Source: a virus
Lineage: Duplodnaviria > Caudoviricetes
Virus record (IMG/VR): IMGVR_UViG_3300037067_021792
Reading direction: 5' to 3' (one strand)
Length of the DNA stretch: 64,000 nucleotides
The translations under genes and the position numbers were made by a program. The notes under the pieces are model-generated. The model had not been told where the DNA came from, made no database searches, and saw only the letters and a program-made list of their open reading frames with translations. Below are positions 1-64,000 of the stretch, one piece after another. How positions within the stretch are numbered: the first letter of the stretch is position 1; every line of letters begins with the position of its first letter.

Positions 1-12
1 GTTGGGTAATAT

Positions 13-195
13 ATGATAAGCCAAGATGACGATGCTTTGATTGAGAGATGCAACGAATTAGAGGATCTATTGAGATGCGTTTTGGAAGATGCTCGTGCAG
101 ATTATGAAGATGAGAAGGGCAAATGTTTTGTTTCTTCCGAGTTAATTGAGAAAATTTTTCGATTTCTTAATATTAAAGATCAAACTTTTGAATAA
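13..195 (+). CDS. small acidic hypothetical protein
   Basis: 60-aa ORF, co-directional and 3 nt from the next gene; no recognisable motif. Confidence 0.55.
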   Translation: MISQDDDALIERCNELEDLLRCVLEDARADYEDEKGKCFVSSELIEKIFRFLNIKDQTFE

Positions 196-198
196 TAT

Positions 199-474
199 AT
201 GATAGTCCGTATTATAAGCTCGAAGAATTGCTCAAAATGTAAGGGGTATCTTTCTCGACTAGATAAACAGGGATTTAAATATCAGGTTTATGATTCTGAC
301 GACCCTGCGAACAAGAAACAATTAGATGAATGGAGAATAACCGACCTACCTGTTATCCAAATTGTTGATGATGGTGGAAACGTTGCATATCCGTTTCCAG
401 CTGGGACGTATTCCACTAGATTTATCAACGCAAAAATAGACGAATTAAAGGAGAGAAGAAATGAACAAAATTAA
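199..474 (+). CDS. glutaredoxin/thioredoxin-fold protein
   Basis: N-terminal CSKC (CxxC) and LPVIQI cis-Pro-like strand; 91 aa. Confidence 0.7.
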   Translation: MIVRIISSKNCSKCKGYLSRLDKQGFKYQVYDSDDPANKKQLDEWRITDLPVIQIVDDGGNVAYPFPAGTYSTRFINAKIDELKERRNEQN

Positions 475-721
475 AATCAAGTGCCCAACGGACGGGCTAT
501 TAATGGCTGAAGCACAAGAGTTGTTTGATAAGTTATATTATATAGGATACATATCTTCTGATTCTTATCTTAGCACTTGGGGATTTGAGCCAGGTTTTGT
601 TTTCGCTCCGGCAATGGAAACAGCAGCTGTTTGTTCACAGTGCAATGGAACCGGCATTGAAAAAGTTCAGCTTCTCACATCTGCCAGGGAATATCCGTGT
701 TCTAAGTGTCAGGGGAAATAA
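461..721 (+). CDS. hypothetical protein with DnaJ-type zinc finger
   Basis: CSQCNGTG ... CSKCQGK motifs. Confidence 0.6.
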   Translation: MNKIKIKCPTDGLLMAEAQELFDKLYYIGYISSDSYLSTWGFEPGFVFAPAMETAAVCSQCNGTGIEKVQLLTSAREYPCSKCQGK

Positions 722-2632
722 GTGGATTTAAATCCCGAACAACAAAGTGCAGTGGACCATTTTTACGGGCCATGTTTGGTAACAGCGGTCCCTGGAAGCG
801 GCAAAACGGCCACTCTGACATCCAGGGTTATTGAGCTTGTTAAAAACAAAAACATTAACCCGGGACATCTGTTGTGTTTGACTTTTACCAACAAAGCCGC
901 CAACGAGATGAAGTCAAGAGTTGCGGATACTGTCGGCCGACTATCGGAAAAGATATGGATTAGTACATTTCACTCTCTGTGCTTAGCTGTTTTGCGTAAA
1001 TATGCAGATCGTGTTAATCTGACACCATCATTCTCGGTCTATTCGGAGAACGACCAAATAGAGTTAATGACCAAAGTTGCTCGTATGCATGAGTATACCT
1101 GCCAGCCATACCAAATTAAGCAGTTAGCCAAAATATCAAATGACTTCCGAGAAGATATAGAAGATTTTGATAAATATGTAGAACCCCTATCTATTATTGA
1201 AAAAGGGATACTAAAAGAATATTTGCATCTTTTAGATGAATTTAATGCTGTAGATTTTAGTGGAATATTATATAAAACATGGACACTGCTATCGAAGAAC
1301 TTAGATGTAGTGGAAAGATTACACTCTAAGTTCCAATTTATAATGATCGATGAGATGCAGGATACTAATACAATTCAATATGAGATCGTCAAGATAATTG
1401 CTGATCCTAAATCTGAAGGCGCTGGAAATATATTTTGTGTCGGAGATTTCTGCCAGGCAATTTTTTCTTGGAGGGGAGCAAAGCCAGAAAACATTAATTT
1501 GTTCAAAAAGGACTTTAAAAATGTATTGGAAATAATCTTGCCGAGAAACTACAGATCCACTAAGCGCATTTTAAGAGCTGCTCAGTCTCTAATTAGGAAT
1601 AATCCAGGTGCCGAGTCGGTCGAACTAATTTCAGATAAAGATGAGGGACATAAAGTTAATATTAATAGCCATACCTTTCCAGAGGATGAAATTAAATATG
1701 TTATACAAAACATAAAGATGTTGAGAGAACAATATAAATTTAATTGGAGTGATTTTGCGATATTATATAGAGTGAACAGTTTTAGTAAAACTCCGGAAAT
1801 GTTTTTGAGAAGTGCGGGCATCCCATATAAAATAGTAGGTGGATTCTCATTTTTTGACCGAAAAGAAATAAAAACCGCAATGTCGTATCTGTCGTACTTA
1901 TCTAACCCGCATGATACTGTGGCATTTGCAAGGGCCATTTCTTCGCCCCGCCGTGGGATCGGGGATGTGGCAATTGGCAAGCTAGAAAGAATATGTCACA
2001 AAGATAAGGTTGACATGATTGAATCCTGTAATCGTGCCAGTGAAATTAAACTTGGTGCGTCTGCTCTTAAAAATTTGAACGATTTTAATCATTTTGTAAA
2101 ATACTACCGAGATAAAATGCCAGATATGGGTATGTCTGAGATTACGACCGGATTTTTGTCAGATACAGGATATTATGGCGATATCCAAAAGGCAAGCCTA
2201 AATGATGCCCTGGAATCAAAACGAATAGAAAATTTAGATGAGTTTTTGAAAGGTGTATGTGAATTCGAAAAGCAAAAGCCAAATGCTAAATTGGGAGATT
2301 ACTTACAAAGTATACAAATACTAAACGATTTTGGTAGTGAATCTGATGAGGATGCAGTCACTATGCTGACTATGCACTCCGCAAAAGGATTAGAATTCCC
2401 GGTTGTATTCATCATTGGTGCAGAATCCGGAATAATACCTCATAAAATGGCTCTTCAGGAACGTGGTCCAGATGAAGAAAGAAGACTCCTATATGTGGGA
2501 ATGACGAGGGCACGTCGTATTTTATCTATAAATTACTGCACATGTAGAAGTGTATTTAATAAAAACGCCCAAAAGAACAGTATGATGAGATGCCGACCAA
2601 GCGAGTTCTTGTCGGAAATTGATGTTGATTAA
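722..2632 (+). CDS. pcrA: UvrD/PcrA/Rep superfamily 1 DNA helicase
   Basis: PGSGKT Walker A, LTFTNKAA, DEMQD, NYRST, TMHSAKGLEF, EERRLLYVGMTRA. Confidence 0.95.
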   Translation: MDLNPEQQSAVDHFYGPCLVTAVPGSGKTATLTSRVIELVKNKNINPGHLLCLTFTNKAANEMKSRVADTVGRLSEKIWISTFHSLCLAVLRKYADRVNLTPSFSVYSENDQIELMTKVARMHEYTCQPYQIKQLAKISNDFREDIEDFDKYVEPLSIIEKGILKEYLHLLDEFNAVDFSGILYKTWTLLSKNLDVVERLHSKFQFIMIDEMQDTNTIQYEIVKIIADPKSEGAGNIFCVGDFCQAIFSWRGAKPENINLFKKDFKNVLEIILPRNYRSTKRILRAAQSLIRNNPGAESVELISDKDEGHKVNINSHTFPEDEIKYVIQNIKMLREQYKFNWSDFAILYRVNSFSKTPEMFLRSAGIPYKIVGGFSFFDRKEIKTAMSYLSYLSNPHDTVAFARAISSPRRGIGDVAIGKLERICHKDKVDMIESCNRASEIKLGASALKNLNDFNHFVKYYRDKMPDMGMSEITTGFLSDTGYYGDIQKASLNDALESKRIENLDEFLKGVCEFEKQKPNAKLGDYLQSIQILNDFGSESDEDAVTMLTMHSAKGLEFPVVFIIGAESGIIPHKMALQERGPDEERRLLYVGMTRARRILSINYCTCRSVFNKNAQKNSMMRCRPSEFLSEIDVD

Positions 2633-3384
2633 TGCAGAAATCAGCTACTCGAAAATCTAGGGATTTGCAACCAGAGTACGATCTGTTTGACCTGAAAAAT
2701 GTTCACGCGGGAAGCAAGTGCTTTATTTGTGGTGCAGGTCCTTCGATTGGATTTTTGAAACTAGATGAGATTCATAAACATGTGGTTATCTCCGTAAATT
2801 CATCAATACTATTAATGTCCTGGAAAAATGGAGATACAAAAAATAGATATTGGGTATCGAACGATTCCTTGTGCATGAAGTGGGACTATTTTTGGAAGTA
2901 TGTATTACGGTCTAAGTGTAATAAAATAGTGAGAACAAGTTGGTATCGGCAGGATGATAGATTGCGAGGACATAATTTTCGGTATTTTAAACCTCGGCTT
3001 TCGCAGAATCCGCCGCTATCTAATGATGGTAGCCGTCTATGTAAGGTGAGTTCTGTTCCAACGGCAATTGACCTGGCTATTTTGATGGGATGTAAGAACA
3101 TCTATTTGCTAGGTGTAGATCATAAATTGCTTCAAGGAAAATCTCATTTTTGGCAATTCTTTTCGGCCTCTCAAATGCCACAAAGGATAGATAAAATGGG
3201 TGTTTATTACGTTCCTGATGTTTATCAGCAATTGCAAACGTTCAGTGAAAATATTCCTGTCTATAGATCACTGCAGGAATTATCCAAAAGATCTGGTTCA
3301 AATATTTATAATTGTAGCTATAGGTCCGCCGTTGATGTGTTCGAAAAAATTTCTCTGGAAAAGGCTTTAACTGAAAATGAGTGA
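2632..3384 (+). CDS. DUF115/Maf/MptE-like protein, candidate CMP-ulosonate transferase
   Basis: CFICGAGPS, ISVN, AIDLAILMGCKNIYLLGVD motifs; paralogue of 4156..4884; adjacent to neuA/neuB. Confidence 0.7.
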   Translation: MQKSATRKSRDLQPEYDLFDLKNVHAGSKCFICGAGPSIGFLKLDEIHKHVVISVNSSILLMSWKNGDTKNRYWVSNDSLCMKWDYFWKYVLRSKCNKIVRTSWYRQDDRLRGHNFRYFKPRLSQNPPLSNDGSRLCKVSSVPTAIDLAILMGCKNIYLLGVDHKLLQGKSHFWQFFSASQMPQRIDKMGVYYVPDVYQQLQTFSENIPVYRSLQELSKRSGSNIYNCSYRSAVDVFEKISLEKALTENE

Positions 3385-4168
3385 AATTGATTGGAATTCC
3401 GTGAAAGGCAAGTTAGCACCAGCACCGACGTTTTTTCGGTTTTACCAGGGAATGTATGAAATTAGGCCAGTTGGTCCTGCTATCGAATTTGACAGGTTTT
3501 TCCTACCTCATGATTTTTCGCCAAGAACAATATGTGTTGATAAATCGATCACGGATGAAATTGTTACATCCGCTCAAAAAATTTCTATACATTTAGCTCC
3601 GAACCGGAGGTATGCAATTAATGCAATTGATATGTCAAATGACCAATTAAAAGTGCTTGAAGGAGGAAAGTCTATTTTTTCTCCCCTGGCTACATGGTCA
3701 GTTAGTACGAATCGAGATCCGGGAGGATTCGAAGCTCCAGTATGGCAAATCCTGGTGGCAGGAGAAGGTATCGCTCGAAGATATTCAATGGCGCAATTGG
3801 GTTATAAACATTTACCGAGTAAATATATTCTCCATTTCGCACATCCGGAAGTATCTTCGAGTATTGATTTCTCTACTTTATATGATTTAAAATCTTCGTG
3901 TAAAATTATTAGCTCCATTAAAATGGCAAATAAAATTTTGTTTGATAAAGAACCCTCTAACTATAAATATTCGAATCTTGGGGACTTTTGCCCTAACTAT
4001 AAATATTCGAATCTTGGGGTCAATACATCTAGCAATAATAGCGATAAGCATGATTATGATGGAATAATAGATGAAATAAACGCATTGAACGAAAATCCGG
4101 ATGATATAATACCTCAGTGCAGTAGATTTACTGGATTCATGGATGATATAGATGAATGCGAAATTTAG
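3377..4168 (+). CDS. putative phage gp32-like single-stranded DNA-binding protein
   Basis: RRYAINAID...LKVLEGGKSIF...GEGIARRY pattern and acidic C-terminal tail (MDDIDECEI); next to helicase; recognition by eye only. Confidence 0.45.
   Translation: MSEIDWNSVKGKLAPAPTFFRFYQGMYEIRPVGPAIEFDRFFLPHDFSPRTICVDKSITDEIVTSAQKISIHLAPNRRYAINAIDMSNDQLKVLEGGKSIFSPLATWSVSTNRDPGGFEAPVWQILVAGEGIARRYSMAQLGYKHLPSKYILHFAHPEVSSSIDFSTLYDLKSSCKIISSIKMANKILFDKEPSNYKYSNLGDFCPNYKYSNLGVNTSSNNSDKHDYDGIIDEINALNENPDDIIPQCSRFTGFMDDIDECEI
3957..4019 (+). repeat. 27-bp direct repeat (36-bp period) inside the SSB-like gene
   Basis: CTAACTATAAATATTCGAATCTTGGGG at 3957-3983 and 3993-4019; encodes NYKYSNLG twice. Confidence 0.9.
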
Positions 4169-4884
4169 AGGAATTTAATCAAATACATCGGGGAGAATGT
4201 GCCTTTGTTTTGGGTAGCGGTCCCTCCCTTGCATTTCAGAATCTTGAACCTCTGCAAAAACATGTCACGATAGCTGTGAATTCATCTTACGTTGCCATGC
4301 CAAATGCAACATATTTTCTGTCTGATGACCACGATGTTGCCAATTGGTCATTTTTTGCGGAAAATTTACGAAATAATATTTCAACTACGGTTTTGCTTTA
4401 CGAAAACAAACTATCGCATGTTGTAAATTGGTTTGGAGGTCGGTCGGTAGTATTCCGGCATCGTACAGGATATAATTTAACCGATGAGTATGAGCACGAT
4501 AATTATAAAAATCATATTTGCCAGGCCCGAACAAGTCTTGGCAGTGCTATTCATGTCGCGCATATAATGGGGTGCGACCCTATTGTTATATTGGGCCTTG
4601 ATTGCTGTAGAACATCGGATGGTGTTCGTTGGTTCTGGCAGTTGCTCCCCAAAACCATGCATCCTAAAAGGTTGGACAAATATCCGATTGATAGATATAA
4701 GAAAATTAGGCGTAAAAATGTAATATCTGATATGGACCTCGCAGATATTTTAGATTATTGGAATATCAGATCTGATGAAATGAAAAAGAAATGCCGTATC
4801 ATCAACGCTTCCCCAGTAAGCACAATCGACTGTTTTGACCGAATGTCTCTGGATGATGTTTTTCGAATGTATAATATTACATGA
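4156..4884 (+). CDS. DUF115/Maf/MptE-like protein, candidate CMP-ulosonate transferase
   Basis: AFVLGSGPSL, IAVN, AIHVAHIMGCDPIVILGLD. Confidence 0.7.
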   Translation: MRNLEEFNQIHRGECAFVLGSGPSLAFQNLEPLQKHVTIAVNSSYVAMPNATYFLSDDHDVANWSFFAENLRNNISTTVLLYENKLSHVVNWFGGRSVVFRHRTGYNLTDEYEHDNYKNHICQARTSLGSAIHVAHIMGCDPIVILGLDCCRTSDGVRWFWQLLPKTMHPKRLDKYPIDRYKKIRRKNVISDMDLADILDYWNIRSDEMKKKCRIINASPVSTIDCFDRMSLDDVFRMYNIT

Positions 4885-5615
4885 TCGATATTGATAAATT
4901 TTTATGTGTCATTCCTGCTAGATGTGGGTCTAAGGGTATAGCCAGAAAAAACATGCAAATTGTTGCCGGCAAACCATTAGTAGAACATTCAATTACACAA
5001 GCCATTCGGGATGGAATATCCAAGAAAAATATCGTTGTATCATCAGACAGCCAGGAAATTCTAGATTTAGCTCTCAGCCTTGGCGTTATGACTCGGGATC
5101 GTCCTGCTGAAATATCAACAGATACATCGTCTACTGAAGCATGCCTAATTGATGCATATTATTCTTACCCATTAAAACATAATATTCATTCAATAATTTG
5201 CCTACAGCCAACGAGTCCTATTAGATTTAAAGGGCTCATAAAAAGGTGTATGCGTGAATACGCCGATGGAGGATACAATTGCCTTGTTACCACAACAAAA
5301 CTAAATGATTTTTACTGGATAGAAAGATTTCACGAAAATTCTTATATGTGGTATTCAACTTATAATGTGCACGACAGACCAATGAAACAACAATTAAGTC
5401 GTGAAAATTGGAATTATTTTGATAATGGGAATGTTTACATATCGAATGTTGAGATGCTATTAGAAACTAAGTGTAGACTGGGAGATAATCCCCGTGTTTT
5501 TGTCATATCTGAATTAGAGGGAATTCAAATCGATACAATGCAACAACTGTATATGTGCGATGCAATACTACGATCAATAAACCTAGATGACATGCGGTTT
5601 GAGTGGGAGATATAG
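4881..5615 (+). CDS. neuA: acylneuraminate cytidylyltransferase (CMP-nonulosonate synthetase)
   Basis: IPARCGSKGIARKN, RPAEIS, LQPTSPIR, NGNVY, QIDT. Confidence 0.9.
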   Translation: MIDIDKFLCVIPARCGSKGIARKNMQIVAGKPLVEHSITQAIRDGISKKNIVVSSDSQEILDLALSLGVMTRDRPAEISTDTSSTEACLIDAYYSYPLKHNIHSIICLQPTSPIRFKGLIKRCMREYADGGYNCLVTTTKLNDFYWIERFHENSYMWYSTYNVHDRPMKQQLSRENWNYFDNGNVYISNVEMLLETKCRLGDNPRVFVISELEGIQIDTMQQLYMCDAILRSINLDDMRFEWEI

Positions 5616-6496
5616 TGACACTGCATGAATGCAAAATTGTCGCTGAGATAGGAGCATCTCACGCTGGGCAGATAGAACGTGCTAAGATACTTATAAAATT
5701 GGCCGCCCTGGCTGGTGCTGACTATGTAAAGCTTCAGAAAAGAAATCCCATTGAGTGCGTCCCGCCAGATTTACGACATAATCCTCATCCCAACAATCTT
5801 TTTGCTTACGGCAATACATATTTAGAACATCGAATTAATCTGGAACTATCGATTGAACAGCACAAAGAACTGAAACAGTTTTGTGAAAATATAGGCATAG
5901 GATATAGTTCATCTGTTTGGGATATGACTTCTGCCAAAGAAATAGTGAGTTTAAATCCAGACTTTATTAAAATTGGTTCCCCTACTAACGGCAATTTTGA
6001 TGTTATTAAATTTTTACTATGTAATTATTCTGGGCAAGTGCATATTTCTACAGGGATGTCGAGTTCTGATGAAATTTCTTCTCTTCTGCACTTTATCGCT
6101 TGTAATTGTGATAATTTGAATCGTATTGTGATGTATCATTGCACATCAGAATACCCCTGTCCGTTTGATAGGTTGTATTTGTTAGAAGTAAGTAATCTAC
6201 GGGAAAAAGCAGCGTTTACATGGAACAGACCCTCAGACGAAGTCTGTATAGGATTCAGTAATCATGGTTACGGGATTGCATCAGATATTGCTGCTTATAT
6301 TTTAGGTGCGGAATGGATTGAACGACATTTTATTGACGACAGGACATTTAGGCATTCAGATGCTGCGGCATCTCTGGAACCAGATGGGATGAGACGATTA
6401 TGTCGAGATATAAAAGCAGTTCGATTGGCGCTTTCTTATAAATCTGCTATTACTGAAGAAGAAATGAACCAAAGAAAGAAATTGAGGATAAACTAG
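5615..6496 (+). CDS. neuB: NeuB-family nonulosonate (phosphate) synthase lacking the C-terminal SAF domain
   Basis: AEIGASHAG, VKLQKR, IKIGS, ISTGMS, HCTSEYP, GFSNH, IERHF; GTG start at 5615 after GGAG. Confidence 0.9.
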   Translation: MTLHECKIVAEIGASHAGQIERAKILIKLAALAGADYVKLQKRNPIECVPPDLRHNPHPNNLFAYGNTYLEHRINLELSIEQHKELKQFCENIGIGYSSSVWDMTSAKEIVSLNPDFIKIGSPTNGNFDVIKFLLCNYSGQVHISTGMSSSDEISSLLHFIACNCDNLNRIVMYHCTSEYPCPFDRLYLLEVSNLREKAAFTWNRPSDEVCIGFSNHGYGIASDIAAYILGAEWIERHFIDDRTFRHSDAAASLEPDGMRRLCRDIKAVRLALSYKSAITEEEMNQRKKLRIN

Positions 6497-7014
6497 TGAC
6501 GAAATGTATTAAGCTATTTTTGACAGATCTTGATGGATGTCTTACTGATGGCGGGTTTTATGTTCCTTCTTCTAATAATTTTGACTTATTTCTCAAAAAA
6601 TTTAATTCTAGAGATATGATGGGATTGGAACTACTATATAGATCAGGGATTAAAATAGGAATTATAACAACCTCAGTTAATGTGTGCCAGAATCAATTTT
6701 CACGATCTTGCCCGTATGCTACAATATTAAGTGGGCAAAGACACAAAGATAAGATAATTAAAGAAGTATATATCGATAAAGGTATTGCAGAATGGAGTGA
6801 TGTGGCTTTTATAGGAGACGATATCAATGATATTGATTTATTGAAATTAGTTGGTTTGCCGGCCTGCCCGGTTAATGCTGTGCCAGAAGTGCAGCAAACT
6901 GTAAGATCGCACAAAGATGGGTATGTTTCAATGCTAAGAGGCGGCGAGAGCGTGGTTAGGGATTTTGCTGATTATGTAAGAAGTATTTGCAATATTCCAG
7001 CGAAGTGGGAATAA
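6496..7014 (+). CDS. kdsC: KdsC/YrbI-family HAD phosphatase (KDO-8-P/KDN-9-P phosphatase-like)
   Basis: DLDGCLTDG, KFNSRD, FIGDDIND, ACPVNA, GGESVVRD. Confidence 0.85.
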   Translation: MTKCIKLFLTDLDGCLTDGGFYVPSSNNFDLFLKKFNSRDMMGLELLYRSGIKIGIITTSVNVCQNQFSRSCPYATILSGQRHKDKIIKEVYIDKGIAEWSDVAFIGDDINDIDLLKLVGLPACPVNAVPEVQQTVRSHKDGYVSMLRGGESVVRDFADYVRSICNIPAKWE

Positions 7015-7163
7015 TAAGAAGAGGTGTTTCGTGATTGAGCCGTTTGTATTTGAAGACAGAGAGTGCTGGATTGATATTCACAGGGGGAATATCTCTAAAG
7101 TGGGCATGGGGGTAGAATATAAAGTGAAGATAAAATATGGAGAACAAATTCATAAACTTTCAT

Positions 7164-8532
7164 TTCGCTGCAGTCAAGGAAACCGCTTGGTCTTCAGCCA
7201 AGCGGAGGAATTGACTGTCTCTCCTTTCTCTCAAAATATTTTGAACTTTTCTCAAATTCCACAAAGGAACTTGTATAATTTCTCCGTATGTAGTAATTAT
7301 GAGTAACTTAACCTACAACATTCAGTTACACACTCAATCAGCAGAAGACCATGTTCTCCTTCTGCAAACTCTTGTCGAACATCAAAAAATCTGGAACCAT
7401 ATCTCTAAAGATACCTTTCAACACCAGATGTTTAATAAGAAGATTATGTATGACCGCAACTACCATAAGTGCAGAAAACTCTTTCCTGATGCTCCCTCTC
7501 AAGTTATTATACGAGCAAAAGACTCTGTCTACGCCACCTACAAAGCTCTAAAAACCACAAAAATGCTCAACCAACTAGAAGAACCGTGTCAGCAAACCAA
7601 CTTAAGCATTCGGCTAGACAAGCGGCTCTACACCTTTCTTGACGGTAACAGAATTAAACTGACCACAACTGGAAAACGTATCATCTGTTCCTACCAGCCT
7701 TATGATAAGTTCGAGGAACTATTCTCAAAGTATTCTGCTTGTGATCCTCTCATCTTTATGAGGGACAACGAGTTTTGGCTCTCTGTGTCATTTGAAGTTC
7801 CAGAACCAACTTTTGTAGAAAACACCTGTCTCGGGGTAGACCTTGGCGAAAGGCGTTTCGCCGTGACATCAGAAGGTCTGGCTCTCACTGATAAAGATTT
7901 CCTCAGACAGAAACGTTCTCTCCGTTATCTCAAACGAGTCTTAAACTCCAAAAAGCAAAAGACTAACTCACACTCATCAAAGAGAAAACTGCACAAGCTT
8001 CGTAGACAAGAGAGAAACAAAAATAAGAACTTGTCTCACCATCTAGCTAACAAAATTCTTGAAACTAGTTCCAATACAATTGTTCTGGAAGACTTGTCCA
8101 ATTTGAAGAAAAAGAAATTGAAGAAGGATAATTACAAGAAGAGCAAGTCGTCCAAGAATAGACTTAGTCAGGTCCCCTTTGGGATGCTGTTGAGCATCCT
8201 GACCTACAAGGCACCTCTTCGAGGGAAGAGGATTAAAACGGTTAACCCTGCTTATACCAGTCAAAGAGATCATAGAGGTTTGGCTGGAGGAGAGCGTAAG
8301 GGATGTGGGTTTATATCTTCTGATGGAGTTATATTTGATGCAGATTGGAATGCAGCTATTAATATAGCTCGTAAGTATGTTCAGACTCAAGAAGCGAAAG
8401 GAGCTAAACACCCTGTCTCCTTTAATTTGCCGCTACGCGGCAGGTTAAACGTTACAGGCAGGCTGCTATCAACCAGCCAATCGTTCCTGTTAAGGAGCAA
8501 ACCCGACCGTCTTTAGCGGTTGGGTAGTTGAT
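7164..8532 (+). mobile_element. non-autonomous IS200/IS605-family (IS1341-like) TnpB element 1
   Basis: Left-end hairpin CAGTCAA..CCGCTTGG-TCTTCAG-CCAAGCGG..TTGACTG (7171-7217); right-end hairpin ACCCGACCG/CGGTTGGGT then AGTTGAT (8501-8532); no tnpA; boundary ambiguous within shared ATTTCG. Confidence 0.8.
7299..8516 (+). CDS. tnpB: RNA-guided endonuclease TnpB
   Basis: RuvC-I GVDLG, RuvC-II VLEDL, VNPAYTSQ, RuvC-III DADWNAAINI. Confidence 0.9.
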   Translation: MSNLTYNIQLHTQSAEDHVLLLQTLVEHQKIWNHISKDTFQHQMFNKKIMYDRNYHKCRKLFPDAPSQVIIRAKDSVYATYKALKTTKMLNQLEEPCQQTNLSIRLDKRLYTFLDGNRIKLTTTGKRIICSYQPYDKFEELFSKYSACDPLIFMRDNEFWLSVSFEVPEPTFVENTCLGVDLGERRFAVTSEGLALTDKDFLRQKRSLRYLKRVLNSKKQKTNSHSSKRKLHKLRRQERNKNKNLSHHLANKILETSSNTIVLEDLSNLKKKKLKKDNYKKSKSSKNRLSQVPFGMLLSILTYKAPLRGKRIKTVNPAYTSQRDHRGLAGGERKGCGFISSDGVIFDADWNAAINIARKYVQTQEAKGAKHPVSFNLPLRGRLNVTGRLLSTSQSFLLRSKPDRL

Positions 8533-8754
8533 TTCGAATCCCAATAGATAATAGATCCGATGAAATTACAAACGTCTGAAATGATTTGGTGGAACGAACA
8601 TACTCTGATTCCGACGGCATACCCATAGGACTCCTTGAATCTGCTCGTGAATCTGTTGAAAATAGAATTAACATAATCAAAAGCCTGAAAATATGAGTAA
8701 AATTTGTAATAAATGTGGCGCAAAATTAGATAAGACACCGAAAGGAGGCGTAGA

Positions 8755-9165
8755 ATTTCAGAATATTCATTAATTGAACTTGCTATGAATGATGGTGATT
8801 GCATCAAAGCTGCACTTGAGGAGCTAGGGTATGTCTATGAAGAACACAAAGAAGCATCGCATTTGAATGGATATATGGGGGACCAAAGAGAACAAGTGGC
8901 CAATATTATCGTGCGAAGGCGAAATGTTGGAAACGCGTCAAATGATATTGGATTTCTTAAAAAGCCCAATGGCAATTATGAAATGATAATTTCCGAGTTT
9001 GATAAAGGTGGAAATAAAAAACAAGCTGTTGATTTTATGAAAAAGTTAAAGCAGATTTATGGCAAGCATAAAGCTATTAAGCAATGTGCAAAAATGGGAT
9101 TCAAAAAAATTAAAGTTCAGAAAACAACAGAAGATGGAAAAATTAAGATAAGAATAAGAGCATAA
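8755..9165 (+). CDS. DUF1257/Ycf35-like protein, probable ATT start
   Basis: AALEELGY, ASNDIGF, YEMIISEFD, GKIKIRI; AAGGAGG at 8742-8748 sits 6 nt before in-frame ATT 8755 (ORF track uses ATG 8785). Confidence 0.7.
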   Translation: MSEYSLIELAMNDGDCIKAALEELGYVYEEHKEASHLNGYMGDQREQVANIIVRRRNVGNASNDIGFLKKPNGNYEMIISEFDKGGNKKQAVDFMKKLKQIYGKHKAIKQCAKMGFKKIKVQKTTEDGKIKIRIRA

Positions 9166-9217
9166 TATCATCTACTAAAGACGCAGATTTCTATTGTCGG
9201 AATCAGAGAGGTAATGA

Positions 9218-10024
9218 TTGGATTGGTGCATCGGCGACATTCACGGATGTTTTTATACTCTACAAAGATTAATCGATAGAATAAGTAAAGTCGATTCAAG
9301 TGCTCGATTTATTTTTCTGGGTGATTATTTTGATAGAGGACTGCACTCTAACAAAGTCGTTGATTTATTAATTCAATTACAATCTGGCGGTGCGGTCTGC
9401 CTCAGGGGCAACCACGATGATGTGATTGATGAAATAATAAACGGCGGATCTTGCACGGTTGCTGTTTATTTTCCACAAAAACCACCAGAAATGCAACAAT
9501 TAATTGAATGGTGGAAATGTAATGGCTTCGACGAGACGGCCATAAGTTATGGCATGAAATCACATTTGTCTTTAGGTGCAAATTTAGATCAAGTAGGGAT
9601 TGAATTTCGTAAAAATATTCCAGATTCTCATAAAAAATTCGTAAAGGATGATCTTGTATTATGGTGGGAGAATAAAACCCATTTTGCGTGTCATGGTTAC
9701 TATCCCCCTCATTGGGGATTGGAAAATAATAGTCTGAATACTACTAGCCCTAATTTACAATTATTATACGCATCTTTATGGGATAGGTTTATGCAAGATG
9801 TGTCTGGGAATTTGCTTATACAAGATCACGTTTGGGACAAAATTGGAGTATTCGGTCACTCACCGGTAAAATGCTATAATTCGCCGACGCCAATCGCATC
9901 CGGAAAATTGCGATTAATAGATACCGGCGCATGCAGTAACGACTACCTTTGTGGATATTGCTGCCAAAATGATAATTGGATACTTCAATCGACTGAAAAA
10001 GAAGACATTCAGATGGAGTTTTGA
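9218..10024 (+). CDS. metallophosphoesterase (lambda phosphatase/PrpA-like Ser/Thr phosphatase)
   Basis: GDIHG, GDYFDRG, RGNHD, HG, FGHSP, IDTG. Confidence 0.9.
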   Translation: MDWCIGDIHGCFYTLQRLIDRISKVDSSARFIFLGDYFDRGLHSNKVVDLLIQLQSGGAVCLRGNHDDVIDEIINGGSCTVAVYFPQKPPEMQQLIEWWKCNGFDETAISYGMKSHLSLGANLDQVGIEFRKNIPDSHKKFVKDDLVLWWENKTHFACHGYYPPHWGLENNSLNTTSPNLQLLYASLWDRFMQDVSGNLLIQDHVWDKIGVFGHSPVKCYNSPTPIASGKLRLIDTGACSNDYLCGYCCQNDNWILQSTEKEDIQMEF

Positions 10025-10025
10025 A

Positions 10026-10892
10026 ATGGCATGCATTGAAAAGATTTATAGCGTTTCAGCAGTTGTGGGAACTGGCAAATGCAATGCAAATTGTTCATTC
10101 TGTGCCGGAAAATATCTGCGGTCGCAGTTTTGCGACGTGATGAAATATAATAAAAACCTCGAATCCGCTATAAAATTATCTGCAAGATATGGTGGATGGT
10201 CACTATCCCTTACTAGTTCCGGAGAACCTACGTGTGAGCCAGATGCGGTCACTAATGCGTTAAAAGTATACCAAAAATGCGCATATCAAGGCGCTTATTT
10301 CCCCAATGTAAACTTGTTTACAAATGGAATATTAATAGGCGATGATGTCTTCTGCAGAAGTTATTTACCAATTTGGAAAGAATTAGGTATGACAAATATC
10401 GCAGTTTCTATCCATAGCCCTATTCGGTATAGACAGGCAGAGGCATATAATATTTTTGAATATCCAGAATTTAGCCATATATTTAGTAATATTAGTGCGT
10501 ATGGGTTAGGTGTTAGGTGCACTCTTCTTTTAAGGAAAGGCGGAATTGATTGCGCCGATGAATACGCATGTGCTGTTGAACGACTGATTCGATATGGAGT
10601 TGACAATATCACATCATGGGCGATTGGAAATCCAGATGGGACTCGCAACAAATATACTCCATCGAGATTGGGTATGTGGGGGATTAAATGGTGGTTGAAT
10701 AGAAACGCCAAATTGTGTCATAGCCATTCGTGGGGCGGTGGAGTATTTGATTACAAAGGAAATATATTAAGGTTTACTGATTACGTAACTAAACATAATA
10801 GGCACAAGGATTTTGTTAGGCAATTAGTTGTATTTGGCGATGGAACGGTTGCTTACTCATGGATACGAGAGGGAGCACTATGCTTAAAATAA
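10026..10892 (+). CDS. radical SAM protein of unknown function
   Basis: CNANCSFC, SGEP, LFTNG; ATG at 10026 directly after the upstream stop. Confidence 0.85.
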   Translation: MACIEKIYSVSAVVGTGKCNANCSFCAGKYLRSQFCDVMKYNKNLESAIKLSARYGGWSLSLTSSGEPTCEPDAVTNALKVYQKCAYQGAYFPNVNLFTNGILIGDDVFCRSYLPIWKELGMTNIAVSIHSPIRYRQAEAYNIFEYPEFSHIFSNISAYGLGVRCTLLLRKGGIDCADEYACAVERLIRYGVDNITSWAIGNPDGTRNKYTPSRLGMWGIKWWLNRNAKLCHSHSWGGGVFDYKGNILRFTDYVTKHNRHKDFVRQLVVFGDGTVAYSWIREGALCLK

Positions 10893-10905
10893 AAGGGAGA
10901 ATAAA

Positions 10906-12075
10906 TTGAACACATCTATAGTGGGCTTGTTTTTCGGCGACGAGGCCAAAGGGAAAATTACTGATTTACTCTCATCCGACTACGATATTGTAGTTAGATA
11001 CTCGGGTGGCGCTAATGCTGGACATACAGTTCGATTTAATGATAAAACCTATAAATTACATCAATTACCGACCGGATATTTATCAGGCAAGGAAAGTGTA
11101 TTGGCCAATGGCATGGTTTTAAACCCAATTTCTCTGGCCAAGGAAATCCAAAATTATAAAACTTCCGCTCCGCTATTTATCAGCGATAGAGCACATGCTG
11201 TTATGCCTTGGCATATAGTATGTGATGCAAAACAGGGGGATGGAATAGGGACTACCAAGAAAGGCATAGGTCCATGCTATGCAGATAAGATGCACAGATG
11301 GAACGCAATTAGAATGGGGGATTTGGTTCGAAAACTAATCGATGCGAAATTTCAGAATTTTTTTGCTACTGACGAAATATTTCATGGAAACAAGTTGTGG
11401 ACAGATTATAAAACCGCTGCTGATATGCTGTATCCGTTTATTTGTGATACTGGCGAGAAGCTTCGTAAAGATGTAAAAGATGGCCGAAATATTCTTTTTG
11501 AGGGAGCGCAAGGTATCGGATTGGATGTCGATCATGGATTTTCATATCCATATGTTACAAGCTCTGGAGTTGGCCCATCTGCGATTCCTCAATCCTGTGG
11601 TTTGCCTAATCTTCATTTAGATCGTATTATAGGAGTCATGAAGTGTTATACCACCCGAGTCGGAGAAGGACCATTTCCTGGTGAACTTGGTATTATAAAT
11701 TCATATCATTTAGATCTAAGGTTTGCTCTATGCAAAGAAATTGCTGATCGTATTAGAGAAAAAGGCAACGAATATGGCACAACAACAGGACGGCCTCGAA
11801 GAATTGGATGGGTAGATTTCCGATTATTGAAATATGCCATTGATGTTACTGGAACAACAGAAATCGCCCTTATGCATGCGGATACATTATGCGGGATAGA
11901 TAGAATTGGGTTTATCGATACCGATGGTGAGTTGAAATATACACCTGGCTGGAATACAATAGAGGATCCGGCATTAATGAAATATATTGAAATAATTGAG
12001 GAAAAATCCGGAGTACCCGTGACAATATTAAGTTATGGTCCAGACAGAAACGACACGAAGTATCTTAACCTATGA
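10906..12075 (+). CDS. purA: adenylosuccinate synthetase
   Basis: FGDEAKGK, GGANAGHT, GTTKKGIGPCY, FEGAQG, YPYVTSS, EYGTTTGRPRRIGW. Confidence 0.95.
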   Translation: MNTSIVGLFFGDEAKGKITDLLSSDYDIVVRYSGGANAGHTVRFNDKTYKLHQLPTGYLSGKESVLANGMVLNPISLAKEIQNYKTSAPLFISDRAHAVMPWHIVCDAKQGDGIGTTKKGIGPCYADKMHRWNAIRMGDLVRKLIDAKFQNFFATDEIFHGNKLWTDYKTAADMLYPFICDTGEKLRKDVKDGRNILFEGAQGIGLDVDHGFSYPYVTSSGVGPSAIPQSCGLPNLHLDRIIGVMKCYTTRVGEGPFPGELGIINSYHLDLRFALCKEIADRIREKGNEYGTTTGRPRRIGWVDFRLLKYAIDVTGTTEIALMHADTLCGIDRIGFIDTDGELKYTPGWNTIEDPALMKYIEIIEEKSGVPVTILSYGPDRNDTKYLNL

Positions 12076-13052
12076 TAGTTAACAAAGTCATATCTCCAGT
12101 TGCATCGGCTCCTATTGGGTGGGTCGGCGGCAAGAGCAAAATGCGCCCGACAATTTATTCAATTATGCCAAAACATGAGTGCTACTGCGAAGTGTTTGGT
12201 GGCTCTTTTACAATATGGGCTGGCAAGCCGCCAAAAATGTCTAAACGAGAAGTAATTAATGATATAAATCTAAATCTCGTACACTTAATGAAAGTTATTG
12301 CCGGTGTTTATCCTTTTACGTCTGCCGATACCGATGAATTTATAAACTACGTTCGCACTATGCCATCGTCTAGGTCCTATTTTGTTGAAATACAAAAAAT
12401 TTCACAAGAAGAAATAGATAAAATGTCTCCTGCTATGAAGGCATTTCGATACTATTACTTAGTTAAGAACAGTTTTAGTTCGCAATCATCTGCCGGTTAT
12501 TCTATAAAACCTCGTAATAATATGAATTATGATTTTGAGCCATTAGTGGAAAGGTTTAGAGTTAATAATGCAATAATTGAGAGTCTTGATTTCCGTGAAT
12601 TTATTGAAAGATATAATAAAAATAATAGTGGAAAGGAATATGGTGGTGTGTTTTTTATAATGGACCCACCGTATTTTGTAGCTGATGATACAGGGTACTA
12701 TGAATTTACATTTGGAGCACAGGACCATAAAGATCTAAAAAAATACTGTGACAATATACACAACCTGGGGAATAAGTTCATGATTACGTATGATGATGTT
12801 CCAGAAGTATTGGAACTTTATCAAAATTACCACATTTTTAGAACAAGTCCAATGTTGTATTCTTCTGCCGCAGAATCTGGGAAAAGAGAAATAGAAGAGA
12901 GCGAACTTGTCGTGGTTAATTATGATGTATTTTCAGTAGTTCGAAAGCGAAATAAATGTGACTCATTTAAGAGTAAAACTTCTGAATGTGAAGATAATCA
13001 GATAATTATTCCAGATGGTTTGACGCTAACCTTGGTGGAGAAACAACAATGA
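12072..13052 (+). CDS. Dam-like (D12 class) N6-adenine DNA methyltransferase
   Basis: WVGGKS, EVFGGS, INDIN, DPPY. Confidence 0.9.
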   Translation: MIVNKVISPVASAPIGWVGGKSKMRPTIYSIMPKHECYCEVFGGSFTIWAGKPPKMSKREVINDINLNLVHLMKVIAGVYPFTSADTDEFINYVRTMPSSRSYFVEIQKISQEEIDKMSPAMKAFRYYYLVKNSFSSQSSAGYSIKPRNNMNYDFEPLVERFRVNNAIIESLDFREFIERYNKNNSGKEYGGVFFIMDPPYFVADDTGYYEFTFGAQDHKDLKKYCDNIHNLGNKFMITYDDVPEVLELYQNYHIFRTSPMLYSSAAESGKREIEESELVVVNYDVFSVVRKRNKCDSFKSKTSECEDNQIIIPDGLTLTLVEKQQ

Positions 13053-13270
13053 ACGAAGAGACAAAGGGAATGGTCGAGGCACAATTATCTGCTGGAGCCA
13101 TATCTATTGAAGAATTAAAAGAGATACAAAAAGAGAATCGGCATGTCGCTGCCGGTCGATATATTGAATTGAACGACGTTGATTTTATAAAAGTTCGACG
13201 CTGTGTTTACTGTAGAGGATCTGGGGATGAAGATATTTTTAATCTTCTGGGGGGATGGAGTGAAAATTAG
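13049..13270 (+). CDS. hypothetical protein
   Basis: 73-aa ORF overlapping the upstream stop, GGAG RBS, CVYC motif. Confidence 0.5.
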   Translation: MNEETKGMVEAQLSAGAISIEELKEIQKENRHVAAGRYIELNDVDFIKVRRCVYCRGSGDEDIFNLLGGWSEN

Positions 13271-13672
13271 AGGTCACGATCCGGTTCATAATTTTACTAA
13301 GCGCACATCTGGCACTGTATATGGAGAAACTGATCCAGGATTTTCTGGCGGGGGTTCTACTGAAAGATATCCCACATCGATTCTGTATTTTCCTGTTGTA
13401 AATAACGATTCTCCACAAAAGATACATCCTAATCAAAAACCAGTAGAACTATTTGAATATCTTATCAGAACGTACACTAATCAAGGAGATATTGTTCTAG
13501 ATAACTGTATAGGAAGCGGCACAACTGCCGTTGCCTGAACAGTAAAAGAGTGTTTGTGGGGATAGAAAAAGAAATATCATTCTGTGAATCCGCAATTGCC
13601 CGAATTGAGACATTTCGTCGAGCAAAACGAATAAACGAAATTAAATTTGATGTGGGAGGTACCGATGGCTAA
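13260..13672 (+). pseudogene. N6/N4 DNA methyltransferase remnant (C-terminal half, frameshifted)
   Basis: HPNQKPVELFEYLI..YT..GDIVLDNCIGSGTTAVA then TGA; the shifted frame continues LNSKRVFVGIEKEISFCESAIARIE; no N-terminal DPPY half. Confidence 0.85.
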
Positions 13673-14375
13673 TGTCGCAGTCCATTTGGATGATTGGATC
13701 AAAAGAGATAGGCAGGGGTTTAATCGCAAAGAGCATCTGATATCAGATGCTCTAGTTAATTTTACAACGGGCATGTTAAACAAAGTTGATGAAAGCACTC
13801 GCAGAGATGTTTTTTACATGCTAGTATTCTGCCTTTTGGTTCCTCAGAGCAGGCAGTCTGAGGCCGAGAAGGTGTGCGATAAATTGCGAACTTTGAAATA
13901 TTATGAGGAAGATATACCTATAAAACAGCTGTCAGAAATATTGCGGGGTAAAGTTCGATTTCATAATCGGAAGTCGGAATATATATGGAAGTCCCGAGAA
14001 AAATTCTATCGTACCGATTTTTGGAAAATTTTAAAACAAAAATCTGAAGAATATCATAAATCAGAGAAAGATGTCAGATACAGAGTGCTGCTTCGTGCTC
14101 GGACATGGCTCATAGGTGAAATTAACGGTATGTCTTTTAAGCTGGCTAGTCATTTCCTCAGGAATATAGGTATGCGAGGATTGGCCATTCTTGATGTGCA
14201 TATATTAAGATCCATGCAAGAGCGAGGATTAATAGAAAATTACTCGCCTTTGACTCGTGACAAATACTATAATATTGAGAAGAAACTGCAAGATTATGCT
14301 AAAGCATTAGAAGTAGGGATAGACGAACTAGACCAATTGTTTTGGAGTAATGCAACGGGGTATGTCGGAAAATAA
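13665..14375 (+). CDS. ogg: OGG2-type 8-oxoguanine DNA glycosylase/lyase (HhH family)
   Basis: VFCLL, RFHNRK, GMSFKLASHFLRNIG, AILDVHILR, YYNIE, ELDQLFW; GGAGGT RBS before ATG 13665. Confidence 0.85.
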   Translation: MANVAVHLDDWIKRDRQGFNRKEHLISDALVNFTTGMLNKVDESTRRDVFYMLVFCLLVPQSRQSEAEKVCDKLRTLKYYEEDIPIKQLSEILRGKVRFHNRKSEYIWKSREKFYRTDFWKILKQKSEEYHKSEKDVRYRVLLRARTWLIGEINGMSFKLASHFLRNIGMRGLAILDVHILRSMQERGLIENYSPLTRDKYYNIEKKLQDYAKALEVGIDELDQLFWSNATGYVGK

Positions 14376-14388
14376 ACGGGAGCGACAA

Positions 14389-14757
14389 ATGATGGAGAAC
14401 TTTTTAAGTCGTGTTTTAACTCGGTATCGAAGTGCAGTGCAAGAGCAACAAGCATTCGAGGCAGAGCAAAAAACAAAGGACGAAGCAGAGAAAGAGAAGG
14501 AAAAAACAGCCGAGCGAGATAGAATTAATTCCTTAGTAGAAAAATATGGGGATTTAATTTGGGAAGCATCCAACAATGGATATTGTCTAATTCATGTTAT
14601 AATAAGCAACGACCCTATATATGAAATAGTAAAACAAGAATTCTTAGATATGGGATTCATGGCAAGTATTAACACTTTAGACAGCGGAGATGATTGGGGA
14701 GACGTAATATCAACAACATGGCTAAATATTAGATGGGACAACATTGGAACGAAGTAA
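14389..14757 (+). CDS. hypothetical protein with N-terminal coiled coil
   Basis: GGGAG RBS before ATG 14389; charged helical region. Confidence 0.55.
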   Translation: MMENFLSRVLTRYRSAVQEQQAFEAEQKTKDEAEKEKEKTAERDRINSLVEKYGDLIWEASNNGYCLIHVIISNDPIYEIVKQEFLDMGFMASINTLDSGDDWGDVISTTWLNIRWDNIGTK

Positions 14758-15694
14758 TTGTCACATATGTCCACACAATTGTAGCCTATTACCTGGCGAG
14801 ACAGGTAAATGTCTTGTTAGACAAAATGTTGGCGGCAGGATAATTCCCATATACGAGGGTGAATGTACCTTGTTGGCAACCGAGCCAATCGAGAAGCGCC
14901 CTCTTTTTCATTTTTTGCCAGGTGAAGATTTTCTTGCAGTTGGCCTACTAGGATGTTCGCTGGCCTGCAAATTTTGCCAAACTTTTGAAATTTCACAGTC
15001 AGTTCAATCAGAAACAACCCACCGATCTCCAAGGGAATTGATAGATTTGGCTCTATCTAAACAGGTCTCAGGTATTGCATTTACATTCAATGAACCTACC
15101 ATTCACTATGAATATATCATGGAAGTAGCCAATGGAGTAAAGAATACAGACCTTAAAATTGTGATCAAATCCAATGGTTTCATAAACAAACATATTCTTG
15201 ATGATTTAGACATGGCGACGGATGCGTGGAATATTGATCTAAAAGGCGATCATATTGCGTATGAGTCGATATGTTCAGGGTCTATTCAGCCTGTTCTTGC
15301 GACAGTAGAATCTTTAATTGGTAAAGGTAGTCATCTAGAGATTAGCTATCTAGTGCTTCCAGAACAAATTGATAATATGCAACATCATACATTGATGCGA
15401 GATTGGCTATCTAATTTATCTACATCTATCCCAATTCACTTGATTTATTTCTATCCATTTTATCAAAAGCAAGAGGGTAGATATAATCCTGGGCAATTAT
15501 TGGTTATTCGGGATTTGTTTGCCCAAAAATTGGATTATGTGTATATATCAAATATATTTAATTCTGAGATAAAATATTACAGGGATACTCGGTGCTCAGT
15601 GTGTGATAATGTTTTGATTTCTCGGCAATCAGGGGCTAGGATTCAACAATTAGATTGTTGTGGTGTATCTCTTGCAGGTATATTCAGAAAATAA
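14744..15694 (+). CDS. amrS: AmmeMemoRadiSam system radical SAM enzyme
   Basis: CHICPHNC..GKCLVRQN, PIEKRPLFHFLPG, GCSLACKFCQTFEISQ, FTFNEP, NIDLKG. Confidence 0.88.
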   Translation: MERSNCHICPHNCSLLPGETGKCLVRQNVGGRIIPIYEGECTLLATEPIEKRPLFHFLPGEDFLAVGLLGCSLACKFCQTFEISQSVQSETTHRSPRELIDLALSKQVSGIAFTFNEPTIHYEYIMEVANGVKNTDLKIVIKSNGFINKHILDDLDMATDAWNIDLKGDHIAYESICSGSIQPVLATVESLIGKGSHLEISYLVLPEQIDNMQHHTLMRDWLSNLSTSIPIHLIYFYPFYQKQEGRYNPGQLLVIRDLFAQKLDYVYISNIFNSEIKYYRDTRCSVCDNVLISRQSGARIQQLDCCGVSLAGIFRK

Positions 15695-15734
15695 TTGTAT
15701 AATAATACGGTTCAGTAATAAAGGAGATACAGTT

Positions 15735-16058
15735 ATGGCAGAAGCACCTAACACTGCCGCTCAGATTAATGCACAATTTTTAGAGTGGCTACAAAGCATG
15801 CCGGAGTTGTTCGGCAAATTCCTTGAGATTGCCAAGGAATGGTATAGGTTACAGAACACTGCTCCAGGGGCAGTGAAACCCGCTGCGGGTCCAGAGCATT
15901 TTCAAATTGGTGGCACTGTTACGATTCAAACTGGTGGAGGCATTTCCGATGAGGATATTAATGCCGTCTATCAAGGGTATGCAGAAGCCATCCAAAAAGA
16001 AAAGGCGATTGAATACATCAAAGGTTTCATAGCCGGATTCATGATGAGAGGTGCATAA
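15735..16058 (+). CDS. hypothetical protein
   Basis: AAGGAG RBS before ATG 15735; GTATAAT at 15697-15703 upstream. Confidence 0.65.
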   Translation: MAEAPNTAAQINAQFLEWLQSMPELFGKFLEIAKEWYRLQNTAPGAVKPAAGPEHFQIGGTVTIQTGGGISDEDINAVYQGYAEAIQKEKAIEYIKGFIAGFMMRGA

Positions 16059-16059
16059 T

Positions 16060-16488
16060 ATGAGAAATTATATAATTATTTCAGCTATTTTTAGTATGGT
16101 AGTAATGTTAGGATGCACAGCTCCTACTCAGCCCATTGCTGCAGATGCTCTCAGCCGCGGTGTGTCTGGGTTTAATAAGACGTTCGATGATATGGGACGC
16201 GTAGCAAAACAAGAAGTTCTTAATTCCACTGCTAACAAAGTCAATTCAGCAGTTGAAAAGCAAGACTCCAAATCGGCGGCAGCTGCATTACAGGAAGGAT
16301 TTAATAAACGCGATGATATTGAGTGGCTATATATACAAAAAGAGCGATCCATGGCGTTTATTCGCGTGGGACAAGAATTTGTTTGGTCCCAGAAGGGCAT
16401 ATTAAACATAATATGGGATGATTGGCAGAAGGCAAAAGAAAACGTTGAAGAGCCCACCAGTCAGCCATCTACCCAACCATCTAATTAA
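16060..16488 (+). CDS. putative lipoprotein
   Basis: Signal MRNYIIISAIFSMVVMLG-C with lipobox; C-terminal PTSQPSTQPSN. Confidence 0.7.
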   Translation: MRNYIIISAIFSMVVMLGCTAPTQPIAADALSRGVSGFNKTFDDMGRVAKQEVLNSTANKVNSAVEKQDSKSAAAALQEGFNKRDDIEWLYIQKERSMAFIRVGQEFVWSQKGILNIIWDDWQKAKENVEEPTSQPSTQPSN

Positions 16489-16502
16489 TTTCGGATAGAG
16501 GT

Positions 16503-16547
16503 CACAAAAGAATCTCGCGATTATTGATGTCGCGGGATTCTTTTGTG
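16503..16547. terminator. bidirectional intrinsic terminator-like hairpin
   Basis: CACAAAAGAATCTCGCGA / TCGCGGGATTCTTTTGTG 18-bp inverted repeat (one G-U), A/T tracts on both sides. Confidence 0.75.
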
Positions 16548-16554
16548 GTATAAT
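16546..16554 (+). promoter_or_regulatory. extended -10 promoter at the start of the glycan island
   Basis: TGGTATAAT ending 5 nt before ATG 16560, with no RBS (leaderless-like). Confidence 0.55.
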
Positions 16555-16559
16555 GAATT

Positions 16560-16811
16560 ATGCCGTCTAAATCTTTGATTATTGAAGATGGGTACTTGAT
16601 TAATACCTGCAAATATAGACAGAGCGAATGCTGTAAGTACATTGTGGCCTTTCCGACGGGAGACGACGGGGCGGTAGAGTTTTTTTGTGTAAAAAATATT
16701 CCTGATCTAAGAAAAGTTATTGACAACCAATCCCAAATGAATGCCAAAGGGGACAATTGCGAAGGATTGATTTATGCGCCGCGGCAAAGCCCTGAGGGAA
16801 CATCGGAGTAA
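16560..16811 (+). CDS. small Cys-rich hypothetical protein
   Basis: 83 aa, CKY..ECCKY..FFC..NCEG. Confidence 0.6.
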   Translation: MPSKSLIIEDGYLINTCKYRQSECCKYIVAFPTGDDGAVEFFCVKNIPDLRKVIDNQSQMNAKGDNCEGLIYAPRQSPEGTSE

Positions 16812-18162
16812 ATTATTAGCTCGTCGCAAGGTTTTGTCTATTGCTGAAAGGCGCAGGATCTCGCAAGATAAGGCAGACAAGCGCAAACGATCTCATGTAG
16901 TTAATGCACCTTCCTATCATGGTTCGAACGTTCAATCTAATGATTCAATTGGACAATCGGATCGGCGAGTAATAAAAAATCGATCTCGACTAGAACAACA
17001 AAAAAGAAGAATAGCAAATAAGACTTCGAAATCTAGAATCTCGCAAGTTGCAATTCTGCCGTCATCATCTCCTTTAAAATTAGAATTCAAGCATTACAAT
17101 GACTATACTCCCAATAAACACATTAATATATGCCACGTCATAGAAAGTTTTGGCATGGGAGGTGCCCAAACCATGATGATGGAGTTGTTCAACGGACTAA
17201 ACAAATATTTTGGGGAATTTACAACTAATCATTTGGTAGGTATTACCAGAAATGGGAAAATTGCTCTTGCAAAAACCCTTGTCAATTCATATGGGTGCAA
17301 AGCAAACATGGTGGAGTCTCAAAATTTTCATCAATATTTAACCGAAAATTGTGTGGATGTGGTTCTTCATCATAGAATTGCGGTTTCGTCCTGTTTAAAA
17401 AAATATATTCCAGAGAAATGTAAATATGTTTTATTGAATCATACATGGAATAGTATGAATAGGGTTAGGGGGTTTACTCAATGTGACGCATATGTTTCTG
17501 TATGCAAATTTTTACACGATAGAACGATTTGGTTGGATGCCATCCATCCGACTAGAAGAATAATCATTTTGAATGGAATCGAAAATGATTATATTAGTAG
17601 TATAGAACCATTTGGGTTGTCGGGCGAATTTAAAACTGGCAGGTGCCACAGATTAGTTTCTGGGAAATTCAGGATAGATTCTCTTTCATGGATGGACAAA
17701 AAAATACACAAAATAGTTCCAGGATTTTCACACCATTTGTTGGGTTCAAACAAAGAAGCCAGACTAATGTCGCCTAAATATAAATCGTGGCTTACTTATC
17801 ACGGTCCTATAGAAGATCGGAATATGAAAATGTCAATTATTAAAGACCTAGATATTTATTTTTATGAAACCTTTAGTGACGAAGGAGCTAGCGTGGCGAT
17901 ACTTGAGTCCCTTGCTGCTGGTGTCCCTGTTCTTTGTAAGAAGTACGGCGGCTGCTCAGAACTCGTCGTGGAGGGAGAAAATGGATTTTTATGCAGAGAT
18001 AGGGACATATTTTGTCTTAGAATATCTCAGTTGGCGAAAAATTCAAAATATTTGGAGGAAATACGTGAAAAAACAGCAAAAGATTTTGATGCCCGACTGC
18101 ATGTTAGGCATACTGCCTGCAAATATGCACAATTATTTGAGTCCGTCGTAGATGCTAAATAA
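16774..18162 (+). CDS. GT4-family glycosyltransferase with Arg/Lys-rich N-terminal extension
   Basis: ICHVIESFGMGGAQ, ILNGIE, EGASVAILESLAAGVPV, ELVVEGENGFL. Confidence 0.88.
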   Translation: MRRGKALREHRSKLLARRKVLSIAERRRISQDKADKRKRSHVVNAPSYHGSNVQSNDSIGQSDRRVIKNRSRLEQQKRRIANKTSKSRISQVAILPSSSPLKLEFKHYNDYTPNKHINICHVIESFGMGGAQTMMMELFNGLNKYFGEFTTNHLVGITRNGKIALAKTLVNSYGCKANMVESQNFHQYLTENCVDVVLHHRIAVSSCLKKYIPEKCKYVLLNHTWNSMNRVRGFTQCDAYVSVCKFLHDRTIWLDAIHPTRRIIILNGIENDYISSIEPFGLSGEFKTGRCHRLVSGKFRIDSLSWMDKKIHKIVPGFSHHLLGSNKEARLMSPKYKSWLTYHGPIEDRNMKMSIIKDLDIYFYETFSDEGASVAILESLAAGVPVLCKKYGGCSELVVEGENGFLCRDRDIFCLRISQLAKNSKYLEEIREKTAKDFDARLHVRHTACKYAQLFESVVDAK

Positions 18163-18907
18163 GAATCCTAAATTTTCTATAATAACTGCTTGCTATAATA
18201 GTCATAAATATCTTCGAGATTGCGTGCGCAGTGTGATGTCTCAAAAATATTCTAATATAGAATGGATTATTGTGGATGATTGTAGTTCTGATGGTTCGGG
18301 TGATATTTTGAGAAAGTTTAACGATGATAGAATAAAGGTTCTTTTCAATAGTAGTCGCATGTTCTGCTCGTCTGCATATGCAAAAGCTCTAGAACATGCA
18401 TCTGGCGAAATATGCGGTGTTTTGGACGCAGATGATGCGATAGATAATAATGCTGTGGAAATTATTGTTCAGAAGTATATTGAGCATCCAGAGGTAGATT
18501 TTATTTATACTCAACATTATTGGTGCGATATTAAACTAAGACCAATACGTGGTGGAATCTCCTCTTTGCCGACTAAGGGACATTCTTTGGTTAGTGCCGC
18601 TATAGGGTCTAAAAAACATTGCTTTTCGCATTGGCGAACTTTTAGAAAATCAATTGCAAGTGCATCGGAGATTTTTCCGGAAGGATTAAAATATGCAGTT
18701 GATAAGAATATGGGGTTTGTTCTAGAGGAATTGGGACAAGGAGCTTTTTTGAACAAAAAACTATATTTATACAGGTATTATAATGGCAATATGTCCCTGC
18801 TAAATGCAAAGGACCAAAAATCAACGTGGTTAAAAATTGCCCACGAAATGAACAATAAAAGGAATAAAAACGGAGTTAGAGTAAGAAATATTCAGAGAAT
18901 ATCATGA
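18152..18907 (+). CDS. GT2-family glycosyltransferase (paralogue set A)
   Basis: SIITACYN, IVDDCSSDGS, LDADD, FSHWRTF, AVDK. Confidence 0.9.
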   Translation: MLNKNPKFSIITACYNSHKYLRDCVRSVMSQKYSNIEWIIVDDCSSDGSGDILRKFNDDRIKVLFNSSRMFCSSAYAKALEHASGEICGVLDADDAIDNNAVEIIVQKYIEHPEVDFIYTQHYWCDIKLRPIRGGISSLPTKGHSLVSAAIGSKKHCFSHWRTFRKSIASASEIFPEGLKYAVDKNMGFVLEELGQGAFLNKKLYLYRYYNGNMSLLNAKDQKSTWLKIAHEMNNKRNKNGVRVRNIQRIS

Positions 18908-19707
18908 TAGAATTTCATAAATACAGGACCAGAATTATTGATAAATATAATAACAAAGATAGTAAAGCATTTGTAATTTTGACTGCCTGTCATAACAAAT
19001 TTAAATATATAAAAGATTGCCTGAACTCTGTTATTTCTCAAGATTATAGGCCCATCTGCCTGACATGGGTGGATGACTCATCGACAGATAATAGCCTTCA
19101 ATATATTATTAATTGCAGATCATTACTTAGGGACAATGATATTGGATTTACCATTATATCAAATGTGTCTAAATCGGGTTGTTCAACGGCTTACCGTATT
19201 GCAGCGTCGCAGTCAATTGGGAGGTATTTCGGGGTTTTAGATGCAGATGATATGCTGATGCAACACTCGTGCTCTTTTGTTTCTAGTATTTATGAAAAAA
19301 ATAAAGACTTAACGTACTTATGGACTCAATTTCAAATATGTAATAGTGATATGGTATACAAAAAAAGTGGAATATCCCAGCCTCCCGATCCTGGCGAATC
19401 TATGTTGAGCATGGGAAAAGTTCATACTTTTTCTCATTGGAGAACATTCTCCAACAAGATAGACAAAGACACAGTATTTTGCTCAGGGCTAAAACGCGCG
19501 GTTGACAAGTATATGGGATATAAGCTTGAAGAAATGGGGCCGGGGGCGTTTGTTAATAAGGAATGCTATAAATATAGAGAAGGAGTGCGCAGCAGTGTGA
19601 CTAATAAAAATTCTAAACCAACATGGGAAATGGTAATCCGCGGGGCTAAGAAGCGAAGAATGATACATCATATAAATCCTTTTCCAATTAGGTCGATTAA
19701 TGTCTAA
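18904..19707 (+). CDS. GT2-family glycosyltransferase (paralogue set A)
   Basis: VDDSSTDNS, GVLDADD, FSHWRTFS, AVDKYMG. Confidence 0.9.
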   Translation: MIEFHKYRTRIIDKYNNKDSKAFVILTACHNKFKYIKDCLNSVISQDYRPICLTWVDDSSTDNSLQYIINCRSLLRDNDIGFTIISNVSKSGCSTAYRIAASQSIGRYFGVLDADDMLMQHSCSFVSSIYEKNKDLTYLWTQFQICNSDMVYKKSGISQPPDPGESMLSMGKVHTFSHWRTFSNKIDKDTVFCSGLKRAVDKYMGYKLEEMGPGAFVNKECYKYREGVRSSVTNKNSKPTWEMVIRGAKKRRMIHHINPFPIRSINV

Positions 19708-20494
19708 GAACAAATATATTAAAACCTTTTCTCTACTGACGTCTTGTCGTAATGGTGAAGAATATTTAGATTGTTGGTTTGATTCCATATTAAATCAGGG
19801 GTATAGGCCATTAGAAGTCGTTTTTGTAGATGACAGTTCTAGTGATAAGTCGGTTGATAAATTATGTTCTTTAAATGCAAAATTTCGCGATGCTGGCATC
19901 AACCTCCTAATATTGCGTCACAGGAAATTACTCAAATATGGTAGTGGGTTATTGACGGCAGCACAACATGCTACGGGGTATTTTATGGGAGTGCTAGATG
20001 TTGACGATGCTCTTACCCCCAAATCAGTGGAGCATGTTATGCGACTTTATCGTAAGTATGCCGACATTGGATACATATATACTCAATTTGAAATATGCGA
20101 TCAGGATATGAAAACTATTAGAATTGGTTTTAGTAGAGAGCCAAGAAAAAAAGAGACTATTCTATCAGAGGGTATTAAGTTTAATGAACATATTTACTCT
20201 CATTTTCGGACTTTTTCGAAGCGAATTCCGAACTATCTGGACATTTTTCCTAGAAAAGCTCGATATGCCATAGACCAATTTATGGGATTGTCATTAGAAG
20301 AAAAAGCAAAAGGGATATTTACCGACAGAGTGTGCTATAGATATAGAACGGGTCACTCTAATAGTATATCATCTAAATACGGAGGTCAACGAAGAGAATT
20401 TTGGCATAAATTGATGGGGCAATTTGCAGAGAATAGGGAAAGGAATAATATATCTGCATATAAAATTATACGGGTGGCGAATAAGGGAAAATGA
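19700..20494 (+). CDS. GT2-family glycosyltransferase (paralogue set A)
   Basis: VDDSSSDKS, GVLDVDD, YSHFRTFS, AIDQFMG. Confidence 0.9.
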   Translation: MSKNKYIKTFSLLTSCRNGEEYLDCWFDSILNQGYRPLEVVFVDDSSSDKSVDKLCSLNAKFRDAGINLLILRHRKLLKYGSGLLTAAQHATGYFMGVLDVDDALTPKSVEHVMRLYRKYADIGYIYTQFEICDQDMKTIRIGFSREPRKKETILSEGIKFNEHIYSHFRTFSKRIPNYLDIFPRKARYAIDQFMGLSLEEKAKGIFTDRVCYRYRTGHSNSISSKYGGQRREFWHKLMGQFAENRERNNISAYKIIRVANKGK

Positions 20495-21198
20495 TGGAAG
20501 TTAGTGTTATAACAACTCTATTTAATTATAAAAAATATATTGGAGAGGCAATTATCTCTTTTTTGGGACAAAATTTTTTGGACTCAGAAATGATAATTGT
20601 GGATGACGGCTCAAGAGATAACCCGTATTCTGTCATTAAAAAATTCGATAATAAAAGAATTAAATATATAAGACTTAAAAAGAATAGGGGATATTCTCAC
20701 GCAAAAAATGTTGGAATTATGTCCGCAAAATCTGAAATACTTGTCATGCTAGATGCAGATGATATGTTAACTACTAACAGTATATCTTGTAGATACAATA
20801 AAATACAGAAAGGGTACGATTTCGTGCATGGCCCAGCCATAGATTTAATTGATGGCAAAACGTCTAAATCCAGATTGTGGGAGAAATGGCTAAAAAAGCC
20901 TACATATAAACATGTTCACGCACAGGGTGTGATGCTTCGTAAAGACATACATAGAAAAATAGGATTATATGATGAGAAGTTACGATGCAAAAGTGACCGA
21001 GAAATGTGGGCCCGAATATTTAACTATGGTTTTAATATTGGCACTGTATCGGAATTTGTATCTTATTACAGAATACACAAAAACCAAATGAGCAGGTCGT
21101 CTCAGAAGTTATCTGAAAACAAAAAATTACAAAAAACTGTTTTAAGTCTAATTGAAAAGAGAAAAACAGACTTGTCTGGTGTTCGGATGTTGGATTAA
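20491..21198 (+). CDS. GT2-family glycosyltransferase
   Basis: SVITTLFN, IVDDGS, NRGYSHAKN, LDADD, GLYDE. Confidence 0.9.
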   Translation: MMEVSVITTLFNYKKYIGEAIISFLGQNFLDSEMIIVDDGSRDNPYSVIKKFDNKRIKYIRLKKNRGYSHAKNVGIMSAKSEILVMLDADDMLTTNSISCRYNKIQKGYDFVHGPAIDLIDGKTSKSRLWEKWLKKPTYKHVHAQGVMLRKDIHRKIGLYDEKLRCKSDREMWARIFNYGFNIGTVSEFVSYYRIHKNQMSRSSQKLSENKKLQKTVLSLIEKRKTDLSGVRMLD

Positions 21199-22112
21199 TG
21201 GTACTATATATTAATACAAATGGTTTTTCTGGTGGGCCAAAAGTTTTTAGAAAAAGACTAATTAATGGCTTTAATAAGTATAGTGATGTGCTGCTGGTTT
21301 CTGATCCTAAAAAATATTTTGACGCAGAAATTTGTTTTGTAAATATTAAAAACAAGTCTCACAAAAAGCCGTGCATACTTAGATTGGACGGATGTTATTA
21401 TGATAAAAAAAGAATAAAAATGAATAAATCTTTAAAAAAATCCATCCTTCTAAGCTCTGGAATAATATTTCAATCTAATTTTTCCAAGAAAATGTGTAAT
21501 AAATTTATTTCAACAAATATCAAAAAATCATGTGTAATTTATAATGGAATAGATTTTGATGAGATAAATGAAATTACTCCTAGCACAAATGTTGTTCCTG
21601 GCTCATTTGTGGCATGTGCCGGGTGGAGGAGTAATAAAAGACCCAATTCGATCGTGAGAGGGTTTTTGGCGGCGGGCATTTCAGAGCATTTATATATGAT
21701 TGGCGATGGCATCAAAAATCCGATTAAACATCCGAATATTCACTATCTCGGTAATTTGTCGTGGCGAAAAATTATTTCAATAATGAAATCTTGCAGCTAC
21801 CAAATTCATTTATGCCATATTGATTCATGTCCCAATGCAGTCGTAGAAGGACTGGCGTGCGGACTTAATATTTTATGCTCTAATCTTGGGGGTACTCCAG
21901 AAATTGTTAGATCAAACGGTGTTATTATGGATATTGATCGTTGGGATTTCCGACCAGTTGATAATATGAAGTTTGATAATTTAAAAGATGATGTAGTCGC
22001 CGATGGTATTAGTAGACTCAAAACAATTACCGTAAGAGCAGATAGACCAGATTTACACATCAAAAACATAGTTAAACAATATTTAGATGCAATATTAGAG
22101 ACTATTAAGTGA
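21198..22112 (+). CDS. GT4-like glycosyltransferase (paralogue set B)
   Basis: LRLDG, VIYNGID, WRSNKR, HLCHIDSCPNAVVEGLACG. Confidence 0.85.
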   Translation: MVLYINTNGFSGGPKVFRKRLINGFNKYSDVLLVSDPKKYFDAEICFVNIKNKSHKKPCILRLDGCYYDKKRIKMNKSLKKSILLSSGIIFQSNFSKKMCNKFISTNIKKSCVIYNGIDFDEINEITPSTNVVPGSFVACAGWRSNKRPNSIVRGFLAAGISEHLYMIGDGIKNPIKHPNIHYLGNLSWRKIISIMKSCSYQIHLCHIDSCPNAVVEGLACGLNILCSNLGGTPEIVRSNGVIMDIDRWDFRPVDNMKFDNLKDDVVADGISRLKTITVRADRPDLHIKNIVKQYLDAILETIK

Positions 22113-22930
22113 AAAAAACCGTACTAATTCAGTGCCCAAGAAAGTTTTGCACAGTAATACCCATATTTTGTAAAGAATGCCTTAAGCATGGCATATTTGA
22201 TAAAATTTACTGTGTCACCGATGGATCTATTTCGGTGAATGACAAAAGATGCCAAATAATAACACACGCAGATAAACAATTTTCTGCAAATCTGTTATTT
22301 GCTTTGGATTATATTGAAGAAGATGTTTTCCTGTTATGCTGCGAAGACCATATTATGATAGAACGACATAATAAAGAAGAGTTTGAACAAACCTGGAAAT
22401 TTATGATGGACAATCCTAATGTTGGGTCATTAAGACTGACCCATAACAGGAATGTAAAATTTTCTGGTAAATCTGATATCAACGTCAATTTCTCCAGCGT
22501 TGACAGTGGGCTTATTAAGGAACTTAGCAACAAATATTCCTATCTCTGGAGTGCGCAGCCGTCGTGGACCCAAAAAAAATATTTGTCAAGAATTCTGAAA
22601 GAAGGGGAAAACGCCTGGCAAGCGGAGGTCTATGGGTCAAAAAGAGCAAGAAAAGGACAATTTAAAAAATATTGTGTCACTAGAGATATCTATCACGCAA
22701 CCAACTTTTATAAGAAGGGCCAATACGTTAGGAGCCATTTTGTGGATTATTCTATAAAAAATAAACTAGGAATCAAGTTTACCCTTCCCGTTTTTGTGAA
22801 ACAGTTAGTGCCCATCGATGGTGTAGATACTATGATAAAAAGCATTGTTCCAGTGAGTGAGTATATACACGCAAAAAGAAAAGGTACTCTAAATACCATT
22901 TTATGGCAATACAGAATTGTTAAAAGATGA
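22109..22930 (+). CDS. putative glycosyltransferase (paralogue set C)
   Basis: FLLCCEDH, VGSLRL, ENAWQAEVYGSKRA shared with 50163..50897. Confidence 0.55.
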   Translation: MKKTVLIQCPRKFCTVIPIFCKECLKHGIFDKIYCVTDGSISVNDKRCQIITHADKQFSANLLFALDYIEEDVFLLCCEDHIMIERHNKEEFEQTWKFMMDNPNVGSLRLTHNRNVKFSGKSDINVNFSSVDSGLIKELSNKYSYLWSAQPSWTQKKYLSRILKEGENAWQAEVYGSKRARKGQFKKYCVTRDIYHATNFYKKGQYVRSHFVDYSIKNKLGIKFTLPVFVKQLVPIDGVDTMIKSIVPVSEYIHAKRKGTLNTILWQYRIVKR

Positions 22931-23847
22931 GAATTGGATTTAGTGAAAATCTTGATAAACTGGATGGTTCCGGGAAGCATAAGTTTTTATATAGACTCAA
23001 AACCGAATTTGAGAGAATGGGCGTTTCGGTTGTAAACAAAAATCCCCACATATATTTACTTTTGCCTGGGCATAGCATAAAAAAGGGGGCCAAAAACATA
23101 TTAAGATTGAATGGAATTATTATTGATAACAAAGTAGACCGGTCCAAAAATAAATCAATATTAAAATTAGCGCATAAATCAGATGGAGTGGTATACCAGA
23201 ATAAATTTTGCATGCAGGCATACGAACGATTTTTGGGTTTAAATCATAGAAATTCTGCATGCATATCTAACGGAGCTTCTCCTGAAGAGTTTTTGCCAAG
23301 ATCCCCTCAAAAAATATTTTTAGCAAGCTGCCGATGGAGGCCACATAAAAGATTGGATGATATCATTTCTGGTTATCTGAAATCAAAGAAATTCGGTCTA
23401 CAATCGAACTTAATTGTTGCCGGTAAATTAGATGGTATTAAACATAAAATAAATAAAAATCCTGGGATTAAATATGTGGGATGGCAAAATTCAGCACAAC
23501 TAAATGTTTTGTTGTCACAATCTCTGGCTTCACTACACTTGTCTTGGATTGATTGGTGCCCAAACTCGATGGTAGAATCAATAGTAGCTGGATGTCCGGT
23601 TATATATTCTGACAGTGGTGGGCATTCATATATTGCAGATAAATGTGGCATACCGATTCGTGATCAGCAATGGAATTTCAAACCATGTGATTATTACAAT
23701 CCGCCGAGGCTGGATGTTACAGAGATTGCTAATGCGATGATAGAAATGGAAAATAAACCTATTAGTATTGTTAATGGCAATCTATATATAAGCTTTGTAG
23801 CAAAAGAATATTTATCATTTTTTCTCAAGGTGCTCGATGAAAGTTAG
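22927..23847 (+). CDS. GT4-like glycosyltransferase (paralogue set B)
   Basis: LRLNG, ISNGA, WRPHKR, HLSWIDWCPNSMVESIVAG. Confidence 0.85.
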   Translation: MRIGFSENLDKLDGSGKHKFLYRLKTEFERMGVSVVNKNPHIYLLLPGHSIKKGAKNILRLNGIIIDNKVDRSKNKSILKLAHKSDGVVYQNKFCMQAYERFLGLNHRNSACISNGASPEEFLPRSPQKIFLASCRWRPHKRLDDIISGYLKSKKFGLQSNLIVAGKLDGIKHKINKNPGIKYVGWQNSAQLNVLLSQSLASLHLSWIDWCPNSMVESIVAGCPVIYSDSGGHSYIADKCGIPIRDQQWNFKPCDYYNPPRLDVTEIANAMIEMENKPISIVNGNLYISFVAKEYLSFFLKVLDES

Positions 23848-24820
23848 TTCAAAACAATACCTACCCCTCATTGCCTTAAATGGCGACAATAAGATTGTTA
23901 AAATAAATAATCACATTCTTCGTAAACCGATGGATGTCAATAGCCAACGGAATGCTCTCAATGAGAACTCTGCGCTGATTACATGCAATTATATATTCAA
24001 TGAGAAAGTTTTTGAATGGTCATCTCATATTAAGGCAATTTGTCACCCGTATAAGAAACCAGACAAGTTTCCGGACCATATTCCTAAATATCTTCTGTCA
24101 GAATCTGACTTCTGTGATAAATATACCACTCCGACAAATTGCGGTTCAGCCAAAAAAAGATGGGATTTTGCTTATTTTACGATTAATTCTATGCAAGGGA
24201 TAAATTGTAAGGGATTATATATGCTGCCCAGTATAGAAAAATCAGCCACAATGGCTGGTTTAAAAGGAGTAGTCATTAATTATGGCCCGGAAATTAAACA
24301 AGGAGATATCGAAGAAGAATATTTGCGTAGAACAAGAAAGTATATAAGAGACAGCAAATTGCATATCAAAAATAAAATTTTGAATCAGAAGCAAATATGT
24401 CAATTGGTATCGTCGGTTAAATTTGTAATAGTTCCTAGCACCAGAGATTCTAGTCCAAGAATAATTCCAGAAATGTTGGTGCGCAATGTTCCCATTCTGT
24501 TAAATAAGCACATTTACGGTGGGTGGAAATATTTAAATGCTGATACTGGATTATTTTTTTCTGGAATTAGTGTAGAGGATTATTATAAAAATAGCAATAG
24601 GGATGATATAGAGCTATTTGAATTTGATTTGTCGGAGAAAATGAAAATAATGATGAATTCCGAATTCAGAAATGTGAGTGCATCATATTATACACAGTTT
24701 GGTTTTTCAAAAACCGCACAAAGATTAGCAGATATTTTTAACAAAATGCAAACAAGTGATTATAAGATGGTTTGTTACGCTGAATGGAGAAACATCCTAG
24801 AAAGGTTCAAAAATGCGTAA
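23837..24820 (+). CDS. putative GT-B glycosyltransferase
   Basis: VIVPSTRDSSPRIIPE...VPILLN...GGWKY resembles the C-terminal GT4 nucleotide-binding motif. Confidence 0.6.
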   Translation: MKVSSKQYLPLIALNGDNKIVKINNHILRKPMDVNSQRNALNENSALITCNYIFNEKVFEWSSHIKAICHPYKKPDKFPDHIPKYLLSESDFCDKYTTPTNCGSAKKRWDFAYFTINSMQGINCKGLYMLPSIEKSATMAGLKGVVINYGPEIKQGDIEEEYLRRTRKYIRDSKLHIKNKILNQKQICQLVSSVKFVIVPSTRDSSPRIIPEMLVRNVPILLNKHIYGGWKYLNADTGLFFSGISVEDYYKNSNRDDIELFEFDLSEKMKIMMNSEFRNVSASYYTQFGFSKTAQRLADIFNKMQTSDYKMVCYAEWRNILERFKNA

Positions 24821-25241
24821 GTGGCTACCACATTTTGCGGAGTTGGTGGATAGGCTGTCTATACATCAGCTGAAAGAAATTTTTATATCAGAACATAAAG
24901 AAAAATATCGTTCAGAGATGGATGATATTCTTCACGACATGGGAAAAATAATTGAGGAAAAAGACATTAAAATTACTCCTCGCCTTATACATTGTATTGT
25001 TGCGCTATCTCAAATGAATGCTCACATTTGGTATAACGAATCAGCTGCCAGAAAAGGGGAAGACCAATCTCTTGAGAAATTGCGGTTATCGCATAGCTTA
25101 AACGGAGTTCGAAACAATTTGATGAATATCATATTGAATTTGATTAATGATAAAAATAGGTCGGATTATAAAATAGACTGTCTGGCATCCGAGTTTAAAG
25201 ATCAGTGGCAGATAGGGATAATTGAGGACGCCAATAAATGA
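24813..25241 (+). CDS. helical hypothetical protein
   Basis: AELVDRLSI.QLK...NAHIW..E..AR...LNGVRN pattern; overlapping start/stop with neighbours. Confidence 0.65.
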   Translation: MRKWLPHFAELVDRLSIHQLKEIFISEHKEKYRSEMDDILHDMGKIIEEKDIKITPRLIHCIVALSQMNAHIWYNESAARKGEDQSLEKLRLSHSLNGVRNNLMNIILNLINDKNRSDYKIDCLASEFKDQWQIGIIEDANK

Positions 25242-26212
25242 TAGATTTTAATAACATACCAAATGCTAAGATATTAGTAATTGGGGATATTATACTAGAT
25301 CATTATAAAGTTGGGAAAGTGGAAAGATTATCGCCGGAAGCTCCCGTGCCATTGGTGAACATTGACAATGAATTGTGGAGAACGGGTGGTGCGGCAAATG
25401 TTGCCTGTAATATTAAATCGATTGGTTGTAATGTAGATTTGGCTGGTATTATTGGCAATGATTCTAATGGTAAAATAGTTAAAAAATTACTTTCAGACTG
25501 CCAAATCAAAACGAGTGAAATAGTAGAATCAAGTAACATAAAGACCACTGTTAAAACCAGAGTTATAGGCAGCGACCAACACATAGTCCGTTATGATAAA
25601 GAAGATGTGTTAAGTGATATTCACCCAGATAAACATCTAATGTTTGGCCTGATTCGTGATATTATTAATAAGCACGAGTATGATATGGTTGTTATATCTG
25701 ATTATGGGAAGGGAATTATTTCTAATAGTACTATGGAATTTTTGAGAACTGTGCTGGATGCAAGAAAGATTATTGCCGATGTGAAGCCTAAAAATAAGGA
25801 TTTATACAAGGGAATATTTTGTATAACACCTAATCGTATAGAATCTTATCAAATGGTCCATGTAGATGATTCGGTAGATATGATTGCGAAGCGACTTAAA
25901 GAATATCTAGATTTAAAATGTATAATTATCACGCTATCTACCGAGGGAGCCTTGTTGGTTGATGAGGATGACAATGTTCATTTTATTAGTCCACATTTTT
26001 ATCAGCCATCGGTTGAAAGACATTACAGAATCGATGTAACTGGAGCAGGTGACACATTGTTAAGTGTCTTTTCGGCAGGAGTAGCTGCTGGCAACTCCTT
26101 AATAGACTCACTTAGATTGGCAAATATTGCTGCAAGCATAATTGTGACGAAACTTGGACCTGCCTCTTGCACGCTAGAAGAGCTTAAAATTGAAAGTGGG
26201 AAAACCCAGTGA
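25238..26212 (+). CDS. rfaE1: heptose-7-phosphate kinase (RfaE/HldE kinase domain only, PfkB family)
   Basis: VIGDIILDHY..GKVERLSPEAPVP, GGAANVA.N, SDYGKG, TPN, DVTGAGDT. Confidence 0.9.
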   Translation: MIDFNNIPNAKILVIGDIILDHYKVGKVERLSPEAPVPLVNIDNELWRTGGAANVACNIKSIGCNVDLAGIIGNDSNGKIVKKLLSDCQIKTSEIVESSNIKTTVKTRVIGSDQHIVRYDKEDVLSDIHPDKHLMFGLIRDIINKHEYDMVVISDYGKGIISNSTMEFLRTVLDARKIIADVKPKNKDLYKGIFCITPNRIESYQMVHVDDSVDMIAKRLKEYLDLKCIIITLSTEGALLVDEDDNVHFISPHFYQPSVERHYRIDVTGAGDTLLSVFSAGVAAGNSLIDSLRLANIAASIIVTKLGPASCTLEELKIESGKTQ

Positions 26213-26895
26213 TTTTTACTCAGAAATGCAAAGAATTTATACCCGATTTCATAAAATGTTGCTGTGAAGGATCGAATAGAATTCCGTATGTTGAAAAAGG
26301 AATACTCAATATTGAAGCATTTTATTGGTGGTCTTTAATTGCTTTTTTTGAGCCAGATATTATTTTGGAATCCGGAGTGTCCAAAGGACGTAGCACAGAA
26401 ATTATTGCTAGGGCTCAGAAATACTATAATATTCCTAAACATTATGCTTTTGATATAGACAATAGACATGAAAGGTTTGTTCGACAAAAATTACGTCCAT
26501 ATCAGACAGTTTACTCCATTATGGACAGCACTGAGGGATTTAATGGAGTATTAAGCAAAGACTCCGGGACTACTGTGATTATTATGGATGGCCCCAAGTC
26601 ATCGTTGGGTATTAAATCTGTTTTTAGAATGCTGCATAAATTTAGCGATAGAATTTTGGCGGTAGGTTGTCACGATTGCGAACCGAATTCTAAAGTGCGA
26701 AATGCATTTGCTATTAATGCAAAAAAATTTATAATAAATAATGAATTGATATTTACAGAAATAGATCACAACTTTGATTTTTTAAACAATTATATTAAGG
26801 AAGATATTGCAAAATCCAAAAAATTATGTGAATTATTTGAAAAATCATATTTTGTAGGAATATCTTACCAAAAGGTACCAAAAGGTATAAAATGA
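26209..26895 (+). CDS. putative class I SAM-dependent methyltransferase
   Basis: IILESGVSKGRST, FDID, IMDGPK, CHD. Confidence 0.6.
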   Translation: MIFTQKCKEFIPDFIKCCCEGSNRIPYVEKGILNIEAFYWWSLIAFFEPDIILESGVSKGRSTEIIARAQKYYNIPKHYAFDIDNRHERFVRQKLRPYQTVYSIMDSTEGFNGVLSKDSGTTVIIMDGPKSSLGIKSVFRMLHKFSDRILAVGCHDCEPNSKVRNAFAINAKKFIINNELIFTEIDHNFDFLNNYIKEDIAKSKKLCELFEKSYFVGISYQKVPKGIK

Positions 26896-27833
26896 GAGAT
26901 AATAAATTAACAGTTATAGAAATGAATGATAGTAAAAAAAACTCTATCCCTATTTCTTGGATAACAGCCTATGATCTTCCGTTCGCTTTTGCTGCTCAGC
27001 GAGCCGGAATTGATATGATTTTAGTCGGGGATTCTGGCGGGATGGTACAATTAGGATATGAAACCACAAACCCAGTAACGATGGACGAGATGATATTGTT
27101 GGCGTCAGCTGCTCGTCGAGGCGCTACAAATACGTTTATAGTCGGAGATATGCCGCAAGGATCATATGAAATTTCCACAGAGGATGCCGTAAGAAATGCT
27201 ATTCGTTTTATTAAAGAATCTAGGTCTGATTCTATCAAACTTGAAGGCGGCGAGCGAGTTGCCGATAAAGTTCAAAGTATTGTTAATGCTGGGATATTGG
27301 TTTTCGGGCATTTGGGGCTTACTCCTCAGAGCACATCGTCTTTTGGGGGATATAGAGTTCAAGGTAAAACTAAGGAGAGTTTCGAATCGATACTAAGTGA
27401 TGCCATTTGTTTACAGCAAGCCGGTGCATGTGCTATCTTGCTGGAGGCGATGCCGTCAGAAGTTGCTGGGCAAATAGCTAGACGACTAACTGTGCCGATA
27501 TATGGCATTGGCGCAGGAAACGAAGTAGATGGGCAATTGGTTATCATGCATGATATAATGGGATTCTATCAATCATTCCGCCCTTGGTTTGCAAAGTGCT
27601 ATGTTCCACAAGTTCTTCCCGATTTCCAGAAATACTTATTATCAATCGAAAATATTAGGGAGGAAGGCAGAAAAAATAGATCCGATGGTTTGCTCAGACT
27701 GGCTGAAATGTGTATATCTAAATATATCGAAGAAATAAAAAACGGAATATTTCCCGGAAAAGAATATTCATATCCAATTAAACATGATGATTTAATTAAG
27801 ATTAAATTATCCAACAAGTGGATGGATGTATAA
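26892..27833 (+). CDS. panB: 3-methyl-2-oxobutanoate hydroxymethyltransferase-like protein
   Basis: TAYD, ILVGDS, VGDMP, IKLEGG, GHLGLTPQ, GIGAG..DGQLV. Confidence 0.9.
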   Translation: MRDNKLTVIEMNDSKKNSIPISWITAYDLPFAFAAQRAGIDMILVGDSGGMVQLGYETTNPVTMDEMILLASAARRGATNTFIVGDMPQGSYEISTEDAVRNAIRFIKESRSDSIKLEGGERVADKVQSIVNAGILVFGHLGLTPQSTSSFGGYRVQGKTKESFESILSDAICLQQAGACAILLEAMPSEVAGQIARRLTVPIYGIGAGNEVDGQLVIMHDIMGFYQSFRPWFAKCYVPQVLPDFQKYLLSIENIREEGRKNRSDGLLRLAEMCISKYIEEIKNGIFPGKEYSYPIKHDDLIKIKLSNKWMDV

Positions 27834-28608
27834 TTTCATAAGATTGGAGAATTGCATGGATCTAGTTAGTGAAAAAGGCTATTGTTCTGACACTGAAAAA
27901 AGTGCACTCAGTGTTTTAACGGGAATGTTATTAAAATCTCCCATACCAGAGGATCAAATTTTATCTAATTTAGGACTTTTCCTTACATCGAAAAATCTCG
28001 CTCGATTGCTATTTTTTAATTATATTTATCAACATATTGTTAATATTCAAGGACAAATATTTGACTTAGGAACTCGATGGGGAAATAATATGGCTATTTT
28101 AAATTCTTTGCGGAGTATTTATGAGCCGTTTAACCGTCATCGAAAAATTGTTGGGTTTGATACTTTTTGTGGGTTTCCCGGTGTCTCTCCTGAAGACGGA
28201 AACTCCGATTTGATGGTGAAAGGAAATCTATATACAGCCGATGGGTATGTGGATTATTTACGATCAATTATGCAACATCACGAACAGCTAAACCCAATGA
28301 GCCATGTATGTAAATTTGAAGTCATTAAAGGCGATGCCTGTAACACAGTCAAACAATACCTAGATAACAACAAACATTGTATCATATCATTTGCTTATTT
28401 TGATTTTGATATATATAAGCCAACAAAAGAATGTTTGACCATTATTAGGGATAAGCTGGTTAAAGGTAGCGTTGTAGCTTTTGATGAGCTAAATGACCAG
28501 GATTCTCCTGGCGAAACAATTGCCCTAGATGAGGTGTTTGGGTTAAATAGCATAACTTTATGTAGGGTTCCATTTGTTTCTAGAATATCTTATTTTATAT
28601 TGGAGTAG
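27826..28608 (+). CDS. TylF/MycF-like sugar O-methyltransferase
   Basis: DLGTRWG, GFDTF.GFP, IKGDA, FDFDIYKPT, VAFDEL, PGET.A. Confidence 0.8.
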   Translation: MYNFIRLENCMDLVSEKGYCSDTEKSALSVLTGMLLKSPIPEDQILSNLGLFLTSKNLARLLFFNYIYQHIVNIQGQIFDLGTRWGNNMAILNSLRSIYEPFNRHRKIVGFDTFCGFPGVSPEDGNSDLMVKGNLYTADGYVDYLRSIMQHHEQLNPMSHVCKFEVIKGDACNTVKQYLDNNKHCIISFAYFDFDIYKPTKECLTIIRDKLVKGSVVAFDELNDQDSPGETIALDEVFGLNSITLCRVPFVSRISYFILE

Positions 28609-28611
28609 ACT

Positions 28612-30705
28612 TTGAACGCACTGATTACTGGAATTACTGGATTTGTAGGCAGCCATTTGTCTGAATATTTATTGTCTTTGGGTGATATGCAAATTCATGG
28701 CTTAGCTCGATGGCGGTCTCCAAAAGACAACATAAAACATATTGAGAATGAAATTCATTTACACTATGGCGATCTGACAGATTATCCGTCAATATTTGGT
28801 ATTATAAATGATGTCAAACCAGATTTCGTTTTTCATCTGGCTGCGCAGTCGGTGGCAGAAGATGAATTTATTCCAATTTTAAAATCAAAAAGCATGGAAT
28901 TAATCACCTTTGGCGAACTTTGGAAAACGTGCTCAAAAAGAAATAATATTAAATCTACTGTTCATAATGGAATCGAAACAGAAATAATAAATATAAAAAA
29001 CTCACAGATACGGGCTATAAGCTTTTTTTCTGGGATGGGAAATTGGTTACCAATCCAACAGATTACACGACATAAATATAATGGTGACATTGTTGAATTA
29101 AAGCAAAAATTTGGATCAATAAAAGTTACCCCCAATCATTGTGTAATAGATAAATATGGGCAATTGGCGTCTCCGATGGATAATCCAGAACTCCTGCCTA
29201 TGAGAAAGATTAATTATTATAATAAAAATGAGATAACGGAAGTACGGATCAAAACTACACGAAAGTATAAAAAATACAAAGATTGCTTTTTTATTCCAAA
29301 TATTCCCAACAAAAGAATTCCAGTTGTCTTGTCGGGAGAAAAACTTGATAGTTTTACAAGATTTTGTGCCGCTTACATATCGGAGGGATGTGCGCACTCA
29401 AGGGTAAAAAGAAAAAATTTTACAGTTACAATTAGTAATCAAAATAAGGAATGGCTAGCAGAAAGAAACAAAGAATTGCAGCATTTCAGCGAAGGCATAA
29501 CTGGTAGATATAGTACTGGTAAAAAGTCTGGTTATAAAGATGTTTTTAGTTTAACAATTACATCGGAATTACTTTATGATATAATAACAAAATATTGTGG
29601 AAGACTAAGCGAATTCAAACAAATTCCGAATTTTATTTTCCGTCTGCCGAAAGAGAAACAGCTTGATTTTCTAAGAGTTTTGGCTGAAGGTGACGGTTGC
29701 TACGAGGAAAGACAACGTTATGATATTTTAAGATATACTACGTCATCTAGAAAACTTGCTGCGCAATTGTGTTTACTATTAACCCTTATTGGAAAAGATT
29801 ATACAATATATGAGAATGGAGCGTTTTTTATTCGTGAGTGTGGTTTTTATCAGCCACGGCAAGGAGTAACCAAAAGAACAATTACCACTATGCCATACGA
29901 AGGTTATGTATATGATATTTCAATCGGAGGCCCAGAGATTTTCGCAGCAGGTGTAGGAAATCTTATAATTCATAACTCTTATGTTCCATACAGTTTCCAG
30001 GCTCCTGTTACAACTTTAGATGTTAACTGTCAGGGCACATGCAACTTATTAGAAGCTATTAAATTATCCAGAGTAAACGGAATAGATCCAATCATACTTG
30101 TATGCTCATCCTCAGAGGTGTATGGTCAGGTTCTTCCCGATGAAGTGCCTATCAATGAAAGCTGTCAGCTCAGGCCGGCCTCTCCGTATGCTGTTTCAAA
30201 AGTATGTGAGGATATGTTAGGATTTCAATATTATTTATCATGGGGATTGAAAGTTATACGAAGCCGTATGTTTACTCATTGTGGCCCAAGAAGAGGTGAT
30301 GTTTTTGTCGGATCTAATTTTGCCAAACAAATTGCCCAAATAGAGAAAGGCAAGCAAGAACCAGTAATTAAAGTTGGTAACCTTGACAGCATCAGGACCT
30401 TTGCTGATGTTCGAGATGTTGTAAAAGCATATTGGTTAATGGTAAATAAATGTTCAATAGGCGAAGTGTATAATATCGGCGGGAATGAAACAATGTCTAT
30501 AAAAGAAATGCTCAATCGGTTAATGAGCTTTTCTACACGAGGTGATATTAAGATAGAAGTAGACGCATCTAGATTGAGACCTTCAGATGTAACTCTTCAG
30601 ATACCAGATTGTTCCAAATTTAAAAAGGAAACTGGATGGCAACCAGAAATTAGTATTGACCAGATGTTAAACGACATGTTAAATTATTGGAGATTACGAG
30701 TATGA
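28612..30705 (+). CDS. gmd: GDP-mannose 4,6-dehydratase containing an intein
   Basis: LITGITGFVGS, GDLTD, FHLAAQ|SYVPYSF after splicing, SSSEVYG, PASPYAVSK, GNLDSIR, RPSDV; extein 321 aa. Confidence 0.92.
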   Translation: MNALITGITGFVGSHLSEYLLSLGDMQIHGLARWRSPKDNIKHIENEIHLHYGDLTDYPSIFGIINDVKPDFVFHLAAQSVAEDEFIPILKSKSMELITFGELWKTCSKRNNIKSTVHNGIETEIINIKNSQIRAISFFSGMGNWLPIQQITRHKYNGDIVELKQKFGSIKVTPNHCVIDKYGQLASPMDNPELLPMRKINYYNKNEITEVRIKTTRKYKKYKDCFFIPNIPNKRIPVVLSGEKLDSFTRFCAAYISEGCAHSRVKRKNFTVTISNQNKEWLAERNKELQHFSEGITGRYSTGKKSGYKDVFSLTITSELLYDIITKYCGRLSEFKQIPNFIFRLPKEKQLDFLRVLAEGDGCYEERQRYDILRYTTSSRKLAAQLCLLLTLIGKDYTIYENGAFFIRECGFYQPRQGVTKRTITTMPYEGYVYDISIGGPEIFAAGVGNLIIHNSYVPYSFQAPVTTLDVNCQGTCNLLEAIKLSRVNGIDPIILVCSSSEVYGQVLPDEVPINESCQLRPASPYAVSKVCEDMLGFQYYLSWGLKVIRSRMFTHCGPRRGDVFVGSNFAKQIAQIEKGKQEPVIKVGNLDSIRTFADVRDVVKAYWLMVNKCSIGEVYNIGGNETMSIKEMLNRLMSFSTRGDIKIEVDASRLRPSDVTLQIPDCSKFKKETGWQPEISIDQMLNDMLNYWRLRV
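28849..29976 (+). mobile_element. intein with LAGLIDADG homing endonuclease (376 aa)
   Basis: Starts SVAEDE, block B VTPNHCV, FCAAYISEG and FLRVLAEGDG, YVYDISI, ends IIHN followed by +1 Ser. Confidence 0.92.
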
Positions 30706-31607
30706 TATTAGTTACGGGCGGAAAAGGTATGGCAGGAAAGTCTTTGCAAAAGTTCCTGCCTGATGCAATTGATGCAATATACACCAGCAGAGAAGATTAT
30801 GATTTAATGGATTATGATCAAGTTGAAAATATGTTTAAAAAATTTAATCCTAAAACAGTTATTCATCTTGCGGGAAAGGTTGGGGGAATTCCAGACCAAT
30901 TACAGCATCCCTATGACTTTTTCTATCAGAACATTATAATTAATAGTAATATCATTAATGCCTGTTTTAAATTTAAAATTGAATATCTAGTTGCAATGTC
31001 AAGTGTTTGTGTGTATTCTCCTGAGATAAATAACTTTCCGATATCTGAGGAATTATCCCAATATGGAGAACCAGATAAGAGTATCTATGGATATGCATAT
31101 GCAAAGCGAATGATGCCAATTCAGCTTAAATGCTTAGATAAGCAATTCAACAGTCCGATGAAATACACTGTGATTCATTCCAGTAATTTGTATGGTCCAT
31201 ACGATTGTTTTGAGACAAACAAATCACATGTTGTAGCTGCACTAATGCGAAGATTCCACGAGAATATTAATTCTCCGGCTGTGGAATTGCTGGGCACGGG
31301 TAAAGCATTGCGACAAATGACTTTTGTTGACGATTTATCAAAATTTATAATGTTCTGCCTGAAGAATAAACCAACCGGGGAAATAAATTTTGCACCGCCT
31401 GAGAATCTTTCTATTAAGCAAATTGCTGCTGTAATTTCTTCAAAAATTGGATTTTCTGGAAAGATTTTATTTAAAGGCGGTTCAGATGGAGTGCTGCGAA
31501 GGGACGTATCTATTGAAAAAGTAGAAAAATTAGGTTTCCATGATTTTACTTCCTTTGAATATGGCATCCAAAAAACCTATGAATGGTTCAAGGATAATCA
31601 ATGTTGA
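30702..31607 (+). CDS. fcl: GDP-L-fucose synthase-like epimerase/reductase
   Basis: VTGGKGMAG, IHLAGKVGGI, SSVCVY, YAYAK, NLYGP.D.F, SHVVAAL. Confidence 0.85.
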   Translation: MILVTGGKGMAGKSLQKFLPDAIDAIYTSREDYDLMDYDQVENMFKKFNPKTVIHLAGKVGGIPDQLQHPYDFFYQNIIINSNIINACFKFKIEYLVAMSSVCVYSPEINNFPISEELSQYGEPDKSIYGYAYAKRMMPIQLKCLDKQFNSPMKYTVIHSSNLYGPYDCFETNKSHVVAALMRRFHENINSPAVELLGTGKALRQMTFVDDLSKFIMFCLKNKPTGEINFAPPENLSIKQIAAVISSKIGFSGKILFKGGSDGVLRRDVSIEKVEKLGFHDFTSFEYGIQKTYEWFKDNQC

Positions 31608-32536
31608 TAGAAAAATTATATCATGATATTTATCTGATTAGGGCCTGCGAAAAGGCCATAAAGACTTATTACAAAGAAAATGAAATGAAAACCCCCATGC
31701 ACATGTCAGAGGGAGAAGAGGCAATTGTGGTTGGAATTTGTTCAGCTTTATTTCCATCGGATCAAGTATTTGGTACTTACAGAAGTCATGCTTTGTATCT
31801 ATCTAAGACAGGAGATGTTCACTCATTTTTTGGAGAACTATATGGAAAATCGACCGGGCTAGCAAGGGGCAAAGCGGGGTCGATGCATTTATCTGATCCT
31901 GATCATGGATATATGATTTCCTCCGCTATCGTAGCAAGCACTATTCCGGTGGCAGTAGGAAGCGCTTTTTCGAATAAAATTCTAAAAAATAATAAAACAA
32001 CAGTTGTCTTTTTCGGAGATGGAGCAACAAATGAAGGTGATTTTTGGGAAAGTTTGAACATGGCTTGTCTCTGGAAAATTCCAATCATTTTTGTATGTGA
32101 AGATAATGGTTTTGCGGTTCATACTCCTCAGTCTCATAGAAATGGATATGATAACTTAGATAAAATAGTAGAAAAATTTAATTGTAAGGTTTTTAGCACA
32201 AATTCAACAGATGCTTTGGAGATATATGAAATAGCTCAAAAATGCATTAATATATCTAAAAATCAGCCAGTTTTTCTAAGAGCGAAATATTACCGATACC
32301 TAGAACATGTCGGTGTTAATTATGATTACAATGATGGGTATCGCGATAGATCAGAACTTGATAACTGGCTAGCAAGAGACCCGGCGCTTATTTTGCGGTC
32401 TAGGTTATCCGAAGAAAGAGCTAATGAAATCGAAAGTGAAATAGATGATATAGTGGAGAAAAGTATTCAGTTGGCCAAAGGGGCAGATTTTGCTACGTTT
32501 GATGAGTTAAAAAATAATGTTTTGCGAGAGATGTAG
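31601..32536 (+). CDS. ThDP-dependent dehydrogenase E1 alpha-like subunit
   Basis: HMSEGEEA, YRSH, GKAGSMH, FFGDGATNEG...EDN. Confidence 0.9.
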   Translation: MLIEKLYHDIYLIRACEKAIKTYYKENEMKTPMHMSEGEEAIVVGICSALFPSDQVFGTYRSHALYLSKTGDVHSFFGELYGKSTGLARGKAGSMHLSDPDHGYMISSAIVASTIPVAVGSAFSNKILKNNKTTVVFFGDGATNEGDFWESLNMACLWKIPIIFVCEDNGFAVHTPQSHRNGYDNLDKIVEKFNCKVFSTNSTDALEIYEIAQKCINISKNQPVFLRAKYYRYLEHVGVNYDYNDGYRDRSELDNWLARDPALILRSRLSEERANEIESEIDDIVEKSIQLAKGADFATFDELKNNVLREM

Positions 32537-33577
32537 ATGGACAGAAGAATAACCTATCGAGAAGCCATAAATGAAGCTATTTTCTCTGAAATGGAAATAG
32601 ATCCTACAGTTTTTGTGTATGGCATAGGGGTGCCAGATCATAAAAAAATATTCGGTAGTGTAAAAGGGATAGACTCATTTGGATCTGATAGATTCTTTGA
32701 CGTTCCTCTGTCAGAAAGCGCCCTAATGGGGTTCGGAACAGGCTCCGCTATTAACGGACTCAAGCCTATATATATTCATATGCGAGTAGACTTTTTGCTT
32801 TTGGCAATGAATCAACTTGTGAATATGTCATCAATAGCACATTATTGCTCCGGCGGAAAACTAAATGTTCCTATGGTTATAAGAGCTATTATTGGGAGAG
32901 GGTGGGGGCAAGGCTGTCAGCATAGTAAGACATTGCAATCCATGTTTTCCCACATTCCCGGAATAAAAGTTGTTTTGCCTGTTACCCCGTATGAATCGAA
33001 GGGCATGTTAATTTCTGCTATTCGGGACCCAAATCCTGTAATAGTATTAGAGCATAGATGGCTATATGATACAAATGGAGAAGTTCCAGAGGAAAGCTAC
33101 ACGGTATCGCTAGAAAAACCCAGATTGATGAGAAACGGTAATGATATAACAATTGTAGCAACTTCATGGATGAATGTAGAAGCTATTCATGCGGCTTCTA
33201 TATTAGAAAAATACAATATTAGTGTAGAAATAATCAACGCATGTGTTGCGTCCGAGTTTGACGACAGTTTGATTATTGATTCTATTAAAAAAACCGGTAG
33301 ATGCATTGTTATTGATGACGATTGGGTCCATTGTGGATTTAGTGCAGAACTATCTAGCAGAATAAATGAAAAGGCATTCTATTATTTAAAATCTCCGGTA
33401 TATCGCATTGGTTTTACTCACACGCCATGCCCGTGTGCTAGGAATTTGGAAAATAAATTTTATCCTAATGCTGCTTCAATTATTGGAGCATTTGAAAAAA
33501 TCTTTAATCTTAATCCGATAGACTTGTCCGGCGAGGTATTCTCATCCTATGAAAACAAATTTTTAGGGCCATTCTAA
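32537..33577 (+). CDS. ThDP-dependent dehydrogenase E1 beta-like subunit
   Basis: ITYREAINEA, DVPLSES, GQGCQHS, IPGIKVV, DPNPVIVLEH. Confidence 0.9.
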   Translation: MDRRITYREAINEAIFSEMEIDPTVFVYGIGVPDHKKIFGSVKGIDSFGSDRFFDVPLSESALMGFGTGSAINGLKPIYIHMRVDFLLLAMNQLVNMSSIAHYCSGGKLNVPMVIRAIIGRGWGQGCQHSKTLQSMFSHIPGIKVVLPVTPYESKGMLISAIRDPNPVIVLEHRWLYDTNGEVPEESYTVSLEKPRLMRNGNDITIVATSWMNVEAIHAASILEKYNISVEIINACVASEFDDSLIIDSIKKTGRCIVIDDDWVHCGFSAELSSRINEKAFYYLKSPVYRIGFTHTPCPCARNLENKFYPNAASIIGAFEKIFNLNPIDLSGEVFSSYENKFLGPF

Positions 33578-35238
33578 TGCAAAGAGTATCTGATTATATT
33601 GCTCAATTTTTAGTTAAAAATGGAATTAGTGATGTTTTTATGCTCACAGGATATGGGGCAATGTATATGAATGATGCTATTGAGATTGCTGGTATTAAAC
33701 ACTTTGCATGTAGAAATGAGGCTGCGGCTCCAATGATGGCAGAATCATATGCTCGCGTTAAGCAGTCTCTTGGGGTTGTTTGTGTTACCGCTGGGCCGGG
33801 ATCGACGAACGCAATCCCTGGGCTAGCCGAGGCGTGGGTAGACTCTGCCCCTATACTGGTGTTGTCCGGGCAAGTGGAAAGGCAACATACAACGCGCGCA
33901 GCCCATCTTCCTAAGTTCAGAACATTTGGAACCGCAGAGATAGACATAGTTCCCGTCGTCGAATCTTTAACTAAATTTTCTATAGAGGTAGATGATCCTT
34001 CAAAAATCCGATATTACCTTGAAAAATCTCTTTATTATGCTATCTCTGGTCGCCCTGGGCCCGTCTGGATGAGTATACCAATTGATGTTCAGAGCGCTAT
34101 GATTGATGAGAATTTATTGGAGGGATTCATTCCCAGTGTCGAAGAAACACCCATTCCCAATGACATTTATTCTGTAATTCAAATGTTATTGAACGCAAAA
34201 AGGCCCGTTATTATTTGCGGGAATGGAGTGAGACAGTCTTCTACTATACTTCAAGTTAAAGAATTGATAAATACATTGAAACTCCCCGTAGTCTTGTCAA
34301 GACTTGGTCAGGATATTTTCCCCCATTCTTCTCAGTATATAATGGGGCATGGTGGTGTTAAGGGGTCCACATCCTGCAAAAAAATAATGCAAGAAGCCGA
34401 TTTTGTATTGTCTCTTGGATGTAGGTTGGCAATCCAGTTTGTCGGCATGAAGCTTCAGCACTTCTCTCCAGATTGTAAGATTGTAATGGTTGATATTGAT
34501 GAGAATGAAACGAAGAAGCCTGGAGTGAAACTATCTGCTGCTATAAATTTAGATTTAAAGGAGTTTGTTCCGGAAATTATATCTCGTTTAAATGTTGGCT
34601 TACCAGATTGGTCTCATTGGGTGGAGCATTGCCAACATCTGAAGGAGCAATTTTTCTTTCCTACACGAGAAGGCAATCCCATTGATTTATACTATTTTAT
34701 GTCAAGATTAAATTTTCTTTCTGGCAAGAGACATATATTCACGACTGACGCTGGGTCAAATTATTACGTAGGTGGTCAAGTATTTACTTTTGATAAAGAA
34801 CAAAGGGAGATAACGTCGGGGGCATTTGCTGCAATGGGAACTAGCATTCCTTTGGCGATTGGTGCTGCTGTGGCAGACCCATCAAAGCAAATACTCGCGA
34901 TAACCGGAGATGGGTCCCTTGAGTTAAACATACAAGAGTTAAAAACTATTTCACATTATGGGTTTAACATTAAATTGTTTGTAATTAATAATGGTGGATA
35001 TGTTTCAATGAAAAAGTGGCAAGATACATATTTTGATGGTCGCAGGATAGACGACGCTGAGAAAACCGGTGTTGGAACTTTGAATCTAAAGAAAGTTGCA
35101 GAAGCCTTTGATATGGATTATGCCTTGATTAACGATTTCTCTATGGTGGATGATAGTATAATATCTTTGTTGTCTAATGATAAGCCCGTTTTTGTGGAAG
35201 TAATTACTGACAATCATCAAAAAATAATTGATGCATGA
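33577..35238 (+). CDS. acetolactate-synthase-like ThDP enzyme (YerE-like)
   Basis: RNEAAA, TAGPGSTN, SGRPGPVW, GDGSLELNIQEL...NNGGY. Confidence 0.9.
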   Translation: MQRVSDYIAQFLVKNGISDVFMLTGYGAMYMNDAIEIAGIKHFACRNEAAAPMMAESYARVKQSLGVVCVTAGPGSTNAIPGLAEAWVDSAPILVLSGQVERQHTTRAAHLPKFRTFGTAEIDIVPVVESLTKFSIEVDDPSKIRYYLEKSLYYAISGRPGPVWMSIPIDVQSAMIDENLLEGFIPSVEETPIPNDIYSVIQMLLNAKRPVIICGNGVRQSSTILQVKELINTLKLPVVLSRLGQDIFPHSSQYIMGHGGVKGSTSCKKIMQEADFVLSLGCRLAIQFVGMKLQHFSPDCKIVMVDIDENETKKPGVKLSAAINLDLKEFVPEIISRLNVGLPDWSHWVEHCQHLKEQFFFPTREGNPIDLYYFMSRLNFLSGKRHIFTTDAGSNYYVGGQVFTFDKEQREITSGAFAAMGTSIPLAIGAAVADPSKQILAITGDGSLELNIQELKTISHYGFNIKLFVINNGGYVSMKKWQDTYFDGRRIDDAEKTGVGTLNLKKVAEAFDMDYALINDFSMVDDSIISLLSNDKPVFVEVITDNHQKIIDA

Positions 35239-36050
35239 ATGGTGAAAAAGTGTTTGATCTGATAGAAAAAGCTAAAAATATAAGGTTGTGGGCAATCGAG
35301 GAAACTGCCTCAAAGGGAAAGGGTCATATTGGAGGGACTTTCTCGTGTGTTGATATTCTGGTATCTTTATACTACAGTGTTTTAAACATTAAACCGAAAC
35401 ACCCTGAATGGGATGGACGGGATCGCTTTATTCTCAGCAAAGGGCATGCGTGTCTTGCGCTTTATCCAATTTTAATGGATTTGGGATTTATTAATAATGA
35501 AACATTTCGATCTTATGGAGAGAATGGTGGACTTGGTGGTCAGTTGGACATAAGTATTCCTGGGGTCGATTGGAATACTGGTTCACTGGGCCACTCATTG
35601 GGCATTGCGTCAGGGATGGCCATGGCCTCCAAATTGGATAATAAAAATTACCATGTTTTTTCGGTTGTTGGAGATGGGGAATGTGCAGAGGGGTCTATAT
35701 GGGAATCAATAATGTTTATTGGACAGCGAAATATTTCTAATATCACATGTATTGTAGATCGTAATAGACTTTCGGTGACAGAAACATTAGACGATGATTC
35801 CTTTTTCAAAAATCTTTCTATAGTCCTTCCGTCCTTTGGTTGGGGGTTTGTTGAAATCAATGGGCATAATATAGAAGAGATAACAATCGCCTTAAATAGT
35901 TCCAAGTGGTCTAAAACACCAACATTTATTGTTGCTAACACAATCAAAGGCAAGGGAATATCATTTATGGAAAATGTTGCCAAATGGCATAATTCCGTCC
36001 CCAACAAAGATGAGCTAGAAGCAGCAAAGGCGGAAATAAATGCCAACTGA
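35235..36050 (+). CDS. split transketolase, N-terminal subunit
   Basis: GHIGG..S, RDRFILSKGH, TGSLGH, GDGECAEG, TIKGKG. Confidence 0.92.
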   Translation: MNGEKVFDLIEKAKNIRLWAIEETASKGKGHIGGTFSCVDILVSLYYSVLNIKPKHPEWDGRDRFILSKGHACLALYPILMDLGFINNETFRSYGENGGLGGQLDISIPGVDWNTGSLGHSLGIASGMAMASKLDNKNYHVFSVVGDGECAEGSIWESIMFIGQRNISNITCIVDRNRLSVTETLDDDSFFKNLSIVLPSFGWGFVEINGHNIEEITIALNSSKWSKTPTFIVANTIKGKGISFMENVAKWHNSVPNKDELEAAKAEINAN

Positions 36051-36969
36051 TATTAGAGACGCATTTTTTGATAAAATATGTGAATATGCCATTGCAGATG
36101 AACGTGTTATTATTATCACCGATGATATGGATATATTTAGCCTGAGGAATTTTAAGAAAACATGTCCCCATCGGTTTATAAATCCCGGAGTTGCAGAACA
36201 ACAAATTGTAAATTTTGCTGCTGGATTGGCATCAACAGGGAAGAAAGTAATTATTTGTGGAATTGCGTCTTTTGTGACATTTAGATGTTATGAGCAAATA
36301 AAAGTCAATATCTGTAGCATGAATCTTCCGATTGTTATTGTAGGCATGGGTGCGGGATTGTCGTTTTCTGCCGATGGGCCAACACACCATAGTATACAAG
36401 ATGTGTCTGTTATGCGGTCATTGCCAGAAATCGAAATTTATAATCCCTGCGACTCATTATCCGCACAAAAATGTGCAGAAATATCATACTTCTCAAAATC
36501 ACCTGTTTATGTTAGAATGGATAAAGGGGCTTTTCCTGATATTTATGAAAATCTAGCATTAGAGCATGGATATTGTAATATAATTACACCAGATAAGACC
36601 AATGTTATTTCAACTGGATGTATTACACATGTTGTTCATGATGTGATAAGGGAATTAAATATTAACGTAGGTTTAATAGATGTTTTTAAACTAAAACCTT
36701 TTGATGATAGGATCATTAATGAAATATCTCATTCTAATAGCATCATCACAATAGAGGAACATACAATAACAGGTGGCTTACATTCTATTGTTCTGGAATC
36801 TTCTAGCCGTCTTGATTGTAACATTCAGGTTAAACCTATTGCTCTCGAAGATGGACAATATATTCAATACGGAACCAGGGAGTTTCTACAAGATCAACAC
36901 GGTCTTTCTAGAAAAACAATAACAAAAGCTTTACTCAAAGAGGAACAATGTCAAAGAAAATTGCCATAG
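36040..36969 (+). CDS. split transketolase, C-terminal subunit
   Basis: INPGVAEQ, RCYEQIK, DGPTHH, PVYVR, TIEEH...GGL. Confidence 0.92.
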   Translation: MPTDIRDAFFDKICEYAIADERVIIITDDMDIFSLRNFKKTCPHRFINPGVAEQQIVNFAAGLASTGKKVIICGIASFVTFRCYEQIKVNICSMNLPIVIVGMGAGLSFSADGPTHHSIQDVSVMRSLPEIEIYNPCDSLSAQKCAEISYFSKSPVYVRMDKGAFPDIYENLALEHGYCNIITPDKTNVISTGCITHVVHDVIRELNINVGLIDVFKLKPFDDRIINEISHSNSIITIEEHTITGGLHSIVLESSSRLDCNIQVKPIALEDGQYIQYGTREFLQDQHGLSRKTITKALLKEEQCQRKLP

Positions 36970-37979
36970 GAACATCGTTGTTTCAAAACAATTCAGATTG
37001 TGATATAATTCGATATGCCATAGATCTCGGGGTATCCGTGGTTGATACTGCGGAAAATTATGGGATGTCAGAAAAAATTGTTGCCAACGCGATTAGGGAC
37101 ATACGAGATCGGATAGCTATATCTACGAAATTTTCTCCAGAAAACAGTAAGTACAATGATGTTATCAAAGCGGCTCACCGTAGTTTAAAAAATTTACAAA
37201 CAGATAGTATCGATATTTATTATGTACATTGGCCTCGATACGATATAGATTTTTCTGAAACATACAAGGCTCTGTCTGATTTAAAAGAGAGTGGAAAGAT
37301 AAAACAAATAGGGCTGTGCAACGTAAACCGCTACGACTTGTCCTTGTTTTTGGATATTGGCCCAATTGACTGTATACAAATGGAATATAATCTGTTCGAC
37401 AGGTGGGCTTCGCCGGTTTTATTTCACGGATCCATTGCAAATAAATTTTGCTATAGTTCTTTAGACCAGGGGATTATATGCGATTCTAAAAACAAGGAGC
37501 TAAATTGTCTGGCAGAAAAATACAACGTTAGTGTTCCGGCTGTCGTATTGTCATGGGAAATGTCTAAGAACCTGATTCCAATATTTGCATCAAAGAATTC
37601 CGAACATATAAAAGACAACATTTCTTCTCTTAGCGTTACCTTATCTGATACTGATGTGGAATTTCTTGATAGAATTGGAAGTGCTGAGGTAATGGTTAAT
37701 ATCCGAGATATCATTCCGGCTGATGGTGGTCATCGTAACAGGAAAACCTATAAAACGGTAGATGAGGCAATTAAAAATCACCTAAATTACTATCCAAGCC
37801 CAATGGAAATGTCAAAGAGATTGCAAAAATGTAGAGATATTAAACCCATCAAATTATCTAGAAACAACGACGGGTCTTATACACTTATTGAGGGAAGAGT
37901 TAGGTATTGGGCATGGAGATTGGCATTTGGGGATGACTGCACAATTCCATCTTTGATTAGACAAGGAACAATTAGTTGA
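36948..37979 (+). CDS. aldo/keto reductase fused to a C-terminal ParB/Srx-like domain
   Basis: DTAENYG, STK, YVHWP, IGLCN, QMEYNL; C-terminal PIKL...YTLIEGRVRYWA. Confidence 0.8.
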   Translation: MSKKIAIGTSLFQNNSDCDIIRYAIDLGVSVVDTAENYGMSEKIVANAIRDIRDRIAISTKFSPENSKYNDVIKAAHRSLKNLQTDSIDIYYVHWPRYDIDFSETYKALSDLKESGKIKQIGLCNVNRYDLSLFLDIGPIDCIQMEYNLFDRWASPVLFHGSIANKFCYSSLDQGIICDSKNKELNCLAEKYNVSVPAVVLSWEMSKNLIPIFASKNSEHIKDNISSLSVTLSDTDVEFLDRIGSAEVMVNIRDIIPADGGHRNRKTYKTVDEAIKNHLNYYPSPMEMSKRLQKCRDIKPIKLSRNNDGSYTLIEGRVRYWAWRLAFGDDCTIPSLIRQGTIS

Positions 37980-38890
37980 TATTGGAATTAGAAGATATAG
38001 CAGATTCATTTGGCACTAGCATATATGATTTTGATGACGAATTTATATCCCTATACAATTCGCACAATTGGTCATACAATGTTGCCACTGGTGCCGACAG
38101 AGATAAACTAATTATCGAAGTTTTAGAATTTTTAAAACAAGATGTTCAAAAAACTGGAGATAATAATAGAATCACTAGATGGGAAAATGGGTGGAGAGAA
38201 AATTTAGAAGCGTATAAGAGAACTAGAGATGTGAAGAATATTATTCCAAAGTTTATCAGACCCAAACAGCCAATAAGGTTAAAAGGGGAATTTGTATTTA
38301 CTGAGGATCCTAATTTTGAATTGAATTATGTAAGATTAATACAGAAGTGGATTTTCCATAAGTATATGGGCGATTGCACATCTATTCATGAATTTGGTTG
38401 TGGAAGTGGTATTAACATATCTTTTCTTTCTGAAATATTTCCCCAAAAAAAATTATTTGGGTATGATTTTGTGCAATCATCTATTGACATAATCAATATG
38501 CTGTCAGATACGAATCCAAATATTAAAGGATTCATATTTGATATGACACGTCCATCTTCTATTTCTGTGGATGACAATTCCTGTGTTTTTACATTTTGTT
38601 CTATAGAACAATTATCAAACAGTTTTCGAAATTTTATTAATTTTGTATTGGAGAGCAATCCAAAATTATGTGTGCATATCGAGCCAATTGTCGAACTATA
38701 TAATCCAACTAGCATAATAGATTACACTGCAATATGTTTTCATAAACAAAGAGACTATGTGTCTGGATTATTGCCATATCTACAAGATTTATGTCGGAAT
38801 AATAAAATTGAATTGACAAAAGTTCATAGAATGCAATTTGGGAGTCTGAGGTCGGAAGGATATATGCAACTAATTTGGAGACCAAAATGA
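37976..38890 (+). CDS. class I SAM-dependent methyltransferase
   Basis: HEFGCGSG, GYDF, FDM, SIEQL. Confidence 0.8.
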   Translation: MILELEDIADSFGTSIYDFDDEFISLYNSHNWSYNVATGADRDKLIIEVLEFLKQDVQKTGDNNRITRWENGWRENLEAYKRTRDVKNIIPKFIRPKQPIRLKGEFVFTEDPNFELNYVRLIQKWIFHKYMGDCTSIHEFGCGSGINISFLSEIFPQKKLFGYDFVQSSIDIINMLSDTNPNIKGFIFDMTRPSSISVDDNSCVFTFCSIEQLSNSFRNFINFVLESNPKLCVHIEPIVELYNPTSIIDYTAICFHKQRDYVSGLLPYLQDLCRNNKIELTKVHRMQFGSLRSEGYMQLIWRPK

Positions 38891-39870
38891 TAAATATCGA
38901 TGTTTTGGATAGTTTTGCAGGGAAAACAGCACTGATTACTGGGGGAACGGGACTGATCGGAAGACAGATCACTCGCATACTTATTAATGCCGGTGCTATT
39001 GTCAGAATAGTGTCTCTTGACAAAAATAAAGTTCACGATAAGGCCGAACACATCGTCGGTGATTTATCGGATTTTAATTTTTGTAAATTGATTACTCGGG
39101 ATATTGATTTTGTATTTCATATTGCTGGTGTAAAAGGCTCAGTCAAAGTCACAAAAGAAAAACCAGCAAGTTTTTTTGTTCCTCTTCTTATGATGAACAC
39201 AAACATGCTTGAGTCGGCAAGAATTAATAATGTTAAGAAATTGGTGTATACTAGCTCGGTGGGGGCATATAGTAGCGCAGAAATTTTTGTGGAAGGCGAA
39301 AACGAAGATGGGCCACCGATGGATGAATTTCCTGGTTTGGCCAAACGAGTAGCAGAACAACAAATTCTTGCGTATAAAATTCAATATGGATTAGATAATT
39401 ACGCCATTGTAAGACCGGCCAATATTTATGGCCCTGGAGATAATTTTGATCCTGAAAATGCAATGGTAATTCCAACATTAATGCATCGCATTCTAAATAA
39501 GGAAGACCCCGTAATTATATGGGGAGATGGAAGTGCTATCAGAGATTTCGCATACAGTAAAGATGTAGCAGAGGGGATAGTGCTTGCTCTTTATTACGGA
39601 ACTCGCTCTAAATATGTTAATCTGGGAAGTGGTATTGGATACTCAATCAAAGAGCTAGTGGAGACTTTAAGAAGTTTTATTGATTTCAATTATGTATTTG
39701 ATTCCACAAAACCATCAGGTTTTCCGAAACGCATAATGAATATTAATTTAGCAAGAGCTACGCTGGGGTATAATCCCACAACTACTCTTAAAGAAGGACT
39801 GATGGAAACCTGGGATTGGTTTACCAATAATCCTACTGATTATTGTGATAAGAAGAATTATTTCAATTGA
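38887..39870 (+). CDS. Fcl-like NAD-dependent epimerase/reductase (atypical catalytic motif)
   Basis: TGGTGLIG, RPANIYGPGDNF, WGDGSAIRDF; FPGLAK in place of YxxxK. Confidence 0.85.
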   Translation: MINIDVLDSFAGKTALITGGTGLIGRQITRILINAGAIVRIVSLDKNKVHDKAEHIVGDLSDFNFCKLITRDIDFVFHIAGVKGSVKVTKEKPASFFVPLLMMNTNMLESARINNVKKLVYTSSVGAYSSAEIFVEGENEDGPPMDEFPGLAKRVAEQQILAYKIQYGLDNYAIVRPANIYGPGDNFDPENAMVIPTLMHRILNKEDPVIIWGDGSAIRDFAYSKDVAEGIVLALYYGTRSKYVNLGSGIGYSIKELVETLRSFIDFNYVFDSTKPSGFPKRIMNINLARATLGYNPTTTLKEGLMETWDWFTNNPTDYCDKKNYFN

Positions 39871-41179
39871 CACTCCGCAGGGACTAAAGTCCCACAGATT
39901 CTCTAATCACTGAACATTCTTGCCCCGCCATTTCTAGCAAAGTAGAGGATTGTTCTCCTAGAGCGTTTATTCCCGCAAGCCCTACGGTATATCTATTTAA
40001 AATATTTTTGCTAGCATTTAAGTCTCTGTCTTCTACGTCCCCACAACAAGGGCATTTATGTATTCTAACACTTAAATCTTTCCTAACCATCGAACCACAA
40101 GAGCTACATAATTGGCTGGTATTCTTGGGATTAACTAGCTCCACTTTCCCACCGGCACTCTCAGCCTTGTAGGTAGTGTATTGAACTAATTTATTCCAAG
40201 AACAGTCACTTATGCTTTTAGCTAACTTATGGTTTTTAACCATATTAGAAACTGTTAAATCTTCAAAAACTATGGTTTCAAAGCTCTTTGCTAGACAAGA
40301 AGACGCTTTGTGTAAATAATCATCTCTTTGAAATCGTATTTTTCTGTGTAGACGTGCTACTTTGATTCGTTGCTTGTTCCTTCTGTTGCTAGTCTTTGTG
40401 GGTTTTCTTGAAAAAGTTCTCTGTGTTCTTGCGAGTGAATGTTCTGTTTTCTTTAAGAACTTAGGATTCTCTATAGTTTCTCCAGTAGATAAAGCACATA
40501 AAGTTTTAATCCCTACATCTATTCCTACAACAGAACCAGGATTAGAATGTATGATAAATTCTTGCTCTATATCACAAGCAAAGATAACGTACCAATGATC
40601 TACATCTCGTACCACTTGGCACGTTTTTATATCTCCTAAAATTGGCCTACTATAAACCATCTTAACACAACCAATTTTAGAAAGTTCTACTCTTTTATTA
40701 TTTGATGTAATTCTAAAGCCCAACTGAGGATAAGTAAAAGAACGATATCTATTAAAACTCTTAAAGCGTGGAAATCCTGCTTTTTTTGTTCCCTGTTTGC
40801 ATCGATCGAAAAATCTTTTATAAGATTTATCGAGCCTTTTAAGAACGTTTTGTAGCACCTGAGAATAAACTTGAGACTGGTAATGATTCTTATTTTTAGC
40901 TAAGTTGTTCGCCTGCTGGTTATAAGTTAAAGTTTTTTGAGTGTTTTGATAAGCCTCTTTTCTTTGTTCAAGTGCATCGTTATATGTGTGCCTACAAGTA
41001 TTTAGAGTGTTTATAAGTAGTTGCTCTTGTTTTCGAGTGGGATAAAGCCTGTATTTAAAAGATTTCATTGGCATTTCTATTGAATTATACAAGGAAATTG
41101 AGTATAATTCCTCGTAAGAAATTTAAAAGTTCGCTTATATCTACAGGGGTTAAAACCCCGTAGTTTTACGCTCAGGAGT
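39867..41179 (-). mobile_element. non-autonomous IS200/IS605-family TnpB element 2 (1313 bp)
   Basis: Minus strand: TTAT then ACTCCTGAGCGTAAAACTACGGGGTTTTAACCCCTGTAGATATAAGCG (left end); GAATCTGTGGGACTTTAGTCCCTGCGGAGTGTCAA (right end); no tnpA. Confidence 0.88.
39884..41074 (-). CDS. tnpB: RNA-guided endonuclease TnpB
   Basis: FKYRLYPT, GFPRFKS, GIDVG, VFEDL, TSQLCSSCG..CPCCG, DRDLNASKNI. Confidence 0.95.
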   Translation of the reverse strand: MPMKSFKYRLYPTRKQEQLLINTLNTCRHTYNDALEQRKEAYQNTQKTLTYNQQANNLAKNKNHYQSQVYSQVLQNVLKRLDKSYKRFFDRCKQGTKKAGFPRFKSFNRYRSFTYPQLGFRITSNNKRVELSKIGCVKMVYSRPILGDIKTCQVVRDVDHWYVIFACDIEQEFIIHSNPGSVVGIDVGIKTLCALSTGETIENPKFLKKTEHSLARTQRTFSRKPTKTSNRRNKQRIKVARLHRKIRFQRDDYLHKASSCLAKSFETIVFEDLTVSNMVKNHKLAKSISDCSWNKLVQYTTYKAESAGGKVELVNPKNTSQLCSSCGSMVRKDLSVRIHKCPCCGDVEDRDLNASKNILNRYTVGLAGINALGEQSSTLLEMAGQECSVIRESVGL

Positions 41180-41884
41180 ATAAGGCATTATTCTGTCTGT
41201 TCTTCCGTTTTTTACTTCATTTAGATCACAATACTCTTTTACTATGCATTTAGGCCACAATGTCTGACACAAATCAAAGTCTTTTGAACTTTTTTGTGAT
41301 AATCTATTACGCTTATTGTCGAGATGTTCATATAGCCAGGCAGAACTTCTTATAACCGTTCCATTTTTATAAAATAGTCTGAGAGCAATATCGGCTTCCC
41401 ATCCGGTATTAATGAATCTGCGGTCAAATCCTCCCAGATTTATAAATAAAGTTTTAGTAATCATCATTGTGATGGGCATTATCCCAAAACCCGGAGGTGT
41501 TATGGGCATGAGGGGATTTGTGTCCTTTTTCTTATAATTCCCCGTTATTATGGTATGCTGTTCGTCTGATTCGAGCATGCTTTGTAACATTTTTTGTAAG
41601 AAATCTTCCTGCGGAACAAGGTCATCCACCATATGAATTACGTATTTACCTATAGTTTGAGAAAATGCCATATGGGCAGCTCTGGCTGGATTTGCATCGG
41701 TTCGTATAAATTTAAAGTTTGGAGGCAGAGATATTTGTGGAACAACGTGCCCTGCATATACTATTTCAAAGTCAATTTGGCTGTTTGACAGGGTTTTATA
41801 TGTGTTTTCCCAGTATTTTGTATATATTGCCGCGCTAAAAATACTAATTAATGGAACCATAAACAAGTAATTCTCTGTATTCAC
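41150..41884 (-). CDS. GT2-like glycosyltransferase (paralogue set D); C-terminus supplied by the IS left end
   Basis: FEIVYAG, HMVDD, LGGFDRRF, EADIALR. Confidence 0.7.
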   Translation of the reverse strand: MNTENYLFMVPLISIFSAAIYTKYWENTYKTLSNSQIDFEIVYAGHVVPQISLPPNFKFIRTDANPARAAHMAFSQTIGKYVIHMVDDLVPQEDFLQKMLQSMLESDEQHTIITGNYKKKDTNPLMPITPPGFGIMPITMMITKTLFINLGGFDRRFINTGWEADIALRLFYKNGTVIRSSAWLYEHLDNKRNRLSQKSSKDFDLCQTLWPKCIVKEYCDLNEVKNGRTDRIMPYTPERKTTGF

Positions 41885-41902
41885 TGAGTTGTCCTCTGTC
41901 GT

Positions 41903-41922
41903 CGGTATAATACTATAGTTTT
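41903..41922. promoter_or_regulatory. divergent promoter motif CGGTATAAT..TAGTTTT (copy 1)
   Basis: Between divergent genes starting at 41884(-) and 41941(+); same motif at 51595. Confidence 0.55.
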
Positions 41923-41940
41923 AGGTTAGGAGTGCATATC

Positions 41941-42435
41941 ATGAATATAAAAAAAACTGATTCTGGCCTTTTTGTTATTGAACCGCATGTTTTTGAGGAC
42001 TATCGGGGAGAATATATAGAAATATATAATGAAAATGAGTATCAAATTAATGGCATAGATGTGCATTTTGTACAAGATGACATATCTATTTCTGCTAAAC
42101 ATGTTTTAAAGGGTATACATGGAGATTCAAATACATGGAAGCTTGTGTCTTGTTTGAGTGGTAGAATATATTTAGTTGTAGTTAATTGCGATGTCGATTC
42201 TAAGGACTTTGGAAAATGGGATTCATTCATTATATCTGATAAAAACTACAGACAAGTACTTTTACCGCCGAAATTCGGAAACTCCATATTAACTTTAAGT
42301 GATATATCTGTTTTCCACTATAAACAATCTACGTATTATAATAAGAGCGGACAATTTACATATAAGTGGAATGATCCGAGGTTTGGCATAACTTGGCCAA
42401 TAGATAATCCTATTCTCTCAGAAAGGGACAGATGA
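41941..42435 (+). CDS. rmlC: dTDP-4-dehydrorhamnose 3,5-epimerase family protein
   Basis: FEDYRG, FVQD.IS.S, VLKGIH, KLVSC, FHYK, WNDP..GITWP...ILSERD. Confidence 0.88.
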   Translation: MNIKKTDSGLFVIEPHVFEDYRGEYIEIYNENEYQINGIDVHFVQDDISISAKHVLKGIHGDSNTWKLVSCLSGRIYLVVVNCDVDSKDFGKWDSFIISDKNYRQVLLPPKFGNSILTLSDISVFHYKQSTYYNKSGQFTYKWNDPRFGITWPIDNPILSERDR

Positions 42436-43289
42436 CATCTAATACCGGCACGGATCTCAGTTTGGTCTGTCCCACGGCAAGGTCTCGGGAAACTTGTATT
42501 GAAATGTGTAGCTCCATAAAAACAAATCTCAATATTGAAATAATTTTTGTTGGCCCGGTAAACATTTTTTCTGATGGATATAATAACATTCTTGTGGATA
42601 GTGCGGATATTCGAATTCCTTTCAAATTTATAACTACTTCAGTCAGTCCTGTTCAATGTTGGCAGATTGGGATGAATGCTGCGAAAGGTGAAACAGTAAG
42701 TATAACAGGTGATGATGCGACATTCTCTCCATATGCATGGGATAAATCTTATGCAATGTATAAAGATTCCAGTGACTATAAAACAATTGTTTCCCTGAGT
42801 TGGTTTCAACCTCATAAATACATTACGCTTGAAGAATATTCTCGCATCACTTTCATGGATACTCAATTAGAAAATATAGATTCTTCAATGTGGCAAAATT
42901 TTGATAGTAAAATGAAAGAATTTGGGATCCAACTGCCGACGGGATGTTCTGTTATGAGTAGAAAATTCTTTTGTGAGTTAGGAGGATATGATCGCAGATT
43001 TATTAAAAGAAACGCAGAGCGTGATTTATTTCTCAGAGCCATAAAAAATGGTGCAACTGTGAAATATTGTTTAGATGCTCGGGTTTTTGAATGGCGTTCG
43101 CATGTAATAATAAATCCAACTTATTCATCAAAAATTGCATCTCGGGAAGACTCTATGTTGTGCAAAAAGAAATGGAAGATGGAAGATGGGCGTCTTATCC
43201 AAATTATGGTCGATGAGCTGTTTGAATCCGATGAAACATTCCTTATTGTCTCGCAGGGAGCGAAAAATGAAAGTGCTATTGATAAATAA
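42432..43289 (+). CDS. GT2-like glycosyltransferase (paralogue set D)
   Basis: LSLVCPTAR, EIIFVGP, TGDD..FSPYAWD, FGIQLPTGCSVM, LGGYDRRF. Confidence 0.7.
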   Translation: MTSNTGTDLSLVCPTARSRETCIEMCSSIKTNLNIEIIFVGPVNIFSDGYNNILVDSADIRIPFKFITTSVSPVQCWQIGMNAAKGETVSITGDDATFSPYAWDKSYAMYKDSSDYKTIVSLSWFQPHKYITLEEYSRITFMDTQLENIDSSMWQNFDSKMKEFGIQLPTGCSVMSRKFFCELGGYDRRFIKRNAERDLFLRAIKNGATVKYCLDARVFEWRSHVIINPTYSSKIASREDSMLCKKKWKMEDGRLIQIMVDELFESDETFLIVSQGAKNESAIDK

Positions 43290-44631
43290 TAAGATGAATC
43301 TTCCCGGGCAGCCCCTGGTTGCGCCGATAGGGTTGCTCTATTTGGTATCCACTCTTAAAAAGAACAATATCTGCGTAAAAATTTTGGATCACAATGTAGA
43401 GAATATTAGTGTTAAAGAATGTCTCATGGACTTTGTTCCGGACTTAGTTGGGATCGGATGTTGTTTTTCTGGGCATATAACCGAAACTCTTGATAACGCA
43501 AGACAAGTAAAAGCTTACGCTAATGTTCCGGTTGTTATTGGGGGAATACATCCCACAATATACTATAAAGATATTATGAAAAACTGTCCAGAAATAGACT
43601 ATATAATATTGGGCGAGGGAGAAATATCCCTGCTAAAGTTATGTAACTACATTCAAAAAAATGATATAAATATAATTCAACAAATAAATGGGATAGTATA
43701 TCGCGCACATAACAACGATGTGGTGGTAAATACTAAGACTAAATATATCGAAAACGTATCCGATCTTCCCTGGCCAGACTATAAGTGTATTAACATTAAA
43801 AATTACTACTATGATACGTCCAATTGGCACAATCCTAAAAGGTTAAACATAAACACATCTTTACCGATAATATCAAGCAGAAGCTGCCCAATGCAATGTA
43901 ATTTCTGCTCTATGTATATATTAATGGGTAAAAAAATTAGAAAAAGGAATCCATATGATGTTGTCAATGAAATAGAATATTTATACAATGAATATGATCA
44001 TAGATATTTTTCCTTTTACGATGATAATGTTAATTTGGACAGGAGACATATCCTTACTATTTGCTCAGAAATAAAGAAGCGAAAATTAAATATTCAGTTT
44101 GATACACCCAATGGAGTTCACGTTAATAGTCTTGATGAAGAAGTGGTTGAAGCTTTGGTTTCTAGTGGCCTTGTCAGAGTGTCGTTGGCAATAGAACATG
44201 GGTCTGAGTATATTAGAAACAAGATAATGGGGAAAAATTTGAGTACAGAAAAAATATACAGCGTAGTAAACATGTGTAAAAAATATCATGATTTATATAT
44301 CAGGACATTTTTTATTATGGGCATGCCAGAGGATACGCGTGAAACACTGCAAAAAACATATGAAATGATAGAAATAATGGATATCGATAAACCCATAGTA
44401 ACAAATGTGGTTCCATTTCCTGGCACTAAATTGTTTGATCAATGTATTAGAGATAATATTATTGTAGGTGTTAATGTTGAAGATCTCTGGAGAAATCCAG
44501 ATGCGTATTTCACTGGAAATAAACAATTCTTTGTGAAACCATATAACATGACTATGGAAGAACTAATATTTTTTAGAAATAAATTTGATTTGCTGATAAG
44601 CCAAAAATTAGACAGGAGCAGAAATTTATGA
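43267..44631 (+). CDS. B12-binding radical SAM enzyme (class B methylase-like)
   Basis: PIGLLYL, GGIHPT, GEGE, SRSCPMQCNFC, FYDDN, IEHGS, PFPGT. Confidence 0.9.
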   Translation: MKVLLINNKMNLPGQPLVAPIGLLYLVSTLKKNNICVKILDHNVENISVKECLMDFVPDLVGIGCCFSGHITETLDNARQVKAYANVPVVIGGIHPTIYYKDIMKNCPEIDYIILGEGEISLLKLCNYIQKNDINIIQQINGIVYRAHNNDVVVNTKTKYIENVSDLPWPDYKCINIKNYYYDTSNWHNPKRLNINTSLPIISSRSCPMQCNFCSMYILMGKKIRKRNPYDVVNEIEYLYNEYDHRYFSFYDDNVNLDRRHILTICSEIKKRKLNIQFDTPNGVHVNSLDEEVVEALVSSGLVRVSLAIEHGSEYIRNKIMGKNLSTEKIYSVVNMCKKYHDLYIRTFFIMGMPEDTRETLQKTYEMIEIMDIDKPIVTNVVPFPGTKLFDQCIRDNIIVGVNVEDLWRNPDAYFTGNKQFFVKPYNMTMEELIFFRNKFDLLISQKLDRSRNL

Positions 44632-46322
44632 TATCAGTTTTAATACCAGTTCGAGAATCTCGCGAGCAATTTGAACGATGTGTGAACTCATTTTCAATTT
44701 TCTGTTCTAGAAAGGACCAAGTAGAGTTTGTTATAAAAATAGATGCAGACACTAATGACGAAAAGTATGTTAAAAAAATATTGCAGAATAACAGGTTCCC
44801 ATTTGTGATTGTTAAGTCAAAGAGAGGCAAGGGATACTTGGATATGCCAAGGTTTTGTGATGAAATGATAAAAGCATCTCATGGAGAAACCCTGTGGATG
44901 ATGAGTGATGACATTAATATTGTATTTGGTGATTGGGCCAATAGATTATTATCACTAGGGTCGCTGGATGGCATTTATGCGGCGTATGTGAAATATGTAT
45001 CATCTCCGAGTAAACTAGCAAAAGGAAAAAGTAGACTATTCGGGAATGCGTGCCCCATTATTTCCAGAAAACTATACGACAAACTGGGGTGTTGTTCCCA
45101 GAAAGGCGTTCAAATTGACATTTTTATACGTGGAATACTCTCTTTCTTGTACACAAAATATACCGGGTATAACTCTAAAGTCAAAATATTCGATGATATA
45201 GTAGTTGTAAAGACTACGAAAAAATCTGATAGAAAACGAGGGGGAATTTTAGAATACGAGAAGTCGGCACTTACCGCACCGGAATATTTTGAACTAGCGA
45301 GAAAAATTGACGATACTTTGTCGGAAAAGGATATGGCCGAAACCGTGGATTCTATTGATTCCAAAAGGGGGGATATGAGAATTTTAGTGGCAGGTGGCGC
45401 GGGTTTTATAGCGTCTAATTTGCTGTGTAAACTGATACAAATTCCCAATTTCAGAATTAGATCTACCATTCATAACAATCCGCCGCAAGTGAATGATGGC
45501 CGAATTAATTATTATAGATGTGATCTGAGAAACCAGGCAGATTGCTTAAAAGCATGCGAAAATATAGATTGTGTCGTAATGTGCGCCGCGAACACATCTG
45601 GTGCAGCTGTAATAGAACAGAATCCGCTTTCACATGTCACTCCTAATGTTATTATGAATTCCCTCATGCTAGAGGCTGCTTATAAATGTGGGGTTAAAAA
45701 ATTTATATTTCTTAGTTCTAATACGGTGTATCCACCGGGTAATCATGCGATGAAAGAATCTGATTGCGACGGAGATATGTTTGAAAAATATTATTGTGTA
45801 GGATGGATGAAGAGATTTACAGAAATAATGTGTAATATGTATGCAAGCAAAATTCGGAATCCGATGAATACTATTGTAATACGACCAGGAAACTGTTATG
45901 GTGAGTATGATGATTTTGAGTATGAAACGGCTCATGTAATTCCGTCATTAATACGCAAAGCGTTCGAGAGGCAAGACCCATTTGAAGTATGGGGCGATGG
46001 CAAAGATGTCAAAGATTTTATATACGTCGGAGATTTAGTGGATGGAATAATAAAGACAATTACAGATATAAATTCATGTTCTACTATTAATATTGCCGGG
46101 GGAGAGTCATACAGTATTAAGCAGATATTGGAATATATCTTTAATACTTCAGAATTTCACCCGAATGTTGAATTTAATTCAAATAAACCATCGATGATTC
46201 CTGAGCGATATATAGATATTTCTTATGCTAGGTCAATGGGAATTGTTCCACAAATATCATTAGAGGAGGGAATTTCGCGAACTTATAAATGGTATGCATC
46301 GCATATATCCGCAGTAAAATAA
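44628..46322 (+). CDS. fusion: N-terminal GT2-like domain plus C-terminal Fcl-like NAD-dependent epimerase/reductase
   Basis: ISVLIPVR, WMMSDD; from residue 250 MRILVAGGAGFIAS, RPGNCYG, HVIPSLI, WGDG; in-frame ATG 45375 with a G-rich RBS. Confidence 0.8.
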   Translation: MISVLIPVRESREQFERCVNSFSIFCSRKDQVEFVIKIDADTNDEKYVKKILQNNRFPFVIVKSKRGKGYLDMPRFCDEMIKASHGETLWMMSDDINIVFGDWANRLLSLGSLDGIYAAYVKYVSSPSKLAKGKSRLFGNACPIISRKLYDKLGCCSQKGVQIDIFIRGILSFLYTKYTGYNSKVKIFDDIVVVKTTKKSDRKRGGILEYEKSALTAPEYFELARKIDDTLSEKDMAETVDSIDSKRGDMRILVAGGAGFIASNLLCKLIQIPNFRIRSTIHNNPPQVNDGRINYYRCDLRNQADCLKACENIDCVVMCAANTSGAAVIEQNPLSHVTPNVIMNSLMLEAAYKCGVKKFIFLSSNTVYPPGNHAMKESDCDGDMFEKYYCVGWMKRFTEIMCNMYASKIRNPMNTIVIRPGNCYGEYDDFEYETAHVIPSLIRKAFERQDPFEVWGDGKDVKDFIYVGDLVDGIIKTITDINSCSTINIAGGESYSIKQILEYIFNTSEFHPNVEFNSNKPSMIPERYIDISYARSMGIVPQISLEEGISRTYKWYASHISAVK

Positions 46323-46334
46323 GAAAGGATTAGT

Positions 46335-47138
46335 ATGATACAACTCAGTTTGATATGCCCAACCGCCAGAACGAAAGACGTATGCATGAGAATGATATCG
46401 AGCATCAAAACTGACCTGGATATGGAAATAATTTTTGTTGGTCCAGTCGATTATTTTGGTAAGGAAAAGTTGCATGTTTCTCATAAATTTGTAGTAACAT
46501 CTGTTATGCTTACTCAATGTCTTCAGATTGGAATGCATCATGCAAAAGGAGAAACAGTTGGCATCATAGCTGACGATGAAAGATTCTCTCCCTATGCATG
46601 GGATGAGGCATATTCAATATATAAAGATTCTGGGAACCATAAAACCATAGTATCATTAAACTGGTGGGAACCGGCTTTTGAAAAGCGCACTAAACAATTT
46701 ATCCAAGCGGGAATCGCAATTATAGAGGAGAAAAAAGATACCCCAAAAGGTTGCAGACTATATAATAATCTTAAACCTGTTATAGAGCGTTTTGGAATTC
46801 AATTACCCACAGGATGTTCCGTAATGAATAGAAATTTCTTTTTTGAGCTAGGAGGATACGATGCCAATTTTGTCAGAAGACTAGCTCCTCAGGACCTTTT
46901 TCTAAGGGCAGTGGTGAACGGAGCAATTATTAAGTATTGTGACAAAGGGAGCGTTTTTGAAGACCTCAAAACAAAATTAAGCAAAGAAGCCACTAAGCCT
47001 GCTGCTGCAAGGAAATTTGATGAGGATTTATATGATTCAAAGTGGATATTCAAAGACGGAATATTGAAACAAGTTATAGAAAGTAGATTTTTCGAGTTTA
47101 ATAAATCTATATATACCGTGTCCCAAAGCCGAATGTAA
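46335..47138 (+). CDS. GT2-like glycosyltransferase (paralogue set D)
   Basis: LSLICPTAR, EIIFVGP, IADD..FSPYAWD, FGIQLPTGCSVM, LGGYD. Confidence 0.7.
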   Translation: MIQLSLICPTARTKDVCMRMISSIKTDLDMEIIFVGPVDYFGKEKLHVSHKFVVTSVMLTQCLQIGMHHAKGETVGIIADDERFSPYAWDEAYSIYKDSGNHKTIVSLNWWEPAFEKRTKQFIQAGIAIIEEKKDTPKGCRLYNNLKPVIERFGIQLPTGCSVMNRNFFFELGGYDANFVRRLAPQDLFLRAVVNGAIIKYCDKGSVFEDLKTKLSKEATKPAAARKFDEDLYDSKWIFKDGILKQVIESRFFEFNKSIYTVSQSRM

Positions 47139-47166
47139 AAGATCAATTTCAGAAAGTGGGTAGATT

Positions 47167-47844
47167 ATGGTTTTTCTTCCTCAAAAAATGCTCCGCGAAT
47201 GTGTGAGGGGAGTTGTTCAAATTGGTATAGGGAAAAAAGGAGATGAAATAGAGTGGAGGACAGCGGGAATAAGAAATCAAATCTATGTTGAGCCATATAA
47301 AAAATGGTTCAAGAATCTTGTTAGTAGAGTAAATAGAAGCAAAATTCAGGGCGAGAATGTGAAATGCTTTAATGTCGCCATATCTAATATTGATACTTTT
47401 GCCCCATTTTATATATGTAATCAGGGTGATAGTCACTCTCTTTCTCCGCTTTACAAAAACAGGGATATACCATTCCAATGGATGAAAATGAAGAGCACAT
47501 CAGAAGTAAAAGTTCAAACTTTGGATTCATTGGTCCAAGAAAACAACATCGATCTATGCGAATATAATCTGTTACATATTGACACGCAGGGGACAGAGCA
47601 TTTCGTTATCGAGGGAGCAAAAGAATCCCTGAATAATTTCGATATAATAGTCGCAGAAATATCCAAGATAAAAGTCTATGATTATTCAATGCTGTATGAG
47701 GATTGGGAAAATTTTATGAGCAAAAGAGGATTCAGATTCGTTTATTTTCACGAAGTTGAATCAGTGCAGGCCGGAGACGGGGTGTTTGTGCGCAAAGAAT
47801 CTTCTCTGGATTACATAAAATATGTGGAGGATTTGGATGTCTAA
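47167..47844 (+). CDS. FkbM-family methyltransferase
   Basis: VQIG, YVEP, NVAISN, TLDSL, LHIDTQGTE..VIEGA. Confidence 0.8.
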   Translation: MVFLPQKMLRECVRGVVQIGIGKKGDEIEWRTAGIRNQIYVEPYKKWFKNLVSRVNRSKIQGENVKCFNVAISNIDTFAPFYICNQGDSHSLSPLYKNRDIPFQWMKMKSTSEVKVQTLDSLVQENNIDLCEYNLLHIDTQGTEHFVIEGAKESLNNFDIIVAEISKIKVYDYSMLYEDWENFMSKRGFRFVYFHEVESVQAGDGVFVRKESSLDYIKYVEDLDV

Positions 47845-48772
47845 AATACTGGGTATTGTCTGCACATATGGATTTGTGGATATGACGAATGATGTCGTTG
47901 AAATGTTGGCATCATGGAAATCGCAAAAAGGAGACTATCAATTAGATGTCGTGGTTTCCGACAACAGATCTAGCGAACAATTTAGGAAAAAATTACATGA
48001 AATATGTAAGGACTATGGATATAAGTGTATACTGACCGATGGAGATTATACTGTTTTTATGACAATGAATCTTGCAATAAAAATATTTGCAAAAGAATAC
48101 GATTATACCATATTTTGTTCTGAGGACATTTTATTTACTACAAGCAATGATATTCAGTTGATGTTGAACGATTTTAATGACCCATCTATAGGATCAATTA
48201 CTACCAGATCTTCTAAAAAATTTATTCCAGATAAGTTCAATGAATACTATGGAGATAAATTTGGGATAACTCTCGATAAAAAAATTAGAGAGCACAACCC
48301 GTCTCCATATATTTTACTGATAAATGAGGTGGTATGCTTATGTATTTGTATGATGAAGAAGGATTTCTTGAAGATGTATAAATATAGGCTGATAGATAAA
48401 TTAGTACACTCTAATTTTGAGCAGCATTTCTTTTTGATGTTAATTGCAGTAGGCATGTCTTGTGGAGTGTGCACCAATACAAGTGTAGAGCACAGGAGTT
48501 TTCCTAAATCCTCGAAAATGGATAGGAAAAAATTTGGTAGCGTAGAAAAGAAAGATTATTGCAATATATTCGATTTGTTTCATCTTGGAAAGTCAATTGG
48601 ATATGGTTTTTCTACAAAAAATGATTTTGAAAAATACCTTCCAGATGAAAAAATGTATAAAAATAATAAACATTTAAATCCAAAAATACTACATAAATTT
48701 TTATTGGATAATCTATTTTTAAATGATAAAACATTTAGTTATGATTTAATTAAATATAAAATATTATGCTAA
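47837..48772 (+). CDS. putative GT2-like glycosyltransferase
   Basis: VVVSDNRS, MNLAI, FCSEDILF, VEH. Confidence 0.55.
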   Translation: MSKILGIVCTYGFVDMTNDVVEMLASWKSQKGDYQLDVVVSDNRSSEQFRKKLHEICKDYGYKCILTDGDYTVFMTMNLAIKIFAKEYDYTIFCSEDILFTTSNDIQLMLNDFNDPSIGSITTRSSKKFIPDKFNEYYGDKFGITLDKKIREHNPSPYILLINEVVCLCICMMKKDFLKMYKYRLIDKLVHSNFEQHFFLMLIAVGMSCGVCTNTSVEHRSFPKSSKMDRKKFGSVEKKDYCNIFDLFHLGKSIGYGFSTKNDFEKYLPDEKMYKNNKHLNPKILHKFLLDNLFLNDKTFSYDLIKYKILC

Positions 48773-50166
48773 ATATTATATTTGTCATAGATACCCTGAG
48801 CTACGCCGATCATATAGCAATTGCTTGTCTTTCTGCTGTAGCCAAGCAGAAAGGACACATGACTCATTTCTGTTTACTGTCAAATTCGGATCTGAGAACA
48901 CTAGTTTTGAAAATTAAGCCCGATATCGTGGCATATTCCGCTAATGTGTTAAGTTTTAAAAATATTGTCAAAAACCACAAAGATTCCATGTCTGCACACC
49001 AATTCATATCAATATTGGGTGGTCCTCAGGCTACATTTTTTCCGGAATCATTTAGCGAAAGTTGTGTTGATGCATATTGCGTCGGGGAGGGCGAAGAGGC
49101 TTTTGGGGAATTTTTAGATAGAGTTGAAAATAAGGAGTCCTTCGATGACGTTCTAAATCTTATAACAAATAAAAGGTCAAATCCAGTCCGGCCATTGATA
49201 TCGGATTTGGATTTGCTGCCTGCGTTGGACAGAGATTTGATTTTGTCGAATTCATTTTTGGGAAATGTATCAAAAAAGACGTTTTATGCGACGAGGGGAT
49301 GTCCATATGCATGCAGCTATTGTTGTAATAATTACTACCATGATTTATATCGACATAAAGGGAAGACCATTCGACGATTCTCTGTTGAAAGAGTAATCCA
49401 GGAAATAGAGCACGTTAAGAAAAATTATAAAACAGATTTTGTAAAATTTGGGGATGATATATTTGCCATAAGAGCAGACAACTGGATGAGGGAATTTGTG
49501 CAGAAATACAAATCCAGGATTGGACTACCGTTTAACTGTTATTTAAGATTTGATATAGTAACTGACGAACTTCTGACGATGCTCAGCGAAGCTGGATGCT
49601 ATTCTGTACATTTGTCCGTGGATAGCACGTCTCCATATGTTAGAGAACATGTTTTGAACCGGCGGATGAGAAAAAATGTTGATATTGAATATAATTTGTG
49701 CAAAATCCGGAGCCATAATATAAGAACGTGGGTTAACTATATGCTATCTGCACCAGAATCCACTATCCGAGACGATATAAATACTATTTTTATGAGCAAA
49801 AAAGGTAAAGTCACATATACCGCGTATTCGATAACTACTCCGATGAATGGAACAAAGCTGTATGAGGAATCTCTCAGAAAGGGATATATAGATAGTAATT
49901 TTGTAGGAGACATGACTGGGGGTAACGGTTTAACAGAATATTCTTCACCATCCTCTTTGAAGTGTTTTTCTCAAAGAGAGAAAGATATACAATATAATAT
50001 CTATTGTCTCGGTGCCATTGCCGCGAAACTGCCATACTCGCTGCTGTATATTTGCCTGGCCATAATTATACTAATTCCGCCAAATGTATTTTTTCTGAAG
50101 TTAAGAAATTTATACCACAAATTTATGGTAGAGAGATACATATTTAAAGTCGATGATCATCCATGA
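48766..50166 (+). CDS. B12-binding radical SAM enzyme
   Basis: GGPQATF, VGEGE, TRGCPYACSYC, FGDDIF. Confidence 0.88.
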   Translation: MLNIIFVIDTLSYADHIAIACLSAVAKQKGHMTHFCLLSNSDLRTLVLKIKPDIVAYSANVLSFKNIVKNHKDSMSAHQFISILGGPQATFFPESFSESCVDAYCVGEGEEAFGEFLDRVENKESFDDVLNLITNKRSNPVRPLISDLDLLPALDRDLILSNSFLGNVSKKTFYATRGCPYACSYCCNNYYHDLYRHKGKTIRRFSVERVIQEIEHVKKNYKTDFVKFGDDIFAIRADNWMREFVQKYKSRIGLPFNCYLRFDIVTDELLTMLSEAGCYSVHLSVDSTSPYVREHVLNRRMRKNVDIEYNLCKIRSHNIRTWVNYMLSAPESTIRDDINTIFMSKKGKVTYTAYSITTPMNGTKLYEESLRKGYIDSNFVGDMTGGNGLTEYSSPSSLKCFSQREKDIQYNIYCLGAIAAKLPYSLLYICLAIIILIPPNVFFLKLRNLYHKFMVERYIFKVDDHP

Positions 50167-50897
50167 ACGCATTAATACAAGTTCCTGAAGATCGTATACA
50201 TATAATACCATTATGGTGTCGTGCCCAGTTTAGGTATAATTTAATAGACGAGGTATTCATAGCCACCAATAGTAAACAAATTATTATTCCGAAAGATCTT
50301 CGCATATCGGAATCTAGGATACACTGTATTTATTTGAATCAAGACATGGATTATGGCAGCAATATGATTTATGCCCTCAATTCTATCCCAGATGAGATAA
50401 TATACCATAGTTGTGAGGACCACATATTAGCAAGAATTCCAGATGCAGAAATCATAAATAATTGCTACAAAGTAATGTTAAAAAATAAAAAGGTGGGGTC
50501 TTTTAGGCTGAATGGGAATAAAATGGTAACGAGCAAGAGAACTTTTAACGGACAATCTCGTCTCAAAAACTACCGCGAATTTTATGCCGAAATTAATGAT
50601 GCCTACAATTACTTATTTGCAATAAGCCCCTCATTTTTTCGAAAGGAATATTTGTTGCAGATTCTCCGCGATGGGGAGAATGCGTGGAAATCGGAAATAG
50701 AAGGGTCACGAAGGGCTCAGCAATCTGATTTTATAAAATTATGTGCCCTAAAAGATCTAGCGTTAATTCATAATTTCATATCAAGGGGAAAAAACAAGGA
50801 TAATGATAGAGCTGAAATGCTGAGAATGATTGAGTTTCAGGGAATTAAGGTTAAAGATTCTGATGAGCGGCATAATCTTATCCACTCTTTGAAATGA
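50163..50897 (+). CDS. putative glycosyltransferase (paralogue set C)
   Basis: YHSCEDH, VGSFRL, ENAWKSEIEGSRRA. Confidence 0.55.
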   Translation: MNALIQVPEDRIHIIPLWCRAQFRYNLIDEVFIATNSKQIIIPKDLRISESRIHCIYLNQDMDYGSNMIYALNSIPDEIIYHSCEDHILARIPDAEIINNCYKVMLKNKKVGSFRLNGNKMVTSKRTFNGQSRLKNYREFYAEINDAYNYLFAISPSFFRKEYLLQILRDGENAWKSEIEGSRRAQQSDFIKLCALKDLALIHNFISRGKNKDNDRAEMLRMIEFQGIKVKDSDERHNLIHSLK

Positions 50898-51571
50898 GGC
50901 GCTCCGTTGAATTTTCTACCAGATTTAAAGTGGAATGCGATCAAATTATTCTGTAGAAAAATTGCATAGGTATTTTTTTTAAATATTGTGAATTGTGGCT
51001 TTTGTATTAAATGAAGCCAATTTGGTATTTTCCCAAGTTTGTGCCCGGTTTCAGATTTACCGCGAACGATTCCTCCTGGGTGATTTTTTTCTATTTTTGG
51101 CACGGCCAAAAAATCTACATTATAATCTGTCAATGTTTGCATTTTCCCACAGAATAGCGTGGGATGCGGTAAGTGCGAGCAATTTTTATTACTATTTTCG
51201 GTCGCGATGAACGAACAATTTGATATTTGGTATTCCTCTACCAGTATCTTGTCAAAATTTTTGCACATATGAATATCCGCGTCACAAATAATTGCCAACT
51301 CATCCTGAGGAAGTATTGTTTTTATATAGTTTAGTGCCATAGAATGTCTGACTGACGAATGAACCGAGTCGGGTAAGAAATCATAAAATTTGATTTGGTT
51401 GTTATTTTCTGTATATATTTCTAAGGAGCAACCTTCTTGAGGTATCCACTCTGAATTGTGAACATTGCATACATGTAATATGAAATCTTGAGAACAGTTT
51501 CGCTTGATTGATTCGAAAAGATTATTAATAACCAAAGGAATATTGGAGTTGGTTGTTGCAATATGTAACAT
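50837..51571 (-). CDS. putative GT-A fold glycosyltransferase
   Basis: RHSMALN, ICDADI (DxD), ETG, FHFKSG; AGGA RBS; convergent overlap with the upstream gene. Confidence 0.55.
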   Translation of the reverse strand: MLHIATTNSNIPLVINNLFESIKRNCSQDFILHVCNVHNSEWIPQEGCSLEIYTENNNQIKFYDFLPDSVHSSVRHSMALNYIKTILPQDELAIICDADIHMCKNFDKILVEEYQISNCSFIATENSNKNCSHLPHPTLFCGKMQTLTDYNVDFLAVPKIEKNHPGGIVRGKSETGHKLGKIPNWLHLIQKPQFTIFKKNTYAIFLQNNLIAFHFKSGRKFNGAPHFKEWIRLCRSSESLTLIP

Positions 51572-51594
51572 ATGTATCCTGGTTTAATTTGATA

Positions 51595-51611
51595 CGGTAT
51601 AATTTAGTTTT
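51595..51611. promoter_or_regulatory. divergent promoter motif CGGTATAAT..TAGTTTT (copy 2)
   Basis: Between divergent genes starting at 51571(-) and 51630(+). Confidence 0.55.
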
Positions 51612-51629
51612 CAGGGAGAAATATCCTCT

Positions 51630-52562
51630 ATGGTGCCCAAGGTAATTTATGTAATTCACAGCGGAATTGCAATTCCTTATTTAACATGTATGCTGACGTA
51701 TTTGCACCAAAATGGGAAAATAGATTTGCAACCTATTGGCCTAAAACAGTTTAATGGATTAAATAACATTCCGGAAGATGTGGTTATTATATATCAAACA
51801 TATGCGGACGAGAACCACCATAAATTTGTCAAATGTAAACAAATAATCGATAACACCGATGACATCATTATTAATCATAAAAAAACGATCATCTTTGACG
51901 CCCACGATAGCGGTAGCGTAGATGGATTCAGCAGATTACCAAAACTGCCTCGTATTAAAAATACTCCCAATATACTCAAAATGCAAGAATACAATATTAT
52001 ATCGTCAACAACTTTTCCACTTAAAACAAATATGTGTCCCAAAGATTGGCAAAAAATAGACTTACCCGAATCGGGGGAAAAAAGTATTGATATTTCTTAT
52101 AAGGTTGGTCTCATGGAGGGGTCGGAACATTCGTCAATGTATATCAGGCGCAAAGTACAAGACCTGCTAAACAATTATGTAGATGAAAATCAGGTTAGCA
52201 TGAGTTTGGGTTTTGATAAAAAGATTAGTTATAACCATCATATTGCACAAACAAAAATCTCAGTAAATGTCCCTGGATATGGAGAGGCATGTATAAGACA
52301 TTTAATAACATTGTGCTGTGGATCTTGCATGCTAGCACATGAATCAATCAATAATATAAAACTATTACCCGGGGCGAACTTGGTAGAAGGAGATGATTAT
52401 CTGTCATTTAATCTAGATAATTTCTGTGAGAAGCTGGATTACCTGATCTCAAATCCGCAAGAGATAAAAAGAATATCGGATAATGGTGTAAACAAGTTCA
52501 AAGAAGGATACTCAATAATTAATCCTTCAGAACTGCTGTTAAACTATATAAATGATATGTGA
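51630..52562 (+). CDS. putative GT-B glycosyltransferase
   Basis: KISVNVPGYGEACIRH..L.CGS, LVEGDDY, EKLDYLISNP...RISDNG. Confidence 0.65.
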   Translation: MVPKVIYVIHSGIAIPYLTCMLTYLHQNGKIDLQPIGLKQFNGLNNIPEDVVIIYQTYADENHHKFVKCKQIIDNTDDIIINHKKTIIFDAHDSGSVDGFSRLPKLPRIKNTPNILKMQEYNIISSTTFPLKTNMCPKDWQKIDLPESGEKSIDISYKVGLMEGSEHSSMYIRRKVQDLLNNYVDENQVSMSLGFDKKISYNHHIAQTKISVNVPGYGEACIRHLITLCCGSCMLAHESINNIKLLPGANLVEGDDYLSFNLDNFCEKLDYLISNPQEIKRISDNGVNKFKEGYSIINPSELLLNYINDM

Positions 52563-53401
52563 GAAACATGGATTCGATACCATTCGATAATATTATTTTT
52601 TTGTTGCAAAGGAGTATTGTTCCAAGGAAGCACGACCATATGTCTCCTGTAGAATATGCCTATGAATCTGGCATGTATATGGGTTGCCCCGGAAAGGAAT
52701 TGTATTTTAGTTTGCCTTCATTTTCTGTGGAGCAAATTGAGAAATTAATACCTATAGTTTGCATGTCTTTCCCTAAATTGCCACCTGGCAGATCGGTTCA
52801 TTTTTCTGTTTTTTGGAGATATTTTTATGGAGTATTTGATAAGCGAGGGGTATTTAACTCTAAACATAACCTGAACAATATTACTAGTAATTGGCCTATA
52901 TATTTTTCGTTTGTAGATAGTGTTATAGAACATTACAAATCTATGTCCTGCATTCATTTTGGACAGATAATTGCAACAGAAATGTTGGCCCACAGATTTG
53001 GAGACAAGTTTGTTCTGTCTGCGGATGTCGGGGAAAAAATAAAGCATAAAAAGCAAATGATTGAATGTTACGAAAATACATACAAATTAGCCATTCAAAT
53101 TAAAGCAAAAAAGAATGCTTTTAGCTCTTTATACTGGTGTTCCTCGTATTTGTTTGGCAACGATAACGCGTTGTATAAGACCTATGCCATACGATTTTTA
53201 CAAGCGGCAAATCAATTCGCAACAAGCGTGACTACGAAGGGCAAAGTTGTAAGTACGTTGAACAGATTAAATACGATTCTTTCTCGTAAAGAAATGAAAT
53301 CTGTATGTAAAATGTATAAAAATTTTGATAATAAGATAATGAAGTCTTTTGGCTTTCGAAAGCTTAATTTTGATAAGTCAACATTGGGAATTGGGGAATA
53401 A
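52559..53401 (+). CDS. helical-repeat (TPR-like) hypothetical protein (paralogue set E)
   Basis: YMGCPGKE.Y.SLP.F, GRSVH.S.FWRY.YG.FDK, EMLAHRFGD, KNAFSSLYW. Confidence 0.65.
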   Translation: MRNMDSIPFDNIIFLLQRSIVPRKHDHMSPVEYAYESGMYMGCPGKELYFSLPSFSVEQIEKLIPIVCMSFPKLPPGRSVHFSVFWRYFYGVFDKRGVFNSKHNLNNITSNWPIYFSFVDSVIEHYKSMSCIHFGQIIATEMLAHRFGDKFVLSADVGEKIKHKKQMIECYENTYKLAIQIKAKKNAFSSLYWCSSYLFGNDNALYKTYAIRFLQAANQFATSVTTKGKVVSTLNRLNTILSRKEMKSVCKMYKNFDNKIMKSFGFRKLNFDKSTLGIGE

Positions 53402-54076
53402 ATGTATAACAATTATATAGTAGAGAAAATAAAGGGTCGCTTGGTTTTTGACATAGGATCCAATAGAGGAACATTCTCCAGATCATACACCAAAGCAGGG
53501 GCAAAAGTAATTGCTGTAGAACCGATCAAATTTTTGATAGATCAAAATACAGAAAATTATATGAATGTAGTAGTAGAAAATATGTGCATATCCGATCATG
53601 ATGGATATGTATCTTTCTGTTGTAGCAAGAAGGACCCATCAATGTCCAGTTGTTGTCCAGAATGGAGACAAACTCATCGCAAGGCTAAGGGCAAATTAAT
53701 GGAGGTCAAATGTAACACTCTGGACTTTTTGATCAATAAGTATGGTGTTCCTGCATACATCAAGATAGACGTTGAAGGATACGAAAATGTTGTATTAAAG
53801 ACTCTAAAAACTGCGGCTGATATGATCAGTATAGAGTATACTGTGGGGTATCTTATTAATTTTACGGAATGTATGGATATATTTAAAAAACTGGGTTACC
53901 GGACATTTGTTATGGCCGAGCGAATTAATCAAAAAAAAGACGAGATACGATTTTATTTTAAATCCGTTGATGAGTGCATTCGACATTTTAAAGAGCATCC
54001 ATCAATTACATCTCGCGGTGATTTGTTGGCTATACTGGATGATATGGATATTTCTGTATTGGACAGCAAGTGGTAA
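53402..54076 (+). CDS. FkbM-family methyltransferase
   Basis: FDIGSNRG, VIAVEP, TLDFLI..YG.P.YIKIDVEGYE. Confidence 0.88.
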   Translation: MYNNYIVEKIKGRLVFDIGSNRGTFSRSYTKAGAKVIAVEPIKFLIDQNTENYMNVVVENMCISDHDGYVSFCCSKKDPSMSSCCPEWRQTHRKAKGKLMEVKCNTLDFLINKYGVPAYIKIDVEGYENVVLKTLKTAADMISIEYTVGYLINFTECMDIFKKLGYRTFVMAERINQKKDEIRFYFKSVDECIRHFKEHPSITSRGDLLAILDDMDISVLDSKW

Positions 54077-54079
54077 ATT

Positions 54080-54907
54080 ATGTTTCAGTTCGAACAAATA
54101 CACGAATTAATGAGCAGAGGCATAGTTTCTCGTAAGGGCGGAGATATTAATAAGACAACGCTATCTTCAATTGAATATGCCATTGATGGTGGAATCTATA
54201 TGGGTTGTCCTGGTAAAGAAATCTACTATTCGCTTCCGTTTTTTAATCTAGAGGAGAAAGATCAACTTATTGTTCTTATATTGAATGCATTTCCAATGGG
54301 CACAGGGCGATCTGTTCATTTGTCGTTATTCTGGAGATATCTCTATGGAATGTTTGATAAGTGGGGATGTCTAAATGACAGGGAAGACGTTCTGGGTAAA
54401 TTTAAAAATTCCCCTGTTGACTGGAGTCTATATTTTGATTTTGTCGAAAGGTTTTTATCTGCTGCCGAGGGCAAGAACCCGTATGCCTATATAATAGCGA
54501 GTGAAATGTATGCCCATCGTCTTGGTGACCAATACCTAATAAACCAGAAAAAGGTATATTTCAAACAGATGATAGAGATGTATGACAAGACTATATCTTT
54601 ATCAACACAATTATCTGTTGCAAAAAATAGTTTTAGTGCTCCTTATTGGTGTTGTATCTATTTATTCAAAATGAAAAAGTTTGATCAGTCTTATTATTAC
54701 GGAAATTTATTTTTAGACAATTGCAACAAGTATTGTCACAGTAAAGGGGCGTATAATAAGATGCGGTCTGCTGTTGGCGTGTTGTATCAAATTTCCACTC
54801 CAGAACAATGGGGGGAAATTCTTGAAAAGTGTAATAATTTTGACAACAGATTGGTTTATAAAATGTGGAAAAGAGCTTTTGAGTGCAAATCCCAATGGCA
54901 TCTGTAA
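54080..54907 (+). CDS. helical-repeat (TPR-like) hypothetical protein (paralogue set E)
   Basis: YMGCPGKE, GRSVHLSLFWRY, EMYAHRLGD, KNSFSAPYW. Confidence 0.65.
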   Translation: MFQFEQIHELMSRGIVSRKGGDINKTTLSSIEYAIDGGIYMGCPGKEIYYSLPFFNLEEKDQLIVLILNAFPMGTGRSVHLSLFWRYLYGMFDKWGCLNDREDVLGKFKNSPVDWSLYFDFVERFLSAAEGKNPYAYIIASEMYAHRLGDQYLINQKKVYFKQMIEMYDKTISLSTQLSVAKNSFSAPYWCCIYLFKMKKFDQSYYYGNLFLDNCNKYCHSKGAYNKMRSAVGVLYQISTPEQWGEILEKCNNFDNRLVYKMWKRAFECKSQWHL

Positions 54908-55596
54908 AAGAAAAAAGAAGCGAAATTGATAAACAGAGCAGAAAGATATCAGGATTAATGTCTGAACTGTCAATCCCGATAGACACATTTATAAATGACT
55001 TGCTTGATTTTTTAAATGAGGATAAATCCGGGCAAGAACCATATGCGATGTTGGTAAGAAATGCTTTTGGGGTTCAGAAAAATGGGTATGATGCCAATCC
55101 ATCCAAATGGTCTGCCCTTCTTCCTAGGATTGAAGAGATTCTGAGCATAGTTAATAACAAGGGTTCGATATTTGCAAAAATGATTTTTAATGAGAGCATG
55201 GGACATAGATACTCTGATTGCTGGTTTGAGACTAATGACCCAGCGTATGAAGCAAAGATGTCAAAATGCTATTTAGAAGGCTACAAACAATCTTGTAAAA
55301 TTAAATCATATAAAAACATTGATTCTACTATGTTTTGGCTCGCTGTGGCATACCATCGTATGGGAAGATTTGAAGAGGCAAGAAAATATTATAAAACGGT
55401 AGCCAATAGGGGAGGACCAAGATTTTTTAAATCAAGTTTTGTAAATAAGATATGGCTTTCGTTTATATATTCGCAAGATATGGTATGTCTTCCACCCTAC
55501 AAGGAAATTTCAAAAATTCTAGACAGAAAAAATCCATTGATACATCAACTATATATTGCTTTTAAGGCGGCATATGCCAACGGAATGATTGAATGA
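54883..55596 (+). CDS. TPR-like hypothetical protein (distant member of set E)
   Basis: ESMGHRYSD, KNIDSTMFWLAVAYHRMGRFEEARKYY. Confidence 0.6.
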   Translation: MQIPMASVKEKRSEIDKQSRKISGLMSELSIPIDTFINDLLDFLNEDKSGQEPYAMLVRNAFGVQKNGYDANPSKWSALLPRIEEILSIVNNKGSIFAKMIFNESMGHRYSDCWFETNDPAYEAKMSKCYLEGYKQSCKIKSYKNIDSTMFWLAVAYHRMGRFEEARKYYKTVANRGGPRFFKSSFVNKIWLSFIYSQDMVCLPPYKEISKILDRKNPLIHQLYIAFKAAYANGMIE

Positions 55597-55605
55597 GGAT
55601 AACAA

Positions 55606-56397
55606 ATGTATAAAAATGTGTTTGGTCCGGAACCTAAATATGAATTGTCGGTATCTCTCCAAAACAAATCTGCTCCTTCGTTTATCTGTATCGGTGGACC
55701 TTGTTCAATAGAAAGTTATGAACAGGTTATTCGGATATTTGATAGCATCGATAACAATGTGACCCATTTTCGAGGAGGAGTGTTTAGGGCCGGAACTTAT
55801 CCGGGCAAGAAATGGGGATGGCAATGGGACTTGTTAAAAATGTATCATGAAGAATCATTCAAAAGAGGGAAACCTAATATTGTGGATGTTTTAGATGTGA
55901 GGGACTTGGAAAAAATAGATCCCTACGCCGATGTGTTTCAGGTTGGAACTCGGCAAAGCCAGCATTATGCTCTTTTAAAAGAATTAGGAAAACAACAGAA
56001 GCCAATAGTGCTCAAACGCGGAACCCATCAAACATTAAATGAATTTATGGGGTCCTTAGAATATATATTACAAGGTGATAATTCCAATGTTATATTGTGT
56101 GAAAGGGGCAGCGTGTCATATTTGGATCATTCTAGATGGGAATTGTCCATTTCTATGATTGCCACGTTGAAACATATCACCAAATTCCCCATAATAGTAG
56201 ATAGCAGCCACGGCACAGGTAATCGCCAGATTGTTGGGCAAATGGCATATGCTGGTGTCGCGGCCGGGGCTGATGGAATACTGATTGAGACGCACTATTC
56301 GCCAAGTGACTCAATATCAGATTCGGAACAGTGCGTTTCATTGGATGAATTTAACGAAATATCTACTAACGCAAGGCGGATTAAGGATCTCCTATGA
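55606..56397 (+). CDS. divergent class I-beta DAHP synthase/KDO8P synthase family aldolase
   Basis: IGGPCSIES, FRGGVFRAGTYP, QVGTR, VLKRG, ILCERG, VDSSHGTG, GADGILIETH, SDSEQ. Confidence 0.88.
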   Translation: MYKNVFGPEPKYELSVSLQNKSAPSFICIGGPCSIESYEQVIRIFDSIDNNVTHFRGGVFRAGTYPGKKWGWQWDLLKMYHEESFKRGKPNIVDVLDVRDLEKIDPYADVFQVGTRQSQHYALLKELGKQQKPIVLKRGTHQTLNEFMGSLEYILQGDNSNVILCERGSVSYLDHSRWELSISMIATLKHITKFPIIVDSSHGTGNRQIVGQMAYAGVAAGADGILIETHYSPSDSISDSEQCVSLDEFNEISTNARRIKDLL

Positions 56398-57158
56398 ATG
56401 CCGGGATTATCATACTCTGTCGATTGCACTCCAAGAGACTTCCCAACAAAGCGCTGCTTCCACTGGGGAATTCCACCATAATAGATAAGTGTGTACTCAA
56501 TTGTCTAGAAAGTAATTCGGCACCGGTTATTGTTGCCACATCAACAAACTTTCAAGATGATGCTCTGGCTTCTCATATTTGTATGTTCCACAAAGATTGT
56601 GAGGTATTTCGAGGTTCTGAAATAGATGTTGCCCAGCGAATGCTAGATGCTGCTGATAAGTATGGTTGGGATACTATTGTCAGGGTTACAGGGGATTCCC
56701 CGTTCATTTCATTCGAGTTAATACGGCACCTGTTTCAGTGTGCACAAGTATTTGATTATATATACCTTACAAATGCTTGTTTGGGTACGAAACCAGAGAT
56801 TATGTCCGTTTCTGCTTTAAGAAAAATTATTTCAGAATTTGATTCATCTAAAAGTGAATACCTAACTTACTATTTTAAGAATAATCCCGATATGTTTCAT
56901 AGTATATCTATTGATACGCCGCAGGGTTTGTGCGGTGACTATAGGCTTAATGTTGATTATCCAGAAGACTACGAGCTAGCGAAATCTATATATAAATATG
57001 TAAGAAATGACAATCAGTGTGTGTCTCTACCCGAAGTTATAGAAATAGTAGAGAGATATAAATTGTATAATATAAACAAAAAATGCCATCCCCAGTACGT
57101 TTCGGGAAAATTATTTGATGAAATTATGGTTGCCACACAGAATCGGAGAGATAGATGA
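56394..57158 (+). CDS. SpsF/KdsB-like cytidylyltransferase
   Basis: CRLHSKRLPNKAL, VATS, FRGSEIDV, VRVTGDSPF, RLNVDYPEDY. Confidence 0.85.
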   Translation: MNAGIIILCRLHSKRLPNKALLPLGNSTIIDKCVLNCLESNSAPVIVATSTNFQDDALASHICMFHKDCEVFRGSEIDVAQRMLDAADKYGWDTIVRVTGDSPFISFELIRHLFQCAQVFDYIYLTNACLGTKPEIMSVSALRKIISEFDSSKSEYLTYYFKNNPDMFHSISIDTPQGLCGDYRLNVDYPEDYELAKSIYKYVRNDNQCVSLPEVIEIVERYKLYNINKKCHPQYVSGKLFDEIMVATQNRRDR

Positions 57159-58057
57159 GAATTAAGATAGAGTGCCCAACTTATTTTTTTGAGCATAATC
57201 TATGCGGGCATGCTATTGACAATGAGGATCCAGAAATAATGATATCTGATCCTGGATCATCGTACAAATACAATGAATCATATCTATCGAAATTTAGTAA
57301 TTTGAAAATACTGGCTACTCCATCTACTGGTGTTACCCATATAGATTTAGATTACTGCAGAAGAATGCAGATACCAGTTTTGAATTTACTAAGTAATAGG
57401 AAGCTATTAAATGAAATTTCTGCCTCCGCGGAATTCACCTGGCTTCATATATTGAATGCAGTAAGAAGATTTTCCGAATCTATTGAGGAAGTGAAAACTG
57501 GCAATTGGAGAAACAAGGAAAACGATCTGAGAGGACGAGAAATGAGGTACTTGTCTCTTGGTATCGTAGGGTTTGGTCGCATCGGTGGTAAGATATCATC
57601 ATTTGCGTCAGCTTTTGGAATGGAGAAAGTTTTTTACTATGATCCATACGTAGAATCGAATAAATGCACTAGAGTTTTACGTTTAGAACAAATATTTGGC
57701 TGTGATATTATTTTAATAAGTCCGTATTTGACAGATGAAACTAAAAATATGATAAGTAGCGATTTGATAAAGATATGTCGGAGGGGTTCTATTATAGTAA
57801 ACACATCGAGGGGGGAAGTAGTAGATGAAGATGCAATATGCGATGCGGTTGAATTGGGACAAATATATTACTGTGCCGATGTTGTTAAAGATGAACAAAA
57901 CATGAATAGATTTTTTCAATCTAGGCTATATCGGCTTTTAATGGAGGGAAAAGTGTGTATAACTCCCCACATTGCTGGAGCCACTGTTGAATCACAGCAA
58001 AAAGCCTTTGACGCAATCATGCTGATCATACAATCGCATTTAGGTCGAGAAAGATGA
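57155..58057 (+). CDS. D-isomer-specific 2-hydroxyacid dehydrogenase
   Basis: STGVTHID, AEFT, GFGRIG, YYDP, VNTSRGEVVDE, TPHIAG. Confidence 0.9.
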   Translation: MRIKIECPTYFFEHNLCGHAIDNEDPEIMISDPGSSYKYNESYLSKFSNLKILATPSTGVTHIDLDYCRRMQIPVLNLLSNRKLLNEISASAEFTWLHILNAVRRFSESIEEVKTGNWRNKENDLRGREMRYLSLGIVGFGRIGGKISSFASAFGMEKVFYYDPYVESNKCTRVLRLEQIFGCDIILISPYLTDETKNMISSDLIKICRRGSIIVNTSRGEVVDEDAICDAVELGQIYYCADVVKDEQNMNRFFQSRLYRLLMEGKVCITPHIAGATVESQQKAFDAIMLIIQSHLGRER

Positions 58058-58779
58058 ATAGAAATCTTGTTAAAAATAAAGAAATTAAAGATTTTTTTGA
58101 TGGGAAAATTGTATTTGATGTAGGGGCCGGTATGGGTCTGACTACTAAGATATTTACATCTTTAGGGTCAAAGGTAATTGCTGATACGTGCTATCCTGCT
58201 AAATATGGTCAGAATTTTTCTGATGCCATTCTGATAAATACCTATATATCGGATCATGATGGAGGAGAAGACCAATACATAAGTAATGCACCATTGGGAT
58301 ATCATCAGATGCCCAGCAAAACATTGGATACCCTAATTGTTGAATATGGAACTCCTATTTATATTAAAATTAGCACTGATGGATATGAAGATGTAGTTTT
58401 ACGAGGTTTAACTCATGCAGTTGGATGCATCAGTGCGGGGTATACAAAAGGGCGTAAAGATTGTTTTTGGGGAGTGTTGCGGTCGATAGAGAGACTGCAG
58501 TATAAAAAATTCATAATGGTTAATTGCGGGAAGGATATAGGAGGAAAATTTACCATAGGGTATCTACCGCCGAATATAAGTTATTGTAGAAAATTATTTA
58601 AGGAAATGCACTTAAATAAACATTATAGAGGGGATTTATTTGCATTCAACCCAGAAATTTTTCCAGAAAATGTAGCCATATTGTTGAGCGATTATTATAG
58701 TGGAAGAAAAGTTACTAACGCAAAAAAGAATATGGTTAACTACTCTAGTCTAAAGACCCGAAGATTATTAACAGTTTAG
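58054..58779 (+). CDS. FkbM-like methyltransferase (degenerate paralogue of 53402..54076)
   Basis: FDVGAGMG, ISDHDG, TLDTLI..YG.P.YIKISTDGYE, RGDL. Confidence 0.7.
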   Translation: MNRNLVKNKEIKDFFDGKIVFDVGAGMGLTTKIFTSLGSKVIADTCYPAKYGQNFSDAILINTYISDHDGGEDQYISNAPLGYHQMPSKTLDTLIVEYGTPIYIKISTDGYEDVVLRGLTHAVGCISAGYTKGRKDCFWGVLRSIERLQYKKFIMVNCGKDIGGKFTIGYLPPNISYCRKLFKEMHLNKHYRGDLFAFNPEIFPENVAILLSDYYSGRKVTNAKKNMVNYSSLKTRRLLTV

Positions 58780-58787
58780 GTGAAATT

Positions 58788-59804
58788 ATGTCATACAGTC
58801 CCTTTAGAGAAGGTTATTTTCCAATCAATAAAACTGGTTCTCCATTAAGTGGAGATGAGTTATATAAACAATATCGAGAACAGTATGAAAAATGGCCCAA
58901 AGAGCAAAAGCTAGGGGATTTTCCAACTCATCTTGATTTAGAGTTATCGAGCGCTTGTAATTTACATTGTCCAATGTGCCACACTGTTTATATTGGAGAT
59001 CCATCATTTAAAAAATATAAAGAGCAACGAATGAAAGATGCTTTAATGGATTTCTCTGTGTATCGGAAAGCCATTAATGAAGCTGTTAACTATGAGCATT
59101 TTTTTTCAATCAAATTAAACTATAGAGGAGAAAGCACTTTACATCCGGATATTGTAGAGATGATACAATATGCCAAAAACAAGGGCGTATATGATATTAT
59201 GCTAAATTCAAATGGGAACCATGACTTTGATTTGATAGAAAAAATGGTCGATGCTGGATTAACATGGTTGTCGATATCTTTAGATGCGATTAATCCGGAG
59301 ACATATAAAAAAATCAGAGCTGGAGGAGACTTCTTCATCGCATATGCTAATGCTATTAGCATGTGTAGATTTAGCGGAAAATTAAATTTGCAAGTTTCTT
59401 TCGTTCACCAGAAGAAAAATGATGCAGAAAAAGATGAATTTATAAAATTTTGGAACAAGATGCCCATAAATAAAATAACGATTGGAGATTTCTACAATCC
59501 AGCTGAATTCATCACTAATATATCAGCGTTTGAAGTTAAACAATATCACAAAATGCAGAAATTTACATGCCCGCAGTTATGGCAGAGAATTTTGATAATG
59601 TGTGATGGGAAAATATTCCCCTGTTGTCACGCATTTGATGAGCCAGATGATTTATATTTAGGAAGATTTCCTGAGACATCTATCAAAGAGGCTTGGGATT
59701 CGGAAAAATTGAAGAAAATTAGAGAGATTCATATTTCTGGGGATTACTCTGAAATTAAAACATGCTCAACATGTGCTTATCCTAAAACATCGAAGGATGA
59801 ATAA
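58788..59804 (+). CDS. radical SAM/SPASM (twitch) domain protein
   Basis: CNLHCPMC, RGES.LHP, CPQLW...DGKIFPCC, CSTC. Confidence 0.9.
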   Translation: MSYSPFREGYFPINKTGSPLSGDELYKQYREQYEKWPKEQKLGDFPTHLDLELSSACNLHCPMCHTVYIGDPSFKKYKEQRMKDALMDFSVYRKAINEAVNYEHFFSIKLNYRGESTLHPDIVEMIQYAKNKGVYDIMLNSNGNHDFDLIEKMVDAGLTWLSISLDAINPETYKKIRAGGDFFIAYANAISMCRFSGKLNLQVSFVHQKKNDAEKDEFIKFWNKMPINKITIGDFYNPAEFITNISAFEVKQYHKMQKFTCPQLWQRILIMCDGKIFPCCHAFDEPDDLYLGRFPETSIKEAWDSEKLKKIREIHISGDYSEIKTCSTCAYPKTSKDE

Positions 59805-60472
59805 TGTTACCAGATGTGAGTGTTGTAATTACATGTTATAATTATGGAAGGTATCTAGAGAGATGCCTGCGAAGTGTTTATAATCAAGAGCACACCAAAC
59901 GATTTTCTTATGAAATTATTATTGTAAATGATTGTAGCATAGATAATACCGAATCCATTATAAGACAGTTTGAAAGTAAGTTCGATAATTTAATATACAT
60001 ATATAATATTAAAAATCAGGGAATTTCCCGATCTTGCAATAGTGCAATTCAATCTAGTAATGGAAGATATATTGTTCGAATAGATGCCGATGATTATGTA
60101 TCAAGACACTTCTTATTTTTGTTGAAATTTGCACTGGATAAAAATAGAAGATATCAGGCTTTTTGTTGTGATTATATAGAAGTGGACGATTTTGAAAATA
60201 ACCTACGATTTGTTTCTCCAACCGAAGAGCAAATTGCCTGTGCGGTGATGTATAGAAAAGAATATATGATAGATGTTGGATTATATGATGAAGAATTTGA
60301 ATATCGGGAAGGGCATGAATTAAATAAGAGGTTTCGAGACAAGTATGAAATAGGACATCTTCCTATTCCTTTGTATTTTGCCAGGAAACATGATAATAAT
60401 CGATCTGGAAATATCGAAAAAATATCTGAGTATGATCAAAAATTGTCCCTAGATAAACAGGAGAACCCATGA
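59804..60472 (+). CDS. GT2-family glycosyltransferase
   Basis: SVVITCYN, IVNDCSID, NQGIS, RIDADD, VGLYDE. Confidence 0.92.
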   Translation: MLPDVSVVITCYNYGRYLERCLRSVYNQEHTKRFSYEIIIVNDCSIDNTESIIRQFESKFDNLIYIYNIKNQGISRSCNSAIQSSNGRYIVRIDADDYVSRHFLFLLKFALDKNRRYQAFCCDYIEVDDFENNLRFVSPTEEQIACAVMYRKEYMIDVGLYDEEFEYREGHELNKRFRDKYEIGHLPIPLYFARKHDNNRSGNIEKISEYDQKLSLDKQENP

Positions 60473-61458
60473 AAGCTATTGTTACTGGTGGATGCGGTTT
60501 TATTGGATTTAATTTGTGTAAAAAATTAATTGAAACAGAATATAGCAATATTCAGGTTATCGATGATTTATCAACAGGATTTAGGCAAAACAAAATAAAT
60601 GGGGTAGATTACCACTATATCTCTATTCTTAATCACGATTTCAAGAATATAATTCATGCATTTAAGCCGGACGTAATTTTTCATATAGCAGCAGTTCCAC
60701 GAGTTTCTTATTCTGTTGAATTTCCAGTTGAAACACTGAAGGCCAATGTTCTTGCTACGGTTGAAGTTTTAGATGCTGTGCGGACCACAAAGAAAAAGCA
60801 GGCTAGAGTCATATTTAGCTCTAGCAGCTCAGTATATGGTGGGGCCGATCATTTGCCAACCCCCGAATCTTGTCCAAGAAACCCCAAATCGCCATATGCT
60901 CTCGAAAAAGCCGAGAGTGAAATGTGGTTATCTATGTACGCGTCTCTATACGGAGTAGATGCTGTAAGTCTTCGCTATTTTAATGTCTTTGGTCCGCGCT
61001 CTAGGTGGGGCGGAGGATACTCGACTGTTTTGAGCGCTTGGCTATATTCGTTGTATATAGATAAAAAAATAGTTCCATATTTAGAGGGAGACGGAAAACA
61101 ATCGAGAGATTTTTGCTACGTAGATAACGTGGTTCAGGCCAATATTTTTGCTGCAAGACATTCCAACAAATTTGCCGGTGAAGTTTATAATATAGCTCAG
61201 GGCGAAAGGCATTCATTACTGGAGTGTAAAGAAATTATAGAAAAAATCTCTGGTCAAGCACTAAATTTAGAATATAAACCAGCGCGAATTGGCGATGTAG
61301 ATCATACATTAGCAGATATATCAGCAGCCAGAAGGGATTTGGGGTATAATCCATCGGTTGATTTTGAATCTCAAGTAAAAGAAATGGCTGATTGGTATAA
61401 GGGAGAATATACCCGTGAAGTCTCCGCTGGCAAAACTATTACTTCTGTATTACAATAA
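60469..61458 (+). CDS. NAD-dependent epimerase (UDP-hexose/HexNAc 4-epimerase-like)
   Basis: TGGCGFIG, DDLSTG, SSSSVYG, SPYALEK, RYFNVFGP, GDGKQSRDF. Confidence 0.92.
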   Translation: MKAIVTGGCGFIGFNLCKKLIETEYSNIQVIDDLSTGFRQNKINGVDYHYISILNHDFKNIIHAFKPDVIFHIAAVPRVSYSVEFPVETLKANVLATVEVLDAVRTTKKKQARVIFSSSSSVYGGADHLPTPESCPRNPKSPYALEKAESEMWLSMYASLYGVDAVSLRYFNVFGPRSRWGGGYSTVLSAWLYSLYIDKKIVPYLEGDGKQSRDFCYVDNVVQANIFAARHSNKFAGEVYNIAQGERHSLLECKEIIEKISGQALNLEYKPARIGDVDHTLADISAARRDLGYNPSVDFESQVKEMADWYKGEYTREVSAGKTITSVLQ

Positions 61459-62398
61459 AGTAACAAATGAAGCATTTAACAAACTTGCTCTGCATAATCA
61501 CGAATTTGAAATAATTCCATTTAACCTCGGGCAATTCGGGGATAAAATGGATATTTTAGACGAAAAAACAGTAGAAAAAATCCTCTTACAATATATGCCC
61601 TTCGATGCTGCCGTTGTCGGGGATGTATTTTGGCCAACGGGACAATATATTTGCAAATGGTGCAGAAAGCATGGCGTTAAAAGCTTTTTTTTGCAACATG
61701 GGCAGTGGATTTATGTTACTAATAAGAAGAACCCAGAATTTTTACCCAATTGCACGTTTCTATACGGTGATAACGTAAAAGACATGGTGAGTTTATGGCC
61801 CTACTCTGCTCGATCAAAAGTCGCGGTTACGGGCAGCCCCAAATATGACAATATCATTCCAAATCCGTCGGGGTCATATGTTTATTTCTGTCCACCAGTT
61901 ATGTACGAAAAAGTTAATGGCACTCATCGTAGCAATCCATTATCTTCAAGGTTATTAAGAACTTTGTCGGGTATAGATAAAAAAGTAGAATTACTAATTC
62001 AACCGCATTATCGAGAGGATAATATTTCTGGATTAAAACAGATATTTAGTGCTGCAGAATTCTCTGATCCTAAAAATGATCCAATTTGTCTCATCAAAAA
62101 ATCATACGCAGTGTTAACTCACCGTGATTCTACAACTGTGCTCGATGCTATCGCGTGTGGTAAAAAATCTTTTTTGATCAATTTTAAAAACCAGTATAGA
62201 TCATTTTACAAAACTGGGTATTTCGGCGATTTTGCAGTAGAGAATGGATGGCCAGATGAGTGCAAAGAACGGATACAGACTTATGTAGCAGGTGAATTGC
62301 CTGATAATTATGAAATACTATCTAAGCCATACTTATATTTGGGAAATTCATCTGAAAAAATATTTGCCGTCATGAAGGAGTTACTAAATGTCTCATAG
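61415..62398 (+). CDS. GT-B fold transferase (TagF/sialyltransferase-like), candidate ulosonate transferase
   Basis: FFLQHG, VTGSPKYD, QPHYRE, DSTTVLDA..CGK. Confidence 0.55.
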   Translation: MKSPLAKLLLLYYNKVTNEAFNKLALHNHEFEIIPFNLGQFGDKMDILDEKTVEKILLQYMPFDAAVVGDVFWPTGQYICKWCRKHGVKSFFLQHGQWIYVTNKKNPEFLPNCTFLYGDNVKDMVSLWPYSARSKVAVTGSPKYDNIIPNPSGSYVYFCPPVMYEKVNGTHRSNPLSSRLLRTLSGIDKKVELLIQPHYREDNISGLKQIFSAAEFSDPKNDPICLIKKSYAVLTHRDSTTVLDAIACGKKSFLINFKNQYRSFYKTGYFGDFAVENGWPDECKERIQTYVAGELPDNYEILSKPYLYLGNSSEKIFAVMKELLNVS

Positions 62399-62657
62399 GG
62401 TAACTATAATGTGTGATAGCTGTGGTCAGGAATACTTATTGCCACCAGAAATGGAACTTCCGCCATATTGGATGGCAATCCAGATAGCTGTTTCAAATAA
62501 GGATGGCGAAATACCAATTGATGTCACAGATATAATGACTCATATTTGTAGCCAAGAATGTTTGAAAGATTTTGCAACAGGCGATATAATAAAAAGTAGG
62601 ATTGCGTTGATAGATAAGCTATCAGATGATGAGATAGAGGATGAACATGATATCTAA
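62388..62657 (+). CDS. small zinc-binding hypothetical protein
   Basis: CDSCG ... HICSQEC. Confidence 0.6.
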   Translation: MSHRVTIMCDSCGQEYLLPPEMELPPYWMAIQIAVSNKDGEIPIDVTDIMTHICSQECLKDFATGDIIKSRIALIDKLSDDEIEDEHDI

Positions 62658-63198
62658 AGAAATCTGGCAACAACTTGCCAATTATTTTCGAAGTAAGCTC
62701 GTAGCAAAAATTGATGTTGGGCAACTATTTGTGCACAATTCTATGCTACAACAGTCTCTTGAAATTCCGCACAAAGGTTTTTATGTTGGCGTGATCGACA
62801 GCGTGGGTAATCAGATTATTCGGGAAGGATTCTTATCAGAAAATTTGACCAATGTGATGAATAGCGCTGACATTGTTTTGGAAAATATTTATGGAAATTT
62901 AATTAACAACGGAGTTACTGTTTCCAAGCTTCAAACAAGTACTTTTTATTTCTACATCATAAATGATGTAGTCTATTTGGCAAATCCTATGGCATGGGAT
63001 GATAAACAGGATGGGGTTTATTTTCAGTGGGGCCAGAATTACAAGTCAATGTTTTTGCCGTATCAAGTTAAATTGATGAATATGCCCAAAACGGATATTT
63101 TGGACAGATTATGTGCTTCGTCTGGCACGGTATCTAATCTTTGGAAATTACCGGAGGGGTTAATATTTGCACTTAAAAATGAATCTCACAGCACATAG
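62641..63198 (+). CDS. divergent AMMECR1-domain protein (AmmeMemoRadiSam protein A-like)
   Basis: GFYV, DGVYFQWG..KSMFLP.QV, ILDRLC..SG...LW; canonical LRGCIG replaced by IREGF. Confidence 0.65.
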   Translation: MNMISKEIWQQLANYFRSKLVAKIDVGQLFVHNSMLQQSLEIPHKGFYVGVIDSVGNQIIREGFLSENLTNVMNSADIVLENIYGNLINNGVTVSKLQTSTFYFYIINDVVYLANPMAWDDKQDGVYFQWGQNYKSMFLPYQVKLMNMPKTDILDRLCASSGTVSNLWKLPEGLIFALKNESHST

Positions 63199-63314
63199 GA
63201 ATACGGCCAATTTCCAAAGCATGGGCAGGTGAATTTCTTGAAGGATACACAAAAGGCTGGTTTGAAGCCGATGATGAGATTGGTTGAAATTCATGATATC
63301 TGAGGAGAATATGA

Positions 63315-63704
63315 GTGATAACAGTGACGAATCGAGCTGCTGATCAAATTAAGAAGATTATCAAAGATTCAGGATCGCAATGTTCCGTAGACTCCACTGG
63401 CGCTCCAGGTTCGCGGTATTATCTGAGTGTTGGCGTTAAGGCAGGTGGATGCTCCGGGTTTGAATATACAATAGATGTACAAGAACAATGTCCTGTCGAT
63501 TATATTAAAAATAATAGCGAAGGCATAGACATAATCTGTGATCCCAAAAGCTTTATTTATCTAGATGGGTGCCAAATCGATTTTGTTGAGAGTATGATGA
63601 AATCCGGTTTTGTATTTCTAAACCCTAATGCACAATACAATTGTGGATGTGGCAAAAGTTTCAGTGCTGCTTCCAGCTGTGGTGGGTGCCCAGAAAATTC
63701 TTAA
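63315..63704 (+). CDS. iscA: HesB/IscA-family Fe-S cluster carrier
   Basis: ITVTNRAA, GVKAGGCSGFEY, DPKS..YLDG..IDF, NPNA..CGCGKSF. Confidence 0.92.
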   Translation: MITVTNRAADQIKKIIKDSGSQCSVDSTGAPGSRYYLSVGVKAGGCSGFEYTIDVQEQCPVDYIKNNSEGIDIICDPKSFIYLDGCQIDFVESMMKSGFVFLNPNAQYNCGCGKSFSAASSCGGCPENS

Positions 63705-63721
63705 AAATTTAGAGGGTTTTC

Positions 63722-63749
63722 TTGAAATCTGTAGAATATAGAGTATAAT
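63722..63749 (+). promoter_or_regulatory. sigma70-like promoter upstream of the RNA region
   Basis: TTGAAA-16 nt-TATAAT. Confidence 0.55.
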
Positions 63750-63752
63750 AGT

Positions 63753-63849
63753 ATGCTCACAACCTAAAAGGTTGGATTACAAACTTGCGGAAGAGTGAAT
63801 TGAGTCCCGAATGTGGGCTCAAAAAGTCCAGTCGAACTTTTGTGAGTGT
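63753..63849 (+). ncRNA. putative structured RNA, unit A
   Basis: Outer stem 63753-62/63840-49, inner stem GGTTGGATT/AGTCCAGTC, hairpin TTGAGTCC/GGGCTCAA; motif shared with unit B. Confidence 0.5.
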
Positions 63850-63865
63850 TCTTTTAAAATTGAAT

Positions 63866-64000
63866 AAAAGTTGCGCCCTAATGGCTTGGCTTACAAACAA
63901 TTAGCTCATTGGTAGAGCGACACTCCTAATAAAGTGATGGTAGCAGGTTCAAATCCTGTATTGTTAAACAAAAACGGCCTCGTAAACTTGCGCAACTTTT
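63866..64000 (+). ncRNA. putative structured RNA, unit B (encloses the tRNA-like element; may run past the window end)
   Basis: Perfect 11-bp inverted repeat AAAAGTTGCGC / GCGCAACTTTT; motif shared with unit A. Confidence 0.5.
63895..63967 (+). tRNA. degenerate tRNA-like element (Ile-like, nominal anticodon AAT)
   Basis: AACAAT/ATTGTT acceptor stem, GCTC-ATTGGTA-GAGC D arm, GCAGG-TTCAAAT-CCTGT T arm; 4-bp anticodon stem with 8-nt loop; A1.A72 mismatch; no CCA. Confidence 0.65.

What the first reader, a model, noticed from the sequence alone, without database searches (positions are those of the whole stretch)
16560..62398. ~46-kb glycan factory with no export or polymerisation machinery in a phage-like replicon
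Seen: about 47 nearly contiguous genes, including roughly 17 GT-like proteins, nucleotide-sugar SDRs, RmlC, heptose kinase, three ThDP systems, three radical SAMs and six methyltransferase-like genes. None of these ORFs looks polytopic. There is no Wzx/Wzy/Wzz, Wzm/Wzt, KpsMT or WbaP/WecA initiating transferase. Known: cellular O-antigen, capsule and S-layer loci usually include such membrane components, whereas giant eukaryotic viruses glycosylate their own virion proteins with soluble enzymes. Inference: this is a cytoplasmic, virus-encoded system that decorates virion proteins (or less likely DNA or a host receptor) with a complex, heavily methylated, branched glycan. That would be an exceptionally large glycosylation locus for a phage.
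Basis: partly seen in the sequence, partly recalled or inferred. Interest (0 to 1): 0.9.

Follow-up and report, generated by a model that had tools for sequence, protein, structure and literature searches.

The report
Huge-phage soluble glycan factory island
An uncultured giant bacteriophage devotes about a fifth of its 268-kb genome to roughly 50 soluble enzymes that make and join rare sugars with no membrane export parts, and its relatives do the same, so these phages probably sugar-coat something inside the infected cell, most plausibly their own particles, though no target has been shown.

Summary
Window 16774-62398 carries 49 tightly packed ORFs. These include 13 supported glycosyltransferases (a 14th is weak), 5 sugar SDRs, RmlC, a heptose-kinase-like PfkB, three ThDP systems, three radical SAMs and six methyltransferase-like genes. 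None is polytopic.

The window lies mid-way in a 268,137-bp contig. Its flanks carry giant LamG/Kelch/PA14 proteins, split DnaE, DnaB, RecA, IF3, ThyX and DnaK. IMG/VR virus records of 499 kb (terminal repeats) and 548 kb (CheckV 100%) are colinear with it. The 548-kb record has PHROG tail and virion hits.

The system starts further upstream than reported. A NeuB/HAD/CMP-transferase module with two Maf/CstII-fold transferases (2632-7014), an AmmeMemoRadiSam-type radical SAM and a core of 5-6 GTs with TPR-like partners recur in most of 31 related loci; the tailoring arm varies.

No PGT, WecA, Wzx or Wzy family matches any of the four IMG/VR relatives. No polytopic protein lies within -56 to +18 kb of the window.

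Virion-protein glycosylation is the best reading (about 0.45) but is untested. Host-envelope remodelling through host machinery remains a serious rival. This is a new, very large variant of known phage and giant-virus glycan clusters. The scan has noted smaller Maf-like phage modules on other DNA.

The parts
2632..4884 (+). Two stripped-down Maf/CstII-fold (MptE-like) transferases (2632-3384, 4156-4884) flanking an unknown 263-aa ORF
   Evidence: Pfam PF01973: 32 and 42 bits. AF2 model of 4156-4884 has pLDDT 96.8. Best Foldseek hit is Maf glycosyltransferase 5MU5 (E 1.8e-6), then MptE HPPK and CstII. The two are paralogues, 26% identical.
4881..7014 (+). Ulosonic-acid module: CMP-sugar synthetase (4881-5615), NeuB-type synthase (5603-6496), HAD phosphatase (6496-7014)
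   Evidence: Pfam CTP_transf_3, NeuB, Hydrolase_3. NCBIfam NeuB_NnaB 172 bits, below cut-off. Colinear in G002, G004 and several metagenome loci.
14744..15694 (+). AmmeMemoRadiSam-type radical SAM enzyme, a conserved neighbour just upstream of the GT core
   Evidence: TIGR04337: 206.6 bits against a cut-off of 220. Found upstream of the GT core in 10 of 31 loci and in G002 and G004.
16774..24820 (+). Core glycosyltransferase block: GT4 with a basic N-terminal extension (16774), four GT2 (18152, 18904, 19700, 20491), GT4-like 21198 and 22927, unknown 22109, divergent GT-B 23837
   Evidence: Pfam; hhalign. Homologues among 31 related loci: 20491 in 29, 22927 in 26, 21198 in 25, 18904 in 18 and 19700 in 5.
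24813..28608 (+). Unknown 142-aa ORF, HldA-like sugar kinase (25238), methyltransferase (26209), PanB-type hydroxymethyltransferase (26892), unknown 260-aa ORF (27826)
   Evidence: PanB scores above both NCBIfam cut-offs. 24813, 25238 and 26209 are conserved in L009 at 45-57%.
28612..31607 (+). GDP-mannose-4,6-dehydratase-type SDR interrupted by an intein with a LAGLIDADG endonuclease, and a GDP-fucose-synthase-like SDR
   Evidence: Pfam GDP_Man_Dehyd, Intein_splicing, LAGLIDADG_3. NCBIfam Fcl 195 bits, below cut-off.
31601..37979 (+). ThDP branching block: PDH-E1 alpha/beta-like pair, ALS/YerE-like enzyme, split transketolase, aldo-keto reductase
   Evidence: Pfam. The same block occurs in L010, L042, L061 and G002. 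Analogy to AviB1/B2, YerE and Pau7 is from PMC4425429.
37976..39870 (+). Methyltransferase-like ORF and an Fcl/GalE-like SDR
   Evidence: Pfam. The SDR is 69-72% identical in L009, L010 and G002.
39884..41092 (-). TnpB (IS605 OrfB) inserted in the island
   Evidence: Pfam OrfB_IS605, Cas12f1-like_TNB, HTH_OrfB_IS605.
41150..47138 (.). GT2 (41150-41884, minus strand), RmlC (41932), GT2-like 42432, B12 radical SAM 43135, unknown-domain/SDR fusion 44628, GT2-like 46335
   Evidence: Pfam; paralogy; hhalign GT2 87%. 44628 is two separate genes in L009.
47167..52562 (.). FkbM methyltransferase, unknown 47822, B12 radical SAM 48766 (single C-terminal hydrophobic helix), unknown 50163 (paralogue of 22109), unknown 50837 (minus strand), GT-B-like 51630
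   Evidence: Pfam; hydrophobicity scan; paralogy.
52559..55596 (+). Three TPR-like all-helical paralogues (52559, 54080, 54883) around an FkbM methyltransferase (53402)
   Evidence: AF2 pLDDT 92.1, all-alpha. Atlas and Foldseek point to TPR/14-3-3-like repeats, weakly. Homologues of 54080 in 16 and of 52559 in 9 of 31 related loci, next to GT genes.
55606..58057 (+). Second ulosonic-acid module: DAHP-synthase-I-beta-fold aldolase with an altered substrate motif, KdsB-like cytidylyltransferase, D-2-hydroxyacid dehydrogenase
   Evidence: Where P. furiosus DAHPS reads KPRTS, this protein and its L009 homologue read RAGTY.
58054..62398 (+). FkbM-like ORF, radical SAM/SPASM enzyme, GT2, GalE/RmlB-like SDR, possible GT (61415)

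Best explanation
This is a phage-encoded glycosylation system that appears to work entirely in the cytoplasm, and it is a standing feature of a clade of huge (about 250-550 kb) tailed phages.

Conserved front end:
- It makes a CMP-activated ulosonic acid (NeuB-type synthase, HAD phosphatase, cytidylyltransferase).
- It carries two Maf/CstII-fold transferases, an AmmeMemoRadiSam-type radical SAM, and five to eight soluble GT-A/GT-B transferases that travel with TPR-like helical proteins.

Variable back end (inferred chemistry): it supplies rare donor sugars.
- GDP-6-deoxyhexoses, through the Gmd- and Fcl-like enzymes.
- A heptose, through the HldA-like kinase.
- Two-carbon-branched octoses, through the PDH-E1-like pair, the YerE-like enzyme, the split transketolase and the aldo-keto reductase.
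- C-methyl groups from the B12 radical SAMs and O-methyl groups from the FkbM-type enzymes.
- A second ulosonic acid from the DAHPS-fold aldolase with its cytidylyltransferase.

Inference: no lipid-carrier primer enzyme, flippase, polymerase or ligase is encoded in the 138 kb read here or in the relatives. The glycan is therefore most likely built directly on a cytoplasmic acceptor, most plausibly the phage's own structural proteins such as the giant fibre-type proteins or head decoration. The variable arm would then diversify the coat between strains.

Shown: gene content, absence of membrane parts, conservation, phage identity. Inferred: the sugar chemistry and the acceptor.
For: Gene content.

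No polytopic protein:
- In the window.
- In the flanks from -56 kb to +8 kb. From +8 to +18 kb the called genes carry no membrane or glycan-export family.
- In 31 related loci.

Relatives lack the membrane machinery:
- The four IMG/VR relatives, two rated complete, have no match to Bac_transf, Glycos_transf_4, Polysacc_synt or Wzy_C, while the control genomes do.
- In the whole 548-kb G002 the only larger multi-TM ORF is a glutamate-receptor-type ion channel. The small TM ORFs match no Pfam family, apart from one sub-threshold UbiA hit.

Phage identity:
- Flanking genes.
- Giant-protein homologues in IMG/VR records, one with terminal repeats.
- PHROG minor-tail and virion-structural hits in G002.

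Conservation:
- Colinear island at 45-72% identity in a 252.6-kb contig.
- About 80 kb of island in G002.
- Same order in G004 at 49% GC.
- Core frequencies across loci.

Protein-directed hints:
- Maf (5MU5) is the best fold match for 4156-4884. Maf enzymes put nonulosonic acids and Kdo on flagellin Ser/Thr (10.1101/2020.06.03.131540; PMC11339370).
- TPR-like partners travel with the core GTs.
- A GT2-GT4-GT2 set lies directly after the giant protein genes.
- G002 has a GT9-methyltransferase-GT4 fusion protein about 3 kb from virion-structural-type genes.

Branching chemistry: PMC4425429.
Against: - No glycoprotein, acceptor motif or timing data exist.
- The giant proteins are only moderately Ser/Thr-enriched (18% against 12%) and have no Ser/Thr-rich tracts.
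- The island sits between the replication and nucleotide-metabolism genes, not inside the structural module.
- The Maf-like proteins lack the N- and C-terminal domains of true Maf. They resemble CstII, which acts on lipooligosaccharide, nearly as well.
- Soluble GT2/GT4 enzymes are also what extend undecaprenyl-linked O-units in cells.
- Only 138 of 268 kb of this phage's own contig was read. The whole-genome test was done on relatives.
- No terminase or major capsid gene was identified: Terminase_6N and Phage_sheath_1 matched none of the four relatives, and no capsid family was searched.
Confidence: 0.45

Rival explanations
1. Host-envelope remodelling. The phage enzymes make rare donor sugars and extend a lipid-linked primer made by the host's own WecA/WbaP-type enzyme. 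Host flippase, polymerase or ABC transporter and ligase then export the product. This changes the infected cell's O-antigen, capsule or S-layer glycan, for example to block superinfection or to keep progeny from re-adsorbing.
For: - This is the published reading of the closest phage precedent. Those are cyanophage clusters with SDR paralogues, cupin isomerases, PfkB kinases and several GT families that vary between related phages (PMC7824862).
- The same enzyme classes occur here.
- The tailoring arm varies between relatives as O-antigen loci do.
- Two-carbon-branched octoses are known in Gram-negative polysaccharides (PMC4753412 abstract).
- CstII, a lipooligosaccharide sialyltransferase, is also a fold match for 4156-4884.
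Against: - Wzx flippases prefer their cognate O-unit (PMC6436433 abstract). A novel glycan made by 13 or more GTs would have to pass foreign host machinery.
- The GT core and ulosonic-acid module are colinear core genes across phages of 31-49% GC. That fits a particle function better than adaptation to one host's envelope.
- No GtrA-like or other small flippase was recognised in G002.
Confidence: 0.3
2. A soluble or lipid-anchored glyco-metabolite. The enzymes would build a free, heavily methylated, branched oligosaccharide or glycolipid, in the manner of orthosomycin-type antibiotics, used against competitors or as a compatible solute or store.
For: - AviB1/B2-type E1 pairs, an aldo-keto reductase, many methyltransferases and soluble GTs are the toolkit of avilamycin and paulomycin pathways (PMC4425429).
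- Iyer et al. raise a secondary-metabolite reading for a second cyanophage cluster.
Against: - No aglycone pathway (PKS, NRPS), acyltransferase set or efflux pump was seen in the Pfam scans of the window ORFs or in the called genes of the 138 kb read.
- The TPR-like partners and Maf-fold enzymes are not explained by this reading.
Confidence: 0.08
3. DNA hypermodification. The transferases would glycosylate modified bases in phage DNA to evade restriction.
For: - Phage GTs can build diverse glycans on 5hmC-type bases (10.1101/2023.12.21.572611).
- DNA methylases, an Ogg-type glycosylase and a PurA-like gene lie between the two halves of the system.
Against: - No TET/5mYOX or hydroxymethylase domain was found in the window.
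- ThyX and dCMP deaminase indicate ordinary thymidylate supply.
- The PurA-like gene is a PurA, not a PurZ.
- The DNA-metabolism genes are not conserved neighbours of the GT core in relatives.
- Thirteen GTs plus branched and methylated sugars far exceed any DNA glycan I know of (my own knowledge, not checked here).
Confidence: 0.05
4. Not a virus. The contig would be a cellular fragment or a giant plasmid-like element, and the island an ordinary surface-glycan locus whose membrane genes lie elsewhere.
For: - No terminase or major capsid gene was identified by me. Pfam Terminase_6N and Phage_sheath_1 gave nothing in the relatives.
- One relative of the giant protein is labelled as an archaeal MAG protein.
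Against: - The 138 kb read has no ribosomal or housekeeping operon. It has inteins, three Dam-type methylases, a split DnaE, IF3, giant LamG/Kelch/PA14 proteins and a uniform strand bias.
- Relatives are IMG/VR virus records. One has direct terminal repeats and two are rated 100% complete.
- G002 has PHROG tail and virion-structural hits.
Confidence: 0.04

Closest known systems
Cyanophage 'LPS/capsule' sugar clusters (P-SSM2 type; Iyer et al. 2021, PMC7824862)
   Same: Phage-borne sets of SDR epimerase/dehydratase paralogues, cupin sugar isomerases, PfkB kinases and several GT families. They have no reported membrane export genes and vary between related phages.
   Different: - Those clusters have about 15 genes, plus a second cluster of 8-12. 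Here there are 49 ORFs in 46 kb, a 6-gene upstream module, and about 80 kb in relative G002.
- This island adds two ulosonic-acid pathways, Maf-fold transferases, three ThDP systems, PanB, B12 radical SAMs and TPR-like partners.
- No homologue of the marker GT 23837 or of the Maf-like gene exists in 50,697 deposited phage records.
Giant-virus virion glycosylation clusters (Mimivirus clades, CroV, chloroviruses; PMC9614988)
   Same: Virus-encoded soluble pathways for bacterial-type rare sugars (including Kdo in CroV) plus GTs and sugar methyltransferases. They decorate virion fibrils or capsid in the cytoplasm, and cluster content is clade-specific.
   Different: - Those viruses infect eukaryotes, and the largest cluster cited has 21 genes.
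- Here the host is a prokaryote and the virus is tailed.
- Virion glycans are proven there and not here.
- Only distant (26-30%) relatives of GT 23837 occur on giant-virus MAG contigs.
Mycobacteriophage virion glycosylation (Freeman et al. 2023, as cited in PMC12619734)
   Same: Phage-encoded soluble GTs that glycosylate capsid and tail-tube subunits inside the cell.
   Different: - As I recall (not checked here), those systems have only a few GTs, placed by the structural genes, and use host donor sugars.
- Here a full sugar-synthesis factory sits away from the structural module.
Maf flagellin nonulosonic-acid O-glycosyltransferases (PDB 5MU5; 10.1101/2020.06.03.131540; PMC11339370)
   Same: - The catalytic fold of 4156-4884 matches Maf best.
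- The gene is linked to a NeuB-type synthase and a CMP-sugar synthetase.
- Maf acts in the cytoplasm on a protein acceptor.
   Different: - The phage proteins are about 245 aa against about 630 aa. They lack the flanking domains of Maf.
- There is no flagellin, and the acceptor is unknown.
Two-carbon branched-sugar pathways (AviB1/AviB2, Pau11/Pau12/Pau7, YerE; PMC4425429)
   Same: A PDH-E1 alpha/beta-like pair, an aldo-keto reductase and an ALS/YerE-like ThDP enzyme sit next to 4,6-dehydratase-type SDRs.
   Different: - Both branching routes plus a split transketolase occur together here.
- Activity and substrates are untested.
- I found no virus with such enzymes in the papers searched.

Membership tests
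Cellular Wzx/Wzy- or ABC-dependent surface-polysaccharide locus | Initiating phosphoglycosyl transferase (WbaP/Bac_transf or WecA/Glycos_transf_4) | tested here: not met
   No such domain in the Pfam scans of the 70 main window ORFs. No match in the four IMG/VR relatives, two of them complete, while 9-12 of 14 control genomes match.
Cellular Wzx/Wzy- or ABC-dependent surface-polysaccharide locus | Polytopic flippase, polymerase, ligase or ABC-2 permease | tested here: not met
   - No ORF with 3 or more hydrophobic segments on the coding strand of the window or of the flanks scanned, -56 to +8 kb. No membrane family among the called genes to +18 kb.
- Polysacc_synt and Wzy_C are absent from G001-G004.
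- The G002 whole-genome scan finds only an ion channel.
- ABC2_membrane, STT3 and PMT families were not searched by HMM.
Tailed-phage genome | Virion structural and packaging genes | tested here: inconclusive
   - On this contig I read only giant LamG/Kelch/PA14 proteins.
- In colinear relative G002: PHROG minor tail protein (8.8e-15) and virion structural proteins.
- Terminase_6N and Phage_sheath_1 gave no hit in G001-G004, and no capsid family was searched.
- IMG/VR lists the relatives as viruses, one with terminal repeats.
Maf flagellin glycosyltransferase | MptE-like/GT42-like catalytic domain | tested here: met
   PF01973: 42 bits against a cut-off of 34.6 for 4156-4884, and 32 bits (below cut-off) for 2632-3384. 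Best fold match is 5MU5.
Maf flagellin glycosyltransferase | Full three-domain architecture (about 600 aa) with acceptor-binding flanking domains, and a flagellin substrate | tested here: not met
   The proteins are 242-250 aa. The model aligns to only part of the 632-residue 5MU5 chain (TM by target 0.24). No flagellin gene was seen.
Cyanophage-type phage sugar/GT cluster | Phage-borne SDR paralogues, a sugar kinase, a cupin isomerase and multiple GT families without export genes | tested here: met
   compared with the description in PMC7824862. The HIGH-type nucleotidyltransferase named there was not found here. Only CTP_transf_3 enzymes are present.
KDO8P synthase / DAHP synthase (for 55606-56397) | Family score above the curated cut-off, and the aldose-phosphate-binding motif | tested here: not met
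   - Best NCBIfam scores are 246 against 335 and 225 against 268 for the DAHPS models, and 79 against 242 for KDO8PS.
- The segment aligned to KPRTS of P. furiosus DAHPS reads RAGTY, and this is conserved in L009.
- The role of that motif is from my own knowledge.

The most novel reading that the evidence does not exclude
A whole clade of huge phages builds a complex glycan coat on its own particles: a phage counterpart of the Mimivirus fibril glycocalyx. A conserved core (ulosonic acid, Maf-fold enzymes, GT set, TPR-like adaptors) lays the foundation. A hypervariable 30-60 kb tailoring arm, with branched octoses and C- and O-methylation, makes strain-specific 'virion serotypes'. It would be by far the largest glycosylation system known in any virus.
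Probability: 0.4. Interest if true: 0.85.

Novelty: new variant of a known kind. Interest (0 to 1): 0.72.

Why it matters
Phage-encoded glycosylation is known only from small systems: DNA glucosylation, serotype conversion, a few capsid GTs, and 15-gene cyanophage clusters. Here about 50 genes (46 kb, or 60 kb with the upstream module, and about 80 kb in a relative) form a conserved feature of a huge-phage clade. That is roughly a fifth of the genome, so the product must matter greatly to the phage.

If the target is the virion, huge phages would have converged with giant eukaryotic viruses on a self-made glycan coat. That bears on adsorption, particle stability in sediments and escape from recognition.

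If the target is the host envelope, it would be the most elaborate case of viral surface reprogramming.

Either way, the island is a compact source of unexplored sugar chemistry in a viral genome:
- two routes to branched sugars plus a split transketolase;
- a DAHPS-fold aldolase with a changed substrate motif;
- PanB in a sugar context;
- B12 radical SAMs.

Tried and rejected
- **Whole genome:** none is held for this window. The contig was walked with exact-protein look-ups from -56 kb to +18 kb only. The structural module further upstream was not reached.
- **GenBank phages:** megablast of window 1-20000 found no match. tblastn of DnaE, GT 23837, E1 alpha, GT2 20491 and the Maf-like protein gave only distant or host-like hits, or none.
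- **IMG/VR with the PurA-like protein:** nothing.
- **Structural-gene searches in the relatives:** Terminase_6N and Phage_sheath_1 gave no hit. PHROGs on the giant proteins gave no hit.
- **PurZ reading of 10906-12075:** rejected. It scores 256 bits to PurA structures against 57 bits to PurZ.
- **Moraphage lineage (PMC12619734):** rejected as the same clade, because moraphages use PolB while this phage has DnaE.
- **Composite transposon bounded by the two TnpB genes:** rejected. They are only 28% identical.
- **Ser/Thr-rich acceptor tracts in the giant proteins:** none found.
- **Strain microdiversity:** none to measure. The Logan copy is identical to the ENA copy.
- **Unknown ORFs:** sequence search of the Maf-like protein against the PDB found nothing useful. 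22109, 24813, 27826 and 47822 stay unassigned after Pfam, NCBIfam and hhalign.

Full report
**What is there**

The window is about 36% GC. Almost all genes lie on the + strand and the GC skew is steady.

Window 16774-62398 holds 49 ORFs that mostly overlap or abut. Pfam, NCBIfam, paralogy and profile comparison give the following.
- **Glycosyltransferases:** 13 supported. They are 16774, 18152, 18904, 19700, 20491, 21198, 22927, 23837, 41150(-), 42432, 46335, 51630 and 59804. 61415 is a weak 14th.
- **SDRs:** five. They include a Gmd-type dehydratase split by an intein with a LAGLIDADG endonuclease, and three Fcl-like enzymes.
- **Single enzymes:** RmlC, an HldA-like kinase, a bona fide PanB-type enzyme, an aldo-keto reductase and a D-2-hydroxyacid dehydrogenase.
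- **ThDP systems:** three (PDH-E1 alpha/beta-like pair, ALS/YerE-like enzyme, split transketolase).
- **Radical SAMs:** two B12-binding and one SPASM type.
- **Methyltransferase-like genes:** five or six.
- **Second ulosonic-acid module:** a DAHPS-fold aldolase with a KdsB-like cytidylyltransferase.
- **Others:** three TPR-like paralogues and an inserted TnpB.

A hydrophobicity scan finds no polytopic protein. Only 48766 has a single strong C-terminal hydrophobic helix. The count of 17 GTs is slightly high on present evidence.

**The system is larger than reported**

Upstream, 2632-7014 encodes two MptE-like proteins, a CMP-sugar synthetase, a NeuB-type synthase and a HAD phosphatase.

An AlphaFold model of 4156-4884 (pLDDT 96.8) matches the Maf flagellin glycosyltransferase 5MU5 best. 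The archaeal MptE kinase and the CstII sialyltransferase follow.

14744-15694 is an AmmeMemoRadiSam-type radical SAM. It scores 206.6 bits against a cut-off of 220.

**The replicon**

Exact-protein look-ups place the window at 76124-140123 of a 268,137-bp metagenome contig. A 270,634-bp copy also exists.
- **Upstream, to -56 kb:**
  - giant proteins of 2722 aa (PA14), 2258 aa and 3107 aa (LamG/Kelch), followed by a GT2-GT4-GT2 set;
  - exonucleases and a helicase with an intein;
  - three Dam-type methylases, IF3, DnaB, primase and UDG;
  - a split DnaE, RecA, SpoVS and UvrD.
- **Downstream, to +18 kb:** IscA, a 597-aa ORF, dCMP deaminase, ThyX, a split topoisomerase IA, DnaK and a clamp loader.

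No ribosomal operon and no polytopic protein appear in these 138 kb. The hydrophobicity scan covers -56 to +8 kb, and the last 10 kb rests on the called genes' Pfam labels.

The 3107-aa protein has 30-49% identical relatives on contigs of 200-557 kb. It also has relatives in IMG/VR virus records:
- G001: 147 kb.
- G002: 547,943 bp, CheckV 100%.
- G004: 498,568 bp, direct terminal repeats.

G002 was fetched whole. 84% of its ORFs lie on one strand. It is colinear with the window from UvrD through the whole glycan system. Proteins near its giant-protein block hit PHROG families for minor tail and virion structural proteins.

I did not identify a terminase or major capsid gene. Pfam Terminase_6N and Phage_sheath_1 found nothing. 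I conclude this is a huge tailed phage, with a small residual doubt.

**Conservation**

The divergent GT-B 23837 belongs to a small family of 68 clusters among 5.8 billion. Members lie on contigs of up to 256 kb, and one comes from a Tara 0.1-0.22 µm size fraction.

An alignment of this family recovered 112 metagenome loci (80 kept) and 6 IMG/VR loci. Findings from the 31 loci of 9 kb or more:
- A backbone recurs: NeuB, HAD, DUF1257, AmmeMemo-type radical SAM, GT4 16774, GT2 18904/19700, GT4 21198, GT2 20491, sometimes 22109, then 23837 and 22927.
- Homologue counts out of 31: 20491 in 29, 22927 in 26, 21198 in 25, TPR-like 54080 in 16 and 52559 in 9.
- What follows the backbone differs from locus to locus. 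About half of all neighbouring ORFs have no homologue in the window.

Other relatives:
- A 252.6-kb contig (L009) carries a colinear island at 45-72% identity. It lacks PanB, the ALS-like enzyme, the transketolase and the AKR.
- L010, L042, L061 and G002 carry the ThDP block.
- G002's island spans about 313-392 kb, roughly 80 kb.
- G004, at 49% GC, keeps the order Maf-like x2, CMP-synthetase, NeuB, HAD, radical SAM, GT core.

The front end is thus an old core module of the clade. The back end is a shuffled tailoring arm.

**Missing membrane steps**

Pfam Bac_transf, Glycos_transf_4, Polysacc_synt and Wzy_C match none of G001-G004. They match 9-13 of 14 control genomes.

In all of G002 the only ORF over 170 aa with four hydrophobic segments is a glutamate-receptor-type ion channel. 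Six small ORFs with 3-4 segments match no Pfam family apart from one sub-threshold UbiA hit, and none matches GtrA. No ORF with four or more segments occurs in the 31 loci.

It is also negative genome-wide in the four IMG/VR relatives, two of them rated complete.

**Likely chemistry (inferred)**

- The Gmd- and Fcl-like SDRs and RmlC would give 4-keto-6-deoxy and 6-deoxy sugars.
- PDH-E1-like pairs (AviB1/B2, Pau11/12) and the ThDP flavoenzyme YerE are the two described routes to two-carbon sugar branches. An aldo-keto reductase (Pau7) reduces the branch keto group (PMC4425429). This island has both routes, an AKR and a split transketolase.
- The B12 radical SAMs and the FkbM-type enzymes would add C- and O-methyl groups.
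- The DAHPS-fold aldolase reads RAGTY where P. furiosus DAHPS has KPRTS, and this is conserved in L009. Its aldose substrate probably differs from that of both DAHPS and KDO8PS.
- No hexose-1-phosphate nucleotidyltransferase was found, so host GDP-mannose or dTDP-glucose is presumably the input.

**Target**

For a protein, probably virion, acceptor:
- Maf is the best fold match, and Maf enzymes O-glycosylate flagellin with nonulosonic acids or Kdo in the cytoplasm (10.1101/2020.06.03.131540; PMC11339370).
- TPR-like helical proteins are conserved with the core GTs.
- Further GTs sit directly after the giant protein genes.
- G002 carries a GT9-methyltransferase-GT4 fusion about 3 kb from virion-structural-type genes.
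- The system has core-gene status across phages of very different GC.

Against:
- There is no direct evidence.
- The giant proteins have no Ser/Thr-rich tracts.
- The island is not in the structural module.
- The Maf-like proteins lack Maf's flanking domains and also resemble CstII.
- The published reading of the nearest phage precedent is host-surface modification (PMC7824862).

I put virion or cytoplasmic-protein glycosylation at about 0.45. Host-envelope remodelling through host machinery gets 0.30, a free glyco-metabolite 0.08, DNA glycosylation 0.05 and a non-viral element 0.04.

**Comparison and novelty**

- The largest phage sugar cluster I found described has 15 genes, plus a second of 8-12 (PMC7824862).
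- Giant-virus glycogene clusters reach 21 genes (PMC9614988).
- The huge-phage survey paper does not mention sugars or glycans in its main text (PMC7162821).
- Deposited phage genomes (50,697 records) hold no homologue of GT 23837 or of the Maf-like enzyme.

This is a new and much larger variant of a known kind, not a new kind.

Earlier notes of this scan report smaller Maf-like or nonulosonic-acid modules next to capsid or fibre genes in other phages. I did not test those notes. They fit the virion reading but are not independent evidence.

Noticed in passing
window 28612-30705: The Gmd-type dehydratase is interrupted by an intein carrying a LAGLIDADG endonuclease (Pfam Intein_splicing and LAGLIDADG_3). 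The L009 and G002 homologues are intein-free and of normal length.
   Followed up: partly
window 10906-12075: A 389-aa adenylosuccinate-synthetase homologue. It scores 256 bits to bacterial PurA structures but only 57 bits to phage PurZ, so it is not a 2-aminoadenine (Z-base) marker.
   Followed up: yes
window 55606-56397: A DAHP-synthase-I-beta-fold aldolase sits next to a CMP-transferase. The segment that aligns with KPRTS of P. furiosus DAHPS reads RAGTY, and this is conserved in L009. It may be an ulosonic-acid synthase with a new substrate.
   Followed up: partly
window 7299-8516 (+), 39884-41092 (-), and L129 about 8000-8300 (-): Two divergent TnpB genes (28% identical) lie in or near the system. 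A short minus-strand ORF 79% identical to part of the first one lies about 8 kb beyond the window end. Contigs of an independent assembly break at both TnpB sites.
   Followed up: partly
window 16774-18162: The first core GT4 has an N-terminal extension of about 250 aa. Its first 40 residues are rich in Arg and Lys, and its function is unknown.
   Followed up: no
window 13203-13538: A 111-aa ORF matches only the C-terminal part of the N6_N4 DNA methylase domain. It looks like a truncated or split methylase.
   Followed up: no
window 14744-15694 and relatives: An AmmeMemoRadiSam-type radical SAM enzyme is a conserved neighbour just upstream of the GT core. No AMMECR1 or Memo domain was detected in the window by Pfam.
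   Followed up: partly
G002 (L113:9552-10637, minus strand): The 548-kb relative encodes a 361-aa glutamate-receptor-type ligand-gated ion channel (solute-binding domain plus ion channel).
   Followed up: partly
G002 (L128:2430-5810, minus strand): A 1126-aa fusion of GT9 (heptosyltransferase type), SAM methyltransferase and GT4 domains lies about 3 kb from the virion-structural-type genes of the relative.
   Followed up: partly
L094, L096 (IMG/VR giant-virus MAG contigs): Distant (28-30%) relatives of GT 23837 occur on contigs binned as giant-virus MAGs with 23-27% GC.
   Followed up: no
L005/L006 and L129 (flanks of the window): The phage encodes IF3, DnaK, SpoVS, a split DnaE, a helicase with an intein, and a topoisomerase IA split by an AAA+ gene.
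   Followed up: no

Follow-up and report, generated by a model that had tools for sequence, protein, structure and literature searches.

A phage gene kit built around a DAH7P-synthase-fold enzyme with an altered substrate loop, predicted to make an activated acidic sugar

Introduction

The DAH7PS/KDO8PS family is a textbook case of two fixed substrate specificities. Type I-beta DAH7P synthases (EC 2.5.1.54), represented by the structures from Pyrococcus furiosus (1ZCO), A. pernix (1VS1) and T. maritima (1RZM), carry a KPR(T/S) loop for erythrose-4-phosphate (E4P), whereas KDO8P synthases (KdsA) carry KANRS. In the Kdo pathway, KdsA is paired with the CMP-Kdo synthetase KdsB, and a phage precedent for such a pair is the kdsA/kdsB of Synechococcus phage S-SCSM2R, which its authors read as host cell-wall modification (PMC12801897). 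The bacterial nonulosonic-acid pathways follow a similar logic: a PEP-dependent synthase (NeuB/PseI/LegI), CMP activation (NeuA/PseF/LegF), and transfer by Maf (DUF115) or other transferases, often to proteins, as in flagellin glycosylation islands.

Here, we analysed a stretch of 64,000 nucleotides of viral DNA (IMG/VR record IMGVR_UViG_3300037067_021792; hereafter the window), which we treat as part of a giant phage on the evidence of its IMG/VR relatives. A first-pass annotation of the sequence had pointed to a class I-beta DAH7P-synthase-like enzyme in which the aldose-phosphate-binding loop reads RAGTY, translationally coupled to an SpsF/KdsB-like CMP-transferase and a 2-hydroxyacid dehydrogenase, with no shikimate genes nearby. 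It inferred that the enzyme condenses PEP with a nonstandard aldose to give a 3-deoxy-2-ulosonic acid that is CMP-activated, possibly oxidised or reduced, and transferred by the ORF at 61415-62398 or by a DUF115 protein. We find that the observation is correct in each of its parts. The interpretation is supported in part: the tie between the synthase and the cytidylyltransferase holds, but the dehydrogenase is not a core partner, the constant partners had been missed, and the likeliest transferase is a different gene.

Results

The synthase keeps its catalytic core but has lost the KPRT motif

The features of the locus are listed in Table 1. The synthase ORF (263 aa) aligns over residues 21-252 with P. 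furiosus DAH7PS 1ZCO (E 1.4e-52, 38% identity). In this alignment, RGGAFKPRTSPY of the enzyme is RGGVFRAGTYPG in the ORF, so that K60/P61/R62/T63/S64 become R61/A62/G63/T64/Y65. The metal ligands (C33, H202, E228, D239) and the PEP-site residues (R56, Q112, R116, K137, R138, R167) are unchanged. An AF2 model of the protein (pLDDT 93.4) has as best folds the type I-beta DAH7P synthases 1VS1, 1ZCO and 1RZM, at TM 0.84-0.89 and 34-38% identity, whereas identity to KDO8PS structures is 20-21%. The protein thus belongs to the (beta/alpha)8 barrels of DAHP_synth_1 (142.7 bits against a cut-off of 25.5), but it falls below the curated equivalog cut-offs for DAH7PS (TIGR01361, 225.1 against 267.75; NF006421, 245.8 against 335) and for KDO8PS (NF003543, 78.8 against 242; TIGR01362, 71.4 against 314). 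It is not a NeuB-type synthase either, because the NeuB hit is only 29.9 bits, PseI scores 23.3 against 340, and there is no SAF domain. A faint PEP_mutase hit (E 0.0064) led us to consider a phosphonate pathway, which we rejected because the DAHP_synth_1 match is overwhelming and no phosphonate genes are present. A look-up in the ESM Atlas returned only the DAH7PS label.

ATGA overlaps join the synthase to the cytidylyltransferase (56394-56397), the cytidylyltransferase to the dehydrogenase (57155-58), and the dehydrogenase to the next ORF (58054-57). The junction between the radical SAM enzyme and the GT2 is TAATG, and that between the GT2 and the epimerase is ATGA. A Pfam search of nearly all long ORFs of the window revealed no shikimate-pathway gene.

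Table 1. Features of the locus and the evidence for their assignment
Coordinates	Strand	Assignment	Evidence
2632-7014		Separate NeuB module (NeuB/phosphatase/cytidylyltransferase)	Beside it lie the two DUF115/MptE-like (Maf-like) genes of the window
52559-55596	+	Accessory block just upstream: three paralogous unknown proteins and an FkbM methyltransferase	Pfam Methyltransf_21 for 53402-54076; no family for the others
55606-56397	+	DAH7PS-fold PEP-condensing synthase of the xGTYP clade (predicted; DAHPS-like)	Pfam DAHP_synth_1 1.3e-41
56394-57158	+	SpsF/KdsB-like cytidylyltransferase, the hub of the kit	Pfam CTP_transf_3 8.9e-23 (81.7 bits against 22.6); PDB 6OEW 1.2e-20, then KdsB entries
57155-58057	+	D-2-hydroxyacid dehydrogenase, an accessory step of one giant-phage sub-clade	Pfam 2-Hacid_dh_C 5.7e-38
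58054-58779	+	Divergent FkbM-like methyltransferase (probable)	NCBIfam fkbM_fam 2e-05, below cut-off
58788-59804	+	Radical SAM/SPASM enzyme, the best-conserved member of the kit	Pfam Radical_SAM (55.4 bits) plus SPASM (46.9 bits)
59804-60472	+	Small soluble GT2 (GT-A) glycosyltransferase, probable user of the activated sugar	Pfam Glycos_transf_2 2.5e-28; PDB 6P61 3e-43
60469-61458	+	SDR epimerase/dehydratase; membership in the kit uncertain	Pfam Epimerase 1.6e-53
61415-62398	+	Conserved unknown ORF; membership in the kit uncertain	No Pfam family; faint BFO_1060 glycosyltransferase hit (1.9e-05)

The altered loop marks a clade almost confined to viral and metagenome contigs

The loop change is not due to chance. 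All of the 120 best database homologues (44-76% identity) carry x-x-G-T-[YF]-P at this place, although public annotations call relatives "3-deoxy-7-phosphoheptulonate synthase". In a phylogeny, 165 sequences of this type ([R/S/I/V]xGTYP) separate from 88 sequences of the KPRT type on one branch (support 1.0, length 0.78), and the clade is thus monophyletic. The clade-wide switches are R63G (165 of 165 members), S65Y, D181S and A236S, and there is a conserved FGW segment. The position of the Lys, which is invariant in the 88 ordinary enzymes, is variable in the clade (position 61, R/S/I/V/F). In contrast, C33, H202, E228, D239, R56, R116, K137, R138 and R167 are identical in the two groups.

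The ordinary KPRT-type DAH7PS loci returned by a profile search of genome contigs have no shared neighbours. An exact DNA pattern for the altered loop hits 19 IMG/VR contigs but only 3 contigs among 185,579 species genomes (596 Gb). Among the cultured phages of INPHARED there is no member of the clade, as the hits were ordinary DAH7PS or KdsA at 40% identity or less, and no PHROG family is dedicated to it.

The constant partners are a cytidylyltransferase, a radical SAM enzyme, a GT2 and a methyltransferase

We then compared gene neighbourhoods. In 22 viral loci with at least 4 kb on both sides, the cytidylyltransferase is present in 20, the radical SAM enzyme in 22 and the GT2 in 20; among 61 ordinary KPRT loci, they are present in 1, 0 and 0, respectively. 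Gene order is conserved, and a methyltransferase is also a constant neighbour. The 2-hydroxyacid dehydrogenase is absent from all 22 complete small-phage loci and from five other loci (L081, L149, L153, L154 and L157), and occurs only in one giant-phage sub-clade. In two giant-phage relatives (L151, 554 aa, and L152, 550 aa), it is fused to the cytidylyltransferase.

The cytidylyltransferase shows the R..S.RLP.K and GDSP motifs (CRLHSKRLPNK and VTGDSP in the alignment with 6OEW). Its nearest named families are KdsB sub-families at about 1e-13, at 48.8 bits against cut-offs of 193-281, so that it is not a member of an equivalog of characterised sugar specificity. It also hits the MobA-like NTP_transf_3 family. 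It is fused to the GT2, which lies behind it, in about 27 small-phage loci and adjacent to the GT2 in about 16. The GT2 has conserved DDCS and DADD motifs. In the dehydrogenase, GFGRIGG, the Arg of NTSRG and the His of TPHIAG align with D-LDH 3KB6, even if the catalytic Glu was not placed with certainty, and all NCBIfam equivalogs score below cut-off.

The radical SAM enzyme has a CNLHCPMC motif (CX3CX2C) and C-terminal Cys motifs; C57, C61 and C64 are invariant, as are C261, C279, C326 and C329. It is 59-71% identical in giant-phage relatives and 53% identical to a protein of a Nitrospirae MAG. Its AF2 model (pLDDT 89.5) is nearest to BlsE and BtrN, then to peptide-modifying SPASM enzymes, but these matches are weak (TM 0.55-0.61, 14-18% identity) and do not separate sugar-acting from peptide-acting relatives. 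The probable methyltransferase of the window matches the FkbM gene of L153 (phmmer 4e-13) and occupies the place that a Methyltransf_23 gene takes in other kits.

The remaining genes around the kit are less conserved. The ORF at 61415-62398 is conserved only in giant-phage relatives: its homologue lies downstream of the kit (2-4 kb beyond the GT2) in L081 and L157, and directly upstream of the inverted radical SAM-GT2 pair in L151. Neither this ORF nor the epimerase occurs in the small-phage kits. Homologues of the unknown family of the upstream block lie directly beside the synthase in L151 and L152 and nearby in L153; hhalign found no relation between this family and two families of the small-phage loci, f4 and f5. 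The small conserved phage protein f5 (about 124 aa) and another family, f19 (a predicted membrane helix), have no Pfam family, and we found no place for either in the pathway.

In the phage loci, the kit lies after a tail-fibre-like Gly_rich_2 gene and before the lysozyme gene (L085, a five-gene small-phage kit at 6646-12104), after the SU10-type adaptor gene and near an MptE-like/DUF115 gene (L112), or next to Mu-type portal genes (L122). We considered a role in DNA hypermodification and rejected it as unlikely, because the kits lie in structural/lysis regions and not in nucleotide-metabolism regions.

In bacterial loci a NeuB-type synthase takes the place of the DAHPS-like enzyme

Orthologues of the kit are also found in bacteria, namely in a Nitrospirae MAG and in marine capsule-type loci. 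Loci L158 and L179 hold orthologues of the radical SAM enzyme (E 3.9e-125), the cytidylyltransferase (3e-31), the GT2 (7e-31) and the Methyltransf_23 gene (1.5e-27), with a NeuB-type synthase in place of the DAHPS-like gene. Fusions of NeuB-SAF-cytidylyltransferase and of GT2-cytidylyltransferase are present in a Nitrospirae MAG and in L179. Loci L159 and L180 hold Methyltransf_23, radical SAM, a GmhA-like isomerase, cytidylyltransferase and NeuB in a capsule-type locus. The replacement of one synthase by another in an otherwise orthologous kit is a nonorthologous displacement. The NCBIfam spiro-SPASM model (TIGR04321), which matches the radical SAM enzyme of the window at 7.6e-24, aligns its first ~226 positions with cytidylyltransferase domains and positions 223-502 with this radical SAM.

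Discussion

A proposed gene kit for a CMP-activated ulosonic acid

Our analysis establishes the altered loop in an intact catalytic core, the monophyly and viral confinement of the clade, the constant gene partnership, the fusions, and the displacement of NeuB in an otherwise orthologous kit. The chemistry, the nature of the aldose, the order of the steps and the acceptor are matters of inference. With this in mind, the best reading, which we hold with moderate confidence, is that ORFs 55606-60472 are the giant-phage version of a conserved phage kit for an acidic sugar, most likely an undescribed one resembling sialic acid or Kdo. The synthase, having kept the metal/PEP half of its active site, would most likely condense PEP with an aldose other than E4P to give a 3-deoxy-2-ulosonic acid; that this aldose is unphosphorylated or otherwise nonstandard is plausible but unproven. 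The cytidylyltransferase would activate the acid with CTP to a CMP-sugar, an inference from its family and fusions. The radical SAM/SPASM enzyme and a methyltransferase would tailor the sugar or its precursor, and the GT2, the likeliest transferase because it is fused to the cytidylyltransferase, would transfer it to an acceptor. In this phage and two relatives, the dehydrogenase would add a redox tailoring or supply step. The separate NeuB module of the window indicates that the phage evidently uses CMP-ulosonic acids. The kits sit in late/structural operons, and none of the genes Pfam-annotated in the phage loci carries a flippase, polymerase or lipid-carrier family (a statement that rests on Pfam families and not on transmembrane predictions). 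The acceptor is therefore most likely a virion protein, but this is the weakest inference.

Some features fit this reading poorly. The Lys of the KPRT motif is catalytically important, and its loss suggests that the mechanism may differ from that of classical DAH7PS/KDO8PS. GT2 enzymes are not among the known families that use CMP-sugars (GT29/30/38/42/52/80/99/107 and Maf). The small-phage kits encode no enzyme that would make an unusual aldose, and no phosphatase. Finally, a 2-hydroxyacid dehydrogenase acting on C2 of the ulosonic acid would destroy the anomeric centre that a CMP-glycoside needs.

There are other explanations, all of which we regard as unlikely. The kit might make the same kind of sugar but serve to remodel the host envelope (LPS, capsule or teichoic acid) during infection, e.g., for superinfection exclusion or release. 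The bacterial versions of the kit do lie in polysaccharide loci with ABC transporters, Capsule_synth and Glyphos_transf genes, the nearest PHROG hits of the GT2 are GtrB-like O-antigen conversion families, and the reading given for S-SCSM2R points the same way. However, besides the absence of flippase, polymerase and lipid-carrier families, the GT2 (222 aa) is too short to include the C-terminal membrane part of GtrB (its PHROG match covers only the first ~96 of the 309 positions of the GtrB-like model), the kits sit in late structural operons, and the methyltransferase carries TPR repeats, which usually bind proteins. This remains the most credible of the alternatives. Less likely, the product is not a CMP-glycoside: reduction of the 2-keto acid, or activation of a phosphate ester, would give a CDP-linked acid/polyol-phosphate donor analogous to CDP-ribitol, where a reductase is also fused to a cytidylyltransferase (Bcs1/TarIJ). 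The fusion with the dehydrogenase in L151 and L152, the hit to NTP_transf_3 and the lack of any known CMP-sugar transferase family in the kit are in favour of this. Yet the dehydrogenase is missing from most kits, the nearest named relatives of the cytidylyltransferase are KdsB enzymes, it is fused to NeuB in the bacterial kits, and the phosphate-binding Arg of the synthase loop is lost.

It is still less likely that the synthase condenses PEP with an aldehyde generated by the radical SAM enzyme on a larger molecule (a nucleoside, nucleotide-sugar or protein side chain), to build a high-carbon nucleoside-like compound or a C-C-linked modification. The radical SAM enzyme is the most conserved and most constant partner, its nearest folds include BlsE and BtrN, which oxidise or decarboxylate sugar substrates, and anSME, which makes a protein aldehyde, the small kits encode no aldose-forming enzyme, and the catalytic Lys position is variable. 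But this explains neither the fusion of the cytidylyltransferase with NeuB or GT2 nor the GmhA-like isomerase of the bacterial kits, which suggests an ordinary sugar-phosphate substrate, and the fold matches are weak. An ordinary DAH7P synthase kept as an auxiliary metabolic gene to boost aromatic amino-acid supply would agree with the best family and fold matches, but it is close to refuted by the loss of KPRT in the whole clade, the scores below the equivalog cut-offs, the absence of shikimate genes among nearly all long ORFs of the window and the constant partnership with the cytidylyltransferase, radical SAM and GT2.

A bolder scenario, possible but less likely than not, is that a DAH7P-synthase-fold enzyme was recruited, almost only in phages, to replace NeuB in an undescribed radical-SAM-dependent pathway for a methylated ulosonic (possibly nonulosonic) acid. 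The pathway would also exist in bacteria (Nitrospirae, marine capsule-type loci and, as a lead only, spirochaetes), and phages from about 40 kb to over 250 kb would use it to glycosylate their own tail or head proteins. This would be a new sugar, a new enzyme specificity for the DAH7PS/KDO8PS family and a new kind of virion decoration. More generally, a third natural, well-populated clade with a rewritten aldose loop would extend the family and offers a natural experiment for the long debate on what sets specificity in these enzymes. The constant pairing with a radical SAM/SPASM enzyme, in phages and in bacterial polysaccharide loci, points to an acidic sugar whose biosynthesis has not been described; our literature searches, which did not cover subscription journals, found no paper on this clade or on a radical SAM enzyme in ulosonic-acid pathways. 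If the acceptor is the virion, the kit would be a widespread, self-contained system by which phages sugar-coat their particles, with consequences for receptor binding, immune recognition of therapeutic phages and environmental stability. It is small (four to five genes) and could be reconstituted directly.

Comparison with described systems

The kit shares with the Kdo pathway the pairing of a DAHP_synth_1-superfamily PEP aldolase with a CTP_transf_3 cytidylyltransferase. It differs in that the synthase lacks KANRS, no A5P isomerase or KdsC is present, and there are extra obligatory radical SAM, GT2 and methyltransferase genes; the KdsA of S-SCSM2R is only about 25% identical. With the type I-beta DAH7P synthases, the synthase shares the fold and the metal and PEP sites, but the E4P loop is replaced, the clade is separate, the gene context is glycan-related rather than shikimate, and the carriers are viral.

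The best sequence matches of the cytidylyltransferase and GT2 are two unpublished PDB entries, 6OEW ("Cytidylyltransferase") and 6P61 ("Glycosyltransferase"), and that of the radical SAM is the spiro-SPASM family. The two entries are Leptospira proteins. No function is attached to any of the three, and we found no paper citing the entries. Bacteroidia MAGs have the GT2-cytidylyltransferase pair with a GNAT and no synthase nearby.

The nonulosonic-acid pathways share the logic of the kit, an orthologous kit in L158 and L179 uses a NeuB-type synthase fused to the cytidylyltransferase, and an MptE-like gene accompanies the kit in marine phages. However, the synthase belongs to a different family, no hexosamine-forming genes are present, and the pathway includes a radical SAM enzyme. 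The NeuB proteins of the bacterial kits themselves score far below the NeuB/PseI cut-offs (220 against 400).

A chain of overlapping ORFs includes a DAH7PS-fold enzyme with an altered substrate loop

The first three ORFs of the locus, which encode a DAHP_synth_1 protein, a cytidylyltransferase, and a D-2-hydroxyacid dehydrogenase, overlap by ATGA, and the chain continues with the same kind of junction into the fourth ORF and then, after an 8-nt gap, through a radical SAM/SPASM enzyme, a small GT2, and an SDR epimerase/dehydratase (see table). The fourth ORF has only a faint FkbM-methyltransferase signal. We aligned the first protein with the DAH7PS of P. furiosus (1ZCO, E 1.4e-52), and this showed that the KPRTS loop reads RAGTY, whereas the four metal ligands and the PEP-site Arg/Lys residues are kept. 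An AlphaFold model (pLDDT 93.4) superposes best on type I-beta DAH7PS (TM 0.84-0.89, 34-38% identity) and next on KDO8PS (TM about 0.80, 20-21%). The protein scores below every NCBIfam equivalog cut-off for DAH7PS, KDO8PS, and PseI, and the Pfam annotation of nearly the whole window shows no shikimate gene. Hence, what the first-pass annotation had observed, i.e., a DAHP-synthase-like enzyme with a replaced loop, coupled to a CMP-transferase and a dehydrogenase and without shikimate genes nearby, is confirmed in every point.

The window also contains other genes. A strong homologue of ketopantoate hydroxymethyltransferase (PanB) sits among glycan genes, beside a PfkB kinase and a methyltransferase, which is an odd context for PanB. 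Three thiamine-diphosphate enzyme systems in a row are followed by an aldo-keto reductase, and together with two B12-binding radical SAM enzymes they suggest branched-chain or C-methylated sugars. One of the two TnpB/IS605 OrfB-like genes lies inside the glycan island on the opposite strand, next to a minus-strand GT2. An SDR of the GDP-mannose-dehydratase type is interrupted by an intein with a LAGLIDADG domain, and a related giant-phage contig (L153) has an intein in Thy1. Non-glycan genes flank the island.

Features of the window and of related contigs
Sequence	Coordinates	Strand	Feature	Evidence or junction
Window	55606-56397	+	DAHP_synth_1 protein	1.3e-41; ATGA overlap with the next ORF
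Window	56394-57158	+	CTP_transf_3 cytidylyltransferase	8.9e-23; ATGA overlap with the next ORF
Window	57155-58057	+	D-2-hydroxyacid dehydrogenase	5.7e-38; ATGA overlap with the next ORF
Window	58054-58779	+	Faint FkbM-methyltransferase signal	
Window	58788-59804	+	Radical SAM/SPASM enzyme	Starts after an 8-nt gap; TAATG junction with the next ORF
Window	59804-60472	+	Small GT2	ATGA junction with the next ORF
Window	60469-61458	+	SDR epimerase/dehydratase	
Window	61415-63198		Conserved trio: an unknown of about 320 aa, an 87-89-aa protein, and a weak AMMECR1-like protein of about 185 aa	
Window	52559-55596		Unknown three-member protein family, just upstream of the synthase	No Pfam or PHROG family
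L151	10786-11574		Homologue of this family, directly beside the synthase	
L152	6287-7991		Homologue of this family, directly beside the synthase	
L153	4129-4962 and 5989-6954		Homologues of this family	
Window	2632-3384		MptE-like/DUF115 (Maf-type) gene of a second ulosonic-acid module (2632-7014)	
Window	4156-4884		MptE-like/DUF115 (Maf-type) gene of the same module	
Window	4881-5615		PseF-like cytidylyltransferase of the same module	
Window	5603-6496		SAF-less NeuB of the same module	
Window	6496-7014		KDN-9-P/KdsC-type HAD phosphatase of the same module	
Window	7299-8516	+	TnpB/IS605 OrfB-like gene	OrfB_IS605 plus Cas12f1-like TNB
Window	39884-41092	-	TnpB/IS605 OrfB-like gene	OrfB_IS605 plus Cas12f1-like TNB
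Window	41150-41884	-	GT2	
Window	26892-27833		PanB homologue	1.7e-90
Window	28612-30705		SDR of the GDP-mannose-dehydratase type, interrupted by an intein	LAGLIDADG domain
L153	13114-14787		Thy1 with an intein	
Window	31601-36969		Three thiamine-diphosphate enzyme systems (E1 alpha/beta-like, acetolactate-synthase-like TPP enzyme, split transketolase), followed by an aldo-keto reductase	
Window	43135-44631		B12-binding radical SAM enzyme	
Window	48766-50166		B12-binding radical SAM enzyme	
Window	722-2632, 10906-16488		Flanking non-glycan genes: UvrD helicase, adenylosuccinate synthetase, D12-class adenine DNA methyltransferase, Ogg-type DNA glycosylase, and a further radical SAM (14744-15694)	
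L155 and L156	9001-10999		GT2, GNAT acetyltransferase, and cytidylyltransferase trio	GT2 homologous to that of the kit (E 4e-51), cytidylyltransferase (1.4e-13)

The loop marks a monophyletic and essentially viral clade

To study whether the altered loop is a peculiarity of this phage, we searched for homologues among 5.8 billion clustered proteins, and found that all 120 best ones (44-76% identity) carry x-x-G-T-[YF]-P. In an alignment of 253 sequences, 165 have G-T at the positions of R-T and 88 are ordinary KPRT enzymes. The two sets share all metal and PEP residues but differ consistently at R63G, S65Y, D181S, and A236S. In addition, the ordinary 'RTF' segment is lost in the clade, and the Lys position of KPRT is R, S, I, V, F, or Y in it. 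A FastTree phylogeny separates the two sets on a single branch with a support of 1.0 and a length of 0.78.

The clade is essentially viral. An exact degenerate DNA pattern for GGVFRAGTYP finds 19 contigs in IMG/VR, whereas in one genome for each of 185,579 prokaryote species (596 Gb) it finds only 4 stretches, on 3 MAG contigs of 31-64 kb. Eighteen of the 47 IMG/VR loci that carry the clade lie on contigs of 41-48 kb, which looks like a lineage of complete small phage genomes, and other members lie on contigs of 100-650 kb. The closest relative (73% identity) is an IMG/VR contig (L081), which is consistent with the replicon of the window being a giant phage. None of the cultured phages in INPHARED has a member, and PHROGs has no family dedicated to it.

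The synthase has constant partners in phages

We clustered the ORFs of the 47 viral loci, which revealed a fixed order in the small phages: a tail-fibre-like gene (Gly_rich_2), the radical SAM/SPASM gene, the cytidylyltransferase and the GT2 (one fused protein in about 27 loci, adjacent genes in about 16), a small unknown protein, the DAHPS-like gene, and a Methyltransf_23 gene, often with TPR repeats. Lysis or packaging genes follow. In a marine group, the kit follows an SU10-type adaptor gene and lies 5 kb before an MptE-like (DUF115, Maf-type) gene. Among the 22 loci with at least 4 kb on both sides, the radical SAM is present in 22, the cytidylyltransferase in 20, the GT2 in 20, and the dehydrogenase in none. 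The corresponding counts among 61 ordinary DAH7PS loci are 0, 1, 0, and 0.

The quartet of radical SAM, synthase, cytidylyltransferase, and GT2 is again present in giant-phage relatives (L081, L149-L154, and L157). In two of them (L151 and L152), the cytidylyltransferase and the 2-hydroxyacid dehydrogenase are one protein of about 550 aa. The dehydrogenase, which the first-pass annotation had placed in the pathway, is therefore a real but sub-clade-specific member, and it is tied to the cytidylyltransferase step, not to the synthase. Two other sets of genes accompany the kit in this group. The unknown three-member protein family just upstream of the synthase has homologues directly beside the synthase in related giant-phage contigs, with no detectable relation to the small-phage kit proteins. 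The conserved trio that starts with an unknown of about 320 aa lies downstream of the kit in the window, L081, and L157, separated from the GT2 by one to five genes, and in L151 it directly follows the inverted radical SAM gene.

An otherwise orthologous kit in bacteria uses a NeuB-type synthase

The radical SAM is the best-conserved protein of the kit, and its homologues lead to four informative loci. A 255-kb contig of a Nitrospirae MAG (L158, 53% identity) and a 62-kb contig (L179) show the order cytidylyltransferase, radical SAM, NeuB-SAF-cytidylyltransferase fusion, GT2-cytidylyltransferase fusion, second NeuB, and ABC transporter, with a Methyltransf_23 gene nearby. The cytidylyltransferase, GT2, and methyltransferase of L158 match the phage ones at 3e-31, 7e-31, and 1.5e-27. 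The two others are marine capsule-type loci (L159 and L180), which show Methyltransf_23, radical SAM, a GmhA-like isomerase, cytidylyltransferase, and a SAF-less NeuB. An otherwise orthologous kit thus uses a NeuB-type PEP-condensing synthase where the phages use the DAH7PS-fold enzyme. This is the strongest evidence available from sequence alone that the phage enzyme is the ulosonic-acid synthase of the pathway. A different arrangement is found in two Bacteroidia MAGs (L155 and L156), where a trio of GT2, GNAT acetyltransferase, and cytidylyltransferase lies among housekeeping genes, with no synthase within 9 kb.

Two further results point the same way. The NCBIfam 'spiro-SPASM' model aligns its N-terminal 226 positions with the cytidylyltransferase domains of L158 and L179, and its positions 223-502 with the radical SAM of the window, which suggests a natural cytidylyltransferase-radical SAM fusion. 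The NeuB proteins of these bacterial kits score far below the NeuB and PseI cut-offs, so the bacterial pathway itself, on which we found no paper, appears uncharacterised.

A putative pathway for a CMP-activated ulosonic acid

The partnership, the fusions, the intact PEP/metal site, and the loss of the E4P-phosphate Arg are established by the analyses, whereas the chemistry is inferred from them. In this view, the enzyme would condense PEP with an aldose other than E4P. The cytidylyltransferase, whose nearest named relatives are KdsB enzymes and which keeps the CTP loop and the GDSP motif, would make the CMP-sugar. The GT2, which keeps its DDCS and DADD motifs, would transfer it, and the radical SAM and a methyltransferase would tailor it. 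The interpretation given in the first-pass annotation, i.e., a CMP-activated ulosonic acid made from PEP and a non-standard aldose, is partly supported. The evidence on whether the aldose is phosphorylated is mixed, because the Arg is lost but a HAD fragment is fused to the radical SAM in L157 and a GmhA-like isomerase accompanies the bacterial kits. The model of the radical SAM (pLDDT 89.5) is nearest to BlsE and BtrN and then to peptide-modifying SPASM enzymes, all at TM 0.55-0.61, which does not decide the step that it catalyses. The dehydrogenase has an intact NAD site and the catalytic Arg and His, and it is only a guess that it could reduce or oxidise a 2-oxo/2-hydroxy-acid end of the sugar or supply an acyl substituent.

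As for the acceptor, virion proteins are favoured by the late-operon position, the TPR methyltransferase, the Maf-like genes, and the lack of export or lipid-carrier genes among those annotated (an annotation that did not include the prediction of transmembrane segments). Yet, remodelling of the host envelope is a serious rival. The window also encodes a second, separate ulosonic-acid module, with two Maf-type genes, a PseF-like cytidylyltransferase, a SAF-less NeuB, and a HAD phosphatase, which looks like a Kdn-type pathway with protein-glycosylating transferases.

Comparison with known pathways

A phage-borne canonical kdsA/kdsB pair has been reported in the cyanophage S-SCSM2R (PMC12801897), but that KdsA is only about 25% identical to the enzyme described here. 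The kit would work like the Kdo (KdsA/KdsB) and the nonulosonic-acid (NeuB/NeuA) pathways, but it is a member of neither: it lacks the defining substrate loops, it falls short of the equivalog scores, and it adds an obligatory radical SAM enzyme.

What the first reader, a model, noticed from the sequence alone, without database searches (positions are those of the whole stretch)
63722..64000. Repeated RNA scaffold, one copy enclosing a tRNA-like element
Seen: directly after a sigma70-like promoter come two units with the same architecture but unrelated outer-stem sequences. Each has an outer stem, then CCTAA-n4-TTGG-n-TTACAAAC (63763-84 vs 63877-98, 18/22 identical), then a cargo, then AAAAA..CC..AACTT, then the closing stem. 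The cargo is a hairpin pair in unit A and a whole tRNA-like cloverleaf in unit B. Different stem sequences with conserved loops are the covariation expected of a functional RNA. I do not recognise the family. Inference: a processing scaffold (RNase III-type site or small ribozyme) that releases cargo RNAs, or the 5' domains of a large phage ncRNA with embedded tRNA (as reported for GOLLD).
Basis: partly seen in the sequence, partly recalled or inferred. Interest (0 to 1): 0.75.

Follow-up and report, generated by a model that had tools for sequence, protein, structure and literature searches.

The report
Phage Y-like RNAs clamping a tRNA
The two repeated RNA units are real members of a conserved family of small RNAs that share one docking "handle" and carry different inserts (here a hairpin pair and a whole odd tRNA). 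They are most likely partner RNAs ("Y RNAs") of a very divergent Ro60 ring protein that the same giant phage encodes 3 kb downstream.

Summary
The window is part of a ~268-kb jumbo-phage-like metagenome contig. After a near-consensus sigma-70 promoter come unit A (63756-63846) and unit B (63870-63996), and a third unit lies 300 nt beyond the window end.

All three share one handle: a 7-bp outer stem, a YCUANNN / RAACUU internal loop, a ~8-bp inner helix and a UUACAAAC junction. A covariance model finds 17 such units in six related phages. In them, 95.5% of pair cells form standard pairs and 13 of 14 pairs show changes on both sides.

The units always sit upstream of, and on the same strand as, a ~600-aa protein. 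Its predicted fold (top 12 PDB matches) and its sequence profile match only Ro60/Rsr. Weaker handle matches lie upstream of this gene in distant phages and two bacterial MAGs, where some inserts are YrlA-type permuted tRNA mimics.

Best reading (0.7): these are a new variant of Y RNA whose handle docks the Ro60-like protein. No Rfam family fits and I found no paper describing it. Earlier notes of this scan report similar handle/Ro60-like pairs on other DNA.

The parts
63722..63749 (+). Sigma-70-type promoter TTGAAA-16-TATAAT. The predicted start falls at or next to the first base of unit A.
   Evidence: 11 of 12 matches. The same layout (-10 box, 6-9 nt, then P1) is seen in L085, L086 and L087.
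63756..63846 (+). Unit A, a Y-like RNA with hairpin cargo. P1 63756-62 / 63840-46. Internal loop CCUAAAA 63763-69 / GAACUU 63834-39. P2 63770-78 / 63825-33. Junction ACAAAC 63779-84. Cargo 63785-63824.
   Evidence: Fold. Covariance model R1 scores 67.5 bits, E 1.7e-16. Orthologues at L085:4587-4663 and L086:6338-6426.
63870..63996 (+). Unit B, the same handle clamping a whole tRNA. P1 63870-76 / 63990-96. Loop CCUAAUG 63877-83 / AAACUU 63984-89. P2 63884-90 / 63977-83. Junction ACAAAC 63893-98.
   Evidence: R1 scores 34.4 bits, E 7e-7. Six orthologous 125-127-nt units align end to end (A3). Pair counts.
63895..63967 (+). tRNA cargo of unit B. Its 6-bp acceptor stem starts inside the invariant ACAAAC. 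Positions 1:72 are A.A. The anticodon loop has 8 nt (CCUAAUAA). No CCA is encoded.
   Evidence: Rfam tRNA 48.2 bits with one insert in the anticodon loop. ARAGORN could not name an anticodon.

Best explanation
Units A and B, together with a third unit just past the window end, are small non-coding RNAs of the Y-RNA kind. They are partner RNAs of a very divergent Ro60/Rsr-type ring protein (597 aa), encoded 2.6 kb downstream of the last unit on the same strand (L028:13643-15436).

The shared scaffold is the protein-docking handle. It consists of P1, the YCUANNN / RAACUU internal loop, P2 and the UUACAAAC junction. The variable cargo is the effector module, as in known modular Y RNAs. In unit B the cargo is a complete but non-canonical tRNA held shut at its acceptor end, so it acts as a displayed tRNA shape and not as a normal decoding tRNA.

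Shown here:
- the handle, its covariation and its conservation;
- its genomic linkage to the gene;
- the Ro60 fold and profile match of the protein;
- YrlA-type cargo in relatives.

Inferred: that the protein binds the handle, and what the particle does. Following the role of known Y RNAs, it would gate the Ro60 ring or tether it to tRNA-recognising host or phage factors.
For: 1. Handle family. Model R1 finds 17 non-redundant units at 26-74 bits in L028, L085, L086, L087, L089 and L090. All are on the + strand in the one intergenic region upstream of the gene cluster. There are none elsewhere in the 64-kb window, and nothing reaches 20 bits in 700 kb of control loci.

2. Covariation. 95.5% of cells are paired and 13 of 14 pairs change on both sides; slid controls give 27-47%. 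In the six tRNA-bearing units all six helices hold.

3. The protein.
- Weak sequence hits to the Ro60 vWA domain (Pfam PF25045, E 8.6e-4), to Ro60 1yvp (E 0.02) and to phrog_850 'RNA-binding protein'.
- An AF2 model (pLDDT 88.5) whose top 12 PDB matches are all Ro60/Rsr/TROVE over about 600 columns (E 3e-11 to 1e-7, TM 0.55-0.68), including Deinococcus Rsr and Thermus phage phiLo Ro60.
- A family profile that hits only four distinct PDB sequences, all Ro60/Rsr/TROVE (E 2e-6 to 3e-5).
- Invariant MIDAS-type residues D392, S394, S396, T461 and D485.

4. Linkage. Handle matches lie upstream on the same strand in 10 of the 11 loci with DNA that carry this protein. Matches outside the close clade are weaker (13-30 bits). 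They include a 32%-identical relative (L092), the published 595-kb uncultured phage LR756511.1 (L095), and Planctomycetaceae and Desulfococcaceae MAGs (L094, L093). Among the gene neighbours tested, only the Ro60-like gene and the homologue of the unknown 283-aa protein are shared with L092.

5. Cargo in relatives is a YrlA-type permuted tRNA mimic. Rfam YrlA scores 38.2 bits (E 9.5e-7) in L094 and 27 and 24.5 bits in L089. The matches cover only the tRNA-like part of the model (positions 24-84 or 30-81), not its Rsr-binding stem.

6. Literature. Y RNAs lie within 4 kb of Ro60 on the same strand, are modular and often mimic tRNA (PMC4201824). Phage phiLo Ro60 binds two upstream Y-like RNAs that carry a CGAA motif in a bulge between the 5'-3' stem (PMC12135203).
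Against: - No binding data exist and no transcript data could be obtained.
- Pfam TROVE does not match the protein, and its identity to solved Ro60 proteins is only ~13%.
- The units in the window do not match Rfam YrlA or Y_RNA even at E<=10.
- The CGAA-like motif ([C]GAACUU) lies on the 3' strand, whereas the published GNCGAAN0-1G / GGUCCGA motif lies on the 5' strand.
- One related locus (L091) has the protein but no unit within 8 kb.
- A second unknown protein (283 aa) also co-occurs in the distant locus L092.
- Unit B could still be cut by RNase P and RNase Z to release a tRNA.
Confidence: 0.7

Rival explanations
1. Processing scaffold: the paired leader and trailer (P1/P2) is a maturation signal cut by RNase III, RNase E or RNase P/Z. 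The cut releases the tRNA and small hairpin RNAs from a polycistronic transcript, and the handle has no role afterwards.
For: The units lie in one promoter-to-terminator block together with ordinary-looking tRNA genes in relatives, for example L089:2745-2818 at 61 bits. AU/U-rich spacers follow most units. M. smegmatis YrlA is an RNase P substrate (bioRxiv 10.1101/312249).
Against: - The helices are 7 and ~8 bp split by a 7x6 loop, short for RNase III.
- The loop and junction nucleotides are invariant while the stems vary. That pattern indicates sequence-specific recognition.
- Units with a 10-21-nt cargo have nothing obvious to release.
- Permuted copies have P1 closed by a tetraloop inside a tRNA body.
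- The clamped tRNAs often have odd anticodon loops, and positions 1:72 are unpaired in 5 of 6.
Confidence: 0.1
2. The handle is a docking site for a different factor: a host protein, or another conserved phage protein such as the unknown 283-aa or 193-aa neighbours. Its linkage to the Ro60-like gene is only operon hitch-hiking.
For: The 283-aa protein has a homologue in every phage locus compared by tblastn, including distant L092 (E 2e-13). L093, L094 and L095 were not compared. Its function is unknown. The 193-aa gene directly follows the RNA block in the close clade and is absent from L091, which also lacks units.
Against: The 193-aa, 298-aa, 324-aa and 118-aa neighbours are absent from L092, which still has at least five units. 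The 298-aa and 324-aa proteins look like sugar enzymes. In L092, L093, L094 and L095 the matches lie within about 4 kb upstream of the Ro60-like gene, and the nearest ones abut it. Ro60 is the only neighbour with a known RNA-stem-binding precedent.
Confidence: 0.12
3. The handle is a catalytic or splice-like element. It would be a small self-cleaving ribozyme, or a cut-and-ligate site that circularises the cargo, for example to turn permuted tRNA genes into working tRNAs.
For: Relatives carry circularly permuted tRNA-like cargo inside the handle. The YrlA literature raises this possibility for permuted forms.
Against: No ribozyme family matches at E<=10. The window's unit B cargo is not permuted, and units A and C carry no tRNA. 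No splicing endonuclease or RtcB was seen in the ~84 kb held.
Confidence: 0.04

Closest known systems
YrlA-type bacterial and phage Y RNAs bound by Rsr/Ro60 (Rfam RF02553; Chen et al. 2014, PMC4201824; YrlA structure, bioRxiv 10.1101/312249)
   Same: Several modular small RNAs are encoded within a few kb upstream of, and on the same strand as, a Ro60-fold gene. A long stem joins the 5' and 3' ends. The effector module mimics tRNA. In relatives (L094, L089) the cargo matches the YrlA tRNA-like core at 24-38 bits.
   Different: The stem is a different handle (YCUANNN / RAACUU loop plus UUACAAAC) that RF02553 does not recognise. The CGAA-like motif is on the 3' strand. In the window the tRNA is whole, keeps its anticodon arm and is clamped at the acceptor end, whereas YrlA is a permuted tRNA joined through the anticodon stem. 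The partner protein is a separate clade that Pfam TROVE misses and that carries a beta-rich insert.
Thermus phage phiLo Ro60 with Yrl1 and Yrl2 (PMC12135203; PDB 9KOP, 9L5Y)
   Same: A phage-encoded Ro60 with two or more Y-like RNAs just upstream, each with a 5'-3' stem flanking a bulge that holds a CGAA motif. 9L5Y and 9KOP are among the best fold matches.
   Different: There is no sequence similarity between the RNAs. The paper mentions no tRNA-like cargo in phiLo (0 occurrences of 'tRNA-like'). The phiLo protein is a recognisable TROVE protein.
Circularly permuted tRNA genes (Cyanidioschyzon type, as discussed in bioRxiv 10.1101/312249)
   Same: Relatives (L089, L092, L094) carry tRNA bodies written 3' half first, with the acceptor stem closed by a loop.
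   Different: The window's tRNA is not permuted. No BHB motif or splicing endonuclease was seen.
GOLLD and ROOL large phage ncRNAs
   Same: They are phage-borne, structured and lie near tRNAs.
   Different: No Rfam match at any threshold used. These are 70-165-nt independent units, not one large RNA.
Dictyostelid Class I RNAs (PMC7919456)
   Same: A short 5'-3' stem with a conserved ~11-nt motif next to its 5' strand and a variable remainder. This is the same layout as P2 plus UUACAAAC.
   Different: The comparison rests on layout only.

Membership tests
Y RNA (Ro60/Rsr partner RNAs, incl. YrlA RF02553) | Encoded within ~4 kb of a Ro60 orthologue, on the same strand | tested here: met
   The last unit ends 2.6 kb upstream of L028:13643-15436, on the same strand. 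The same holds in 10 of 11 loci.
Y RNA (Ro60/Rsr partner RNAs, incl. YrlA RF02553) | The partner protein is a Ro60: a HEAT-repeat (TROVE) ring plus a vWA domain with MIDAS | tested here: met
   The fold's top 12 PDB matches are all Ro60/Rsr, full length. The family profile hits only Ro60/Rsr/TROVE chains. MIDAS residues are invariant. Caveat: no Pfam TROVE hit appeared up to E<=1 (filters drop most matches above E 0.1), and identity is ~13%.
Y RNA (Ro60/Rsr partner RNAs, incl. YrlA RF02553) | A long stem formed by the 5' and 3' ends, interrupted by a bulge or internal loop | tested here: met
   P1, a 7x6 loop and P2, with covariation.
Y RNA (Ro60/Rsr partner RNAs, incl. YrlA RF02553) | Ro60-binding motif GGUCCGA / GNCGAAN0-1G on the 5' strand | tested here: not met
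   The 5' strand carries YCUANNN-G...GGC-UUACAAAC. The CGAA-like element ([C]GAACUU / GACUU) is on the 3' strand (compared).
Y RNA (Ro60/Rsr partner RNAs, incl. YrlA RF02553) | Reaches the Rfam gathering score of YrlA (69 bits) or Y_RNA | tested here: not met
   No hit in the window region at E<=10. Relatives reach only 24-38 bits, over the tRNA-like core alone.
Y RNA (Ro60/Rsr partner RNAs, incl. YrlA RF02553) | Physically bound by the Ro60 protein | not testable with these tools
   This needs RIP, EMSA or cryo-EM.
Canonical decoding tRNA (cargo of unit B) | Cloverleaf above the Rfam tRNA threshold | tested here: met
   48.2 bits against a threshold of 29. The anticodon and T stems covary.
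Canonical decoding tRNA (cargo of unit B) | 7-nt anticodon loop, paired 1:72, and free or CCA-ready ends | tested here: not met
   The loop has 8 nt (CCUAAUAA). Positions 1:72 are unpaired in 5 of 6 orthologues. Both ends run into the handle and no CCA is encoded.
GOLLD / ROOL / known self-cleaving ribozymes | Match to the Rfam covariance model | tested here: not met
   only tRNA passes, and nothing else relevant appears at E<=10.

The most novel reading that the evidence does not exclude
The handle and the Ro60-like ring form a display platform. The phage presents whole tRNAs, permuted tRNA bodies or other RNA shapes as baits to capture, block or redirect host enzymes that read or cut tRNAs, such as anticodon nucleases, modification enzymes or repair enzymes.

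The fast-changing, often non-canonical anticodon loops sit on an otherwise invariant acceptor and D-arm body. Across orthologues they read CCUAAUAA, UUUUUAAC, UUU, UGU, UUG and UCG. On this reading that variation would be the trace of an arms race.
Probability: 0.15. Interest if true: 0.85.

Novelty: new variant of a known kind. Interest (0 to 1): 0.68.

Why it matters
What Y RNAs do, and why bacterial ones imitate tRNA, is still open. This system offers three things:

- a new and easily recognised docking handle;
- a Ro60 clade that domain databases miss;
- natural swap experiments, in which the same handle carries a whole tRNA, permuted tRNA bodies, bare hairpins or almost nothing.

It occurs in huge phages and in some bacteria. 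That makes the question of what the tRNA-like module recruits directly testable: express the protein with each RNA and identify what co-purifies. It also flags handle-clamped tRNAs in phage tRNA counts as probable mimics and not decoders.

Tried and rejected
- Whole-collection scans with the 22-nt motif found 27 scattered single hits in genome contigs, below the ~70 I estimated by hand for chance, and 0 in viral contigs.
- A looser 15-base pattern gave 55 single hits in viral contigs. Model R1 scored all of these loci below 20 bits, so they are chance matches.
- blastn of the window's last 3 kb (61000-64000) against GenBank phages found no match.
- No whole genome is held for this window, and the ENA record cannot be searched by handle.
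- The 193-aa neighbour has no relatives beyond itself, and the search for related loci with it or with the IscA-like protein found nothing.
- I considered CRISPR-repeat or RNA anti-CRISPR mimicry, because each unit has a 29-30-nt 5' half ending in ACAAAC. I dropped it because the first 7 nt differ in every unit and pair with the unit's own 3' end.
- I considered the 11-nt tetraloop receptor (CCUAAG/UAUGG). I dropped it because the opposite strand is RAACUU, not UAUGG.
- The Protein Atlas gave no usable lead for the 283-aa protein. It pointed to glycosyltransferases for the 324-aa protein.

Full report
**What is in the window**

- A near-consensus promoter, TTGAAA-16-TATAAT at 63722-63749 (11 of 12 matches), is followed 7 nt after the -10 box by unit A (63756-63846), and then by unit B (63870-63996).
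- Both units open with a 7-bp stem of unrelated sequence, CTCACAA/TTGTGAG and GTTGCGC/GCGCAAC.
- Both carry CCTAA-n4-TTGG-n-TTACAAAC (18/22 identical). This motif occurs nowhere else in the 64 kb.
- Both close with ...CC..RAACTT before the 3' strand of the stem.
- Unit A's cargo folds into two hairpins.
- Unit B's cargo is a cloverleaf at 63895-63967 that scores 48.2 bits as a tRNA.
- That tRNA is odd. Its anticodon loop has 8 nt (CCUAAUAA), positions 1:72 are A.A, its acceptor stem begins inside the conserved ACAAAC, and no CCA is encoded.

**Context beyond the window**

- An exact-protein look-up places the window on a 268-kb metagenome contig (L028; window coordinate = L028 coordinate + 53314). 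A second contig, L029, is identical over the region.
- The content looks like a jumbo phage. There are 60 kb of sugar-modification genes, two TnpB genes and an intein. ThyX, dCMP deaminase and a topoisomerase lie downstream. Relatives sit on contigs of 250-595 kb, including the GenBank 'uncultured phage' LR756511.1.
- I saw no capsid or terminase gene in the 84 kb held, so 'phage' is probable but not shown.
- The non-coding region runs 695 nt, to L028:11084.
- It holds a third unit, C (L028:10981-11054). Unit C has the same architecture and only a 17-nt cargo. Its P1 is followed by a U run, so it probably also terminates the block.
- Between units B and C lie other small structured RNAs. These are listed under Noticed in passing.

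**The handle is a conserved, covarying RNA module**

- Homologues of a 597-aa neighbour led to syntenic loci in related contigs (L085, L086, L087, L089, L090). Each has a 0.7-1.8-kb gene-free block at the same place.
- A covariance model built from seven short units (A4, model R1) finds 17 non-redundant units at 26-74 bits in these six loci.
- All are on the + strand inside that block. None occur elsewhere in the window.
- Nothing reaches 20 bits in 700 kb of control loci that had been picked for chance matches to the 5' motif.
- On the resulting alignment, 95.5% of pair cells form standard pairs. Thirteen of 14 pairs show changes on both sides, and P1 is paired in 100% of cells with 2-5 pair types per position. 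Sliding the 3' partner by 1-3 columns drops pairing to 27-47%. This alignment was fitted to the model, which favours the structure. However, the P1 partners were also found independently by a plain 7-mer search.
- Consensus: P1 (7 bp, free sequence) - Y-C-U-A-N-N-N - G-NNN(N)-GGC - N-U-A-C-A-A-A-C - cargo - GCC-NNN-C - R-A-A-C-U-U - P1'.
- The invariant positions are CU(A) in the 5' loop, ACU in the 3' loop and UACAAAC. The last AAC of the junction always starts the first cargo helix.

**The tRNA-bearing unit**

- Six orthologous 125-127-nt units align end to end (A3).
- All six helices hold across these units. The anticodon stem changes on both sides at 5 of 5 pairs and the T stem at 3 of 5.
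- The D stem never varies, and 5 of the 7 acceptor-stem pairs never vary. Positions 1:72 are unpaired in 5 of 6.
- The anticodon loops differ in every phage: 8-nt CCUAAUAA, 8-nt UUUUUAAC, then anticodons UUU, UGU, UUG and UCG.
- So the cloverleaf is under selection, but its acceptor and D-arm sequence behaves as part of the handle and its anticodon is free to change. This is not what an ordinary decoding tRNA looks like.

**The partner**

- The 597-aa protein (L028:13643-15436) lies 2.6 kb downstream of the last unit on the same strand.
- By sequence it gives only sub-threshold hints: Pfam vWA_Ro60 at E 8.6e-4, Ro60 1yvp at E 0.02, and phrog_850 'RNA-binding protein' at 8e-7.
- An AlphaFold model from a 49-sequence alignment has pLDDT 88.5.
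- All of its top 12 PDB matches are Ro60/Rsr/TROVE structures aligned over about 600 columns (E 3e-11 to 1e-7, TM 0.55-0.68). They include Xenopus and human Ro60, Deinococcus Rsr and Thermus phage phiLo Ro60. Generic vWA domains follow only after these.
- A profile of the family hits only four distinct PDB sequences, all Ro60/Rsr/TROVE (E 2e-6 to 3e-5).
- MIDAS-type residues are invariant.
- Pfam TROVE does not match, and there is a beta-rich insert at residues ~101-182. The protein therefore belongs to a separate, very divergent Ro60 clade.

**Linkage across large distances**

Outside the close clade the handle matches are weaker (13-30 bits), but they again lie upstream of the gene on the same strand:

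- L092, with a protein 32% identical, has at least five units (15-27 bits).
- LR756511.1 (L095) has seven.
- A Planctomycetaceae MAG (L094) has three, and a Desulfococcaceae MAG (L093) has one.

That makes 10 of the 11 loci with DNA. Only L091 has none within 8 kb. By tblastn, the Ro60-like gene and the homologue of an unknown 283-aa protein are the only neighbours shared between the window's locus and L092. The 298-aa and 324-aa genes in between look like sugar enzymes.

**Link to known Y RNAs**

- In L094 the cargo of one unit matches Rfam YrlA at 38.2 bits (E 9.5e-7). Two L089 units match at 27.2 and 24.5 bits.
- In every case the match covers only the tRNA-like core of the model (positions 24-84 or 30-81), never the Rsr-binding stem.
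- These relatives therefore carry a YrlA-type permuted tRNA mimic (T arm, closed acceptor stem, D arm) on this different handle.
- In L092 the handle also appears circularly permuted: P1 is closed by a CUUG tetraloop and the whole module sits inside a tRNA body. That is the behaviour expected of a self-contained docking module.
- Published Y RNAs lie within 4 kb of Ro60 on the same strand, are modular and often mimic tRNA (PMC4201824).
- Phage phiLo Ro60 binds two upstream Y-like RNAs with a CGAA motif in a bulge (PMC12135203).
- Here a CGAA-like element ([C]GAACUU) also sits at the internal loop, but on the 3' strand, whereas the published motif is on the 5' strand.

**Verdict**

The best reading (0.7) is a new variant of the Ro60-Y RNA particle: a new handle, a Ro60 clade that domain databases miss, and a new topology in which a whole tRNA is clamped at its acceptor end. 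Binding and function are inferred and not shown.

The rivals are:
- a pure processing scaffold (0.10);
- a handle read by another protein (0.12);
- a catalytic or circularising element (0.04).

No GOLLD, ROOL or ribozyme family matches. I found no paper describing this handle.

After I had reached this reading, I found that earlier notes of this scan report similar handle/Ro60-like pairs in other phages. The handle they quote reads ACAGCAA. Here it reads ACAAAC.

Noticed in passing
L028:10693-10745 (window-equivalent 64007-64059). Also L085:4707-4760, L086:6477-6690 (three copies) and L087:6078-6130.: Small three-way-junction RNAs whose 7-bp terminal stem is followed by an encoded ACCA or GCCA, like a tRNA 3' end. 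The second hairpin often has a GUCA loop. No Rfam match. They lie at conserved positions in the same RNA block.
   Followed up: partly
L028:10746-10831 (just past the window end): A degenerate tRNA-like RNA with a perfect T arm (AAAGG-UUCAACU-CCUUU). ARAGORN calls it only at a relaxed threshold. The same position in relatives holds tRNA-Met(CAU)-like genes (L089:2745-2818, 61 bits).
   Followed up: partly
L028:10884-10955: A Shine-Dalgarno-like AAAGGGG followed by a 23-codon hydrophobic ORF (MFFTWFFEFISLV...). Its 3' half lies inside a 12-bp hairpin. It was not obviously conserved in the relatives I read.
   Followed up: no
window 28612-30705 (+): A GDP-mannose-4,6-dehydratase-like gene interrupted by an intein with a LAGLIDADG endonuclease domain.
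   Followed up: no
window 7299-8516 (+) and 39884-41092 (-): Two TnpB / IS605 OrfB (Cas12f-like) genes inside the sugar-gene cluster.
   Followed up: no
window about 9000-63200: Most of the window looks like one long + strand run of sugar-modification genes. Those sampled include glycosyltransferases, epimerases/dehydratases, B12-binding and SPASM radical SAM enzymes, CMP-sugar synthesis and a TPP enzyme. This is unusually large for a phage.
   Followed up: partly
L086:2387-2604: A group I intron (Rfam 93.6 bits) next to a NifU-like gene in a related phage.
   Followed up: no
L085-L093, a few kb downstream of the Ro60-like gene. Also the P0100 locus.: A ThiF (E1-like) gene, sometimes with a JAB deubiquitinase-like gene, recurs downstream of the Ro60-like gene in phages and bacteria, but not in the window's own contig.
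   Followed up: no
L089:2369-2730 and 3660-3806; L092:4700-4850: Handle units in relatives enclose circularly permuted tRNA bodies. In one case the handle is closed by a tetraloop and inserted into a tRNA.
   Followed up: partly
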